Below are positions 1 to 64,000 of a stretch of DNA of 64,000 nucleotides, piece after piece. The stretch lies in assembly GCA_024679065.1 (NCBI GenBank), contig JAGIQG010000009.1, forward strand, positions 99,944,001 to 100,008,000, read 5' to 3'. The DNA comes from Sphyrna mokarran. Taxonomy: Eukaryota. The notes beneath the pieces are model-generated. The model saw nothing but the letters and a program-made list of their open reading frames with translations, made no database searches and was not told the DNA's origin. The stretch's first letter is position 1, and every line of letters starts with the position of its first letter. The position numbers were made by a program, and so were the translations under genes.

Positions 1-560
1 CTCCCCAATGTACCATGCTTCGGGACATCCTTTCTTGCAACGTATTCGGTAGACAACGTTGGCCGAGTTGCAAGAGTATGTACCGTGTACCTGGTGAATG
101 GTATTCTCACGTTTGATGATGTCGTCCATGTCTATGATCCGGCATGTCTTGCAGAGGTTGCTGTGACAGGGTTGTGTGGTATTGTGCTCACTGTTCTCCG
201 GAAGGTTGGGTAGTTTGCTGCGAACAATGATCTGTTTGAGGTTGTGCGGTTGTCTGAAAATAAGAAGTGGGGGGGGGTGTGGGGAAGGCTCTAGCGAGAT
301 GTCCATCATCATCCTCCTCAGAAGACGAACACGGGACACGGTGGACAGAGTACCCTTTTTTGTCCAGTACTTCCCCAGAGCGGAGAAGCTACGACATCTT
401 CTCCAGAGTCTTCAACATATCATTGATATGTTGGCTAGGTTGGCTAGGGGGTGGGGATGGCTAGGGCCATCACCCCCCCCCCCCCCCCCCCCGCACCACT
501 TCTTGCTTTCAGACAACCGCACAACCTCAAACAGATCATTGTTCGCAGATTTACTATCAA
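1..560. mobile_element. Penelope-like element fragments (GIY-YIG region) in inverted arrangement
   Basis: Minus 1-275 reads PPLLIFRQPHNLKQIIVRSKL...TQPCHSNLCKTCRII...YSCNSANVVYRIRCKKGCPEAWYIGE; plus 310-550 reads DRVPFFVQYFPRAEKLRHLL and PLLAFRQPHNLKQIIVR. Confidence 0.85.
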
Positions 561-619
561 ATAAACCTGTTGGATTTAAAATTGGTGTTGCCAGATTCTT
601 ACTGAGTTTACCCTAGTCC

Positions 620-2075
620 AACACCGGCATCTCTACGTTTGAAAGATAACACAGGAGATAGGAGAAGTGGGTTTGCTACATTTTTCATTTGGGCAAACAT
701 CTGAGCAGTACTGAGAGGGGATATATCTAAGTGTTCGCCCACTGAGTCTATATAGGGAGAACTGAGAAATAAAGAGGGAGAGGTCACGTTCATAGATTGT
801 TCTATAGGCCTGTAACTAGTGAGCAAAAAAGTTGAGGAACAGATATATATTACAGATAACGCCAAGAAAACTAGGATGGTAATCGTAGGGAATTTTAACT
901 TTCCCAGCACTGATTGGGACAGACATTGTATTGAAGGCTTGGATGGAGGAAACGAAATGTTGAATGCATTCAGGAGCAATGTTTCATTCAGTATGTGATT
1001 GGTCCGACTAGAGAAGGGGCAAAATGTGACCTCCTCTTGGGCCATAAGGAAGCTGGGTGACAGAAGCGGTATTGAGGGATAACTCTTGGAACAATGACCA
1101 TAATCCCATTAATTCTAAGAAAGTTATAGAGAACAATAAGTCTGACCCAAAAATCAAAATTCTGAACTCGGAAAAGGCCCATTTTGACGATATCAGGCAA
1201 TGACATTCAACAAGTAATTGGGGATTCCACTGGCAAGCAAAGGGACGTGTGGTGAGTGAGAGACTTTCAAACTTGTGTCAATCAGATTAAGGGTAAATGC
1301 ACTTCCCTTAGAATGAAGGGCAACATTGGTAGAAGAACGGGACCTGACTGACTCGGGTGTTGAGTCCTGGTTAAGAAGAAGAGAGAGGATCATGGTATGC
1401 AGTTGGTATCAAATAGATTCCTTAACAAGTATAGAGGGTGCAGAAGGAGAGTTAAGAGAAAAATTGGAAAGGCAAAAAGGGGACACGAGATTCCTTTAGT
1501 AGATAAGGCAAAGTAGAATCCAAAGAAATTAAACAAATACATAAATGGCAAAATAGTAACTAGAGACTGAATATGACCTTTAAAGGATTTAGTGAGATCC
1601 TAAATGAATATTTCTCATCCGTATTTACTGTTGAGAAAAGTATGGATGATAGGGAACTTGGGGAAATAAATAGTGATGTCCTGAAAAGTGTACAAATAAC
1701 AAAGAAGGAGGTGCTGAAAGTCTTAAAGCGCACCAAGATAAATAAATCACAGGGACCTGATGAAGTGGTCCGAGGACATTGTGAGAAGCTAGGGTTGAAA
1801 ATGAGAGTTCCCCTAACAGAGATATTTGGATCATCGACAGTCACAGGTGGGATGCCTGAAGAATAGAGGGTGACAAATTTTATGCCTCTGTTTAGAAAGG
1901 GCTGCAGGGAAAAGCAACAACAGGTCGGTGAGGCTCACATTTGTAGGGGGGAAATTATTTGAAGGTTTTCTGAGAGACAGGATCTACAGCATCTAGAGGG
2001 CAAGGACTGATTAGCGACAGGTAGCATGGTTATGTGAATGAAAATTCATGTCTTACAAATTTGATTGGAAAATTG
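620..2075 (+). mobile_element. Decayed CR1-type LINE ORF2 (endonuclease to start of RT)
   Basis: VIVGNFNFPSTDW, EILNEYFSSVFT, KSQGPDEV, MPEE*RV motifs, with many stops. Confidence 0.9.
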
Positions 2076-3127
2076 CAAGTCATAGAATGTCGCAGTAACA
2101 AACTTTCCTGCAAATTGAGGAAACTCTGCTTCATACAGAGCATGGTGCGACCACGGCCAAGAGCCACTGGATAGCTGAAAAAAATCAACGCTGTTAGATT
2201 CATTGTTATATAATTGTAATAAAAAGAAGACATTTGAAACATTAAAGCAGTAATAGAATTCCCACTTAACAAAGTGGCGCCTAACTATTTTATCAGATGA
2301 GCATCTACCATGACCAAGGAGAAATTATCACTGAATCCGCCTCGAGGGTATATGTGTACACGATTTTTGCAGAGTACCGAAACATCCTGAAATACTTGAT
2401 ATCAGTTAGGAGTTCTTCTTCCAAATTCTGTACAATTGAATAGCACAGGTGTGCGTTAATGTGTGCAATAGCAACTTGATTTTCCCTATTTACAATTTAG
2501 CACTGTTTTTTGTATTATCCTGTACATATAATTATGCCTGGGAAAATAATAGATCGTTTCCTAAAGGAAACAAGGGAAAATAATTAAGGAAGCCTTGGTC
2601 AAAAGTCATAGATTGACGGCAGCGATATCTCACGAAATGTTTAAGAGGAGCATCACGAAACGTTTTCGTATTTCACAAATAACATCGAGTTTGGAGGATT
2701 TAATTGTGTAAGAATATGACATTTTTTTTTGAGGTTACCTTTAGAGAACTGGGGGTTCAGATTTTAGCACTCAAGCCTCTGCAGCGTTCTGCATTTTCAC
2801 ATTCATAAAGATTCAGTTTTTCCCCATTATTTTCCGATTTCACGTTGAGAAATGTTACCCGATCTAATTCTGGAACGTCACATAGACATACAACAGTATG
2901 TTTCGCGTTGATAGCTTAACATGAATAAATCCATTATGGCACATGAATTAAATAAACGTGAAGAGGACATACTGAACAGAACATATAATGATGCGCGGTC
3001 ATGTATTTAAAGGATTACTTTTCTCCTTGTTCCTATTAAACTTAAATTCCATTCTCATCAGTTGGAGTTTGAAGTGGTTATGATTAAGAGAACGAGTGCA
3101 AGTCAAATAATAACAATCTCGCCTTAC

Positions 3128-3157
3128 CATTGCGTGTCGGAATGCTTGAACGTTGCT
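3128..3157 (-). CDS. Candidate 30-nt phase-1 microexon (EQRSSIPTRN)
   Basis: ttttttcatgactag|AGCAACGTTCAAGCATTCCGACACGCAATG|gtaagg. Confidence 0.5.
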
Positions 3158-3504
3158 CTAGTCATGAAAAAATATCGTTTTGTATCCTCATTATGAAAGA
3201 CATGCAGAACATTTCACATCAGTAGAATTCATTGAAAAAAAAACTTTTCTAAACAGTAGATGGCTTGATTACTCGCTATTGCATATCTCTCCAGATTACT
3301 TTTTTGCTGTGGCATAGGAAAATAAATAAAAGTGCATAATCACTTGGTATTTTCATATTTTGCATTACGATCAGCAGTCTATCGTACCCTAAAAGTTTAA
3401 GGAACTTCAACAACAGTTGTTTTTTTTCCCTTCTTTCTTTCCAGAACTTCTGTCAATGTGGAAGTCTATGAATTGCACTCCAGTGTTTTAAAATAGAAAT
3501 ATTA

Positions 3505-3630
3505 GAGAATAGGATTGTCAGGGTAAATCTTTAGAGTTACGGGAGTAAGACCTAGTTGAGAATGTTGTCTGAGCAGGCTTGATATGCTGAATGGCCTCTT
3601 TCTGCATTGCAGGAATTCTTTGATTCCATG
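3505..3630 (+). mobile_element. HE1-like SINE 3' part
   Basis: agggtaaat...gagttacggg...gctgaatggcctctttctgcattgcaggaattctttgattc tail. Confidence 0.55.
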
Positions 3631-5049
3631 TCCTGTACCGGGAACACGAAAGAACGATTTGTGCACCTGAAATTGCGTAAGGTACCCAACCTACCCTGAA
3701 CCGTGTTCACCCATCAGCCGATGCTGTTGCTGGCAAATTCACATAAGAACTCAATGGGCTCGTTTCCAGTCCTCGTCAAGGGAACACTTGTAATAATGCG
3801 TTCTGATGCTTTGAAATCTTCAACACAGCGCTCCGCCGCCACCAGCACCTCCCCTACGCCCCTCCCCCATGCCACCCCCGCATCTTTTCACCCTCTGCTT
3901 CAATAGTAAAATCTGTATCGAGCCAGTACGAATGACAAAGAGCTAAGCATGGGAAACAATAACCTCGCATCCAGCGGCATTAAAATCGTCTAATATCAGA
4001 CAGTATAAGCTGAATGGCATTGATTAAGAGGATGAACGTTACATTTCAAATTCAGACACTTCTGCTTACGGAAAAATGTTCAACACAAAAGCTACTTAGT
4101 AACTAGTTTAGGTGGTCTTATTTAGAGCTGAACGCTGACACATCAGAATGCTTGGCAATAAAATTATCCAAGATTATCACGGGAGCTATCATTTCTTCGT
4201 CTCAGAACGTCTTTGAATAATGTATATACAATGATACACCTTTAATTCAAAAGAGTTAAAAGTTATGTGCAATAGTCCTGTATAAAGAACATCCCAAGTG
4301 GTCAGTAGGTGAATAACTGTTGTTGAATCCTGGCCTTGTATTTTCGTGAGATCTGACAATAATAATGATGAAGTAAAAATGTTGTTAAACCAGCTGCCAC
4401 TTTTTGTTTCATGTTTCGCTTTATTTCCTTAATGCAGAAACGATAGATCTTTGAGCCATGTATTATTTTCTTCGAGTTAGCTATGAATTCTCATTGGTAA
4501 TGGACCCCTGACGTTACCAATGCACATTCATTCCAGCAGCAACACAAAATCAAAACAACCTTCAATAAAACGCCTTTCATTGTATTTCTTATTAACGTCA
4601 GTTTACACATAGGTAGGTTAATTTCGACAATCAATTAAAGGAGCAAATTCATCGATCTGCATATGATGAAAAAGGGCTGAATTAGACTGCGTTTAACCGA
4701 CTACAAAAACAGATGATAGGCTTCAAAACGTAAACGAAAAGTACTTGCACACCCCGCCCAATTAATTGTATTTGTAAGGAAAGGAAACAAGCTGCGCACT
4801 AAAACGATCAATTTTGGGTCCTTTTTTTATGGACGAAGCGGCATAAATTATGTATGGTACACTGGTTGATTTTGGAATTATAGACAGGAAGGTTGTAGAA
4901 ATACAACCTTCAAAGTCATGCAAATAGAAGAAGTAAGTTGAGAAATATGACGAAAAGTGAGCTTAATGTTGACCGTAAAACCAAAGGAAAAATGCAAGGA
5001 ATTGGCCGTTTTGCTGCTGAAACCTGGTCCAGCAGTCAATCAGAATATG

Positions 5050-5830
5050 ACTAATCCAAATTCATCACATCCACATTTGCGTCCCTTTCCTGTAACAGTT
5101 GGTTATCTTACTGATGAACAATTTATCGCCCTGAACCTTAAAACTTTGCACCCACAATTCGCTGCGGCAAGGGGTTCAAAAACTTAACTGTCTGAGAGAA
5201 GACATTCCTCATCCCAATCTTCAATTGTTGCTCATTAATTCTACAACTATGATCTCTGTCGCTAGACTCTACAATGAAGGGAAAATATCTCTTAACAATG
5301 GCGTTGTTCATCACCTTATTAATCGTATATGTATCAAATCGATTCTCTCATTGTTATAAATTGCAATGAGCCGATTCACATTCTCCTTAGGACTATCACT
5401 GCATACCTGGAAAAATGCTCATGAACTTAATCTTAACTGCCTCTAGTTAAGTAATGTCATGCCATGAACAATGAGAATAAAAATGCTCACGATACTCCAG
5501 ATCATTAGCTCCCTTCCTTCAAATCATCAATGTATCCCAAAGAGTTACAATCTCCATACTGATAGTTGTGAAAAGGGCAAGCTTAAAATAAAACAGTATA
5601 CCTATTCGCTTTTTCCGGCCATAACGAAATTCTTTCTCGGTAACACTGCTCCGAACAGCATCTTAGAATTTAACCAGTTCTGAAGCACCGTGTCGAATGT
5701 ATTATGGAAGTCAAAACAGAAAACTTGTGTCAGTTCCTTTCTATCCAATCTGATTGACGTTCCCTATATATATAAAATAAAACTCTAATATGTTAGTCAG
5801 GCAGGTCTACCCTTTCATAAAATAATGCAG
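5050..5830 (-). mobile_element. Old CR1 3' fragment
   Basis: Degenerate reverse-complement CR1 3' end and RT motifs (gtcgaatgtattatggaagtcaaaacaga). Confidence 0.55.
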
Positions 5831-5899
5831 GCACTACTGAACTCGATTGGATTGTCTGTTTCGGGGGTAGACATTAAAATCATTATTTTGGTTCGTTGA

Positions 5900-6530
5900 A
5901 GGATAAGCACCACAACGGCTAGTATGAAGTTATAACAAGAAACTGAGAAGTATAACCGCATTTTACCGTTTATTGCAGAGGAAACTGAGTACAGTTGTAG
6001 GGAGTATGTGCTTCATTTGTACAGGCGCATTGCATGCAGTGTTGTCACATTTCAATAAAGAATGTTGCAATTGCATTGGGTCACTTCAGAGACTTCTTAC
6101 TAGACTAATAGGTGCAACGTATTTTAATGTCTTAGAAGGATTCGTTGGCGCTTTCAGGCTGCTGTTGCATAATCGTGTATTGGCATGGCTAGGATTCTGT
6201 TCATCATAAGATTGGGTGCATGAGAAAAATATTTTTTTGGATAATATAGCACGAGGGCGTCACGGAATCAAATTGAGAGTTCTTTCATTTTAGGGAGCGA
6301 AGACTTATTTTATTTTCTCTTGGAATGTAATGAATCTTTACAACTCCATTCCTCTAAAACCCTATAGAAACCCGTTACATGTTTTCAGGGCAGAAGATGA
6401 TGTATTTCATTGTAATGATGGTAAAATGATGTCGGTATGCGGAAGATTGCAGCGAGATCAGACCCTACATAGTTTGGAGAGTGGAGTATAGTCGAAACAT
6501 CAAGTCTCAAAGATCTCTTCTTAGTTTGGA
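5900..6530 (+). mobile_element. Old CR1 3' fragment
   Basis: Degenerate similarity to the CR1 ORF2 C-terminus and 3' UTR. Confidence 0.5.
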
Positions 6531-6797
6531 CGTCCGTATATAAATGACACAGTGTTCACTGCCTTTGTAGGGAATGATACTGCGTTTTTTTTTTTACTAA
6601 CAGGTAATGCAGTTTCAGTGATCTGAAATCGACTGAGTGCACCCATTTTCTTTGTACATGGATTATACCAGGTGGATTGCAGCAGGTGAATTAGGCGTGA
6701 AAATCTAAAATTTTTGATTGAAGAAAATAAGGTTTGCATTCCAATAAAAAAAAACCTGAGAGTTTATAAAATTGATTCGTTGTGCAGACCTACTCAC

Positions 6798-6824
6798 CTT
6801 CTCTTTTGCTATGCTCATCATACT
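6798..6824 (-). CDS. 27-nt phase-1 microexon (EYDEHSKRE)
   Basis: cattttttag|AGTATGATGAGCATAGCAAAAGAGAAG|gtgagt; consensus donor. Confidence 0.78.
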
Positions 6825-9800
6825 CTAAAAAAATGATAACCGTTGAATAATTCAGAACATTTAATTGTTGTCATTTTCTTTTCCCAAATGCTCATCGGAA
6901 TCGCATAACTGTAACTAAAAGACGAAGTGGAATTAATTCATGCGCATTGATCTCACCTCTTTGTTTCAGCTGCAGATTCCGTTCTGTTATAATAAAACAG
7001 AATCATTGATTGTTTTCAGATTGACGATCATTCTGTAAGATCAACTATTTACATGTCATTTAGTATAGCACATGGTCTTCAACGCAAAAACAAAGTCCAT
7101 TATTTTTTTCTAATAATCTAATATTACCTAATATTTTAGGAAGGAAGCCGAGTCTTCCAGCCAATCACGAATGTTCCGCTTTGCTAAGCGTGTCAAGTAC
7201 GTATCAAAGACAAAGCCGTCATCTTGTAGTGAAAAAAATATCGCGAGTTTGTCCTGATGTACAAGAGTTGGAGGACGTAATGAAACATGGCCGTCCGCTC
7301 CCGTTCAAAAAGATTGCTGCATTCAGAGGTGAGCGTTGGAATCTCAGCCTGCTCTTCCCTTTTACTTGAATTATGTAGTTCTGCTGAGTTATTTATTTAC
7401 ATTTTAGTAGCCTGTGAACTATTGAAGGAATGCAATCCGCACGATCAGATTCTTTCATTTGAGGTACACTATTCATTGTAGATGATCAGTATGTGAACCA
7501 GCAACGCACAGTTGTTTTGGGGCGTAAATAGTACACGTTTCTTCTTGAAGCGTTCTTTTTTTCATCGGGTATTTCAGCTGCCTGATACAGTGCCACAACA
7601 TCATCTTGTGAGATTGGGCAAACTATTATCCCGCTGGCTACATCGCATTTCCTGATATTACACGCTTTTCTCTGGTGAGGTAGCAATGTTGTTATCACAG
7701 AGGAATACATGCATTCATAGTTGAACACATTTTCAAAAGCCCATACTACATGACTCCATCCTTAAAACTCGCCGAGTTTTGGTGACGGTGACGTCACTGT
7801 CAATCATGCGATGCCTAAGTGAGAGTGCGCATTTTTGCGAACCTCTGCCAATCCAATGGCCAATCCATCTCGGAGCCCAATTGATGGACGGCGATTCCAG
7901 TTATGCGTGTTCTAGGCGAAGCAGGAAGGAATCAAGGCCTTTGAACTGAGGAAATTGACAATGACAGAAACATTGTAAGTGGGCAAAATTACATTGAGGA
8001 TGGGAGCAGGAAGTGGTCTGAGAACGTGTATTGCGTTGGTGGAGTTGAGGTGGGAGTAGGGTGCGTGTCGGGTTGGGGGGTTGAGGGGGGAGGTAGAGTA
8101 GCGGTGATTGAGGGAACGGGCGATAAATATGTCGTTCCGTTCAGGGGGTTAGAAGCAAAACCATATTCCTCCTTCGTTTACATCCTTGTTGAGCCCCTGA
8201 GTGGTTGGCGGTGGGTGTAAGTGTCAGTTCTGATTAAAGCGATTGAAAGAAGCATACATTTCGTGGAGTCGGCTTGCTGAATTCATGAGACTTCATGAAG
8301 TGAAGTTTGTGGCGTAAACAGCCCGATGCCTCATGTTAAAACACAGGAGACAAACATCTCTTTTTTAATCAGAGCCGGAAGCTCACTTTATGATTTTTAA
8401 TGGCACACTTGTTAGCACTGCTGCTTTACAGTGCTTGGAGCCCGAGTTGGACTCCCTCCATGGGTCACTGTCTCTGTCGTGTCCTCCTCGTTCTCCTCGT
8501 GTCTTTGTGGCTTTCTTCCGGTTCCCCAAAGGTGAGGTGCATTAGCCATGCTAAATTATTTCTCTGTGTACTCAAACAGTCACCAGGCCGTCAACCCCGA
8601 ATCCGAGTATGCAAGGATCGACCAACGGAATTATTCATTTAGCTTGGGCGGTAATTTCCGCTGTCGCTCAAGCTGGGCCATAAAATCGCGCCACAGAAGT
8701 GGAACATGCCCACCATGAAGCATGGGCCGCAAACTCAGGATTTTCGGAGTGAATCCATTTTGTAAACGGATATGGCGAGAATTTATCAATTGAAGTTTGT
8801 TTAAAAGAGAATCGTTTTACTCAGATAGTGTACAGATGAATCAGTCAAGAATCAATTTCTGATTCCCACTCTTATCCTGGCAAATACAACTAGCCAGCAC
8901 GTGTTTCAAACTGTGGGAGTAAACCAGAGCACCCGGAGGAAACTCACGCAGACACGGGAGAACATAGAAATTTCACGCAGACAGTGGCCCAAGGCAGGAA
9001 TCGAACCCGGGTCCCTGATGCTTACCACTGGGCCACGCCTAATTAAGAACGTTGCATGATATGCAAGGAAACCAATGTAATTGCCTACTAATAATTTTTA
9101 GTACTCCAGTGACAGACTTCCAATCAAATCTTCCTCGACTTCATTTATATGTGAACACAAGTCGGAAACAAAACAGCTGTGGATAGATTAGACCAAGTTT
9201 GGACGACTGAAGTCATAGACTTTCGATTAAACCATTTACGAATCGTGTTTTTAAATTCCATCTTTTAATACCATTAACATAGAAAAGAAGTTCAAAGTAT
9301 TATCCGAACTTTGCCTAATTTCTTCATAATTGCTTTGTTTCCTATTTTCCTTCACCTTTATATGTAGCCGAGGAAGAATTGATCGGAATTCCGTCATTCA
9401 ATCATACGACAAAAACACCAGTTTGCAATTGCATTGATTTCCTCGCATAGCAATCAAAATCTCAAAGAATCGCACTGATTGATTGAAGGAACAAACCTCA
9501 CCATTCCTGGTTGAAATGCACTAAGATTGAAGATGCATAGTTTTTGACAGAATAGAACATAGAACATTACAGCGCAGAACATGCCCTTCGGCCTTCGATG
9601 TTGCGCCGACCAATTAGGAAAAAGCAATGACCCTCTAACCTAAACCATTCCCTTTTCGTCCATAAATTTATCTACTAACCTCTTAAACGCCACCAAACTT
9701 GGCGCATCTACAACTGCAGCAGGCAGGGCATTCCATACCCTTACCACCCTCTGGGTAAAGAACCTACCTCTGACATCCGTCCTATAACTACCACCCCTTA

Positions 9801-12800
9801 ATTTAAAGCTATGTCCCCTCGTGCTAGCTTTCTCCATCCTAGGAAAAAGGCTATCACTGTCCACCCTATCTAAACCTCTAATCATCTTATATGTTTCAAT
9901 AAGGTCTCCTCTTAGCCGCCTTCTTTCTAACGAAAACAACCTCAAATCCCTCAGCCTCTCTTCATAAGACCTGCCCTCCATACCAGGCAACATCTGGTAA
10001 ACCTCCTCTGTACCCTCTCCAATGCCTCCACATCTTTCTTATAATGTGGGGACCAGAACTGTACACAATACTCCAAGTGCGGCCGCACTAGAGTTTTGTA
10101 CAGTTGCAACATGACGTTGCGGCTCCGAAATTCAATCCCCCTACCAATAAAAGCTAAGTCTCCGTATGCCTTCTTAACAACCTCATCGACTTGATTACCA
10201 ACTTTCAGGGATATGCTTATCCCAGAACAATATCTTATCCCAGAATGCTTATCCCAGAATGATATGCTTATCCCAGAACAATATTCAGAACCAGAATCGG
10301 AATGCAATTAGACACGAAAATAGAAGGTGCAGCAAAAATGTCTCCATATTCTTCACGTAAATGTGCGATTGTTCTTTATTTCCGGAAGCAAACAAATTAG
10401 CTGCAAGTTACTCAATTGTTCGGGGCATTGATGTTCAATGGATATGCTCTTTCACCACATTAGGCAAGTTCAGTGGTAAACTAGAAACTCGAATGTATCA
10501 TTGTCACTTATTGGGAAGGCAAAAGCATATAAACAAAAGATGGTTGTTTTACACGTGTACAGGAAGCTAGTGTAAGCGCCAATGGGCGAGCACGACCACT
10601 ATAGACTCAGAATCAGGTTCAACAGCGGTACAGCTTTATTTAACGTCGACGAAGATGCAATCAGGATATACAAACAGCACTGCCCCGAAAGCACTCTGGA
10701 TGCCCGCCGGAATGGGCTACAGTTATATTCGAATTGTATGATTCAGATGTTCATGTTTTGTTTACAGTGTTTGACTCTGACTATTCTGTTTCGATGTTTT
10801 TAAGTACAGAATCAATGTTTTAAGTATGGTAATTGTTTCTGAATGATGCGTTTATCAATGGTCTAGAAGCTTTGAGGTTTCCTGAACAATGGGTTTTTGG
10901 CTGATCTCAGGAAGTCTTTTGAGCCCAAGAAGGCTTCCTTAATTATATTAATCCTCTCCTTAAATGTTTCTATAGAGGATCCCTGATATCACTTGATTAG
11001 GTCAGTGGTGCTGATTTGATTAGATGAGGGTGTACTTTTAATTTAGTTTCCGTTGGTGCCATTCTGAATGGTTCCCTTTGTGTAATAGACCTTGTTTGCA
11101 TTTACAAACATGCTTTTTGCCTGCTTCTCTGGATCTGTTTCCTTGTGATCTTGAATGGAGGGGTTCTGATTGCAGTTTAGTCTGTTCCATATTGTATACC
11201 TAGTTTCAGAAATTTGTTGTCAACTAACACTAGTGAGACAAAATCGGCACCAATGTTTACAGTGTTAGCCAAAATATTTGAAACAGATTGCAAATATGTG
11301 AAAATAGTTCAGAAGAAGGTATCACAGATTCATACCTGGAATGGGTGTGTTGTCTTTTTAAATGAAGTCGGGTTTAGAAGACAAGTATTTCACTCAATCG
11401 AAACGGAAGCTGTTCTCTGAGGTATTGAAAGTGCTTTTGAGGTTGTTTCAGAAACAATTACACATGATGGGCCAATGTATCAAGTTGAAGGATCGCCCCT
11501 TTCATGCAAATTGATCAGATTTAGTTTCTCACAGAGCAGTTAGGTCTTTGTAACTCACTTCCTGAAATGCAGATACAAACATCTTCATTGGACGTTTTGA
11601 AGACAATAAATAAGATATTGAAATGTCATCCCATGTAGACGGGAGTGTCTAGCGAAATCAGCCATGATCGTACAGAATGGCGCGTGATGGGACGGTCAAG
11701 TAATATTATCCTTTTAATTTGCACGTTCGTAAATAAATTAAGTGTAAATGGTTGGGGAACTATACTAAACTGTTTTAAGAATAATGCAGACTTTGTGCTT
11801 TGAAACTGAACGTCCTCTAATGAACGTCCTCCGTTGTTTCGTTTAGGCTGACGATACCATTATGAGGATCAGTAGTGAAATTGTAAAATTTCATGGTCCG
11901 AACACCATTGAAAATGTGAAATCGATTTATGGTTGTATTACAAAACAAAAAACATGCACGTTTTACTAACTGGTTTCGCCTTCAGCGTTACACACCGTCG
12001 TGTTTCTTACGTTCGTGCTTCTCTGTAAATCATAAGAATAGTTGAACATTTCAAAATGTTGCAGTCATCTATTCTTTCCGAAAACTGTTATCAGAATTTC
12101 AGAATGTTGAATGAATACAGATAATCAACTCGAATATTATCTCATTTAGGAGCTTACCATCTTCTTTGAGCTTTCGAAGATGCTCTGCTGAAAGCCGATA
12201 TTTATCGATTGAGGATTGCTCTCACATAGATGCAGATATAGCAACTATAAGAAGATCCCCTATTCACACTTAATTTATATTTTCCACAATTTCTTGTTTG
12301 AATGCAATAAGAACGTGAGCTAAAAAAAAAATCCCACACTAATATTTTAGAAATGTATCCCATTGTGGTGGTCAATATATACGTTGGTCATTTGGAAATC
12401 ACGAGTTTAAGCATGACTAAATTCACAGTTCTAATTTTGAAGGATTTTAATTTTTTTGAGTATTTGCTGCTGAATTTGATGGACTTCTTCATTACAAAAC
12501 TAAACAGATATTGGATACCAGTCAGATTTGTTCATTATAAGAGAATTTAAGAATACGCGATTTATTGAGAAAAATGCTAAGAGATTAGAAACGTAATTTG
12601 ACACTGTAATGATTATAAATTTGCAATTAAACATATTATGACAGTTGCTTATTAATACAGACTATTAAGTTACTTTGCGAAAAAGATATATTTCTCAGGC
12701 CACAGGACAACAATATGACACAAGGGTAACCCTTGACTAGGAGAAATACTCAATAGCCCTGTATTTAGACAGTGGGCTACTTCTTCCTACATCACTGAAA

Positions 12801-15800
12801 TGTTATAAACAATTGGCTAATTACAACAATTGGCTAAAGTGAGTTTTCAATATTCTAAAGCAACAAACCGAGAGGCTTCGAGCAACTATGTTTCAAGAAG
12901 ATGGGCAAGTTCAGAAAGGCAATCAAAGGCAAAGAATGTCGAGATATATGTGCAGGGAGATACACAGGGCAATTGTTATTAGCAAGGAGCAGATCACGAT
13001 ATTCATGAGAAGTAAAGGCAGATGAAAAGGAATTGTGACATGAGAATGATGTATTGATTGTTGTCTTTGAGAATCATTGATGGCGACGTGGACTGAGCAG
13101 TGCATGCACTATGAAGTCCGTTCAATTATTGCAATTCAAACTATTCGTCTGTCAATATTTCCTTATAATTGCTGTTGATTGTTACTTTGCTTTCTATCTT
13201 TCAGAGTTGCTACCTTTGCAATTGTCAATCCGTTTTGTGCAATCGTGAAGAAAATTGTCAACTTGCCAGCTGGTTAATTTTCTAGAATCTATGGGGACTT
13301 TCATAGTAACTTTATGCAATATGAATGTAAGCTATTTGTGTCTAATAAACAGACTTTGAGTCGCGTTCGGATGTTTTATCATAAATAAGTGAACTTGTGA
13401 ATCTTTGTCAGAAAAAAAATAAAGAATGAAGCGCATTTCCCAATTTGCTAATGGCAAATTGTCTATCAGGTTTGCATCAATGACAATATAATTACCGTGT
13501 AGTCTGAGATTGTGGGTGCAAGCTGAAATCCAAAGGATTGACTCACCAATGAGAAATACTTCTCGTTTTGGGCAGATGTTGCAGCAAGAGGTGAAATGAC
13601 AAACCTTGGGCTGACCTTTCATTTCAAAGGGCCCCAATGTATAATTGCTAAGCTTAAGTATGTTTCTCTTGTTCTGATTTATGCGCCAGTCAACTATCAA
13701 ATGATCAAAATTCTTCAGATCGCAGATTACATTCATATTGTAGTACAATCAGATAGCACATGCACGATGACCACCAGTTGCTATGGGTTTCGATTATTAT
13801 TGTAAAATTTTTATTTTTCCTCTTTTATGATTTGTTTCCTGTTTTCCCAATTGTGCAAACTCTTTGTGCTATTTTATAATATTCATTCCAATCTTGAAAC
13901 CTGCCAATGCCAGTGCACAGAAAAAAAAAGAAATGTGGTGGGAAGCTATCCATTTTCTATTTGAATTCAGCACCGTTGTACAATGAAATGTATTTGCAGG
14001 AACGATGAAAGGTTCACAATATGGTACGGAAATACTCATCCGAACTTTAAGCATTACAGGGTATGTTTCTGATATAAACTAAGTTTTAGCTAATAATGTG
14101 GAAATGTGCATGTTCATTTGACAGATGCAAGATGCAATGTGGTAAAGGATATTTTCGTATCAAAGCAACATACTGCGGATGCTGGAACCTGAAGCCAAAA
14201 AAAAACAGAACATTCTAGACTGACAGCACTTGTGTGAAGAAATTAGGACCAACATTTCGAGTCTACGTGATCCTTTCCAAAACAGTTTGATTCAGGGTCA
14301 TCTAATCTTGAAACGCTGGCTCTCTTCTACTGCCAGAAATGCTGTAAGACCTGCTAAGATTTACAAGAAAGGAGTTTTTTAAAATGTCCAATCGGGTATT
14401 TGTTTCCCAGCTGATATCTGCGATTGCAATACTAACGGCAGGATGAGTTTTTCTTTGGTGATGGAAATTAGTACTTTCAGACCATAAATTGCGAAATGAG
14501 ATTGGAAAATTATCTCCGCAAGTGAACGATGAAACAAGGTGGACACAAATGGGTGAACATATTTTTTCTTCGATCTTGGACGTGGGATACACGCCTCCCC
14601 GTCTATGAAGGATGTGGCAAAACTTTCAGGCCGACAATTGTGACAGCAACCAATTATTTTAGAATTAAGCATTCGCAGGAATGCGGATGACAATTCAATT
14701 ACAACAGTAAGCTTACGCCAAGAAGACATGTAAGTGGTCAGCAAATGAAAATACTTTGTGATGCATCCCAAAATTAACCAACAACTTCAAAGTCGAATAT
14801 CAACAATTTAGTAAGAATCCCTTTATTTTGCTCGTGTCCTTCCGATACTGACACACAACCATTAGTATTGAACTTCGCACTGCATATATTTGGATTATGA
14901 TTATGACTCATTTTCTATACCTGAATTAGTTCATTACGCATTTCAACAAGTGTACTATTTAGACATTTGTTGGTATGGCACACTTTATTGCAGCGGACTG
15001 TGCAAATACGATTTTCATTTCCAATTTGTATCAGAAATAGAAGCAGTTTGCTAATGTTTCCTCACCAGTATTTTTGAGTTCTTTAGACAAATTTGAAAGG
15101 TCTGAAAATAATAACAAGGCTGTGCTCAATTCGAAGAATTTGTATTAAAATGACACAAGAGAGGGAATGTTCATTTTGGAATTTTGTGCAAGAAATGGAA
15201 CCTATTATTGATCTGCATTTTTGGCGGTTTGCAACTTCTTTGCTCACTGAAAGAATTAATTCAAAGATCAGTTCTATGCCATAATATGGTTTTGCAAAAC
15301 TTCAAGGGTATTTACTAAAGTAAATGAAAATAAACAAAGTTGCATGTCAGGGCACGACTGGAATTACTGAAATTGTGCAAAGGCAAATAAAGACGACTAC
15401 GAATACAAAATATGCTTCAGCATCACATTGAGTATTTTATTTTCTAATCACGTGGGAAATCATTAGTTTGAACTGTAGCTTTCAATTGGGGACAGTAGAA
15501 AGAAGCCATATTGAATACATTAAATTATCCAAGACTGCATGCAATAAATTAAGAAAAAAAGGATTGAAAGCACATATTTGGCTTCACAATAAGCTTTGAT
15601 TTTCAGTCCAATAATGCTGCACTCAAAAACCTTTTGTCTTATCCCAATAGTTAAGTAATACAGTTGGCTGACCTTAACTTCAGCTGATCATTGCTGAATG
15701 TAGGTTTTGTACAATTTCAGGACAGATTATCACATAGTCTGGCACAGTTCCATCGGATAGTTGCCTGCCTCCAAAGTCTAGGCCGTTTGTTCAAAGTCAA

Positions 15801-18800
15801 TTTCTTTACGTTATTGGCAGTGAAGTAACGCGTCTCTTGGTACAGGTTTCCAGTCTGGTAACAAGGAACCATTCGGAACAAAGATAGCAAATGACTTTCA
15901 AATGACATATAAATATTATTCAGCATGAGGGAGTTAAAATCAGTATTGCAACGGCATCAAATTATGGAGGTGGAAACTATTTATAGTTGCAAAAGTTTTA
16001 ATGTTGTTTAGCAAATCAGGGCCTTTCAATTTCCAAACTAATTTACAGCACAACTCAATACCTCGGGCTCAATCATGATAAAAAGAGCACGTATTTTGAT
16101 TCATATCAGTAAATTCACATCTTCAATTGGGCATCCATACTTAGAATCTGTGCATCAGTAGCCATGATTGCCAACAGGAAGTAACAGTCTACATTCCATG
16201 AAGTTTAATGTGGCACTTTCAACGTACAAAACATTTGCAATTAAAAAAAAAAGCCACAATTTTCAAGACTTCGAGTATTGTATTTTGACACATTTTTTGA
16301 TGCACTCACTTCACAGAGGTCAATTAAAAGAGAAGCAGATCTATGTTCTCAGTTGATCTCGCATGCATCTGAATGCTATGACTAATATTTTTACGACAAA
16401 TAAACCAGTTAAAATGTTCACTGTCTCTCTGAAATTGAATTCATTTGTTCTCAACGATCAGGTATATAACATATTTGCAGAAATTTACATTTATTGCCAA
16501 ACAGAGACTTGTTCTAATTAATAGGGGTGAAAATCCAGTTATTAGTGGGGTCAGTAGACGAGTAATCATTTTTCAACACCAATCTTTTTTTGAATCAAGT
16601 GTTTGAAAATGATGCATAACAAGAAAATTTATGAAATGTTTTACCAGTCTTGTTTTCAAGTGTCGTTTTTTCTACATATAAAAGACAAAATTCTTTCAAC
16701 GTGCCAGCCGATCAATAAGACTATTATCAAAACAGAAGACACACAGAAATTTGAAACAAACTTTTGTTTAAATTCCTTCCCTGAATTTCTGATCATTATC
16801 AGATTACAAAAATATCGGTTTCTTTCCACGTCAATTAAAGAACACCACACCATCCCCATTCCACACCATTTCTTCCACCCCGCCCCCACTACTCCCCACT
16901 TCCCCTGCCAACCCCTCCAAAAACCCTACCCAGAAATTCCAAAGAAATGTTTTATTGTACACTTTGGAAAACAATTACAGTCCAAGTACCAGCTTTTGCC
17001 CGAAATGTACGGAAATTACATTTAAAGAAGCGAATGCATGAAGAAATTCGCAACAAAATTGCGAAAGGGAACAGAGGGGAAACAATAAATATTTGCACAT
17101 CTGGATCTCTCACTTATTCACTTTAGAATTTATATGTGAAGTTATTCACTTTGCAAGCATGAACCAGAAGGGAGATTACTACATCAATGGTTATAACATG
17201 GGAGAGGGAAGTGTTCAGCGCGATCTGGGCACTTGTGCACCAGTTACTGAAGGTCAACACGCAGTAAATAAGACAACTGCATGTTGGCCTTCATTGCGAG
17301 AGATTTCTAGCACAACTGCAGGAATGTGCTGCTGCATTTATACAGGGCTTTGTGAGGTCACACTCGGATATGGTTTGCAGTTTTGGCCTCCCTTTCTGAG
17401 GAATGATGTTGTTACATTCGCGGAGGTACAGCAAATATTTCATAAGCTGATTCGCATGATGGCGGAACTGATGTAGGAAAAGAGATTGACTAGGTTGGGA
17501 TTGCTTTCATTGGAGTTCATACGAACATGGGGGATTGCATAGAGACTCACACAATTTTAACTTGATTCGACGTGTAGATGAAGAGAGGGTATTCCTGATG
17601 GTAGGGGAATCTAGAACCAGGGGTCGTAGTCGTAGAACGGAGGTGAAGAGACATTTTTTCACCCAAAGTGTGGTGATTCTGTGGAATTCGTTTCCACAGG
17701 AAGTAGATGATTCTAAAACATTGAATGTATTCACGAGGTGGCTGGATGTAACACTTGGTGCGAATAGTTTCAAAGTTTCTGGGGAGAGAGCAGGATTAGA
17801 CTTTTGACTTTGACGATCACCATGATTGTAATGAATAGTGGAAAATGCTCGTAGGACCAAATAACCTCCGCCTCCATCTCCTCCTATCGATTATGTTTCT
17901 ATATTTCTATCATAAAAAAGCTTCAGGTAACAAATCGTGTTTTACATAGAAACATGCCAAAGCAAGAAGATCATCACATGGGGGCGTGTTCAAATCTAAA
18001 ACTTAAGGCTAGACCAGAGCAAATAAAGGTTATGAGAATGGGAAAGCATGTACACATTGATGTACTACTGAAAGTATATAAATGTATATTGTGAACAAAA
18101 ACAAACTAAAATGAGAAACATTTGAAAACTGTGGAATTCTGATAGGCATGATCATCCGTGTGCACATCTCTAAGAAAAAGAAATCTTTGTACAAAGGGAC
18201 AATGAATAACTTGGAGTATTAACGGTCATCATTTTTTTGGCTAGGTTGCGCAGGAAAGTGTTCAGAAACCCCTTGCAAAATGTGTACGACATTAGTCACT
18301 TCAACGTGGTAAACACAATTCAAAGCAGGCATAGCAGGGCAACATCTGGAATGGATGGCTTCTGTTTTGAAGCAGTGATGGAGCTTTCATGAGAACTATG
18401 CAACTTGATTGAGAAAGATAATAGCAGGCACAAGTCTGACAGAAGAGATGGAAAGGATATTTAATCCTTTGTAGAAAACTAGAACTAATGTTTTAATGTT
18501 TAAAATAGAGGGTTCGCCGATTCTACACGGAGACATGAGGTTTTGATTCTCTGAGATGGCACTGGACCTTTGGAACTCCATGTCTCAAATGCGTTTTACC
18601 TAGTTCGTATTCTTGGTTTCAAGATACATGCAGAAAGATTCTCATTAAATATATTGTGAAATGATATTAGGGTAGATGGGATATTATTCTCAAATTTGTC
18701 ATGAGCTTATTGAAATGCGGTACAAGCACAAAAGTCCAAGTGACCTTCCGTTGTTTCTGATTAGTATGTCTATACTAAATGTTATTTAAAAAGTTGTTGA

Positions 18801-21800
18801 AGCAGGAAATGATACCAAGCTCGTTTTAATGATGTAACATTATGTGTTAAAGCCGACTATTCGAAATCTCACGTTCTTTCAGGCCAATGGATCCCAACGT
18901 GAGGCATAGTGCTCAAACTGTAAAAATTCACTCTCTTATTGGGATAAAAAATAATTTAGTCCCATGAAGAAAGAAGAAACAATATGTCTTGCTTTTTCCA
19001 AAATGAGCCGTTTTCCGCGCTTACTGACCATCGATTCTCTTGTGCTCTTCAAGCTCTATGTATATATAATATTGTGATATAAGTGAAACTGTTGCTCTGC
19101 TTACAAATTGTTTTCTCAAAAACGCATATGTAAGTTGCATAAATGTCATAATGAAAGGTATGTGACATATATCCGTGCTGTTTTTTTTTTTCTGAGCTGA
19201 CCCCTGTCTTTCTGCTGAAGCCGCTGTTCTGTTATGAATATATGATTATTCAATTCATTTATTAATTTTGTATTGAAACAAACATATTAGCTGTGGAATT
19301 GTTTCTGTTAATCTTCTAGTTACTCATTAGTTACTTGTGAAACAATCTCCAGCTTTTATCGAGAAACTCGACTACTGATTATAGCTGGTAAATGTAATAG
19401 TTTAACAGTGAAGCTATTTGTTGCGATTAGTGTCTAACTTCTGTCATTCAGAACTGCGCCCAGCTTGTTTGAGGCACAAACACTTCTGCCCTAGTCAGAA
19501 TGCCGTGAGGTCTTCCTGCACTCATAATACTTGAGCAGCTACCCAGGAATGAAAACTGGGTAAAAACAACATCTTCGGACAATAGCTACAGCGTTCCGAA
19601 TCTGGATGACTCGTCGGATGGCTCCGACGAATGTCCTTCCACAGATGTTGTCAGTTCTGCTGATATTTTCCAGCATTTTCTGTGTTAGGTTTTGATTCCA
19701 GTAATCTTAATAGATTGTCCTTATATAACCTAACTTGATAACTTGTGAGCTTGCTGCATTTCAAAGTTTGAGGACCAAACCTGGGACTAACTGTCACTTT
19801 TCCGTTGTCCTGCGGCATCGCTGTTCAGTCCAGACGAATTCCTCGTGTTAATTTTCTTCTGTCAGTTCAGTATTAATTGAACATATTAAAGTAGACAATT
19901 TATTTTAATAATTTTGTGATAAATTGAAATGTATGATACATTCGCTATGCGACCCAATGGCCACCATTTGCCTTAGATCGGGTGGGGTTTTAGAATTTTA
20001 TCTGTTCTTCATTAATCATTTCATTTTAAGCTGCAGTGTGACTGTCTATGTTGCTTTTCGACTTTATATTCCCTCGTATATACAGTCCCCACGCCAGACG
20101 TCAAGAGTTAGACAATTCTGAATTGAACTCATTGATGTATTTCCATTTGACGGCTTTGAAGGGAAAGTGGACGTATTCACAAATGACATAGGATCAATCA
20201 GGTCAGTATTTGTTTTTGCTTCCTGCAGTGCTCCGCGTAATGCGCAGATAATAATATCTGTCTATTAATTTCAGGTAAACAAGCTATCAGTTGTTAAGTT
20301 AAGTTATTGCATTCAACCGAATTGATCTACTTCGTGTCTTCTTTGGCAGTGTCCTAAATCACCCACGTTCTATTGAAAATAATTAAACGTTTTTCAGGTC
20401 GTAACGTATTATTTTCGTGGGGAAGAATTCCCAGTAATACACAATGATTTAAGGTGTTTACAAATTCGTGAAGATTTTCTTTTGTGAACACGTGCTGTGC
20501 TTAACTTCCGCTTTAGATAGTAATGCAGAGGCAAATGCTTGCAGAGTGCGGTGGAAATGTTACTGGACATTATTCGAATACAATAGAGGCAATTAATTAA
20601 TTGAACGCCATTAATATCGGGCATAGGAGGAAATAGTCAGCAAAAGAAAAAACAGTATGCAACAAATGCAATTTGTGATGTATCTCGCACCAACAGCGCA
20701 TGCTCACCCAAAATAATAGTAAACGGTTAATAGAGATGTCTTCCTTTACCTTAAATTATTTAGTCGTGAAGCCCGAACAACAGTGTTTGATGTTCCACTG
20801 CCAATACAGCATTTTATTAACTGCACATTCTATATTTAACTAAGCTTGTGATATTTTTGAACACAAATTTTATTCAGCTATGTGCTATGATGGCAAGAAG
20901 CATTTGCTATTGGTTTACCGTCATGCTTTATCAAGTAATTTCTAATTGCTATTTAGTATTGCTATTTGTTACAGAAAATGAAACAGTTCGAATATTTCTC
21001 CTCACCAGTTTCTCTAAGTTCTTTAGATAGGTTTAGCAGGTCTGAAATAGAAGACCAAGGAGTTCGAAGGTTTTGTTTGGTAATTTGTGAGTTACTGTTG
21101 CCATTTCACTTGTTTCGTTTTCTGTCAGCTTTTAATTGGGAATGATAGAGAAAATGTTCAATTCATATAAACAATAATGCAAACCTGTTTATTGAGCAAT
21201 GAGAAGTAGATTACATATATGGAATCACCATAACAATTTACTGTGCCATTCTCGCTAGTCTAGTATTTTGGAGCATCACTACCACTTCACCCCCATCTTC
21301 ACCCCACCCCACCCATACCCGAAATGTGGACGTTCGAGTGATGGACTTTTTTATGTTTTTCAACATTTCAATTCAAGCAATTTTTCGAATTAAAGGAATA
21401 ATGATAATCATGAAACCATTGTTGTTAGAATGTCATCTGCTCACTTTTATCTTCAAGCTAGCAACTGAAAGATGGATCTGTGCATAGCTCATGGGATTTT
21501 CGGCTTTGAGTTGTAAGGAATTTTTGATTTATTCTGTATCCACTCAGTGAGATGTATCATTTATTTTCTCTACTTTAAAAACGGCAACGGCACAAATTAA
21601 AACCTATCATTATCCTACTGTATTACCACCAAATATAGTAAATAAATTTGGTAGATGATAGAGATTGCCACATAGTGTTAGTAGAATCGAAAATAAATAC
21701 CAGTAATTTGTTTGATTTATTAGTGTCACAGGTTGGCTTGCATTACACAGCGTGCAACGTCTGTGAAAATGTTCCATTTCATACGCTCCAACGGCTGGTC

Positions 21801-24800
21801 GGATACTAAGAAGGAAAATTTAGCATGGCCGATGTATTCAGCTGGCACATCTTTCTGATTATGGGAAGAAACTGTAACTTCTAGAGGAAACACACTCAGA
21901 CATTGTGAGAAAGGGCAAATTCCACACTGGCAATGACCCAAGCCTGGAATTGAAACTGCTTCCTGGCACTGTCAGGCAGCAGTGCTATGCACGCACAGCA
22001 CCGTGCCGCTCCTGAATTTGGCATGGCCAATGCATCGAACCAGCTGGTCTTTCGGATTTTGTGAGGGAACTGGAACACCTGGGGTGAACCCATGCGGACA
22101 TAGGGTGAGTAGGCAAACACTGCATAGGTGGTGATTCAAGAAGGGAATGGAACCCGGGCCCCTGACACTTTAGAACCCCAGTGCTAACCACTGTGTCACA
22201 TCGGCGTCCCGACAATGCAACTGAAATAATCGGTTGTGGAACTAGCTTCATTTTTTTGTGTTTTTCTTTAATACTACGAATTCGATATTTCAGTTAGGAT
22301 GGATCATGCAATCTCGGAACAGCACATTTTATTCTTGGTACACACAAACTCTTATCACACAAGTGCAACAACTGGAACAAACATGGTAACTACTAAAAAA
22401 AAGAGAAAATGTTGTTGAGCACAGACCTGGTGTTTGTACTTGTAGTCGTTTTTCTAAAACAATTGAATAATCACGAAAATTATCAGGTGACAAAAGCAAC
22501 CTTGTACAAGGTTGAGAAAACAAATAAAAAAATAAGCTATAAGACCGTAAGACATAAGAGCAGAAATAAGTTATTCGGCCCATCGAGTCCACTCCGCTAT
22601 TCAGTCATTGTTTTTGTTTTGCACCCCGTTCTTCCTCCTTTTCCACACAACCCCTGATTTCCTTATTAATTAAGAGCCTATCTATCTCTGTCTTAAAGAC
22701 ACTCAATGACCAGCCCCCCACAGCCTTCTGCTGATCCTCAGATTCACCACTCTCTGGATGAAGAAATTCCTCATCTCTGTTTTAAAGGGTCGTCCCTTTA
22801 GTCCGAGTTTTTGCCCATTAGTTCTAGCATTTCCTACAGTGGAAACATCCTCTTCACTTCGATTCTATTCAGCTCATGTAATATTCTGTAAGTTGCAATA
22901 CGATCCCCCTTCATCCTTCTAAACGCTAATGAGTACAGACCCAGAATCCTCAAACTTCTTCACGGCACAAGGTCTTCATTCCAGAGATCATTCTTTTGAA
23001 CCTCCTTCGGACCGTCTCCAAGACCAGCACATCCTTCCTTAGATATGGGCCCAAAACTACTCACAATACTGCAAATAATTTTTGGCCAGAGTGTTCTTGT
23101 ACTCCAGTTGATGCGATCAATATCACCAATTTAAAAAGAAAATAACAACGTTTACAATATGAAGTCAATAGCTTATTGGCCATCAGATAAAGTATTTTAT
23201 CATCCTTCAACCTCGTACGAAATGACTACAATCTATGCTTAATAGAGTGAATTTGGCTGCGTTATTTGAAAAAAAAAAACACTGCTTATAGATGTTAAGT
23301 GATAATTGTGCAGCGATTTGAGCGTTCTTTAAACTATGCACTGACCTTCGGATATTTTGGAAACTGGCAACGTCACATTTATTTTTTGTTTTGATCATTT
23401 GGATTGTCAAAAATGTTTGGTTCGCATGAGCATCAGCGTAGTGCAGCGCAGAACAAACAGATATTAATTAAAATGTATGGCGTTTGTTTGGCTGTCAATT
23501 CGTTGAACACTGACCTATACCCTATTCCTTACCGCACAGTTCCAAATTCTCGGTCAGTTTTTCTATTTCTGGAAAGAAAAAGTAAAGTGCATAATCAAAT
23601 CAATTTGGAGTATGTTGTGACGTCTCCCATTATTAGCTTGGTAAATTGCTGTTCAGTGATAATGCCCTGCCTTCAGTGCTGTAACTTACGAAATGCTGAG
23701 GGCACGATTCTTCTACGTGGCAGAGTAACAACATAATGTGAGGAATAAAAGAAGGCAAAATAATGTGAACTTTAAAATGCTATTAATTCTATTCGTTAAA
23801 AAAAAACTAAAAAAACGTTATACTTGGTACTGCATTTATTATTTCAGAATTAGATTGGCAACACTGTGCGATTAGATTGGCTGTTGTTTAATTCTCTTCA
23901 ACATTTATGTCTCAATACTATGCATTAATTGAATTCATAAAGATGCTTTGCGGAGCCATGTTTTAAATGCTTAATATTGTATGCATCGAGGTTTGATGCA
24001 CATCTGGCCAACATTTTCATACTACCTTTTTTTTACACATTTGTTACATGTAGTCGTAATGTTAAACGTCCGTATTAGGTGTACAGCTTGAAAAAGAAAC
24101 ATGATATTCTGTCCTTTGTTTTGAATTAAAGTAATTCATTTCAAGAATCACAAGAGATCATATAAAGTCCTCGCTATAAAGGCTTTAATTTATGACGATC
24201 CTGCAATAATTATGATTGTCTTAAACGTTGCCTCTCAATTATTTGGCCATGAAGACCTACTTCCCGATTCTGAACAAGTGGGTCAAGAAGCTGTTCTGAA
24301 AATGTTTTGCCGCAGTACAAACTATGTAAACAAGAAACAAACCTTAATTGCAGGGTGGTCCACAAAGTAGTTAAAAACTTAAAGGAGCTGGGAGTGGGCA
24401 ATGGAAATGACGTCAACCGAAAACAGTTTCCCACGATAAATCAATTACGAAACAGATCATGATCAGTTTGGCCAATCACAGATTTATTACGCACTCAAGG
24501 ACCCATTAAGAATTAACCTAATGCAGATCAATCTGATACAATGGATATAACTGTTAATATTGCGCTTTGCACATTTGAATAGGATTATAAGCAAGCGCTT
24601 CCACTGAAAAATTCCACCTCAAGTTTGAAAATTATATTATTTTGTCGTGTTTTTCTGTCCAACGGATAGCAGATACTACTGGGAGATAACAAAGGTTGAG
24701 TGGTAACCCAAGTTCAAAGCTGCACCTCGAAGCATGAGTTAACCCGTCCCACTCTTTCTTTGTTCAGTGTAAATTTGGAACTTACTTTTCTTAAAATAAA

Positions 24801-27800
24801 TGTCTTAAGAAAATTGGCCAAATCGTTTCCTGATCGCTAAATGATCATTGACTAAAATGAAGATGATTAGAATTTATGTTTATCTTATGTTCAAAACTGT
24901 AAGCTCAGATATCTGAAATTCAACGATTCTATGAAGAATCAGCCAGGCGAACAGGACAACCAGTGAAGGAAAACCCAATGGTTGCAGATTCATTGTTAAC
25001 CTGTCAGTGATTACTGACTGTGCTGACAATGCGTCAATTAAAACATCTTTCTTCTCTCCAGTGCGAAAGGCTTGAAAAATTGTCTCGCAAAAATCTGCAA
25101 ACACTGCTTTAAGGTAAAGCAATTATGCTGGTCAGAAACGAGGGCCAGTCATAGACAGCAGTGGGAAGTTGTGCGTGGAGCCTGAAGAGATTGGTGAGGC
25201 ACTGAATAAATATTTCTCTTCGGTATTCACGCAGAGTGCTGGAAATGTAGCTGTGGAGAGCACTGAGGTACAGGGTTGCAAATTGGGGAGTAGTGTAGTA
25301 GATAGGGAGGATGTGTTAGAAATTCTCGAGGGTTTGAAGTTGGATAAGTCCCCTGGGCCGGACGGGATTTACCCTAGGATTCTCTGGGATGCAAGAGAGG
25401 AGATTGCAGAGCCTCTGGCTCTGATCTTCAGGTCCTCGTTGGTTACGGGTGTGGTTCCGGAGGACTGGAGGATGGCGAATGTGGTCCCATTGTTTAAGAC
25501 GGGGAAGAGAGACCTTCCTGGGAATTATAGGCCAGTGAGTCTTACTTCTGTGGTGGGCAAGGTATTGGAGAGAATTATTAGGGATATGATTTATAGTTAT
25601 TTAGAGAGAAATGAATTGATTGGGGATAGTCAGCATGGTTTCGTGAAGGGTAGGTCATGCCTTACTACCTCATTGAGTTTTTTGAGAAAGTGACCAGAGA
25701 GGTGGATGGGGGTAAGGCGGTTGATGTAGTATATATGGACTTTAGTAAGGCTTTTGATAAGGTGGCCCATGGAAGACTTCTACAGAAAATGCAGAGGTGT
25801 GGAATAGAGGGTGATTTAGCTAATTGGATTAGAAATTGGCTGGCAGATAGAATACAGAGGGTGGTGGTTGATGGGAGATATTCATCGTGGAGTTCGGTGA
25901 CGAGTGGTGTGCCTCAGGGGTCTGTTTTGGGGCCCCTGCTGTTTGTAATTTTTATAAATGATCTGGATGAGGGTAGTGAGGGATGGATCAGTAAATTTGC
26001 AGATGATACTAAAGTTGGTGGAGTGGTAGATAGTGAAGAGGGGTGTTTTAGTTTACAGAGTGACTTGACAAGTTGCAGAGCTGGGCCGAGAGGTGGCAAA
26101 TGGAGTTTAATGTGGAAAAGTGTGAGGTAATGCACTTTGGCAGGAATAATAAATGTGTAGAGTATAGGCTAATGGTAGGATTCTTAATAGTGTTGATGAA
26201 CAGAGGGATCTTGGTGTATTTGTGCATAGATCCCTGAAAGTAGGCAGTCAAGTCGATAAGGTTGTTAAGAAGGCATATTGAGTCTTAGCTTTTATTGGTA
26301 GGGGGATTGAATTTAGGAGCCGCAGCATCATGTTGCAGCTGTACAAAACTCTAGTGCGGCCGCACTTGGAGTATTGTGTGCAGTTCTGGTCGCCACATTA
26401 TAAGAAAGATGGGGGGGCATTGGAGAGGGTACAGAGGAGGTTTACTAGGATGTTGCCTGGTATGGAGGGCAGGTCCTATGAAGAGAGGTTGAAGGATTTG
26501 AGGTTTTTTTCGTTAGAAAGGAGGCGGCTACGGGGGGATCTTATTGAAACATATAAGATAATTAGAGGTTTGGATAGGGTGGACAGTGATAGCCTTTTTC
26601 CTAGGATGGAGAAAGCTAGCACGAGGGGACACAACTTTAATTAAGGGGTATGAGTTATAGGACGGATATCAGAGGTAGGTTCTTTACTCAAAGAGTGATT
26701 AGGGAGTGGAATGCCCTGCCTGCAGCTGTTGTAGATGCGCCAAGTTTGGTGGCGTTTAAGAGGTTATTTGATAAGTATATGGATGAGAAGGGAATGGTTT
26801 AGTTAGGAGGGGCATTGCTTTTTATTTTGGTCGGCACAACATCGAAGGCCGAAGGGCCTGTTCTGTGCTGTATTGTTCTATGTTCTATGTTCTATGAGGG
26901 AAGAGTCAAGCATTCAAAAGGCAGTTCCTCCGTTTGCTAATCGAGAACGTTGCCATTCTCGCAGTGTTAAATTCAGTGTGAAAAAAGAGGAGTATTTAGA
27001 GGGATAAAAAGAGGAATGGGCGGATGTTGTAAGGAGGCCAATAGTTCAGGGGCGTTGGGGGAGGGGGGATGGGGTGGGGATGTGGGTGGGAGAATGGGTG
27101 AGAGGACGCGGGTGGGACAGGGGGAAGATTGTTCCTGATTTTTTTCCAGAGGTGTATCACTCTTTGAAGTGAATGGATACTGCATCCACCAGCACAGTTA
27201 TTCACAGCTCAAACACTGACCGCGCTGCAAAATACAGTGCTTTTTGTCAGGTCGTGATTCAATTGAAATTCGGTTAGTGGAGTGAAACGAAATGATTCTA
27301 ACTTCCAGATGGGAGGCTTTGCTTGTCCCGTTCCATCATCTGAACATTCTGATATCATTGATTAGCTAGTAATTCCGCGGACGTACGTTCTGAACGATGG
27401 AGCTATCTTTTGATTTTAGTCGAGATGGTATACGGCTAGATCCAGGAAAAGATAATGGTTGTAACTTCCGGCCCGAAATCCCTGGTTTCGGTCGCGAAGC
27501 GGCGGACATGCGCATGGGAGATCACAGAGGAAAATAAATGCGGATATACGAATTTATTCTGAATTCATTAATTTTGACTTATTCCTTGCCAAGAAGAATG
27601 AGAGATCCATCACATTCCAGAGGATTTCTGACATCACAAGGATAATTGAAGCTTTTGATTAAACCCATATTGCAGTAAAGTCATTAAAAATGAAGCTTAT
27701 TCGTTGATCATCAGGAAGGAGTCCTATTTTTTAAAAAATGTCATGACAGTGTCCAATGCATAAATAGGGATCTTCGTTGCAAAGGCAAATGACCGGGGAT

Positions 27801-30800
27801 AAGACCATGACTCATTTCGCTTTTGTTGTTATTTTGTATGCTTGCAATTTTTTGTTTCACAATGAGATCAAGATAAACTTTTTGATTCGATGGGCAGAAT
27901 TTTACTGTCACTTCCGTCCAAGTTTCGCAGGATCCCGCCCAAAGCCAACTAGAATGGCGTTCTCCGAGCCGAGTCCGCCCCTGGAATCGAGGCTGGCATG
28001 CCAGTAAAATTCCGGCCCATGTCTCACTTTTCCAGCAATTTGAATAAGGTACTATGGTGCTATCAGAATATGGTATTCTTTGTAGTGTCAACAATGAAGG
28101 ATACCATTTTCAAGTATTTATATAGGCATGGAATCTATTGACATATGATAACTGAAATTATGTTTCTAGCAGATAACTTGTTTCACAGTCTGCGTCTTTT
28201 TCCGCTTCATTTTTACATACAAATTTAAAAATATCTGACAAGCACAATTTTCCATTTTAAAATGTGAAAGATGAAAGACTGGGTTTACCTAAAGTACTTT
28301 CTTTTAATTTGTTTGCTTCAAAACAGAATCAATATTTATATCAAGCTGAATATATTGATATGCATTTTAGTAGCGCAATAAAAAAAAACAACATTTTGCT
28401 TGGTTCACTGTTTTTTGAATTTAAGTCAAAAGATTTGAAATGACACAAACGAAAACGAAAACCCAGTTGGATAAAGAAAACGATCCTTGCAATATAAAGG
28501 AAAGCATATACAATTAAAGGCACAAAATATCCGTTAATGAACACATTCCAACTGGAAATCGTTGGATTTTGAATATATGAATACTTTAATCACTGATTGA
28601 ACAAGTGATTGATATACATATTTTTATTGTCAGCAGAATTAATCATTTAATGTTCCATTATATTCATGCAAGGGAACTGGGTAAACTTGCACTTCAGGAA
28701 ACTGGCTATGACATGAGGAAAACAGATGTCAATCTGAGTAGTTGTAAAACATGAAACTTTCAAGATTCAATAAATTAGAAGCAATGGTTCCTCCCAAGTG
28801 CATTTGCATTAATCTACATTTTGTTTGATGATAGGAGTTATAGGACTACTGGAAACAATATCCCTCCGTGGCAGCACAACTAATAATTTGAACGTTGCCA
28901 AACAACAGTAATCACGCATGGCTGAATAGAGACAAATAAGTTCACAAGAGGGGGAAAAATCCGAGTGTGGAAAGCTGGAGGTGTTTGAATTGCCAGAAAC
29001 ATATTTTCCACGCGTATTTTTTGAATATTTTTCATGAATCTGTGTGGGTTGTGGAGTAAACATATTGCAACTCAGAGGATTCTAAACACAACAGGGCATG
29101 TGGATACATAAAGAATTAGGAGTTTATTTATTTGTCTTTACCTTTCTTTAAATGCCACACTCGAGAAAGAATGCAAAAGATAGCGGAATTGTACAGAGGA
29201 AAACTAATTTACCACAGCAATGGGGTAATTATTTCGGACTTAATGCATGCCGAAAACCTCTTGCTTTCATGCTCCAGAGTCCGGACCATTGCTATTGCAT
29301 TAGAACAGAAACCAGTATCTATTTTCAATTTTCAGCAGAGGTCAGGATGGAACGTTCAAGGCAAATGTTGAAATTCAAATTAAGTAACTTAGGAAATAAA
29401 AATTATTTGGGGCCGCATTTCAGTTCTCAGAAGCTACTTGAAGATTTAATCAAACATGTTACATAATATGTCAGCCAAAATACCAAGTATGCGGCCATAA
29501 GTAAAAAGTTGACAGCATTATTATTTTGTGTAACTTAATATATGTGCCTGAACTATCTGATGTGTCGGAACATAAATGTAATTGCTCTTAACATCCAACT
29601 TTGCCAAACAATATTGCCTCATTTTCCAATTATTGTTGTTCTTTGAATTGAAAAAAACGTCTACATATAACTTTTGAAAAAGGAGCCGTGTGTTGCAGAA
29701 AATTTAAAGGCAATGAGATTGAAAGAAAATGTTGGTAAATCTTCAACAGGCCACACCAATCAGTGTAATTTTCATAACTGCATCTTCTAAAAAAAGTGTG
29801 AATGTTAAGCTAAGCTCTATGCCGATTAAAAAATGCATGATGCTTGTATCTGATCGATTGAAAGGGTATCGCACATTTACGCAGTTGGGTTGATTCTTAA
29901 TCATTCTGCCTGTTGAATTTTCCCGACAAACGACCAGTGAATATTGAATGGTGCAAATAAACAAATGCAGTACGGTAAAAAAAAATCCCAATTTATATGT
30001 GATTGAAATTTGCATCATAATGGAAAGCCGCGGTATTCGTGTTTTCTGCAGAATAATATTGGAAATAATGTGTTACTGCTCAAGGGCTGTCGTCATTTTG
30101 ACTGATGGTATGGGAGTTATCGGTTTTCTGGTTAAGACAAAAATCTACCATCAGACTTCCAAATAATGACACTTCCGTGAAGAATAAACACATTATTCAA
30201 AACAGGCTTGCAGCATATTCTGAGACCCCAGGTCAAGATAGACCCGTTACTTAATAGTATTATTTAATTGATAATCCAGTTTTGCAGACAACATTGCGTG
30301 TTGCTGCAAAATGTTGCATTCAGCAACTATGCAACTTCAGGTCAGCTCTGCGTGTTTTGAGAAAACAGTTGGTGAAGTAAACTGCAGGTCCATACATTCA
30401 GAAACAGTGGTAATCTGAATGAGAGCAAAGAAATAGCTGATTAATTAAACGCATATTTTAGTTCTGCCTCCAAAATGAGAATATTAATTCCTTACCAAAA
30501 TTGATAGGGACCACTAGGCGAAGAAAGACGGACGAAAATAAATATATCAGTGTTTACAGAGATTTTTTTTTGGTGAAATTGAATGGGTTGAATACCAACA
30601 TTCCCCAATGTCTGATAATTTGTGTGCGACAGTTCTCAAGAAGGGACATTACATGCTTTGGTGGTCACCTTCCAAAATCATCAACTGTGAAGCAATCCTT
30701 GGTATTATATGGCACCAATTATAACTCTACATGTTTGTAAATAAAATCTAACTAGAGAAAAGCTAAAGTATTATAGACCAATCGGCTTTACCCCAGTAAT

Positions 30801-33800
30801 GGCTAAAATGATGGAGAGCATTATAAAAGATCAAAAAGTATTATTGGAAAACAATGGCAGCATCAGTGTAATCAGCATGGATTTACGACAACGAAATCAT
30901 GCTTGGCGAATCTTCTGGGATTTTTCAAGGATGCACCTAATGGAGCTCAGGAGGCATTCAATAAGATCCCACATGATAAATTGCCATGAAAAGTTAAGCG
31001 CGTGTGACTGGGCGTAGCGTATTTACATGGATAGAAAATTGGTTGCAAACAGAGGAAAAAAAAAACGGGCCAGGATTAAGAAATATTGCTTACGTGCGGT
31101 AGGCAGTGTATAGTGGCATATCGCAGTGATGGGTGCGAAGCCACTGGCTCTTCATCATGCCTAATAATAGTTTAGTTAACATAAATACTTGCGATATCTA
31201 GATATTTACAGATGACACCATGTTGGGTAGAGCTTGAGTGGCAGGAATGATGCAAATATGTTTCGGAGTAAATTGAACAACTTTAATGAATTGGGAATTG
31301 TGTGCCAGGTGCAGTGCATAAATGTAGGGTTATTCACTTTTATAAAATTGGAAGGCAGATCATTATTTCCTTACTTTCGCTTGAGAGAGGGAAGTATGTA
31401 ATGAGACGTGTTGTCATTATTGAAAGAAAGCTTGAAGTTGCAGGAGGTGATGAAGATGGCAAATTGTGTGTTCTCCTTCATAGCAAGAGGCTTTGGGTAT
31501 TGTTCTACATGGTTTTTATGAGACCATACTTGGAAGTTGTGCACATTTTGTTTCACTTATCCAATAAATGACTCAAACGCTATTGTGAGAATGAAGCGAC
31601 AGATAACCAGATTGATTCCTGGGATGGCAGGACTGATGCTTGAGGAACGACTGAGTGAGTTAATATAATATACGCTCGGGATTCGAAGCATGGGAAGCAA
31701 TCTCACTAAAACCTATCTCGTTCTAGGAGGCGTATACTGGGCAGATGCAGGAAGCATGCTTCGGATGGACAAGGAGTCCAAAACTAGGCGTCGAATTTAA
31801 GGACACGGGATAAACCATTTAACATTGAGATGACGATTATTATTTTTTCACACAGAGTAATGAGCCTGTGGAGTTCTTTATCACAAGAATTGGCTGGGGT
31901 CAAAACATTATATTTTTTTAACGACCAATAACTTAAACTTCTTAGGGCTGTAGGTTTAAAAGGATATAGGGGAACGGGAACACCCTACAATTTGAATGAC
32001 CAGCCATCATCATCACGAATGGCGCAGTAGGCTCACATAATTTTTGTTTCAATTTAACTAGTTCTGCACTCCATTATTGCCCTTAATCGCCATTGAATTC
32101 AGGATACAATATTTTCGACTATTCATTTTTAGAAAGGGGCAAATTAGCAAAGGTGCAAGTAAGCTGTCCTGCAGAGACAGTTGATATTCAGATTCTTTGG
32201 AGGATGTGGGTTACATGCAATAAGCATAAACGTGATCGAGTAGCGTTTCACATAATTCCCATGTTATTATAGGGGCCATTCAGCTAATACAGCATGCACT
32301 AATTCTCTGACAGAATATCTTATCCAGACCGAGCCCAGCCCTTCAGCTCCCTCCCACCATGTCGACGTAACTCCACATATTTTACCCGCTAATTCTCCTA
32401 TTCCACTTACATTGCGACACTAAAGAGCGACTGGAGTAAATGGCTTTGGTCTGACCCATCACTGATCCAAGAGAGGGTGTTCACTCTTTTGAAAGAGCCC
32501 TGCAACAATAAGCAGATTCATTGCTGGAATAGCGGGACAGATGCACTGGAGAGATGGCGTTATTATAAGAAACAGAAAGAAGCATACTGAATTTCCCCTA
32601 ACAACCTCAATTTAGTTATATGTCGTGAGGTTTTTTTTAAAGGGCAGGGTTTTCATTTTGATTGTCAGTTTTCACGAATATATTCGTATCTCTTATATTA
32701 TTATAGTGCTCTGAAGTTTACCTTGCGAACCCTTTCTAAGTTTTTGAATTTCTGAAATATAAAAACTGTCATTTTGGTTACCGATCTACTTCTAAGTTCA
32801 GCATTATTGGATGAATGATACCTTACTTTCGATTAGATATTCTTACTGATACAGTGTACGTAAGCAGGCACCATCCTATCTGAAAGACCGAACATGTTTG
32901 CAGTTTCACGAGACAGCGTGGGATAAGTTTCATGAAGACTATCAGCATTTTTATCTCAACGTTTTAGATTTTGCGTTCGTTCATTGTTGGAATTGCAGGG
33001 TAAATTAAAAAAAAAACAAGCTGAACCAAAAGAAAAAAATAACGAATAAGAACAACATAACATGCGTCCAGAATCATAATAAGGTGGATATTGACAATTG
33101 AAAAATAAAATGATTGAAGTAATAAGTTTGCTGACCCAATGTGAACTTTGCCACTGATTCTGCTTGATTTGTTTTCCTTTTCCACCAGTGTTGTTTGGCG
33201 GTACGAATGCCTCATGTATTTGAAAGTGGAGCAATTTTGAAAACGTTAACACATGTCCAATAAATCTGTATCAGTCTGCCATAGTGACCTTTCCCTGTGA
33301 CGAAAGGTTTTGGTGAATATAGTTGAAAGTCAGCGCGTTTTCCATAGCGTCGTAGATTCATTTCTTAAATTATGAAACTATGACCACTGAACCCAATTAA
33401 ATAGTCAGTCATTAAAGTCACTATTAGTGGTAAATTTATTCAGTCATTTAACAAATAATGTTTGAATTTCTTTAGCGTAGATTATCGTGGAAGGATTATC
33501 ATTGAATGTATTCAAGCCTGATATAGATTATTTCAATTCCATGGGAATCGCTAAACATGGTAAGGGGATAACATTCTGGCATTCTGCAGAGAGTTTAAAT
33601 ATAATCGTATTGCATTGCTAATTGGGATTCGTGGGGAAAGTACTCTTACGCTGGATTGTTCATATCTCCAGTTAAACGTGTAAAATGTGTCCACATCGCA
33701 TTTGAATGACTCAACGTTATATTTTCGAAATCATCCCAATGTCAGTTCCTAAAATATTGCTTCATAAGATTCCACGTTCACATTCAAAGGAAAGCCTGTA

Positions 33801-36800
33801 ACCTTCGTTTAACTTTACTGTTGGAGTGTGTGAAGAGCTTTATCACGATTCAAATGATGATATAAATATAAATTCCGTTATATTTTTCTCTATTACAGGA
33901 ACGTAATTTTGGCAATATATGATTTGTATAAATAATTTCAAATCTAGAATAATTTAATTCCATAAAACTATTTTTATGGCAGAAATGACCATGAATTCTT
34001 CTGAAAACAATACACTCTGCGAAATGTTCATAACGTACCCTCTGTTTTTAATTGCTATGAAGTAAAATCGAACATTTTTTTAGTCTACTGTCTGATGTAA
34101 ACACAAACATTTTCGGATAAATAAGATTGACATCTTTACTAAACAGCTTATTTCTAATCCAGTTTGCAACAGGAATCAGTGAACAAAGTTATATCTTAAT
34201 CTAAACAAAAACGTCATATACTGGCAAAGAAGAGGCGTTTGACTTCATGCATAATCGTTGTACAAATGTTACGCCCTCTTCCAGATGTTATAGATATTTT
34301 TATCCATGCGTGGGTCATGGACTTTGCTGATCAGCCAGCATTCTTTGCCATCCCTGGTTGTCCCTGGATGATAGTTGCTAGTCAGTCACATTGATATGGC
34401 TCTGGAGAAACATATAGGCCTGACCACGTTTGGAGGCAGGTTTCCGTCCCTAATCGACATGAGTAATAAACGGAATGCGAAATGTTTCAGTTATTTCTTT
34501 ACCTGCATCTTTTATATCCCTTTCCTCTTCTACATGAAACGTATGAAACAATGATTTTAAAAGCTTGCATTGAAATGTTTTCCTTATTTTTTCTGCAATG
34601 ACAGAAGAATGGTTTTGCTCATAGACAATGCAATCTTAGACAGTCGAATACAAAGTTCTGGAAATTCCTAGTGTTTCCATACCCATCTGAGGAGATAGCA
34701 GCAAGTTTATATTTTTGGTTGGTAATTTTAAATGAACTGTTATTCAAAATTTTGCACACCTAGCGTTTTGGTGGTTTAAGAACAAGTCCGTAGATGCTGG
34801 TGGCAGTACTGGAATTAACTATCTTTGCGTCATTTCACGGTACCAGGACCACTGGAATTGTGAGAGACGTAGGCAGCGGACAGCTAAGAGGAGCACACGC
34901 GGAAGATGTTTGCTGCATCTTAAACGTTACTGCTCAGATATTTCCTCTGCCGGACTGCTACCATCAACGAAATAGTTGTCTTGGACAGTCGTCATGACCA
35001 CAACCCCTTTTCTTATGTCGGCGCAAGTACCCAGCTGTCTATTCTGTACCACAATCGCTTCTCCCAAATGCTCTCGTCAGCAGGCTACATTTTACCCAGA
35101 GATAAGTTATTGGCTTCTCATATGATTCATTCAGTCACTTACATACAATTATCAACCACATAAATTGTAATAAACTTTATATGCATGCAAATATCTATGC
35201 ACGGAATTGATCGACAAGCCTATGCCTCTCAGCCACTGTTTGACTAATTCATTTACGTCACTCACTGACTTGCCACCAACCTATATTAGCCATCTTCCCA
35301 AATTATCTCTCCACCTAATCACATACACTTAGATCCATCGATGCCAGCTAATCAACTATCTATCGATCTACTTCCTTCAAATAAACCTGTTCATGTCTTC
35401 GGCCAACTCCCCAACTCAGGAACGTCATTCAATAAACTATTCGCTCTGCATAGATAATTATCGAGAGAGGAAAAAAAATCCTAATCTACCCATTTATCCA
35501 CATGCCACTCAGCATCCCCTTTAATTATCGAAGTGTCTAGCCACACAACTAAATCATTTGAACTTTTGTCTGCCTCGCTCAACCAGGGAACATCGATGTT
35601 GCCACTTGTATCACCTAAATCATGAGGAACAAACACAGAGTTTCACTTCCTTATCCAAAACCACCCATATAATTTACACGCTTAGGCACGGTATCCAACG
35701 TTCTCAATTTTTCACTTCGCCAAATTTCCGACCATCTTATCGCCAGTTACTTGTTGGGAGGTCATGGTTTGGAGATATATTTCTAAGCTAATTACCCAAA
35801 AATTCAAAGAAATTTTCTGGGGACTTGAGCGAGAAAACTACCATTGATGTTGGTGAAATGAAAATTCAGATAATAAATCTGGAAATAAAACTTCAATTGA
35901 AACAATTAAACTTTGAAAACGTACTTCAAACAATTTAGTTCAGTAAGTACTTTCAGAAGAATGGATTTGCCACTCTTGCAAGATCTGTCAAATTGAGACT
36001 CCATAGCAAGAGTAACAAATTTGGTTCCCGATTTCTTATTGAAGCAACATCAATACTTGGCTCCGCTGGCAGGGATTCATTTTTAATTATTATTTTTGGA
36101 TTTCTGGGTTGCTAGCCCTTTCTGAAATATTCTAGCAAATCTCTTAGTTCAAGGACAATTATGCATGGGCACAACTATGAATGCCTGAACGTTGTGGATA
36201 ATTTGAAAAGTCGCCTACTCATTGTATGCACCTAATCCATCTGCTCACCAATGAATTTGTCACATTCAGTTAATTTGCACACACGCAGAGTCACCCACCT
36301 TTCAAACGACAATACATCAACTGCAATAATCCACCGGTGTTCTAACCGACCCAGTCACGCAACAACGCCTTGTGACGAATGAACCATATCAATCTCAATG
36401 TTTAACACTCAACTAGTCTTATATCCACATATCCACTCATGCTCCTCATATTTAGCTATCTGGCGAATTGTGCTGGTATCTACAAACGCATAAAGCCAAC
36501 ACTTCCAGATGGCATAGCTAAGTACGATACTATCACAGTCACAAACGCACCTAATCACATATCCTCTTAGAACATAGAACACTACAACACAAACAGGCCC
36601 TTAGGCCCACAATTTGTACCGATCATAACCATCCTAGCAGGCCTATCTATAACTCTCAATCTTATTAAATCCCATGTAGTCACCCAGAGTTTTTTTTTTA
36701 AAGACCTCAACGAGTTTGCCTCTACCACTACAGATGGCAGCCAATTCTAGTCACTCACTACCCTCTGAGTGAAGAACTTACTCCTGACATCCCCTATGTA

Positions 36801-39800
36801 CCTGCTGCCCAGCACCTTAAACCTGTCTCCTCTCGTAGCGACCATTTCGGCCATCGCAAATAGGTCCGAGAATCCACCCAATCTCTACGTCTCAACATCT
36901 TTTAAGCCTACATCAGGTCGCCTCTCAACCTTCGTCTCTCCAGGGAGAAGAGACCTAGCTCCCTCAACCTATTCTCATTACACATGCACTCAATCCAGGC
37001 AACATTCTTGTAAATCTCTTCTGCACCTTTTCAATAGCTTCCACATCTTTCTTGTAGTGAGGCGACCAGAAGTGCGCACAGTATTCCAAGTGGTGTCTGA
37101 CAGGCTCATATAAAGTTGCAGCATTACCTCCCGACTTCCAAACTCAATCCCTCGATTAATGAAGGCTGGTACACCAATTTCGACAACTGCATAGAAATAC
37201 ATTCAAATGCTCATTTAGCACAACTCGCGATCGAACAACGTCAAGGTCATCGGGTTTCGTAGCTTCCCACCGAGACACATTCAGATGATTAACATACAAA
37301 TAAACCAGCAAAGCCACTAATCAACTAATAACCTGATGAAATTATTTGACTGCAATCCTCTACTCACTTGATTGCCCTTATTCAATATTCGATTTCGACG
37401 TCCAGCACACATTAGCCGTACATTTATTCAATAAAATGCACAATGCACCCATTTCCCCAATTATCTATCTAATCTATCAATACAAAATTTTCAGACACAA
37501 CATATCCGCATACCACCTCTTTCAATCAACAATAATACGTATATTTACTCACTTAAATAGTCAATCACTTAATTCACGCACTCATCTAATCACTGGCCCA
37601 TATACCCAGGTCTCACATGACCCTCTGCACACCTTTCAACTTAAATATCCAATTACATAACTCACCTTGCTGCATACCTCCCCGAGACTCAAATGAACCT
37701 TCTAATACCTCTGCAGTTCACGCTCCGTAAAACTCACCTTCCAGCCCTCCAACATGCCGAAACAAGTTCCCATTTGTCCAATACTCCCTCCTGTCGAAAC
37801 AACTCCACCACGCATGAAACTTCATCAGTGATCGTAGCCTCTTGCTGGGCAATTTCAAAGTTTATATCGGCAATATTTTCTACCTATTTAATCATTCCCG
37901 AGTAGGCATTCAAACCATGAGCCATTTAAGCTTATTTGAATAGATGAATATTACCGCTCTCTTTTGAAGTTGTGGGGCGTGCAGTGGGGATGGGGCCGGA
38001 GGGGGGGGGGGTGCGTGGCTGTACTTCCCATCCAAACACATTCGGTTTAAAGAACAAGTGTTGAATTTCTTTCAGTCAGGACCAAAACACGATGAAAGAA
38101 ATTGCAGGGGCCTTCGTTCGTTAAATCTATGTGGGCGATGAGAATTCACCATGCATTTACACTAAATGACTGTATTGGCCACTTACTGCTATCTAGTAGA
38201 TGCTATCTAGTAGATCAGTTGCTTCAAAGAATGTGCTATTTTTTTCTGAGAAATTGATCACAATAATCTCACTGAACAGATTAAAAAAATAAAATATATA
38301 TTTTGGAGTGATATTTGCGAAGACATGTTTTGAACAGTTTTCTTTAATTCAGATCTCACTCTAACATGGATGCATTGCTGTAGAACGCTTTTTTTCCCAC
38401 CTGTCTTTTTCAGTGCATTTTTCAATTCTTCGAGTTCTAAACATAAAAAAAAAAGAGTTTCGAATAAATCACTTCTGCCATCAAAGTTTTGATTTTGTTT
38501 TCAAGGCTGATATACGAATTGGGCATTTCTGAATCGGCACGATCTAGATGAAAATAGGCCAGCCAAACCTAACAGAAAACTGAAATAACATCGCCTTCAT
38601 CATTTTAACAGTATTGCGCGGTAATAAGCGCTGAATTAGGGAGTGGAGGACGTAAGAACTTCGATCATTTTTAATAGATTCTGTGCAGAAAAGTCGGAGG
38701 TCATTCGGCCCATTGAATATTAACCGAATGTCCGAAAAACCATCCTCTCAAGAGCCACCCTCAATGCCCACACATTTACCATGGCGAACATACTTAAACT
38801 ACCTAAGTTTGGAAAAATAATGGGCAATTTAACGTAGCAATTCATTTTACTTGCACACCTTTGCACTGTGGAAGGAAACTGAAGCACCTGGAGGAACCAC
38901 ACGCAACTGGGTGGGAACTTGAATATTTCGTGCAGACCATGACCCAAGTGGGAAATCGAACGTATGTCCCTGATGCTGTGAGGAAGCGATGCTAACCACT
39001 CTGCCATCGAACCTAATTTTATTCAAGAACCGTCTCTTCTGACTGTTAAATACGCAATCACCGCATTCCAACAAGTTGACCAAACGAAATGGCGTTAACA
39101 GAAAGACAAAAGAGAAAGGCATGGTTAAAAATGGATGTCAAGTGCCATCACCTGTTTGGTTTATGGGAGCTATATGTTAATACAGCTAATCCGGGCCTCA
39201 ATATCCTAAAGAAGAATCGCATCGCGTCTTAAGCAACCAACTGCATTATGAATAGTTCCCTATTTACGCAGAAATTCAATAGAAGAAACAAAATGGGCAT
39301 TCTAATTGTCAAAGCGCAGATGGGGCGAAGTGGGGTCGAGATGGGATTAGATGCAAATTCAAAGACTTTTGGTATTTGCTGTTCTGTGTTTGCTCGTCTT
39401 CGTGTAGAACCAGATGGAACTTATTCGGAAAACAATCTATGGGGATACTGAAGCTGCATATTCATATCTCTGATGTATCACAACATCAATACACTATANN
39501 NNNNNNNNNNNNNNNNNNNNNNNNNNNNNNNNNNNNNNNNNNNNNNNNNNNNNNNNNNNNNNNNNNNNNNNNNNNNNNNNNNNNNNNNNNNNNNNNNNNN
39601 NNNNNNNNNNNNNNNNNNNNNNNNNNNNNNNNNNNNNNNNNNNNNNNNNNNNNNNNNNNNNNNNNNNNNNNNNNNNNNNNNNNNNNNNNNNNNNNNNNNN
39701 NNNNNNNNNNNNNNNNNNNNNNNNNNNNNNNNNNNNNNCGTTTTCAGAAGGAGGAAAGGTTTATGTCCGTTGATGTAATGTTATCAAATCTGAAGACCCA

Positions 39801-42800
39801 GCATCAGCATTTTGAGACTCAATGCAAATATTAGGCAGTGAAGGGAGGCTTATTAGAGACTTTTGCAAAGTGATTTTCTTTTTGAGATAGCACAAATGTC
39901 TTGAAAAGGAAACATCAATCAAATTTGTGTTCGATCTTCAAACTCAGCATTTGCTTCAATCCCAAAAAGGCCACACGAATCTGAAATGAAATTATTTTTC
40001 TTCTTCCCGTCCATAACATCAATTATCACTGAACATATTTTGGGATGGTAGACAAGGAATTAATGGCAGAGAAGTAATGGGACACCTTACATCCTTTTAT
40101 CTTTAACCGGAAGTTTCGTAACTAAAACTATCTCATGATTATTTTGCAATTTCAGCTGCCCGAAAGAAACGTGTACACTTCTGTTATTTCAATTAAGATG
40201 TTCATGGTATTGAGGGATGCAATGACGAATTACCCGAGTGATTCCTAGGTTGGTGAGACTGATAAAGGAGAAAAGACTGAGTGTATGAATATAACTTATG
40301 CTCGAGGTTTGAAATATGAAATGAAATCTCACAAACTCAGATAGTATGCTATTAGGTCTCCAATCAACCTATGCAGGAAGCATGCTTTTGATGGTTAAAG
40401 AGTCCAGAATCCGGGGTGACAGTTTTAAAAAAAGCGGATTTCAGCAGATAATTGAAGATTGTGTTTAAGATTCTTTTTTTCCTCATCCAGAAAGCAATAA
40501 ACTTTTGGAATTCTTTATTACATATATCAGCAGGAGAGAAAATGTTGATCTGAAGAGAAGAAAAAAACACTCTCTTACGCTGACGAGATAAAAGTTGAGA
40601 AGGGAACGGGAACAGGTTGAAGAGTTGGATGATCATCCACATTCTTCGTGATTGGCGCAGCAGGTTCAAATGTGTATTGTTCCTACTTTAAATAGTTAGA
40701 TGTTTCCATTAGTTTTCCTAATCATTGTCAAATTTAGGATACTGGAAATTCGATATATTTGGCTATTCATTTTGAGAATGTAAACGATTAGCGAAGCTTG
40801 GAAAAAAAGCTTCCTAAGATGCAACTAAAATTCACACTTTTTTAAGAATGTGCAGGTGACATGCAATAAAGGCAAAACTGATAGGTGAGCATTTTATATA
40901 ATTACTGCACTATTGGAGGTGACCACTCATTCCATCGCGTCTGCACTGATTTTCTGATAGAGAATTTTTTATGGACCATCCCCCCCGCCCCACCTATATC
41001 CCACATCCATCCACCAGCCCCCCACCTCTGCCCCACCACCTTAACTCCACATGTTTACATTTGCAATTCTTCAAACCTACATGCTAGAGTGCCACTGATG
41101 GTTGTGCCCTGACCTACCACACGAGAGGGATGGGTTGATTGAACGCAGTAGACCGGAACATGCATAATTTCCCTGCAAATCAGTTAAGTATCGTGAGGAT
41201 TTTTAATAAATGATGGGAATTCAACTTTGGTCGTTAGTTTCTCCAAAGGTATTCAAATATCCTTAATACTATTATGATGCTCTGACGTTTACCTTGCCAT
41301 TCCTTTTTAAGTTTTTGAACTTCTGAAAAAAAAATCGAAGTCAATTTCCGAAATCAGTCGACATGCATTTTAAACATTATTGGATGTGTCACACTGTACT
41401 TTTGATCGGATGGTACTACTGATTCAGTTCAGGCATCATTCTATCGGAATGAGTGAATTAATTTAAAGTTATATGAGGCAGCGTGGGATAGATTTCAATC
41501 AGTTCATGAATCCTTGCTCTAACATTCCAGGTTTTGTATTCGCAAATCGTAGAATTGCAAAGGAAATTCGCAAAACTGGCTGGATTGTTTGATCAATAAG
41601 ATAGCATATGATTATTCCATAATCATAATAGTAAGGTTATTGGACAGTGAACGCATTTGTTTGAAGGAATCGTCTTCCTGACCCAAAGCACTAGCTTTAT
41701 ATTCTGCTTGGCAGGTTTTCTCCCTCCAACAGTGTTGTTTTCCCGTCATATGTAATCAATGTTTATTGAAAAGCTTCGGCAGGTCAATGTTTACAACTGG
41801 GTCAGAGATAATTATGATGCGATTACAAAAGAAAAGAACATAAGATGGGTACAGAAAATATCTGGTATGGGCACAAACGAAAAGTAGAGCTTTTCACAGA
41901 ACAAATAGTGTGTGTTCTTGATAGGTATGCCCTTGGCAGGCCAAGACTGGTTGTCTCATAGAAGACAGAGAGTGGTCGTCAAAGGATAATTTTCAGACTG
42001 GAGGCCAATTGCCAGTAGTGTACCTTAGGGGTCAGTACGGGGTCTTCTGCTATTTGTGACTTTTTTTTATTAATGACTTGGAAGAGGGGGCTGAAGGATG
42101 GGTTAGAACATTTGCTGATGACACCAAGATTGATGGAGTAGTTGGTGAGGTGGAGCATTCTTGCAGGCTGCAAAGGAACATTGATAAGATGCAGAACTGG
42201 ACCGAAAAGTGGCAGATGAAGTTTAACCCTGATAATTGCGAGGTGAATCATTTTGATAGGACAAACTTGACTGGGGATTACAGGCTCAAAGGCAGGGTTC
42301 TGAGGAATGTGGAAGAACAGAGAGATCTTTGGTTTCGTATCCACAGATCTTTGAAGGTTGCTGCTAAGTGGATAGTGAAATGAAGAAGGCATATAGTGTG
42401 TTAGCGTTTATTAACAGGGGGTTTGAGTTTAAGAACCGTGGAGTTATGCTGCAACTATACTGGGCGTTGGTGATACCACATCTGGATTACGGTCTTCACT
42501 CTAGTCACTTCACTGTAAGATGGATGTGGAAGCATTGGAGAGAGTGCAGAGGAGATTTAACAGCATGCTGCCTGGTTTGGAGGGTAGATCTTATGAGGAA
42601 ATTTTGAGAGAGCTGGGACTTTTCTCTTTAGAAGGGAGGAGGATGAGATGAGAATTAATAGAGGTTTATAAGATGATGAAGGGGGTAGGTAGAGTATACT
42701 TTCAGAGATTTTTTCCTCAGGTGTAAATAGCTGTTACTAGGGTGCATAACAATAACGTTCATGTCGGGATACATAGATTGGATGCCTGAGGTAGATTCTG

Positions 42801-45800
42801 CACTATGAGAGTGGTTGGGGCGAGGAATGCACTGTCTGCTAGTGGAGTGGATGTTTTAGGAACTTTCAGGGTGATTGGACTGGCACATGGGGCACAGCAG
42901 AATGATAGGGAGCAGGATGGCTTTACATTGGGTTTGGACATAGCTCGGCGCAACATTGAGGGTAGAAGGGCCTGTACTGTACTGTACTGTTCTATGATCT
43001 ATGTTCTATGTATTTCAAGGTAGAACAGGTATGAGAACGTTGACACATGTACCATAAATCTGTCTGTACGAGTTAGCCTATTATAGTGTTATGCCCCCAT
43101 GGTGAAACGATTTTAAAAATATAGTTCAGGTGACAACTTAGTCTTCCATGGCGCTATAGTTTCATTTATCAGATCTTGGAACGGATGGTCAATGAACCAG
43201 GTGGAGGGGTCAATTAGTAGGATTAATAATAATGAGACATTTATTCAGACAAAGAAATATGAATATTTAAAATTATTTAACGTAGAACGTCCTTGAAGTT
43301 TTCTTGCGCATATTTAAGCCTGACATGCAAGGTTCCTTCACTTCCATGTGAATCATTCAACGTGGTAATATTTCAGCAGTCCTGAGTACTGCATGGACAA
43401 TGTGCTGGTATTGTGGGTTATACATATCTACAGTTAATCATACATAATTTATCCAAATCGCATTTGAAGAACAAAGCTCTATACTTTCTGACAAATCCCA
43501 ATGCAGCTAAATATGTTTTCAGCTGAGTTTTCCATCTTTCAACGGAAGTCTGTAATCTTCATTTTACTTTTAATAGAAATGAAGAACATTACCACGACTA
43601 AAAAGTTTGCAGGCATGCATTAACCTGAATAAATAGAATTTTATTGTTCTCTATCACATGAACCCAATTTTACCGATTCAAAGTTTGCTGAAATAATTCC
43701 CAAATCAATAAGACTTTAATTCTTAATGTTAAGAATGCTTACGAGTTCTCCTGAAAGCATGGAAATTGGGAGTCTGTGGAATTCTTTATCACTGGATAAA
43801 TTAGATACTCTTCAACATAATTTGTGGGACATGTGTATCACTGGCCAGCCAACATTCCTTCCCACTACTGGTGAAACCTGGAGCACAGTTGCAAATCAAC
43901 AGCATCGCTGTGCCTTTGAAATAACATGTAGGCCAGACCAGGAAAGATGGCAGCTTTCCTTGCCTGAAAGACATTAACAAAATCTGAACTACGAAATATC
44001 CAAGTCAGTTTTTATTACCAGCATTCCTTCTGTCCCCTTCTTCATCTGCAAGGAACATATGCAACAGTTAATTCAAATACTGCATTTTCCACTGCAGAAT
44101 AGATTTATAAACAGTTAAATATACATTTCTGACATTTCATTTCATTCTATAGGAGTTGAAAGCAACTAATGAGATAAAAGCAATTTATACATATCTTTCC
44201 GATTGGTAATTTTAAATGAGTTGCTAATTTGATTTGTTGCGAACATGTTGGGCGGGTATATTAACAAGCCCATAAACGCTCGTGGCAGCAGTGGAATTAA
44301 CTATCTTTGTTATTCGTATCATTTCACTGTACCCGGAAGTTGGAATGATGGGAACCGTGGAACAGAATGCAGGACATAATCTGAGGATTAGTGTGCCTAT
44401 TAGAATACATTTTCACGCTGTGGTTCCAGAGCAAATTAATCCAAATACGGTGCAAAAACTCGACAGCCACCAAACGTTCTGGCTACTCCTGGGTCAAGCC
44501 TACTCCTTGACGTTAAATTTTCATAAGTATTCGGCTACAAATGACCTGACTTGATGTTACTGGCAATCACCAGAATAAAATATTAAAAAAATCTGCATCC
44601 CAGTGTCCCGAAAATGTGACGTCACAGTCACCCTCCTTCCCAATTATGCACCAATGCATTCAGCAGCTTACTGAGCCATGAAACTATCTCCCCCTTTGCT
44701 AGCAACCCAATCATCGATTGTGTCTAAAATCAAATGTATATTCAATTGTCTTCTACCGAGTATTCAAAGAATTAATCATGTATCTCAACTCAATTAGCTA
44801 CCAACTCACCAAACAAACAGCTCAAACATATATCCAACTAACCACATAATGCATCTACCTATCTATTCGCGGGAACCCCTACCAAAGAATACACACCGCC
44901 GTTACCCGGACATCCATATTTCCATTACTCACTATTTGCACTCATCACCCACATTATCGACCTGCATACCAAGCTGCATCATCCACCTTGTTAGATGTCT
45001 ATATCCTAATGCAACTATCCCTCTCAACTATTCCTCGTCCTATGCCATCACAATGGCACAACCACCTCTTTTCTACTACAATTACGTATTTCCAGATACT
45101 TACTTGAACAACCTGTATTTTACCAACATATATATTCACTTAATCATATGACCCATTCTACCACTTACAGACAACGCTCAAATGCCTACTTGTGAATCAG
45201 ATTCTCATCCATGCAGACATCGACCCAGCTCTTCGATCAGGAAGGATGTGCATGTCAGCCATTGTTTGATCAAAGCACTGTTTCCACCTCACTGAATTAG
45301 CCACCTATCTGTTTCAGTCATCTTCAAATCTTTCTAAACATATAATCACATACGACACGCCAACACACCCACAAATGTCAAGTGACTAATTTCGTAGCCA
45401 TGTGCCTGATTCAAAATAAAACTGCTCATGAATTCGTCCATCTTCCCAACATAAGAACCTCATTCCAAAAATCGCTAAATTTGTTCAACAAAGTCCATAA
45501 AAATATTATTTCCTGACATACCTAGGGACTACACATTTTTCCAACCTCTCCTTTACTTACCAAGCTGCCTATCTGCACAACTTACTTCTTTGATCACTTG
45601 TGCAACTTTCTCAATTACCCATTTGTGTAGTGACCACCCGACAGCTTACCCACTTCCATCACCAAACCACGAGGAAAAAACGAAGCATTTGGTTAACCTG
45701 TCCAAATCCAAACTTATATTTTACCTACTTCACTGTGTATGCAACTTCAGCACACTTCAACATCGCTGAGTTTTCCAGCAGCATGAGGGCTATCTACGTT

Positions 45801-48800
45801 TTGGGATGTTGCGGTGTGAAGCGAGCAACCCAGTAATCCAATGAAAAGTTCTGGGGCCCTCGGTATGTCAGTAATCCGATGAAAGGTTCTGGGGCCCTGA
45901 CAGCGAAACTCACCACTGACTTGATGCAATTAGATGCCATAAAATAAATCCGTAATTAAAATTTAATGGAGACAATTAAACGTTTGGAACTCTTGTTCAA
46001 ATTATTCTATTCAGTAATGACATTAAACGAACTAAGTCTGTCACTCATGCAGGCTTCGTCCTGCGTGTGACTCCATGTCAAAAGTAAAGATTGATTTCCT
46101 GAATCCCAATTGCACAGGCATTAATGGTCTCTCAGGTCCATAAGCAATTTATTTTGCTTCCTGAGGTGTTTCTCATTCTGAAATTTTCTAGAAAATCATT
46201 CCGTACATTGCGAATTATACATTCCTACAACCATTTACACATTGTGAAGGATGAAAAAAATACCTACCGACTGGGCCCACTTCATCCACCTGCTCACCAA
46301 TGTATCAGCAAAAATAAGTTAACTCACAAGCATACCCAAACGTCTAGCTACTGATCGAATGATGCACCAACTGCAATAACTCCAGCCGCGTTCTGGCCAA
46401 CAAAGTTAGATAGTAAGGCTACCCGATTAAATAACCATATAGGTCACATTCTACCTTTAACATCCAGCTCGCCACAGATCCGCATTACTACTCAACATAG
46501 ACATATACAGCTTACAGATGAACTCCACACGTATCTACAAATGGACAAGTCAAACACTTCCAGATGACACACATTAATTACAACACATTATCATAATGGC
46601 AAACACACCTAGTCACATATCTTCTTCCCAACTGATCCTCTTCAGCCACCAACAGAGCTATGTAAATCCCTCAGCATGTGCATACTTTGCCACTTACCTA
46701 TTTCTCCAACCTGGCCGCTATGTTAACGAACGTCGTTACCTACATTCTCCAGCTACGTTTTACCTCACCTACTCTCAATATTTTTCCCTACCAGACACAC
46801 TTGCCAGATAAACAAACAGTAAACTGCTCATTGAGTCACATGCCGAATCACAGACTTATTCAACTATACTTACAGCAAACTCTTTAACTCACTCAGGCAT
46901 CCACTCAGTACAATCAGCTATTTCAAAATATTATTCCTATACTCACCAACCAATCATCCACTTTGAAAATTCATCCAACTCGCTATCATTAACTTACACA
47001 AACAATCTCCATACAATCTGATCAAACATGCCCAACTATCGATCTATTCACGTACTTGCGCACATGCTTACATAAATGGCTCACTCACACACATGCACTA
47101 AATGAAAGACCTAGCACAAATACTTTTCCAATTTTCCTTCTTCCAACCTATCCACGTACATCACATTTTTCAAAGCTACTTACCTGAACCCAACTATCCA
47201 CTGTTGCTACAATTCATTGGGAAAAGTAGCACTGACATCCTTAAAACCACCTCACTGAAATGTGCACGCACCGAGAAATCCTTCAACTGCGCACAATAAC
47301 ATAAGTCACCAATAGACTCTTGTAACTTGTCCATGCATAGACACAATTCTTGCTCAGGTCAAGGAACACAACGCACACTCTCGCAGTAAAAATAACTCAA
47401 ATTTCCCATCTTTGAGTTGCCCACATCAGTTACCCAACTATGCATTTACTTCACTAACCCGTATCTTAATTGAGGCAAGCAACTGTACCGACAAAAACAC
47501 ATTCCCGCTCACCCGAGATACATGACTACACTGCAACCATGACAGCCACTCTCAGCGACGTATCTAACACATACACTTGCTTTGAAAGTGGCAAAGTGGT
47601 CAGTACTATTGCCTCACAACGACAAGAATCTAGTTCCTTTTGCCAGCTTGGGTCATTTTCTTTCCGAAGTTTGTGCCTTCTTGCTTTGTCAGCGTGGGTT
47701 TCATCCAGTTTTCTCTATTATACGAAATTCTCCTTCTGTTGACGTGACCAGGGACCCGAGCGTAGCAACTAGGGGAGTTGCACAATAACTGAGTTATATA
47801 ATTAATGCAAGGCTACTTGTGACAGTAATACATAAGCATTATACCCGAGCTGCTTCTGCACCCTATAAAGATCAACATTCCTAGATAGCGTATGTTTCAA
47901 CTAACAATTCATGCATTTTACAAAAAAATTGTACATAACCACCTTTCCACCTATATTTATAATCCATCCAAATCATATAAATACCGACCCATATAGACAA
48001 CAAATTCACTATTTAACCAACTAGCCATTCCATTCACATGCCCACATATGAGCCTTACACTGCTAACTGAAATATACTCTCAAGCTCGCTATCACACATC
48101 GTCCTCATTCTATCAAGCTATACTCCTCTGTCACATATGTCAGCCAAAGAAACACCGCAGATAACCACAGTCAGTGCAAGCAGCCTGTTCGCAATTCCCT
48201 TTCCGGATTCTCAGCTACACACATGAAGGTTAGCTTACAAATAGGCCAACCGCTCCAACCCCGCAACTAATAACCTCCTGCAATTATCTGACTACCACCA
48301 AATATGCAACTAACTTGTCTGACCCTATCCAACCTGCAGTTATATCCGATTTAGACGTCACGAACGCATTACTAATGTAGCCATTCAATTACATAAGCAA
48401 TGCACGCACTTCAGTATTGCCTACCTCAATCAACGACACAAAGCTCGCTTAATCCTGTGTATTCAATTACCATGTATCTCAAACAAATTTAATGTACTTA
48501 ATTTTCCACCTCAATCACACTCACACCACCCAAATATTCGTCCATCCATTCACCCACAATCTCAGCTCTTATATGATCAGCTGCTCACCTCGCCATCCTG
48601 GGTCCCGACCCAATTGCCGAACTCACATAGCTGGATACTTACCTTGCCATTCAAATTAACCTCGTACAAACCTAAACAGTTCACCCACCTACAAGTTCAC
48701 ATATCGATCCTCAACTTATTTAGCTAAGTTCTTTTTATCTTCTCATCATTCCTTACAGTTCAAGTATATGTTTCACAACTAAACCACAACTAAACTGTTG

Positions 48801-51800
48801 CTGATGTTGACTGTTGCTGATGTTGACAAAGTTGAGGATCAGTTGAGGGAAATAAGGATTACGAGGAAAGAGGTGTTGGGGCTGTTAGGCAGCTTAAAGA
48901 CATATAAAGCTCCGGGGCCTGATGACATTTACCCCAGGCTGCTAAGGGAGTCGAGGGAAGACCTAGCTGGGCCTCTGACGCAAATCTTTGTCTCTTCCTT
49001 GGACACAGGTGAGGTCCCAGAGGACTGGAGGATAGCAAACGTAGTACCGTTGTTTAAAAAAGGTCAGAGGGATCACCCAGGGAACTATAGGCCGGTGAGC
49101 TTGACTTCAGTTATAGGTAAGCTAATGGAGAGGATCCTTAGGGACAGGATGTATGAGCATCTGGAGCGCTGCGATCTGATCAGGGATACGCAGCATGGCT
49201 TCGTCAAGGGGAAGTCTTGTCTTACAAATCTAGTGGAATTTTTTGAAGAAGTGACAAAAACAGTTGATGAAGGACAGGCTGTTGATGTCGTCTACATGGA
49301 TTTCAGTAAGGCGTTTGACAAGGTTCCCCATGGTAGACTGATAGAGAAGGTGAAGGCGCATGGGATACAGGGTCGGGTATGTAGATGGGTCGAGAACTGG
49401 CTCGGGAGGAGGAGACAGAGGATAGTAGTGGAAGGCTCTTTTTCCGGCTGGAAGCCTGTCGCTAGTGTAGTGCCACAAGGCTCAGTACTAGGTCCTCTTC
49501 TATTTGTGGTCTACATAAACGACTTGGAAGTTGGGGTAGGTGGTGAGATCAGCAAATTTGCTGATGACACCAAGATGTTTGGATTGGCGGGTACAGAGGA
49601 GCAGTGCCAGGCAATACAACAGGACATAGGTAGGTTGGTAGACTGGGCAGATAGATGGCAAATGGAATTTAATCCGGATAAATGCGAGGTGATGCATTTT
49701 GGCCGGAAAAATGTAGAAGAGAGTTATAGGATAAAAGGTAAAACTATACGGAGCATAGAGACGCAGAGAGACTTGGGGGTGCAGGTTCACAAGTCTCTGA
49801 AGGTGTCCTCACAGGTGGAGAAGGTGATAAAGAAGGCATATAGTATGTTAGCTTTCATAGAAAAGGGTATAGAATACAAGAGTAGGAGTTTGATGTTGCA
49901 GTTGTATACAACTTTGGTTAGGCCTCACTTGGAATACTGCGTCCAGTTCTGGTCGCCATACTATCGGAAGGATGTGGAGTCCTTGGAGAGAGTGCAGAGG
50001 AGGTTTACCAGGATGCTGCCTGGTATGGAAGGACTGTCTTATGAGGAACGATTAAATAGACTGGGGTTGTTTCCCTTGAAAGACGTCGGCTTAGAGGGGA
50101 TCTCATAGAGGTGTATAAGATTATAAGGGGTATAGATAGAGTAAATGGAGGTAAACTTTTTCCACCTTCAGAAATGGATAGGACGAGGGGTCATGGCCAT
50201 AGGGTGAGGGGGGCTATGTATAGGACGAATATTAGAGGGCAGTTTTTCACACAAAGGGTAGTGGGGGTGTGGAATGCACTGCCGAGTAAGGTGGTGGGAG
50301 CAGGCACGCTTGGGCTGTTTAAGGGTCTCTTGGACAGCCACATGAGCGGTATGCAGATAGAGGGATATAGTAGGACTGTTTAACTACGGCTTTTTTTCCA
50401 CAGGTAATTCCTCCATACTTGACCAACAAGGAGCATGCATTCGGCAGGTGGTGCGAGGACAGCTCTTGGATGTTGATTCATGGGTTGCCTGGTACTTCAT
50501 GTCGTAAATGAGTGCTTTATGTGGACCGTCTGAAGGGCACCATGACAGCTCAGAGACTATCGATGTGGCTGTGCAGACACTTGGAATTGGGCCGGTGTCT
50601 GCGGGAGTTTGCGCGTTCTCCCCGTGGTTGCGTGGGTTTTCTCCGGGCACTCCGGTTTCCTCCCACAACCCAAAAATTCGCTCTTAGGCTGATTGGGAAA
50701 CAAATTGTCCCTATAGTGAGAGTCTTCCATATTAGGAATAACCTAATTTTATATTATGATAATGGAATTGCTACTATATAGTTATGACGGCGGCGCGGGC
50801 TCGTTGGGCCGAAGGGCCTGTTTCCCGTGCTGTGTTGCTCTAAAAAAAACAGCTCAACTATCATACGTACTTATTCAGCTAATCAAACGTCCACACATAG
50901 TGACACATATTCTTACTGAATCAATAAATCTGGAAGAAACATTCAAACCATGAACCATTTAAAGTAATTTGAATTGGTGAGCTGTTGGCTGACATAGGAA
51001 TGGCGGGAAAAGGGCGTTAGTGGGAGTTATCTGTCCATAAACCAACTCTACATCGAGCGTTGGGCTTAAAGTGAAGTAGTGAACTGACAATCTTGGAAGA
51101 AATTGCAGTAGAATTCAATTGGGTGCAGGTTTGTGGCAATGAGAATTCGCTGTGCATTTACGGTGAACCCAATACGTAGGCCAGTTAATTGCTTGCTTCT
51201 AGGAATATGCTATTGTTCTGACAAATGGAATAATAGTTATGTCAATTAATAGATTAACATATATTTTAAAAAAAATGTTGCCCGGTATCAAGCAAATTAT
51301 ACTTAAGAAGAAAACATTTTGAACAGTCTTTATCAATGCAAATCTCACTGCAGCGTGAACACATAGCTTCAAGACGGTTATTTCTCCCACCTGACTTTTT
51401 TAGTGCATATTTCAATTCTTCCAGCTCTAAATATCAAACGGGATTCCAGATAAATCATGTTCTGCTATCATTTTGTTCTGCTTTTTTAAGGCTGATATAT
51501 GGATTAGGTAGTTTTGGGATCACGCCAAATAAAATGAGAACACGGAAACCACACACAATATCCAATAGATGTTGCATTGCCTTAAACATTTTCCGTAATC
51601 TTGGGAATTAGTAAACGTTGTTTACGATGTTCGCTAATGGGACATCTCAACAAATGGCGGTATTGCATCAATTTGCATCGAGACAAAAATGTTTTATGAC
51701 ATAGAGACCAAGTGCCACGCTCAAATTCTGTTTCCTCCAGTGTAAATTACAAGAAGATAACCTATTGACCAATTTTATCACACCAATAATTATGCATAAT

Positions 51801-54800
51801 CATAGGACTTTCAGACCCTTTAAAGTTATGCTTTAGAATAATTGCACTTTCTAATGTAGATACGGTACAATTGTTCTGATGTACAAAAGAACAATCCAAA
51901 CGTCATAACTAAAGTTTTAGACACACGGGTTCAAAACCCCCACGCGAATTGGGGAGTATGATTTCAGCAATTAAAAAAAAACTGATATAGAAACATAAAC
52001 AATAATTATGTTAAATATTTTCACTTTCGTATAAATAAATCTGATTTGATCTCTTATTGACTTTTAGAGAGATGAACAAAATACAATAAATGGAAACATG
52101 AATATTCTACCAGACCATTGAAGCCTGCCTCACCATTTAATATCATCATTGTGGAATTACAATTGTCCCCGCTCCTTTTCTATGCCAATTCCCCATGACA
52201 CCCAATTTAGCTATCCATCAAATATTCATCCACCTCCATTTTAAATACTTGACATAATGCAGTCTCCACTGCTATTTGGGCCAGGGAATTCCAGAGACTG
52301 ACCATTTTCTGCAAGACGTAATTTCTATGTCCCTCAGATTTAATTGTTTGACACTTTATCGTGAAGGAGTGCCCACTTATTAAAAAAAAACTCTCCCACC
52401 GTGGAAGCATCAAACCTTCCTCCCTGACAAGGTTACTCCGTGTCTTCTATGTTTGAATAAAGTTATCCCTCACTTTTCTGAACTTCAAGGACTAGAGGCC
52501 CAGTCTATATACTTTCTCTTGCTAGGATCATGTTCTCATTCCAGGAATTATCATGATGAATCTACTTATACCTAGCTCAATTGCTGCTAGCTATTTTAAA
52601 AGAAATTGGACAAAAAACTGTACACATATTGCAGTTAAAGTCTCACCAACAAACTGCACAATCGCAACAAAATCAATTTTGTGTACATTGCAATTCGCTT
52701 GCAATAAGGCCTGAAATACAGATTGCCTTATTAACTACTTGTATCTGCTTGCTAGTTGTTTCTGATGCATGCATCCAAATCCCCCTTTCCTCCATTCACC
52801 TGATGTCTCTCTTCATTTAGTTAATAATCTGCATTTTGATTATATCCAACAAACTGGATGACTGCACACTCCTCCACATGAGACTCTATGTGCCATATAT
52901 TATTTTTTTTCCTCGTCGTCCAACTTATCTATAACTAGTTATAGAATCAAACTATCGTCATCATAACTTGCCCTTCAAAATATCTTTGCGTAATCGGGAA
53001 ACTTAAAGATTTTATTCTCTGTTCCTTCCTCGGGACATTAATGTTTAACAATGAAAAGCTATAAGACAAGAACTAATTCCACTGGTGCTCTAACCTATAT
53101 ACTTCCACTCTGAAAGGGATACATTATTACAACTGTTAGTTTTCGATTTAACATCCAGTTATTCATTCCATGCTAATTTACTTCCTCCAATACTGTATTA
53201 TTTTAGTTAATACTAACACCTCATACAGAACTTTGTCAAATGCCTTTTTGGAAATCTAAATATAATTCATTTTCTGTTAAGTCCTCAAAGACTTCGTGTA
53301 AATTTATCAAATATGTTGTATGTTCCTCGCATCATGTGGATATGCTTGATTATGTTCATTTTTTTAATAATTTTACCTACATTCTATCTGCTTGTTGATT
53401 CTAGAATTACGTCCAAGATAGATATTAAACTAACTGGCGTGCATTTTTCTGTCTTCTGCCACTCTGCTTTTGGTTGCAGTCTGGAAAGTGAAGACTGCGG
53501 CTCTGGGAAAGTTCATCCGGTCACAGGGTGCTGGTAAATTGCAGATCAACAGACAAACTATACAAAACGTATGTTCCAGATGTATGACAGCTTGATATGT
53601 CTCCTGCCCAGTACAAGCCAGCTAAAAGTTACAAAGGGTCATTAACGAAGTACAGTCCATCACTCAACTTGGCCTCGCTCCATTGACAACATATAAACAT
53701 TCTGCTACCTCGGAATTGCAGCCAGCATAACCAGTGACCCCTCACACCCCGGGTTTATTGTCTTCTAATTTATTTATTTTTTTCTAGGGGGATACGATAC
53801 AGACGTCTGAGGGCACGTACCAAACGGCTCAGAAACAACTTTTGTCCTTCTGCCATGAAACTTGGTATGGATGTACTTCACATTAATCTTTCTTGACACT
53901 CTCGCTGCGGCTGTAACACTGCATTCCGCACTCTCAACTTTATTTTCCTTTGTTTGCATAGAGCACCAGAAGCCATAGTTTTCACTATATAATAATACAT
54001 GTAACAATAAAAAATCAAATCCTGCAGCTGAGAAGTGTTTGCTACCCTATCCGGTTTTATCTAGTCGTATTATTTCTGAAAAAAAATACAAACATTGCGA
54101 TTTATATGAAATAAGAGGCCCAGGAAGCTTCCATGTAACTGTTGTGGTTGACCAAGTCGTTTGTTCACGATGCAAAAAATATATCTATTGCAAAGGCAGC
54201 AATATGCAGATACTGAGTTGCTACAATCTTTAAACTTGTGCTCGTTCAGGAGATTAAGAATCTGTTGAACTGGTGTGGACAAGCCTCTCCTTAAATGTCA
54301 CTAGAACGAAGGGCATTGCCATCGACTTCAGAAAGGATAGTAGAGGATATGTCCCTGTCTTCATCAAGTGGATAAAATGGACATGATCGAGATCTTCAGA
54401 TTTCTGGTCGTTCAATTCATTTTCAATCTGCCCTGATGCCTCCACGCCGACGCTACAAGTAAGAAAGCGTCTCTGGTTTTTCAGTAGTGTAAACAAATTT
54501 CACATGTCCATTACTACGTTCATCGTGATTTTCAGATGCATCATAGAAAAATATTGTTTCTGCTTGTTTCAAAACCTGGTATGGCTCCTGCTCTGCCCAA
54601 GACTGAAAGAACTATCAAGAATCGTGAACGAAGTATAGCAAATTATGCAAGCAGCATTTAATCTGTCTGCACACTGCCTTAGAAAAGCAACCAACATAAT
54701 CAAGTATCCCGAGCACCCAGAATATACTCTCTCTCTCATCTACTTCCATCGAAAAAAATGCAGACGTCTGATATCACATACCTACTGACACAAGGACAAA

Positions 54801-57800
54801 TTCTTCCCTCTTGCCGTCAGGCTTTTGAGTGAACTTACCTTAAATTACGTTGATTTTCCTTTCATTGTAACAATACATGCTGCATCTTCACTTTCATTCA
54901 GCATATGTGATCTGCTACTTTGTAGTAATGCATGCAACAATAAGAAATCACTGTGTATAAATGTGGCAATAATATCCAATTAAAAAAAAACATATCACGG
55001 TGGTTCTACTCCATGTTACAACGAGAAGGCTGGATAATGTGTTTCCAAAGACCCAATAAGTTAACTTGACCCCTTGACAATAAAGGACTGAAATTGGATA
55101 AAACAAAAAAAAGAGGCTTATCATATTTTGGATCACCCAGATACGGTATATCAAGCACCTTTAGCGGGCTCCCATGCCGAATAAGTGTACGGCCTAGATT
55201 TATCCTGCTGTAAAATTTCGTATCTGTGGCAAAGACAGCGGATGCTACAGTTATGTAAGTTGGACACAAAATTATTAAAGGGACTGCTTCAGGGGATCCG
55301 GGAATGAAGGTACACCCCATGTTTTTTTTGCTGAGTGTGCTGGAGACGCAATTTATTAGTAAACAACTACATTTAATTTAAGTAGAAACAATGCAGAAAA
55401 GGTTTACTAGAATGCTTCCAGGAATAATTGCTTGAGTTACAAGGAGGGGTTTTATAGAGGGGACGTTTTTGCCTTGGAACGTAGGAGGCTGGGGATGACC
55501 TTATCAAAGTCTGTAAGATATTATGGCGCATGGGTAAAGTAGCTAAATAACATTTTTCCCAAAGTTGTGGAGCCTAAAGGTAGACGGCATAGTTTTAAGG
55601 TCATCGGCGAGAGAAACAAACAAAAAAAAAATCAGATGGGCATTTTCTTTCACTCAGAGTAAAGTTTGTTTCTTGACCGATCTTGAACGAAGGAGGAGTA
55701 GGTTTTTTTTTGTCTTTCAAAAAATATGTAGAAAGTTACATGTGTACAATTGTGAAGGAAGGATACGAGCCAAATGTGAGCTACTGGGACTAGCTTAGTG
55801 GCAACGAAAAAACTAGTCAGCATGGACAAGGTTACCCAATGGCCCTGTCTCCATGCTGTAAACCACTGTGACTCTATGACTGTAATTTACTCGTATTGCC
55901 CCGTGATCTTTTTTTCTTTTTGGTCGTATTAGTCATCATTCATAATAACTGATGACAAAGCTGACCCACATATTTTGTCATTGCTGATTTATTGGAAAAA
56001 GGGACGAAGCCAATTCGTCTTGGATTCAAACAATGTTATGATAGCGGCGTAGACCTGAGGGCACAAGCATCAACATGGATGGACGCAGTCATACGGGAAC
56101 ATAGCGCACATTTATTGATGCAAAATATGTATTCAGTGAAGGCAGTGATCGGAAAGGACTCGAACTACAGATGACGATTTCGATAAGAAGACATGATTAT
56201 CTATTGGGAGTATCAATACATTCGTGGCAGGTGCAGACACGATGGGAGGTGGACTGCGTTCCACCGTGAAAGAAAGAGAATGCACTCGCACAGGACGGAG
56301 CTTTGCAAAGTGTACGATGACCAGTAAAAATACCCGAAAATTGGCGACAGAGCATGAAGACTTGTAAGGCTCCCTCTGATGGAAAGAGAAAATGGGCATC
56401 GATTCAGAGCAAGTGACCATTCAATGAAGCTCTGAATAGCTGGACTCTGTAGTGGGTGTGTTTTCAATCAGGCTTAAATTTCCATTAGGCAGATGAAAAA
56501 CTTACGACAGCAGCCACCTTGCACACTGTAGGGCCCAAGACTTTCAGTACATTAAGAAGTCTCCTGCAACCTGAAAGGCTCATCAGAATCCCTTCATGCA
56601 GCTGTGCGAGGTACAACGTAACTACTATGCTCCAAAGCCAATTATGAGAGAATATTCCTGATTTTATAAAAAAAGGACAATCAACCACAAAATTTGCGGA
56701 TCTGTTAAAAAGCATGACCAGAACACTGTGAATTTCGCGTATTCATTCAATAATCTCTGCCGGAGGGTTTAGTTGGGGGGTCCATAGCAAAGTGGATCTA
56801 ATGGAAACGGCTTACAAAAAAAAACCCTTAGACTTTAATATGTCTTCGGAAACTAACACTATTGTGCAGTTGACCCCAAATTAAGCAACACAGTTTGGTG
56901 TTGGTTCCCAAAATACAAAAAAAAAGAACATTATATAGGAACAAACACTTCGGCCCTCCAAGCCTGCACCGACCAATGCTTCCCTACTGAATTAAAACCT
57001 CTCACCCTTCCCGTGACCAGATCCGTCTGTTCCCACACTATTCATGTGGTTGTCCAGACGTCCCTTGAAAGTCACGTATGCCCATGTACACACAAAATAT
57101 CGGAAGCGCAACATAACGTGTTGTCAACTGCAGAATGCCGCTGCTGTGGTAGGTCTGGCCATACAAATGTTCACGTGCTGCACTCAGGATGTTCAATGTT
57201 GCAGACGAAAGCCGTGAGAAATATTTCATGAACATTTAGGGCACCAAGGAGAGTCGGAGAAAGAGACAAACCCGAAGATTTTTTGAAAGATATATACCTC
57301 CAAGCCAAAAGGGGATAGACAATCTGTAGAAACTGTTACCGTCCTACAGCTAATGAATTCTGGCTTACTATGGTAATGTTTCAAGGAGAAGCTAAAGGAT
57401 TCTGGATCCTTTTCCAGTCAGAAGGGAAGATAACTATAATGAAAGTGTTCACGGGAAACAATATCTCTGGTGGTGACTTCACTATTACAGCATATAAATG
57501 AAGACAAAACGTTGTCTGATTTCAAAACAATAAAATAGTTATACCTCCGGTGGCTAAATGGAGCAAGGAATATTGGGAAAAAAGGGGTGAAAGGGTGAAG
57601 GGAGGATTCGGATAGTGCATTTGTTGTTCAGCCATAATGTGAATTAATGGCGGAGCAAGCTCAAATGACTGAATGGTTTACTCCTAATTCTTGTTTCGAT
57701 GCCTTCATAAATTAGAGACGAGATTTATGAGATTTTCTAAATTCCACAACCATGTTGTCAAATATTTTCGATGCAAGATAGAAAAGAACTTATGTTCCTT

Positions 57801-60800
57801 TTCTTGATGGCCTTTTTTAAAGAAGTGCAATATGTTATTCTTCCATTGCTAAAAGCTTTCCTTATAATGGAATGTTGTTTCTGGCTTTGTGAGTATGAAC
57901 AACTCTCTGATGAGGTCATGTCAGTCTCTACAACAAATTACTTGGTGGTGCCAGACTAATAAGTTTTAAATTGTAGTTTTTTTTTAAAACGACACCTGGT
58001 TTTGCGGTAGATGCATTAGCTACACCTAGAGCCTATAGTTCAAGGCAAATATGTTTTAGCACAATGCTGAACAGGGAGATGCGTAGTTGTGTGTTCCAAC
58101 TGCAATGACTGTTTACTGATTGTAGGCTTCCCATGCTGAATGTCACATGGAATAAATGGGAAGGAGGGGGTGGTTCAATTTGGGTGAGGAGGCGTTAATG
58201 CCCTTGGCTTTTGCTGCTTTTTAACTGGCCAATACATGGGGCTGCTGAGTCCTGAAATATCTATCTATCTATCTCACCTGGAGCCGTACCGACTGATTTC
58301 TGAACTAGCAAGAAGGAAACACAACTTGACCACAGCTTTCACAACTTACTATTGGATGGGCCTCTGGTAATGACAACCTGCGTTTTAATGGACGCTGCAT
58401 GTTATTTGTATAGATAGTCTGGAACTTTAAGATATAGAATAACATTTATTCCAGTGTGTGACGCTGCTATCAATAGAACTGGGAAATCCACTACCAGTCT
58501 AAATAACTAAAAGTTTACTTAACACACAATAGAAAACTTCATGATTCTACATATGAAACGACGTGGTGGAATATTTCTGCTTAGCTTACGAATGTACAAG
58601 GTCACACTGCCTAGTAAACTAAGTCTTCCTAATAAGGATATGGCAATTACAATTTAGAAGGCAATTCATTCTAAACAATAATCAGAGTATGGCTGTACAG
58701 TGATCTCATATTGTCTCATGCATGGCATTGGAGAATTGCAAAACATTCATAAGGTTACAAAAATGACGATGGAAAATTGTTATACCATTCTCAGGAGTGG
58801 GGGTGGGTTGCCGTCTGAGGAAACATGGAAGCGGTCAGATTTGTATCCAAGCGTTTGGAAGAGTGATGGCGGAATTTGTTGACATCTTTAAGATTTTGAG
58901 AGGCATTGACAGTTTGGATGTCGAGAGGATGTTACCACATGTAAAATCTGGACAGATTGTTCAAATGTAAGAGCTCGTACGTTTAAAGCAATGATCAATA
59001 TTTTTTCTATCAAACAGTTGTGAATCTTCGGACTCTGAACAACAAAAGAACATGGAAGCAGGGAAAATGTTTTTTTTGAGTCTGGGTAGATGGAATATTA
59101 TTTAACAAGGTGGTGAAATGTATCGAGTATAGGCAGCAATTAAAGTTCGCAACTGCAATCAGCTCGGCCATGTACATATTGCATAGCAGAGAATGTTCGA
59201 TGGGAGTAGCTTTGTCCGGCTCCTAATTCGCTTATGTGCGTAAATAGTATCATTTTCAGAACAATAGGAACCCAGCACGTCCGTTGAAAAGGCAAGACTG
59301 AAAGATGACCAATTATGTTCCAATGGCAATGCTGTGCGGATATTGAATCTCCTTCTCCTTTTAAGGTTTCCAAAACAAAGAGAGTTTCCGAGATCCAATG
59401 ACTTCTCTCGAAATGCTGATCAGAATTTCGATGTGTTCTGATTATTAAACTGTGTTCTCTTTCCGTTTATGTCTCCTGTGATATATAAATCATTGTGTCT
59501 ATAAACAGCAAGAGCTGGCCAAAGTTCAGAAATGGACTGTCAATTGACGATATGCCAAATAACAGCAGTCTGGAACAGCTGAGATTCCAGAAGTTGTCAT
59601 TGTCCGGTATTAATTCTGCTTCATCTCAATTAGATTAAATATCTGTGAGTTTTCTACTGGGAGAGATTCACAGCATTATTTCCAACTTGATATAACCAAT
59701 GTTTTTGTTTTCATTGTCTTTTACCTTGCACAACCTTTAGAAGTTTTCGGATTTCTGCAAGAAAGAAGACCAAATTAACAGTTGCTTATTTTCAATTAAA
59801 ACATTATTTTAAGATTCGAATCGCACAGTTAGTTGTCTTGAATTATTGATTTATTATACGTATTTGTGTCTGAATGTCTAAACAGATCTGAGGCAGGGTG
59901 TAATTGTAATGGATTGGCATTACTATTTTACTTCCATATTTATGATGTTTGGTCAAATTCGAAATTGGTGAGGATTGAAATGAAATCTGCAAACAGGAAC
60001 ATACGAAGCACTTTAGGGGGAACAACATTTTCTTTATTCAGGTTAAAAGTTTTGGATATTTGGAAACTGAAACAACGACGTATGTATTAAAACACTTAAA
60101 ACTCAGACCCGATCAATTAGCTCTGCAGCTTTCTACTGACGCATGTTTTATCTATTTTGCCTCCTTTTTTTTTGATTGCTTTGACATAATCTGTATTAAC
60201 CTTTTCGATTTCAATGCATTCTGCTTGTTGCACAAGAGAGTAATAATAAAACTCTTGCCACATAAACCAACTATCTTTACAAGTTATGCACGATCGTTTA
60301 AAATTAAACCGTCTGATAAATGACTTAAAGTATGGTTCAACCGCCAGGCTCCAATCGCCATTCTTTCAATTACCATTTCCCAGGAAAAACACGAGATATT
60401 ATATCCGGGCTGAGAAAGTGGAATTGAGCTGAAGCGTCATGTAAAATATATTGCATTATAAAGTAGGCTATCAAGTCTATGTTTTGTCTTCTGCTGCCAT
60501 GCATTGTAATAATCCGTAAGTTAGTGCAAGCAAATAAGTAAGTTTATATAATTGACATTTGTACCACTTTTCCTGATATAAATCTAATTTCTGAATTTTC
60601 CAGAAGATCTGAAGTAATTTTAGGCAACGTCTGTGATAGCTGTCTTCCTTGTTGCAAAGCATTTTGATATGAATTACAATATTTATCAGGCCAGAATTTA
60701 ATAAGTCAAGAATGATATTCACTTCAATCATAAATTTTCAAATGTGACAATGTACAATTAAAATTCTGAAACTACTACAATTCATATTGAAATAAGGAAT

Positions 60801-61940
60801 ACATTTTTGGAGTGTTGAATGGGATAATTGTAGATTGGTGGTTGTAAAATTGTCAAATTCCAGGGAAAAGAGCATTGCCAGACTCCTTTGGAAGTGTGCT
60901 GCGTCTTTTTTCTGTGTTTAAAATGTTAAATCAAATGCAAGTAGAAATAGAAATAAAACATTTATATCGAAGGCAAAACAGCAGGTTTAACAAATCAACA
61001 GACATTCGTACATTTAAATTATTTTAAATTCAGCCTGTCAATTTAATTAGGAACTTAGATCCCATTAAACTATTCAGTTTAAATCCGATGGTGTTGGCAA
61101 GCTAGGGGTAATGTTATTGTGTGGAATATTGATAAGTCATCACTGGCGGTGCAAATGAGGAGCAGAAAAAAAACTGCCACCTGCCGCACTTCGTAACTTT
61201 TAGGTCAAAGCATCATTTTGATAAGAATGAAAAACAAATGAAAGAACAACATAAAGTATCCAGAATATACCAGAAGACATAAAATCTCGTTGTAGAGAGA
61301 GACTAAAATTCTATGTTTTTTGATAATAGGTGAGAATTGTACCATCTGAAGAACCATCCATTAGAATTGTGCTTTATTCGGTTGGCTAATAATTTAGCTC
61401 ACTTTTTCAGCGTACTTAGATAAATACTTTTTTATTTGTTGACATTATAGAAAGCATCAGAGAGTAATTTTAAGTTAACCACTAAAATTAAAGAACACAT
61501 TCACATTTAGATTATGAGGTGAGGTATTCCTCTTTGAGTGGTTAGGTGTTACTTCTCAGAGGGGGATCCAACTCCATTTCATAACAATGCCTAACTTTGG
61601 CAAAACATGAAATCTGCTAAATTTTCAAAATGTGTCTTCTGTTTTGAAATGTCATTAGACAAAATGCAAACATTTCTGAACAGAACTGTAATGGAATATA
61701 TTCGTGGCAGGAATATTGCAATCTGATTTAATCCCTTGTTTCTGCGGGATTTTTCCACAGAAATCTGTCAGAAAAAAAAAAATCAATACTTGGTATTTTG
61801 GAATATGAGTAATATTCCAATTCAATTTTCATTGTTGTACAATGATGGCGTTCTTAACTTGGATGGATAAATGAAGCACATTAGAAAATTTTGGTATAAA
61901 TTCTTTATTTTACCTTCATCTTTTCTCTCAGCTTCTTCTA
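6798..61940 (-). CDS. Partial multi-microexon gene: coiled-coil-like region, probably the cytoplasmic tail of a butyrophilin/BG-like Ig-superfamily protein; 5' end outside the window to the right
   Basis: 19 phase-1 microexons (567 nt) with AG/GT sites join without stops: [189 protein letters not shown]. Family is inferred from neighbouring IgV/IgC/TM relics. Confidence 0.7.
6957..6983 (-). CDS. 27-nt phase-1 microexon (ERNLQLKQR)
   Basis: ttattataacag|AACGGAATCTGCAGCTGAAACAAAGAG|gtgaga. Confidence 0.78.
8395..8590 (+). mobile_element. HE1/V-SINE-like tRNA-derived SINE (5' part)
   Basis: ggcacacttgttagcactgctgctttacag...tgggtcactgtctctgt...ctcgtgtctttgtggctttcttccggt...cattagccatgctaaatt. 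Confidence 0.7.
8900..9040 (-). mobile_element. HE1/V-SINE-like SINE fragment
   Basis: ctgtgggagtaaaccagagcacccggaggaaactcacgcagacacggg...ggaatcgaacccgggtccctg. Confidence 0.85.
9551..10213 (-). mobile_element. Young 5'-truncated CR1/HER1-type LINE
   Basis: [50 protein letters not shown]; (TTCTATG)n tail; same subfamily as the 25.1-26.9 kb copy. Confidence 0.95.
11200..11730 (+). mobile_element. Old CR1 3' fragment
   Basis: gttcagaagaaggtatcacagattcatacctggaatg, ttctcacagagcagttaggtctttgtaactcact. Confidence 0.6.
11996..12022 (-). CDS. 27-nt phase-1 microexon (EKHERKKHD)
   Basis: tatgatttacag|AGAAGCACGAACGTAAGAAACACGACG|gtgtgt; an internal gtaaga would give an in-frame 12-nt form. Confidence 0.65.
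12158..12184 (-). CDS. 27-nt phase-1 microexon (EHLRKLKED); 30 nt if the upstream AG of a CAGCAG acceptor is used
   Basis: ggctttcagcag|AGCATCTTCGAAAGCTCAAAGAAGATG|gtaagc. Confidence 0.75.
13093..13288 (-). pseudogene. Possible decayed TM/juxtamembrane exon of copy A
   Basis: ccccatag|DSRKLTSW(frameshift)[26 protein letters not shown]...; lies between the IgC relic and the microexons; weak. Confidence 0.3.
13547..13780 (-). pseudogene. Decayed IgC-like exon, phase 1-1, 234 nt
   Basis: cccatag acceptor and gtgagt donor; (A)[34 protein letters not shown]...[20 protein letters not shown]; C-x(11)-W spacing, later Cys, start resembles BTN IgC (A-x-G); one in-frame TGA. Confidence 0.55.
13981..14602 (-). 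pseudogene. Decayed IgV-like exon, copy A, split by a repeat insertion
   Basis: Acceptor ccttcatag; [13 protein letters not shown](R, CGT from TGT?)S; then after the insertion [11 protein letters not shown]...SFLQIHFI, which aligns with [12 protein letters not shown] of the 60.5-kb copy; stops and frameshifts. Confidence 0.5.
14161..14385. repeat. Short interspersed imperfectly palindromic repeat inserted into IgV relic A
   Basis: atactgcggatgctggaacctgaa...aaacagaa head and agacctgctaagattt tail; a related half-copy lies at 19.6-19.7 kb. Confidence 0.6.
15066..15101 (-). CDS. 36-nt phase-1 microexon ([12 protein letters not shown])
   Basis: ttattattttcag|ACCTTTCAAATTTGTCTAAAGAACTCAAAAATACTG|gtgagg. 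Confidence 0.83.
16645..16671 (-). CDS. 27-nt phase-1 microexon (EKTTLENKT)
   Basis: cttttatatgtag|AAAAAACGACACTTGAAAACAAGACTG|gtaaaa. Confidence 0.72.
17120..17910 (+). mobile_element. CR1 3' fragment
   Basis: [45 protein letters not shown]; ttctat tail. Confidence 0.9.
18390..18770 (+). mobile_element. Old CR1 3' fragment
   Basis: Degenerate CR1 3' end (actagaactaatg...ctttggaactc). Confidence 0.5.
19029..19055 (-). CDS. 27-nt phase-1 microexon (ELEEHKRID)
   Basis: tatatacatag|AGCTTGAAGAGCACAAGAGAATCGATG|gtcagt. Confidence 0.78.
19202..19228 (-). CDS. 27-nt phase-1 microexon (EQRLQQKDR)
   Basis: tattcataacag|AACAGCGGCTTCAGCAGAAAGACAGGG|gtcagc. Confidence 0.78.
21006..21041 (-). CDS. 36-nt phase-1 microexon ([12 protein letters not shown])
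   Basis: cttctatttcag|ACCTGCTAAACCTATCTAAAGAACTTAGAGAAACTG|gtgagg; paralog of the 15066 exon. Confidence 0.83.
21805..22210 (-). mobile_element. Two adjacent HE1/V-SINE-like SINEs
   Basis: Two consecutive copies of tttagcatggcc...gaaact...ggaattgaa/ggaatggaacccggg...gtgcta(a)cc...c(a)cc/ctgtg. Confidence 0.8.
22427..22453 (-). CDS. 27-nt phase-1 microexon (EKRLQVQTP)
   Basis: caattgttttag|AAAAACGACTACAAGTACAAACACCAG|gtctgt. Confidence 0.72.
22540..23105 (-). mobile_element. CR1 3' fragment
   Basis: taagaccgtaagacataagagcaga tail, agattcaccactctctgg, ccaaaactactcacaatact. Confidence 0.9.
23533..23568 (-). CDS. 36-nt phase-1 microexon ([12 protein letters not shown])
   Basis: ctttttctttccag|AAATAGAAAAACTGACCGAGAATTTGGAACTGTGCG|gtaagg; very strong splice sites. 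Confidence 0.82.
25139..26896 (+). mobile_element. Young 5'-truncated CR1/HER1-type LINE (RT domain to 3' tail), frameshifted
   Basis: [57 protein letters not shown]; ttctatgttctatgttctatg tail. Confidence 0.97.
27891..28019. mobile_element. Short GC-rich MITE-like element
   Basis: Terminal inverted repeats tgggcagaattttactg ... cagtaaaattccggccca. Confidence 0.6.
28289..28315 (-). CDS. Candidate 27-nt phase-1 microexon (ANKLKESTL), inclusion uncertain
   Basis: ttctgttttgaag|CAAACAAATTAAAAGAAAGTACTTTAG|gtaaac. Confidence 0.5.
29757..29786 (-). CDS. Candidate 30-nt phase-1 microexon ([10 protein letters not shown]), inclusion uncertain
   Basis: cactttttttag|AAGATGCAGTTATGAAAATTACACTGATTG|gtgtgg; open, but less coil-like and with a weaker donor. 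Confidence 0.4.
30380..32040 (+). mobile_element. Old CR1 ORF2 fragment
   Basis: Degenerate [37 protein letters not shown] motifs and 3' end. Confidence 0.85.
32722..32751 (-). CDS. 30-nt phase-1 microexon ([10 protein letters not shown])
   Basis: ttttatatttcag|AAATTCAAAAACTTAGAAAGGGTTCGCAAG|gtaaac. Confidence 0.8.
32990..33215 (-). pseudogene. Truncated, decayed IgV-like exon, copy B (C-terminal half only)
   Basis: [34 protein letters not shown](frameshift)[13 protein letters not shown] carries the D-x-G-x-x-x-C F-strand motif; homologous to 41.55-41.75 kb. Confidence 0.6.
34290..34470 (-). mobile_element. SacSINE/DeuSINE-like fragment (paralogous copy at 43820-43990)
   Basis: gccagcattctttgccatccct...cacatataggcctgacc...gcaggtttccgtccctaa. 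Confidence 0.45.
34503..34529 (-). CDS. 27-nt phase-1 microexon (EEERDIKDA)
   Basis: gtttcatgtag|AAGAGGAAAGGGATATAAAAGATGCAG|gtaaag. Confidence 0.8.
35760..36200 (+). mobile_element. Decayed SacSINE/DeuSINE-like element (paralogous copy near 45.8-46.2 kb)
   Basis: ggtgaaatgaaaattcagataataaatctggaaataaa...gatttgccactcttg...ctttctgaaatattctagcaaatctcttagttcaaggacaattatg. Confidence 0.5.
36570..37175 (-). mobile_element. CR1 3' fragment
   Basis: tagaacatagaac tail; [19 protein letters not shown]. Confidence 0.92.
38401..38436 (-). CDS. 36-nt phase-1 microexon ([12 protein letters not shown])
   Basis: ttttatgtttag|AACTCGAAGAATTGAAAAATGCACTGAAAAAGACAG|gtggga. Confidence 0.82.
38680..39006 (-). 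mobile_element. HE1-like SINE
   Basis: cattcggcccattgaat...ctgtggaaggaaactgaagcacctggaggaaccacacgca...gctgtgaggaagcgatgctaaccactctgcc. Confidence 0.85.
39499..39738. other. Assembly gap (240 N)
   Basis: Run of N. Confidence 1.
40200..40710 (+). mobile_element. Old CR1 3' fragment
   Basis: gagtccagaatccggggtgacagttt, cagaaagcaataaacttttggaattctt. Confidence 0.6.
41293..41322 (-). CDS. 30-nt phase-1 microexon ([10 protein letters not shown])
   Basis: poly-T tract+cag|AAGTTCAAAAACTTAAAAAGGAATGGCAAG|gtaaac. Confidence 0.82.
41555..41889 (-). pseudogene. Decayed IgV-like exon, copy C
   Basis: [11 protein letters not shown](fs)[92 protein letters not shown]; B-strand V-x-I-x-C-S-F, F-strand D-x-G-x-x-x-C, about 77 residues between the cysteines, 7 stops. 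Confidence 0.68.
41930..43010 (+). mobile_element. CR1 RT-3' fragment inserted just upstream of IgV relic C
   Basis: [36 protein letters not shown]; ttctatgatctatgttctatg tail; absent from unit 1. Confidence 0.93.
44019..44045 (-). CDS. 27-nt phase-1 microexon (DEEGDRRNA)
   Basis: gttccttgcag|ATGAAGAAGGGGACAGAAGGAATGCTG|gtaata. Confidence 0.78.
44600..48790. repeat. G-poor, C/A-rich degenerate low-complexity tract (paralog of 35-37.9 kb)
   Basis: Composition, plus shared words such as caacacttccagatg and cacctagtcacatatc (36500/46555). Confidence 0.7.
48796..50383 (+). mobile_element. Young 5'-truncated CR1-type LINE with a near-intact RT ORF
   Basis: 436-aa ORF with [55 protein letters not shown]; one frameshift near 50080. 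Confidence 0.97.
50560..50849 (+). mobile_element. V-SINE-core-like segment plus CR1-type 3' tail
   Basis: gtctgcgggagtttgcgcgttctccccgtggttgcgtgggttttctccgggcactccggtttcctcccacaaccc...gggccgaagggcctgtttcccgtgctgtgttgctctaaaaaaaa. Confidence 0.8.
51391..51426 (-). CDS. 36-nt phase-1 microexon ([12 protein letters not shown])
   Basis: gatatttag|AGCTGGAAGAATTGAAATATGCACTAAAAAAGTCAG|gtggga; paralog of the 38401 exon. Confidence 0.8.
52090..53470 (-). mobile_element. Old CR1 RT-3' fragment
   Basis: [24 protein letters not shown]; ctttgtcaaatgcctttttggaaatc (reverse complement of DFxKAFDK). Confidence 0.85.
54280..54985 (+). mobile_element. Rex1/Babar-type LINE 3' fragment
   Basis: [17 protein letters not shown] (LNxxKTKExxxDFR motif), tggtatggctcctgctctgcccaagac, cactgtgtataa...gtggcaataa tail. 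Confidence 0.75.
55385..55880 (+). mobile_element. Old CR1 3' fragment
   Basis: atgcagaaaaggtttactagaatgcttccagg; ctgtgactctatgact tail. Confidence 0.75.
56470..56860 (+). mobile_element. Decayed Gypsy-type LTR retrotransposon gag relic
   Basis: [21 protein letters not shown] resembles the Gypsy gag L-x-x-x-G-x-x-T-Y/F-x-x-x-x-x-L-x-x-P-E motif; followed by a GQSTTKFA segment. Confidence 0.5.
56925..57065 (-). mobile_element. CR1 3' tail fragment
   Basis: aagaacattatataggaacaaacacttcggccctccaagcctgcaccgacc. Confidence 0.7.
58690..59240 (+). mobile_element. Old CR1 3' fragment
   Basis: gattttgagaggcattgacagtttggatgtcgagaggatgtt, cagttgtgaatcttcggactct. Confidence 0.7.
59725..59754 (-). CDS. 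30-nt phase-1 microexon ([10 protein letters not shown])
   Basis: ttctttcttgcag|AAATCCGAAAACTTCTAAAGGTTGTGCAAG|gtaaaa; paralog of the 41293 and 32722 exons. Confidence 0.8.
60109..60312 (-). pseudogene. Decayed TM + charged juxtamembrane exon of copy D, phase 1-1, 204 nt
   Basis: catttatcag|[65 protein letters not shown]|gtctga; length is a multiple of 3, three stops. Confidence 0.5.
60490..60830 (-). pseudogene. Decayed IgV-like exon, copy D
   Basis: [52 protein letters not shown](fs)[19 protein letters not shown]; Y-x-C motif, cysteines ~200 nt apart; same position in the duplicated unit as copies B and C. Confidence 0.62.
61914..61940 (-). CDS. 27-nt phase-1 microexon (xEEAERKDE)
   Basis: gttccttacag|TAGAAGAAGCTGAGAGAAAAGATGAAG|gtaaaa; paralog of the 44019 and 34503 exons. 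Confidence 0.8.
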
Positions 61941-62129
61941 CTGTAAGGAACATATGTTGAGCATATGCAACCAAAGTGTAAATCCTGACTTCAAAATATT
62001 TATCAAAACGTGATCCATATTGAGTATAGTCATTCAGTTAACGTGTAAGAAACACAGATATCTGGGGTAAAAATCAATAAGCTGAGTTGTAATTCTTTAC
62101 GCATCGTTTTTCGTAAATTAAGTATAATT

Positions 62130-63560
62130 AACTAAACAACAATGACCAAATCATCAAGCTTGTCGTGACCCCACCTACAGATTTTTTTCCCTCACTTGCA
62201 TATCGATCTCACACTTGCCATCAATTACCCACACATAGCTGGCCAATCGCCCCGTTTAATGCCAACACCCATTCGCTTAATTAACAACAACCCTAGTCAC
62301 TGCACAACTGAATGCTCAACAGAAAAAATCACAAAATAAACATCTCAGTCAAATGTTCGATACAACCACACGACCTGCTTAAATATTCCAAGTCACGAAT
62401 CTTGCTCACCTATTATTAGGCAATCACCTAGCTGCTCAGTGAAGCACCAACACGCATACTCATTATCCCCTGTATCCACACATCTACAGTATCACCAACC
62501 TACTGTGTGCAATGGCTCTGTACAGTTACCCAGCTCACTTACCTATTCAACTTGTACTTAGATGCTTAACCACATTCCTATCATCTACAACATTCCCTTT
62601 TCCAAATTTCTCGCATCACAAACCAACATTCATAGCGAATATTTTAACGAAATTACACGTGCACCAAATTGCCGATATTACCCTCCACCCAAGTATGCAC
62701 GTGAAAAAAATCCCACATATTTCCCATTTACACGCAACTAACTGATCATCAAAGTTAAGCATTTCATCAACAGCCCAATGAAATCGTCTAACCAATCCCT
62801 GAACTGTAACCGCCTCCCCAAACATCTCCCAGTTTCCCATACTAACTATCTAACTAACCAATCAATATTCTGTCTACTTACCTCTGCAAGTCGACTGTTC
62901 ACAAAGTTAACAGCGGACCGCCCTGCCATGAGAGCTATTCATCATCCTCTGCCACGACAAAACAACTTCACTGAAATGAGTGCTGAATGTATGCAAACTC
63001 CAACTAATTGCCCATTTGCCGACCCTCTCACATATATTACTCTCTACTCACCACCATGTTTAATAGTCAGTACACTGCCAATTAGGATTATGGATGAAGG
63101 ACGATTTCACAAGGAATCCATACATCATGCGAATGAGCAAAAACATCTTCATCTTGGCAAAACCTCCACACTGCACGCATGAGCAGGATCCAGGCACCAT
63201 GCACAATTTTGCAATCAGCCATCTACCTTCTGACATATTCGCTACCTTATTACAGCACCCAACACATCAACTATATCATCCATAGATGCAGTTCCCCATC
63301 GAACTTGTAAAATGCCAGTCTAGTTCTTCATCGTCCTCAGTTACGGTTACAGCTTTGTTTGCATTTTTATTTTCATATGATTACACATCTAACCAACCCA
63401 ACTGATTCACGGATAATCATCTTTCAAATCCCAGCGTCGTGAAGGTTATCGCTCAGCATCCCAATAAAAGATTTATTATCCCAAGAGCCTCTTACCCAAC
63501 TACCCACTTGCAAACATTCAATCAAAATAGCTTCTCAAACCTATCAATTACACTGGTATT
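62130..63560. repeat. G-poor, C/A-rich degenerate tract (third copy)
   Basis: Composition and position directly right of the 27-nt exon, as in units 1 and 2. Confidence 0.6.
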
Positions 63561-63594
63561 GAAGAGGATCGTGGAATAAGTTTCGTTCCCGATA

Positions 63595-64000
63595 CTTACT
63601 GATTGCGATTTGTGAGTTCTGATGTTGAGGATCCAGGTGCAGAGGCAGGAGCCAAGCCCTAGGTCAGAAGGTTGGAGATGAGCCTTGTGGTGTTAAGGAG
63701 TGTTTCTTGCGTATGAATAGGAGTTTGACAGAGGTATGTTTGAAATCTAGGTGTTTAGGGGGTTGAGTATAGTGCTAGTAAGGTTGGCGTCTGCGTACAC
63801 CTGTTACAACAAAAGGCGAACTTTATTGGATCCAGGATACAAACATTGACTTGTGCCGTCAATAACCTTTCGAAGCACTTAATAATGATGAATGCAGATA
63901 CATTGGAAGATAGTTTTCGAGTCTTGCTTGGCTTTGGTTTTGTAAACTGATGATTGTCTTCTTCTTGAAGCAGATAGGGGCCTCCTATTGACGTAAGGAA
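63595..64000 (-). mobile_element. Rex1/Babar-type LINE RT fragment
   Basis: PICFKKKTII...NY...KCFERL...LDPIKFAF...VKLLFI...LGLGSCLCTWILN across frameshifts. Confidence 0.75.

Follow-up and report, generated by a model that had tools for sequence, protein, structure and literature searches.

The question raised by this locus is whether a series of very short exons, each set apart in non-coding DNA, belongs to one gene and, if so, to what kind of gene. The window, that is, the whole stretch of 64,000 nucleotides analysed, corresponds to C1548:99,944,001-100,008,000 (plus strand) in a genome of 2.77 Gb. Coordinates preceded by w are contig positions minus 99,944,000, and 1.02 Mb of DNA around the window was examined (w-480 kb to w+544 kb). 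An earlier note on this DNA had reported 19 minus-strand exons between 6798 and 61940, and these were borne out. All of them have an AG acceptor and a GT donor, and the last base is G in 19 of 19. Their lengths are 27 nt (11 exons), 30 nt (3) and 36 nt (5), giving a total of 567 nt. The joined exons comprise 189 codons, with no stop in the phase-1 frame versus 11 and 20 stops in the remaining two frames. The junction codons had all been described as Glu or Asp; this is correct for the 18 internal ones (15 Glu, 3 Asp), but the junction into exon 61940 reads Val, which is avoided if the tandem acceptor at 61937 is used. The positions are collected in Table 1.

Table 1. Microexons of the window, head exons of the three genes and candidate last exon of gene A. 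Positions without prefix are those of the window.
Feature	Position	Strand	Remarks
Microexon 1	61914..61940	-	27 nt; acceptor 61937 gives 24 nt; chain runs on upstream past the window
Microexon 2	59725..59754	-	30 nt
Microexon 3	51391..51426	-	36 nt; paralog of 38436, flanks homologous
Microexon 4	44019..44045	-	27 nt; paralog of 34529
Microexon 5	41293..41322	-	30 nt; paralog of 32751
Microexon 6	38401..38436	-	36 nt
Microexon 7	34503..34529	-	27 nt
Microexon 8	32722..32751	-	30 nt
Microexon 9	23533..23568	-	36 nt
Microexon 10	22427..22453	-	27 nt
Microexon 11	21006..21041	-	36 nt; paralog of 15101
Microexon 12	19202..19228	-	27 nt
Microexon 13	19029..19055	-	27 nt
Microexon 14	16645..16671	-	27 nt; best-scoring new exon beyond the 18-exon training set
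Microexon 15	15066..15101	-	36 nt
Microexon 16	12158..12184	-	27 nt
Microexon 17	11996..12022	-	27 nt
Microexon 18	6957..6983	-	27 nt
Microexon 19	6798..6824	-	27 nt; 4 more microexons and the candidate last exon past the left end of the window
Gene A head	w536,383 (L073:2267-2383)	-	acidic 39-codon exon
Gene B head	w-96,585 (L030:3299-3415)	-	acidic 39-codon exon
Gene C head	w-473,560 (L074:6324-6440)	-	acidic 39-codon exon
Candidate last exon, gene A	w-37,763 (L024:2125-2237)	-	strong acceptor, 38 codons, GC 0.48

Three pairs of 27-nt exons enclose very short introns: 19029-19228 (146 nt), 11996-12184 (135 nt) and 6798-6983 (132 nt). The other introns around them measure 1-9 kb. The first two pairs are preceded by a 27-nt and a 36-nt exon, which together encode three heptads; these are missing before the third pair, and no additional 27- or 36-nt exon could be recognised between 11996 and 6983.

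Since the exons had first been chosen for being stop-free, an independent test was made with a splice matrix. Training used 35 exons from the neighbouring paralog and nothing else, and candidates of 15-60 nt were accepted with length and frame unfiltered. The total number of candidates was alike on both strands (81 minus, 77 plus). Those of 27, 30 or 36 nt numbered 29 on the minus strand versus 4 on the plus strand, and 16 of the 19 window exons were recovered. At a stricter threshold the numbers were 21 and 1, with 14 of 19 recovered. In six of six duplicate pairs the identity between exons (0.63-0.86) exceeded that between flanking introns (0.45-0.63), and the flanks contained 3-15 gap runs per 150 nt. 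The pooled values were pS = 0.50, pN = 0.31 and dN/dS = 0.49 (47 non-independent pairs, including some exons outside the window), which corresponds to a mild constraint; the signal was weak for the 30-nt class and for one 27-nt class. The homology of the flanks shows that a 36-27-30 block (51426/44045/41322) was recently duplicated with its introns as 38436/34529/32751. The window exons are predicted, with high confidence, to be real protein-coding microexons.

The earlier note had proposed a hidden gene of symmetric phase-1 microexons. It was right about the kind of gene but not about its size, as the chain runs well past 19 exons. The same exon scan revealed 12 further exons of 27, 30 or 36 nt upstream of the window (w78,545-143,563). 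These are followed by an array of 27-nt exons on the minus strand (w150,373-264,340; C1548:100.094-100.208 Mb) and by 29 exons at w301,656-521,071, while four exons lie downstream of the window (w-16,397 to w-35,236). The chain, from w521,071 to w-35,236, occupies a single strand and includes gaps of 34 kb and 37 kb in which no exon was detected. Just three head exons were found along with it. The head is an acidic first coding exon of 39 codons with a conserved Tyr motif, and its three copies, all on the minus strand, define three tandem paralogs named here genes A, B and C. A six-head profile yielded no fourth head in 874 kb, including all of gene A. The head of gene A is located 474 kb upstream of the window, on the same strand and with no other head between. 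Gene B was followed from w-96,585 to about w-423,400, and gene C was examined up to 6 kb past its head. Genes B and C have conserved sequence in common about 1.3-1.9 kb upstream of their heads, likely a promoter or a 5' untranslated exon.

At the other end of the chain, the candidate last exon has an AATAAA 35 nt past its stop. It encodes a stretch of 17 residues with a moderate hydropathy of 1.62, followed by basic residues, and contains a weak internal donor after 33 nt. Tail-exon searches found no homologs of it, and the C-termini of the relatives described below are unlike it and unlike one another. The working model of gene A, consisting of the head, about 96 microexons and this tail, amounts to 996 codons over ~574 kb with one terminal stop. 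The microexons of the 96-exon model measure 27 nt (65 exons), 36 nt (19), 30 nt (6) and 24 nt (3), besides lengths of 33, 18 and 15 nt. Outside the window the model exons were chosen by score, and some will be wrong or missing. The single terminal stop is a sign of consistency and not a proof, because the model exons were picked stop-free. It is rather likely that a single transcript links the window exons with the head of gene A. Every exon is a multiple of 3 nt with phase 1 on either side, so the frame survives when exons are duplicated, dropped or skipped, whether singly or in blocks.

The upstream array contains about 44 copies of one 27-nt exon, of the type DRDKMDIRS, with a hydrophobic period of 3.0. 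Both AG and GT were kept in 33 of the 44 profile-matched copies. No stop was found in these 33 versus 4 in the 11 broken-site copies (p = 0.002), a few of which are offset by indels. As far as the sequence tells, this is what exons that arise and decay under selection would look like. Speculatively, the 9-residue repeat, when read across the junction, bears a loose likeness to the nonad beta-layer consensus [aliphatic]-A-T-K-[polar]-[DE] given in the accessible part of PMC4786415.

Relatives in elasmobranchs were sought with the head and the rod as queries; members of the family were found, none of them colinear with the 19 window exons. With the head as query, S. torazame GCB74337.1 was found (72% identity, head only; the rest of this protein past the head, P0001, has no counterpart at the shark locus), together with S. 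canicula XP_038673008.1 and XP_038671248.1, both on a 163-Mb contig. The rod as query gave S. torazame XP_072329363.1, XP_055520637.1 from the skate Leucoraja and about 20 isoforms from the electric ray Narcine (XP_069775393.1-XP_069775417.1). In the catshark RefSeq models P0002, P0005 and P0006 the acidic head is joined directly to the rod, the first exon of which is a 36-nt one. Gene B is colinear with XP_072329363.1 over 45 exons (307 of 447 residues identical, 69%; 34 of 44 neighbours abut exactly), and the 5' part of gene A with XP_038673008.1 over 16 exons (88 of 152 identical, 58%; 13 of 15 abut exactly), the exon sets for both counts having been picked from earlier matches. The relatives resemble gene A in their colinear microexon rod, and the catshark ones also in the head; they differ in that they cover the 5' part of gene A or paralog B, with the window exons outside their span. 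No colinear ortholog or annotated protein for the window exons was present among the best 8000 candidates of 4-753 residues. At the level of predicted proteins, the neighbouring paralog is shown to be kept in both sharks and rays. The automatic names of the relatives are generic coiled-coil labels (CENP-E-like, EEA1-like, myosin heavy chain-like, uncharacterized). No Pfam family passed the cut-off for P0001, P0002, P0005, P0006, P0007, P0011, P0015 or the tail, and the hydrophobic segments in the relatives scanned were just weak, variable C-terminal ones.

The Narcine isoforms are informative on splicing. A common C-terminus is present in 14 of the 16 isoforms read, and 13 of these 14 are shorter than X1 by 8, 8, 9 (six times), 17, 18, 20, 29 and 30 residues, differences that are all sums of 8, 9 and 12. 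This reads as microexon skipping, at least in the isoform models. RefSeq isoform models are usually based on RNA-seq.

The window exons were also compared with the catshark B protein, P0006. With the junction residue dropped, the best match fell at an exon start for ~9 of the 19 window exons and ~20 of 35 in a wider set, against a background of 0.097 and shuffled values of 1.6 (mean) and 4.8 (maximum) for the 19 exons and 2.9 (mean) for the 35; about a dozen of the 46 starts in P0006 were deduced from gaps, and a common helical register may add to the signal. Like the rod exons of the acidic-head family (P0002, P0005-P0023), which measure 24-36 nt, the window exons are phase 1 at both ends, and they show the same exon types in register. 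They very probably belong to the same family as the neighbouring paralog, as judged from these comparisons.

The encoded chain was then considered as a protein. It had been described as a continuous coiled-coil-like sequence; the first nine window exons support this (period 3.42, p = 0.007), but the last ten show no significant period (p = 0.48). These ten carry much charge and might fold as a single helix or as a less tight coil. The 189 residues of the window consist of E, K, R, D, Q and L to 74%, with one Pro and two Gly. The idea that units of 9, 10 and 12 residues replace heptads did not survive the analysis, as 9 + 12 = 21 residues equals three heptads. Pairs of 27- and 36-nt exons, which amount to exactly these three heptads, are common in gene B. 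Furthermore, 9 + 10 + 12 = 31 residues corresponds to three heptads plus one decad, with a period of 3.43. In five consecutive 27-30-36 blocks, three of them inside the window, the hydrophobic period was 3.43, near 31/9 (p = 0.003 versus shuffles of residues and of exon order, the lowest value that 300 shuffles can give). In the 36- and 30-nt exons, positions 2, 5 and 9 are hydrophobic in 82-100% of cases; the 27-nt exons show a less regular preference at position 4 (50%). Going by the residue pattern, the 31-residue unit would carry a single stammer in the sense of PMC4786415, the available text of which describes stammers as a major strain on helices.

Structure prediction was made on P0006, which represents the paralog and not the window chain. 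AlphaFold returned seven long helices, no strands and a disordered head (pLDDT 70.8, pTM 0.19, four sequences), and a homodimer prediction for residues 60-345 scored 0.01. The look-alikes in the Atlas were generic coiled coils (GOLGA2, CCDC30, CCDC89, HMMR); the matches listed had at most 130 of 256 features in common and disagreed with one another, without a family-level match. A PDB search gave a single weak match, BST2 (E 0.008). Tetherin/BST2 has an N-terminal transmembrane segment ahead of its coiled coil, whereas no transmembrane segment was found after the acidic head in genes A and B or in the relatives examined.

A BTN/BG-like receptor had been inferred in the earlier note from the exon design. 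In one respect the comparison was apt: symmetric phase-1 microexons code for a helical, largely coiled-coil-like chain, a design like that of the chicken BG tail, and a coiled-coil segment made from short split-codon phase-1 exons is present here as in BG and butyrophilin genes. Chicken BG genes, in the accessible part of PMC5938342, consist of leader, IgV and transmembrane exons plus many 21-nt heptad exons, of which there are 27-37 per gene, with a few exons of 18 or 24 nt (PMC5938342, PMC4046983, both in part). The likeness extends to an exon number that varies by duplication, to alternative splicing that alters the length of the coil and to a tandem family beside a TRIM/B30.2 region. In contrast, gene A has no leader, IgV, transmembrane or 21-nt exons, and is built from ~96 exons, mostly of 27, 30 or 36 nt, over ~574 kb. 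Mammalian butyrophilins, which combine Ig domains, few heptads and B30.2 (PMC4046983, in part), resemble it in their few short cytoplasmic heptad repeats; their Ig, transmembrane and B30.2 exons were not found at gene A.

As the genome-wide searches scored only part of the candidates (the best 150 of 228 for SPRY and the best 150 of 1261 for V-set), a local profile search was used. A profile made from 15 V exons of the same genome was run against 26,821 open-frame pieces of the 1.02 Mb and gave no IgV (best E 1.2); six leave-one-out spikes were recovered at E 6e-10 to 1e-19. The phmmer search of the 1.02 Mb with a B30.2 exon of the same genome found no B30.2 (best E 2.9). No credible leader, IgV or transmembrane exon was found upstream of the window. 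The same applies to a signal peptide or transmembrane exon between the head and the first microexons of genes A and B, and the 3.6 kb that separate the head of gene B from the microexon following it show no Ig- or TM-like exon. P0002, P0005-P0008, P0011, P0012 and P0015 show neither Ig nor an N-terminal transmembrane segment, and Pfam, PDB and Atlas searches with the relatives as queries gave no BG match. Most of the 150 SPRY matches listed are on C1548 at 91.8-112.9 Mb, and those closest to the locus lie at 98.9 and 102.0 Mb. The exon at 98.91 Mb was considered as the end of gene A and rejected, since it lies beyond genes B and C and the 27 kb preceding it contain no such microexons. It belongs to an unrelated gene, of which it forms the last exon, intact, GC-rich and coding for B30.2 (PRY-SPRY) (L082:2400-3060; C1548:98,912,400-98,913,060, minus strand).

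These results bear on what the window exons could be if they were not the rear part of gene A. A butyrophilin/BG-like receptor, with leader, IgV and transmembrane exons and then a microexon cytoplasmic tail, would account for the symmetric phase-1 coiled-coil exons, which are as in BG tails (PMC5938342, in part), and for the position of the locus within the large SPRY/B30.2 cluster. Nevertheless, it is highly improbable given the lack of IgV in 1.02 Mb with a working positive control, the lack of Ig- or TM-like exons just after the gene B head, the lack of Ig or N-terminal transmembrane segments in the relatives examined, and the absence of 21-nt exons from the 96-exon model. The same SPRY-rich neighbourhood might suggest a TRIM-like or other coiled-coil protein ending in B30.2 (PRY-SPRY). 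Such a protein is extremely improbable: neither the DNA from the last microexon to the head of the next gene nor the rest of the 1.02 Mb has a B30.2 exon, the nearest listed minus-strand SPRY exon lies, as said, past genes B and C, and the stretches scanned for RING or B-box motifs have none. It is also improbable that the exons are decaying remnants of tandem duplications, out of use in protein. Decay would agree with the splice sites lost in 11 of 44 array copies, with a dN/dS of just 0.49 and with the lack of an annotated protein covering the window among the candidates searched, but 19 of 19 window exons keep AG, GT, length and frame despite a synonymous difference of ~50% and gap-rich flanking introns, and stops are confined to array copies with lost splice sites.

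More weight has to be given to the view that the window exons are part of another gene in this family, with a first exon that differs from the known heads and would lie between ~w330 kb and w145 kb. The catshark gene A model XP_038673008.1 stops after 270 residues, a long way upstream of the window, and the end exons of paralog B resemble gene A exons at w352-330 kb, so gene A proper would end earlier and its downstream part might represent a second gene or an extension that is seldom used. The 37-kb gap at w301-264 kb, exon-free and with a 1.83-kb tandem repeat, points the same way. However, the catshark gene B model ends in an apparent intron read-through, and short models therefore need not mark gene ends. 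Moreover, the six-head profile places none of its three heads within gene A apart from its own start, and a convincing last exon was sought at w330-300 kb without success. A signal-peptide-like frame at w342.6 kb, tried as a leader, lies inside a repeat, and a CpG-rich stretch at w396 kb, tried as an internal promoter, is repetitive and recurs at w74-75 kb. A separate gene is considered unlikely.

On balance, the window exons are taken to be the rear part of gene A, a gene of ~574 kb and ~96 microexons, the first of three tandem paralogs. With moderate confidence, gene A would belong to a shark-and-ray family predicted to form long coiled-coil rods inside the cell, which have a short acidic head but no Ig, upstream transmembrane or B30.2 parts; the cytoplasmic location is suggested by the fact that no leader was found. 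The function of the rod we infer from anatomy alone. Two or more copies would pair into a parallel coiled coil, a rod of about 900 residues. In the cytoplasm such a rod could serve as a spacer, as a tether or as a scaffold that binds the cytoskeleton, comparable to a golgin or to the soluble BG 'zipper protein'. The Tyr conserved in the head, which has acidic residues around it and is part of a Y-x-N sequence, an SH2-type motif, could be a phosphorylation-dependent docking site. Exon skipping would tune the length and register of the rod. The closest precedent in function is the zipper protein, a BG tail in soluble form, for which displacement of tropomyosin and regulation of actin-myosin are described (PMC5938342, in part).

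The weakly hydrophobic last exon possibly anchors the rod in a membrane, although this is doubtful. Golgins (giantin, golgin-84) and SLMAP are long coiled-coil tethers with a C-terminal membrane anchor, and gene A would resemble them in its long rod and possible hydrophobic C-terminus. We know of no golgin- or SLMAP-type gene that is built from 27-36-nt exons. A tentative general picture is that of elasmobranch 'ruler' genes, in which 24-36-nt exons would serve as plug-in rod segments. Exon birth and death together with skipping might set the length and twist of a ~1000-residue rod that has a regular stammer every 31 residues and a 32-fold nonad array, by which the helix may be broken up into alpha/beta segments. 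Located within a TRIM/B30.2 cluster, the family might be a headless counterpart or the source of the BG-type microexon tail.

With ~3 kb of coding sequence over ~574 kb, the gene is nearly invisible to ORF finders, and for its relatives the public databases offer fragmentary models under misleading names. Should the model prove right, this would be an extreme case of a protein made almost entirely from symmetric microexons and kept in sharks and rays. It would also provide a natural series for how exon duplication and skipping tune the length, the register and the regular stammers of a coiled coil. The design itself is already known from BG tails, and automatic models of the paralogs exist; its occurrence in a family without an Ig head bears on the origin of that design. 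Searches of open-access literature listed no description of the acidic-head shark gene family, and the identifiers of six relatives gave no match there either.

The introns contain a variety of repeats. Within the window, fragments of LINE-type reverse transcriptase were observed at 48783-50105 (+; RVT_1, E 9e-34), 25118-26644 (+), 9640-10038 and 41979-43010. The frame at 1-411 (-), which continues past the left end of the window (L021) and has a second copy near w-21,200, resembles the GIY-YIG endonuclease end of a Penelope-like element; Pfam gave no match for its in-window part. At ~w277,000-298,000 (L032-L034) an intron contains tandemly repeated units of ~1.83 kb with up to 96% identity, and no convincing microexon was detected among them. 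On the plus strand, ~600 bases of almost pure C at L012:6950-7650 (w180,950-181,650) are possibly an assembly artefact. An LTR-retroelement or provirus-like sequence was also seen on the plus strand at L003:4070-9442 (w88,070-93,442), with stop-broken frames that, from reading their translations, are gag-, RNase H-, integrase- and envelope-like.
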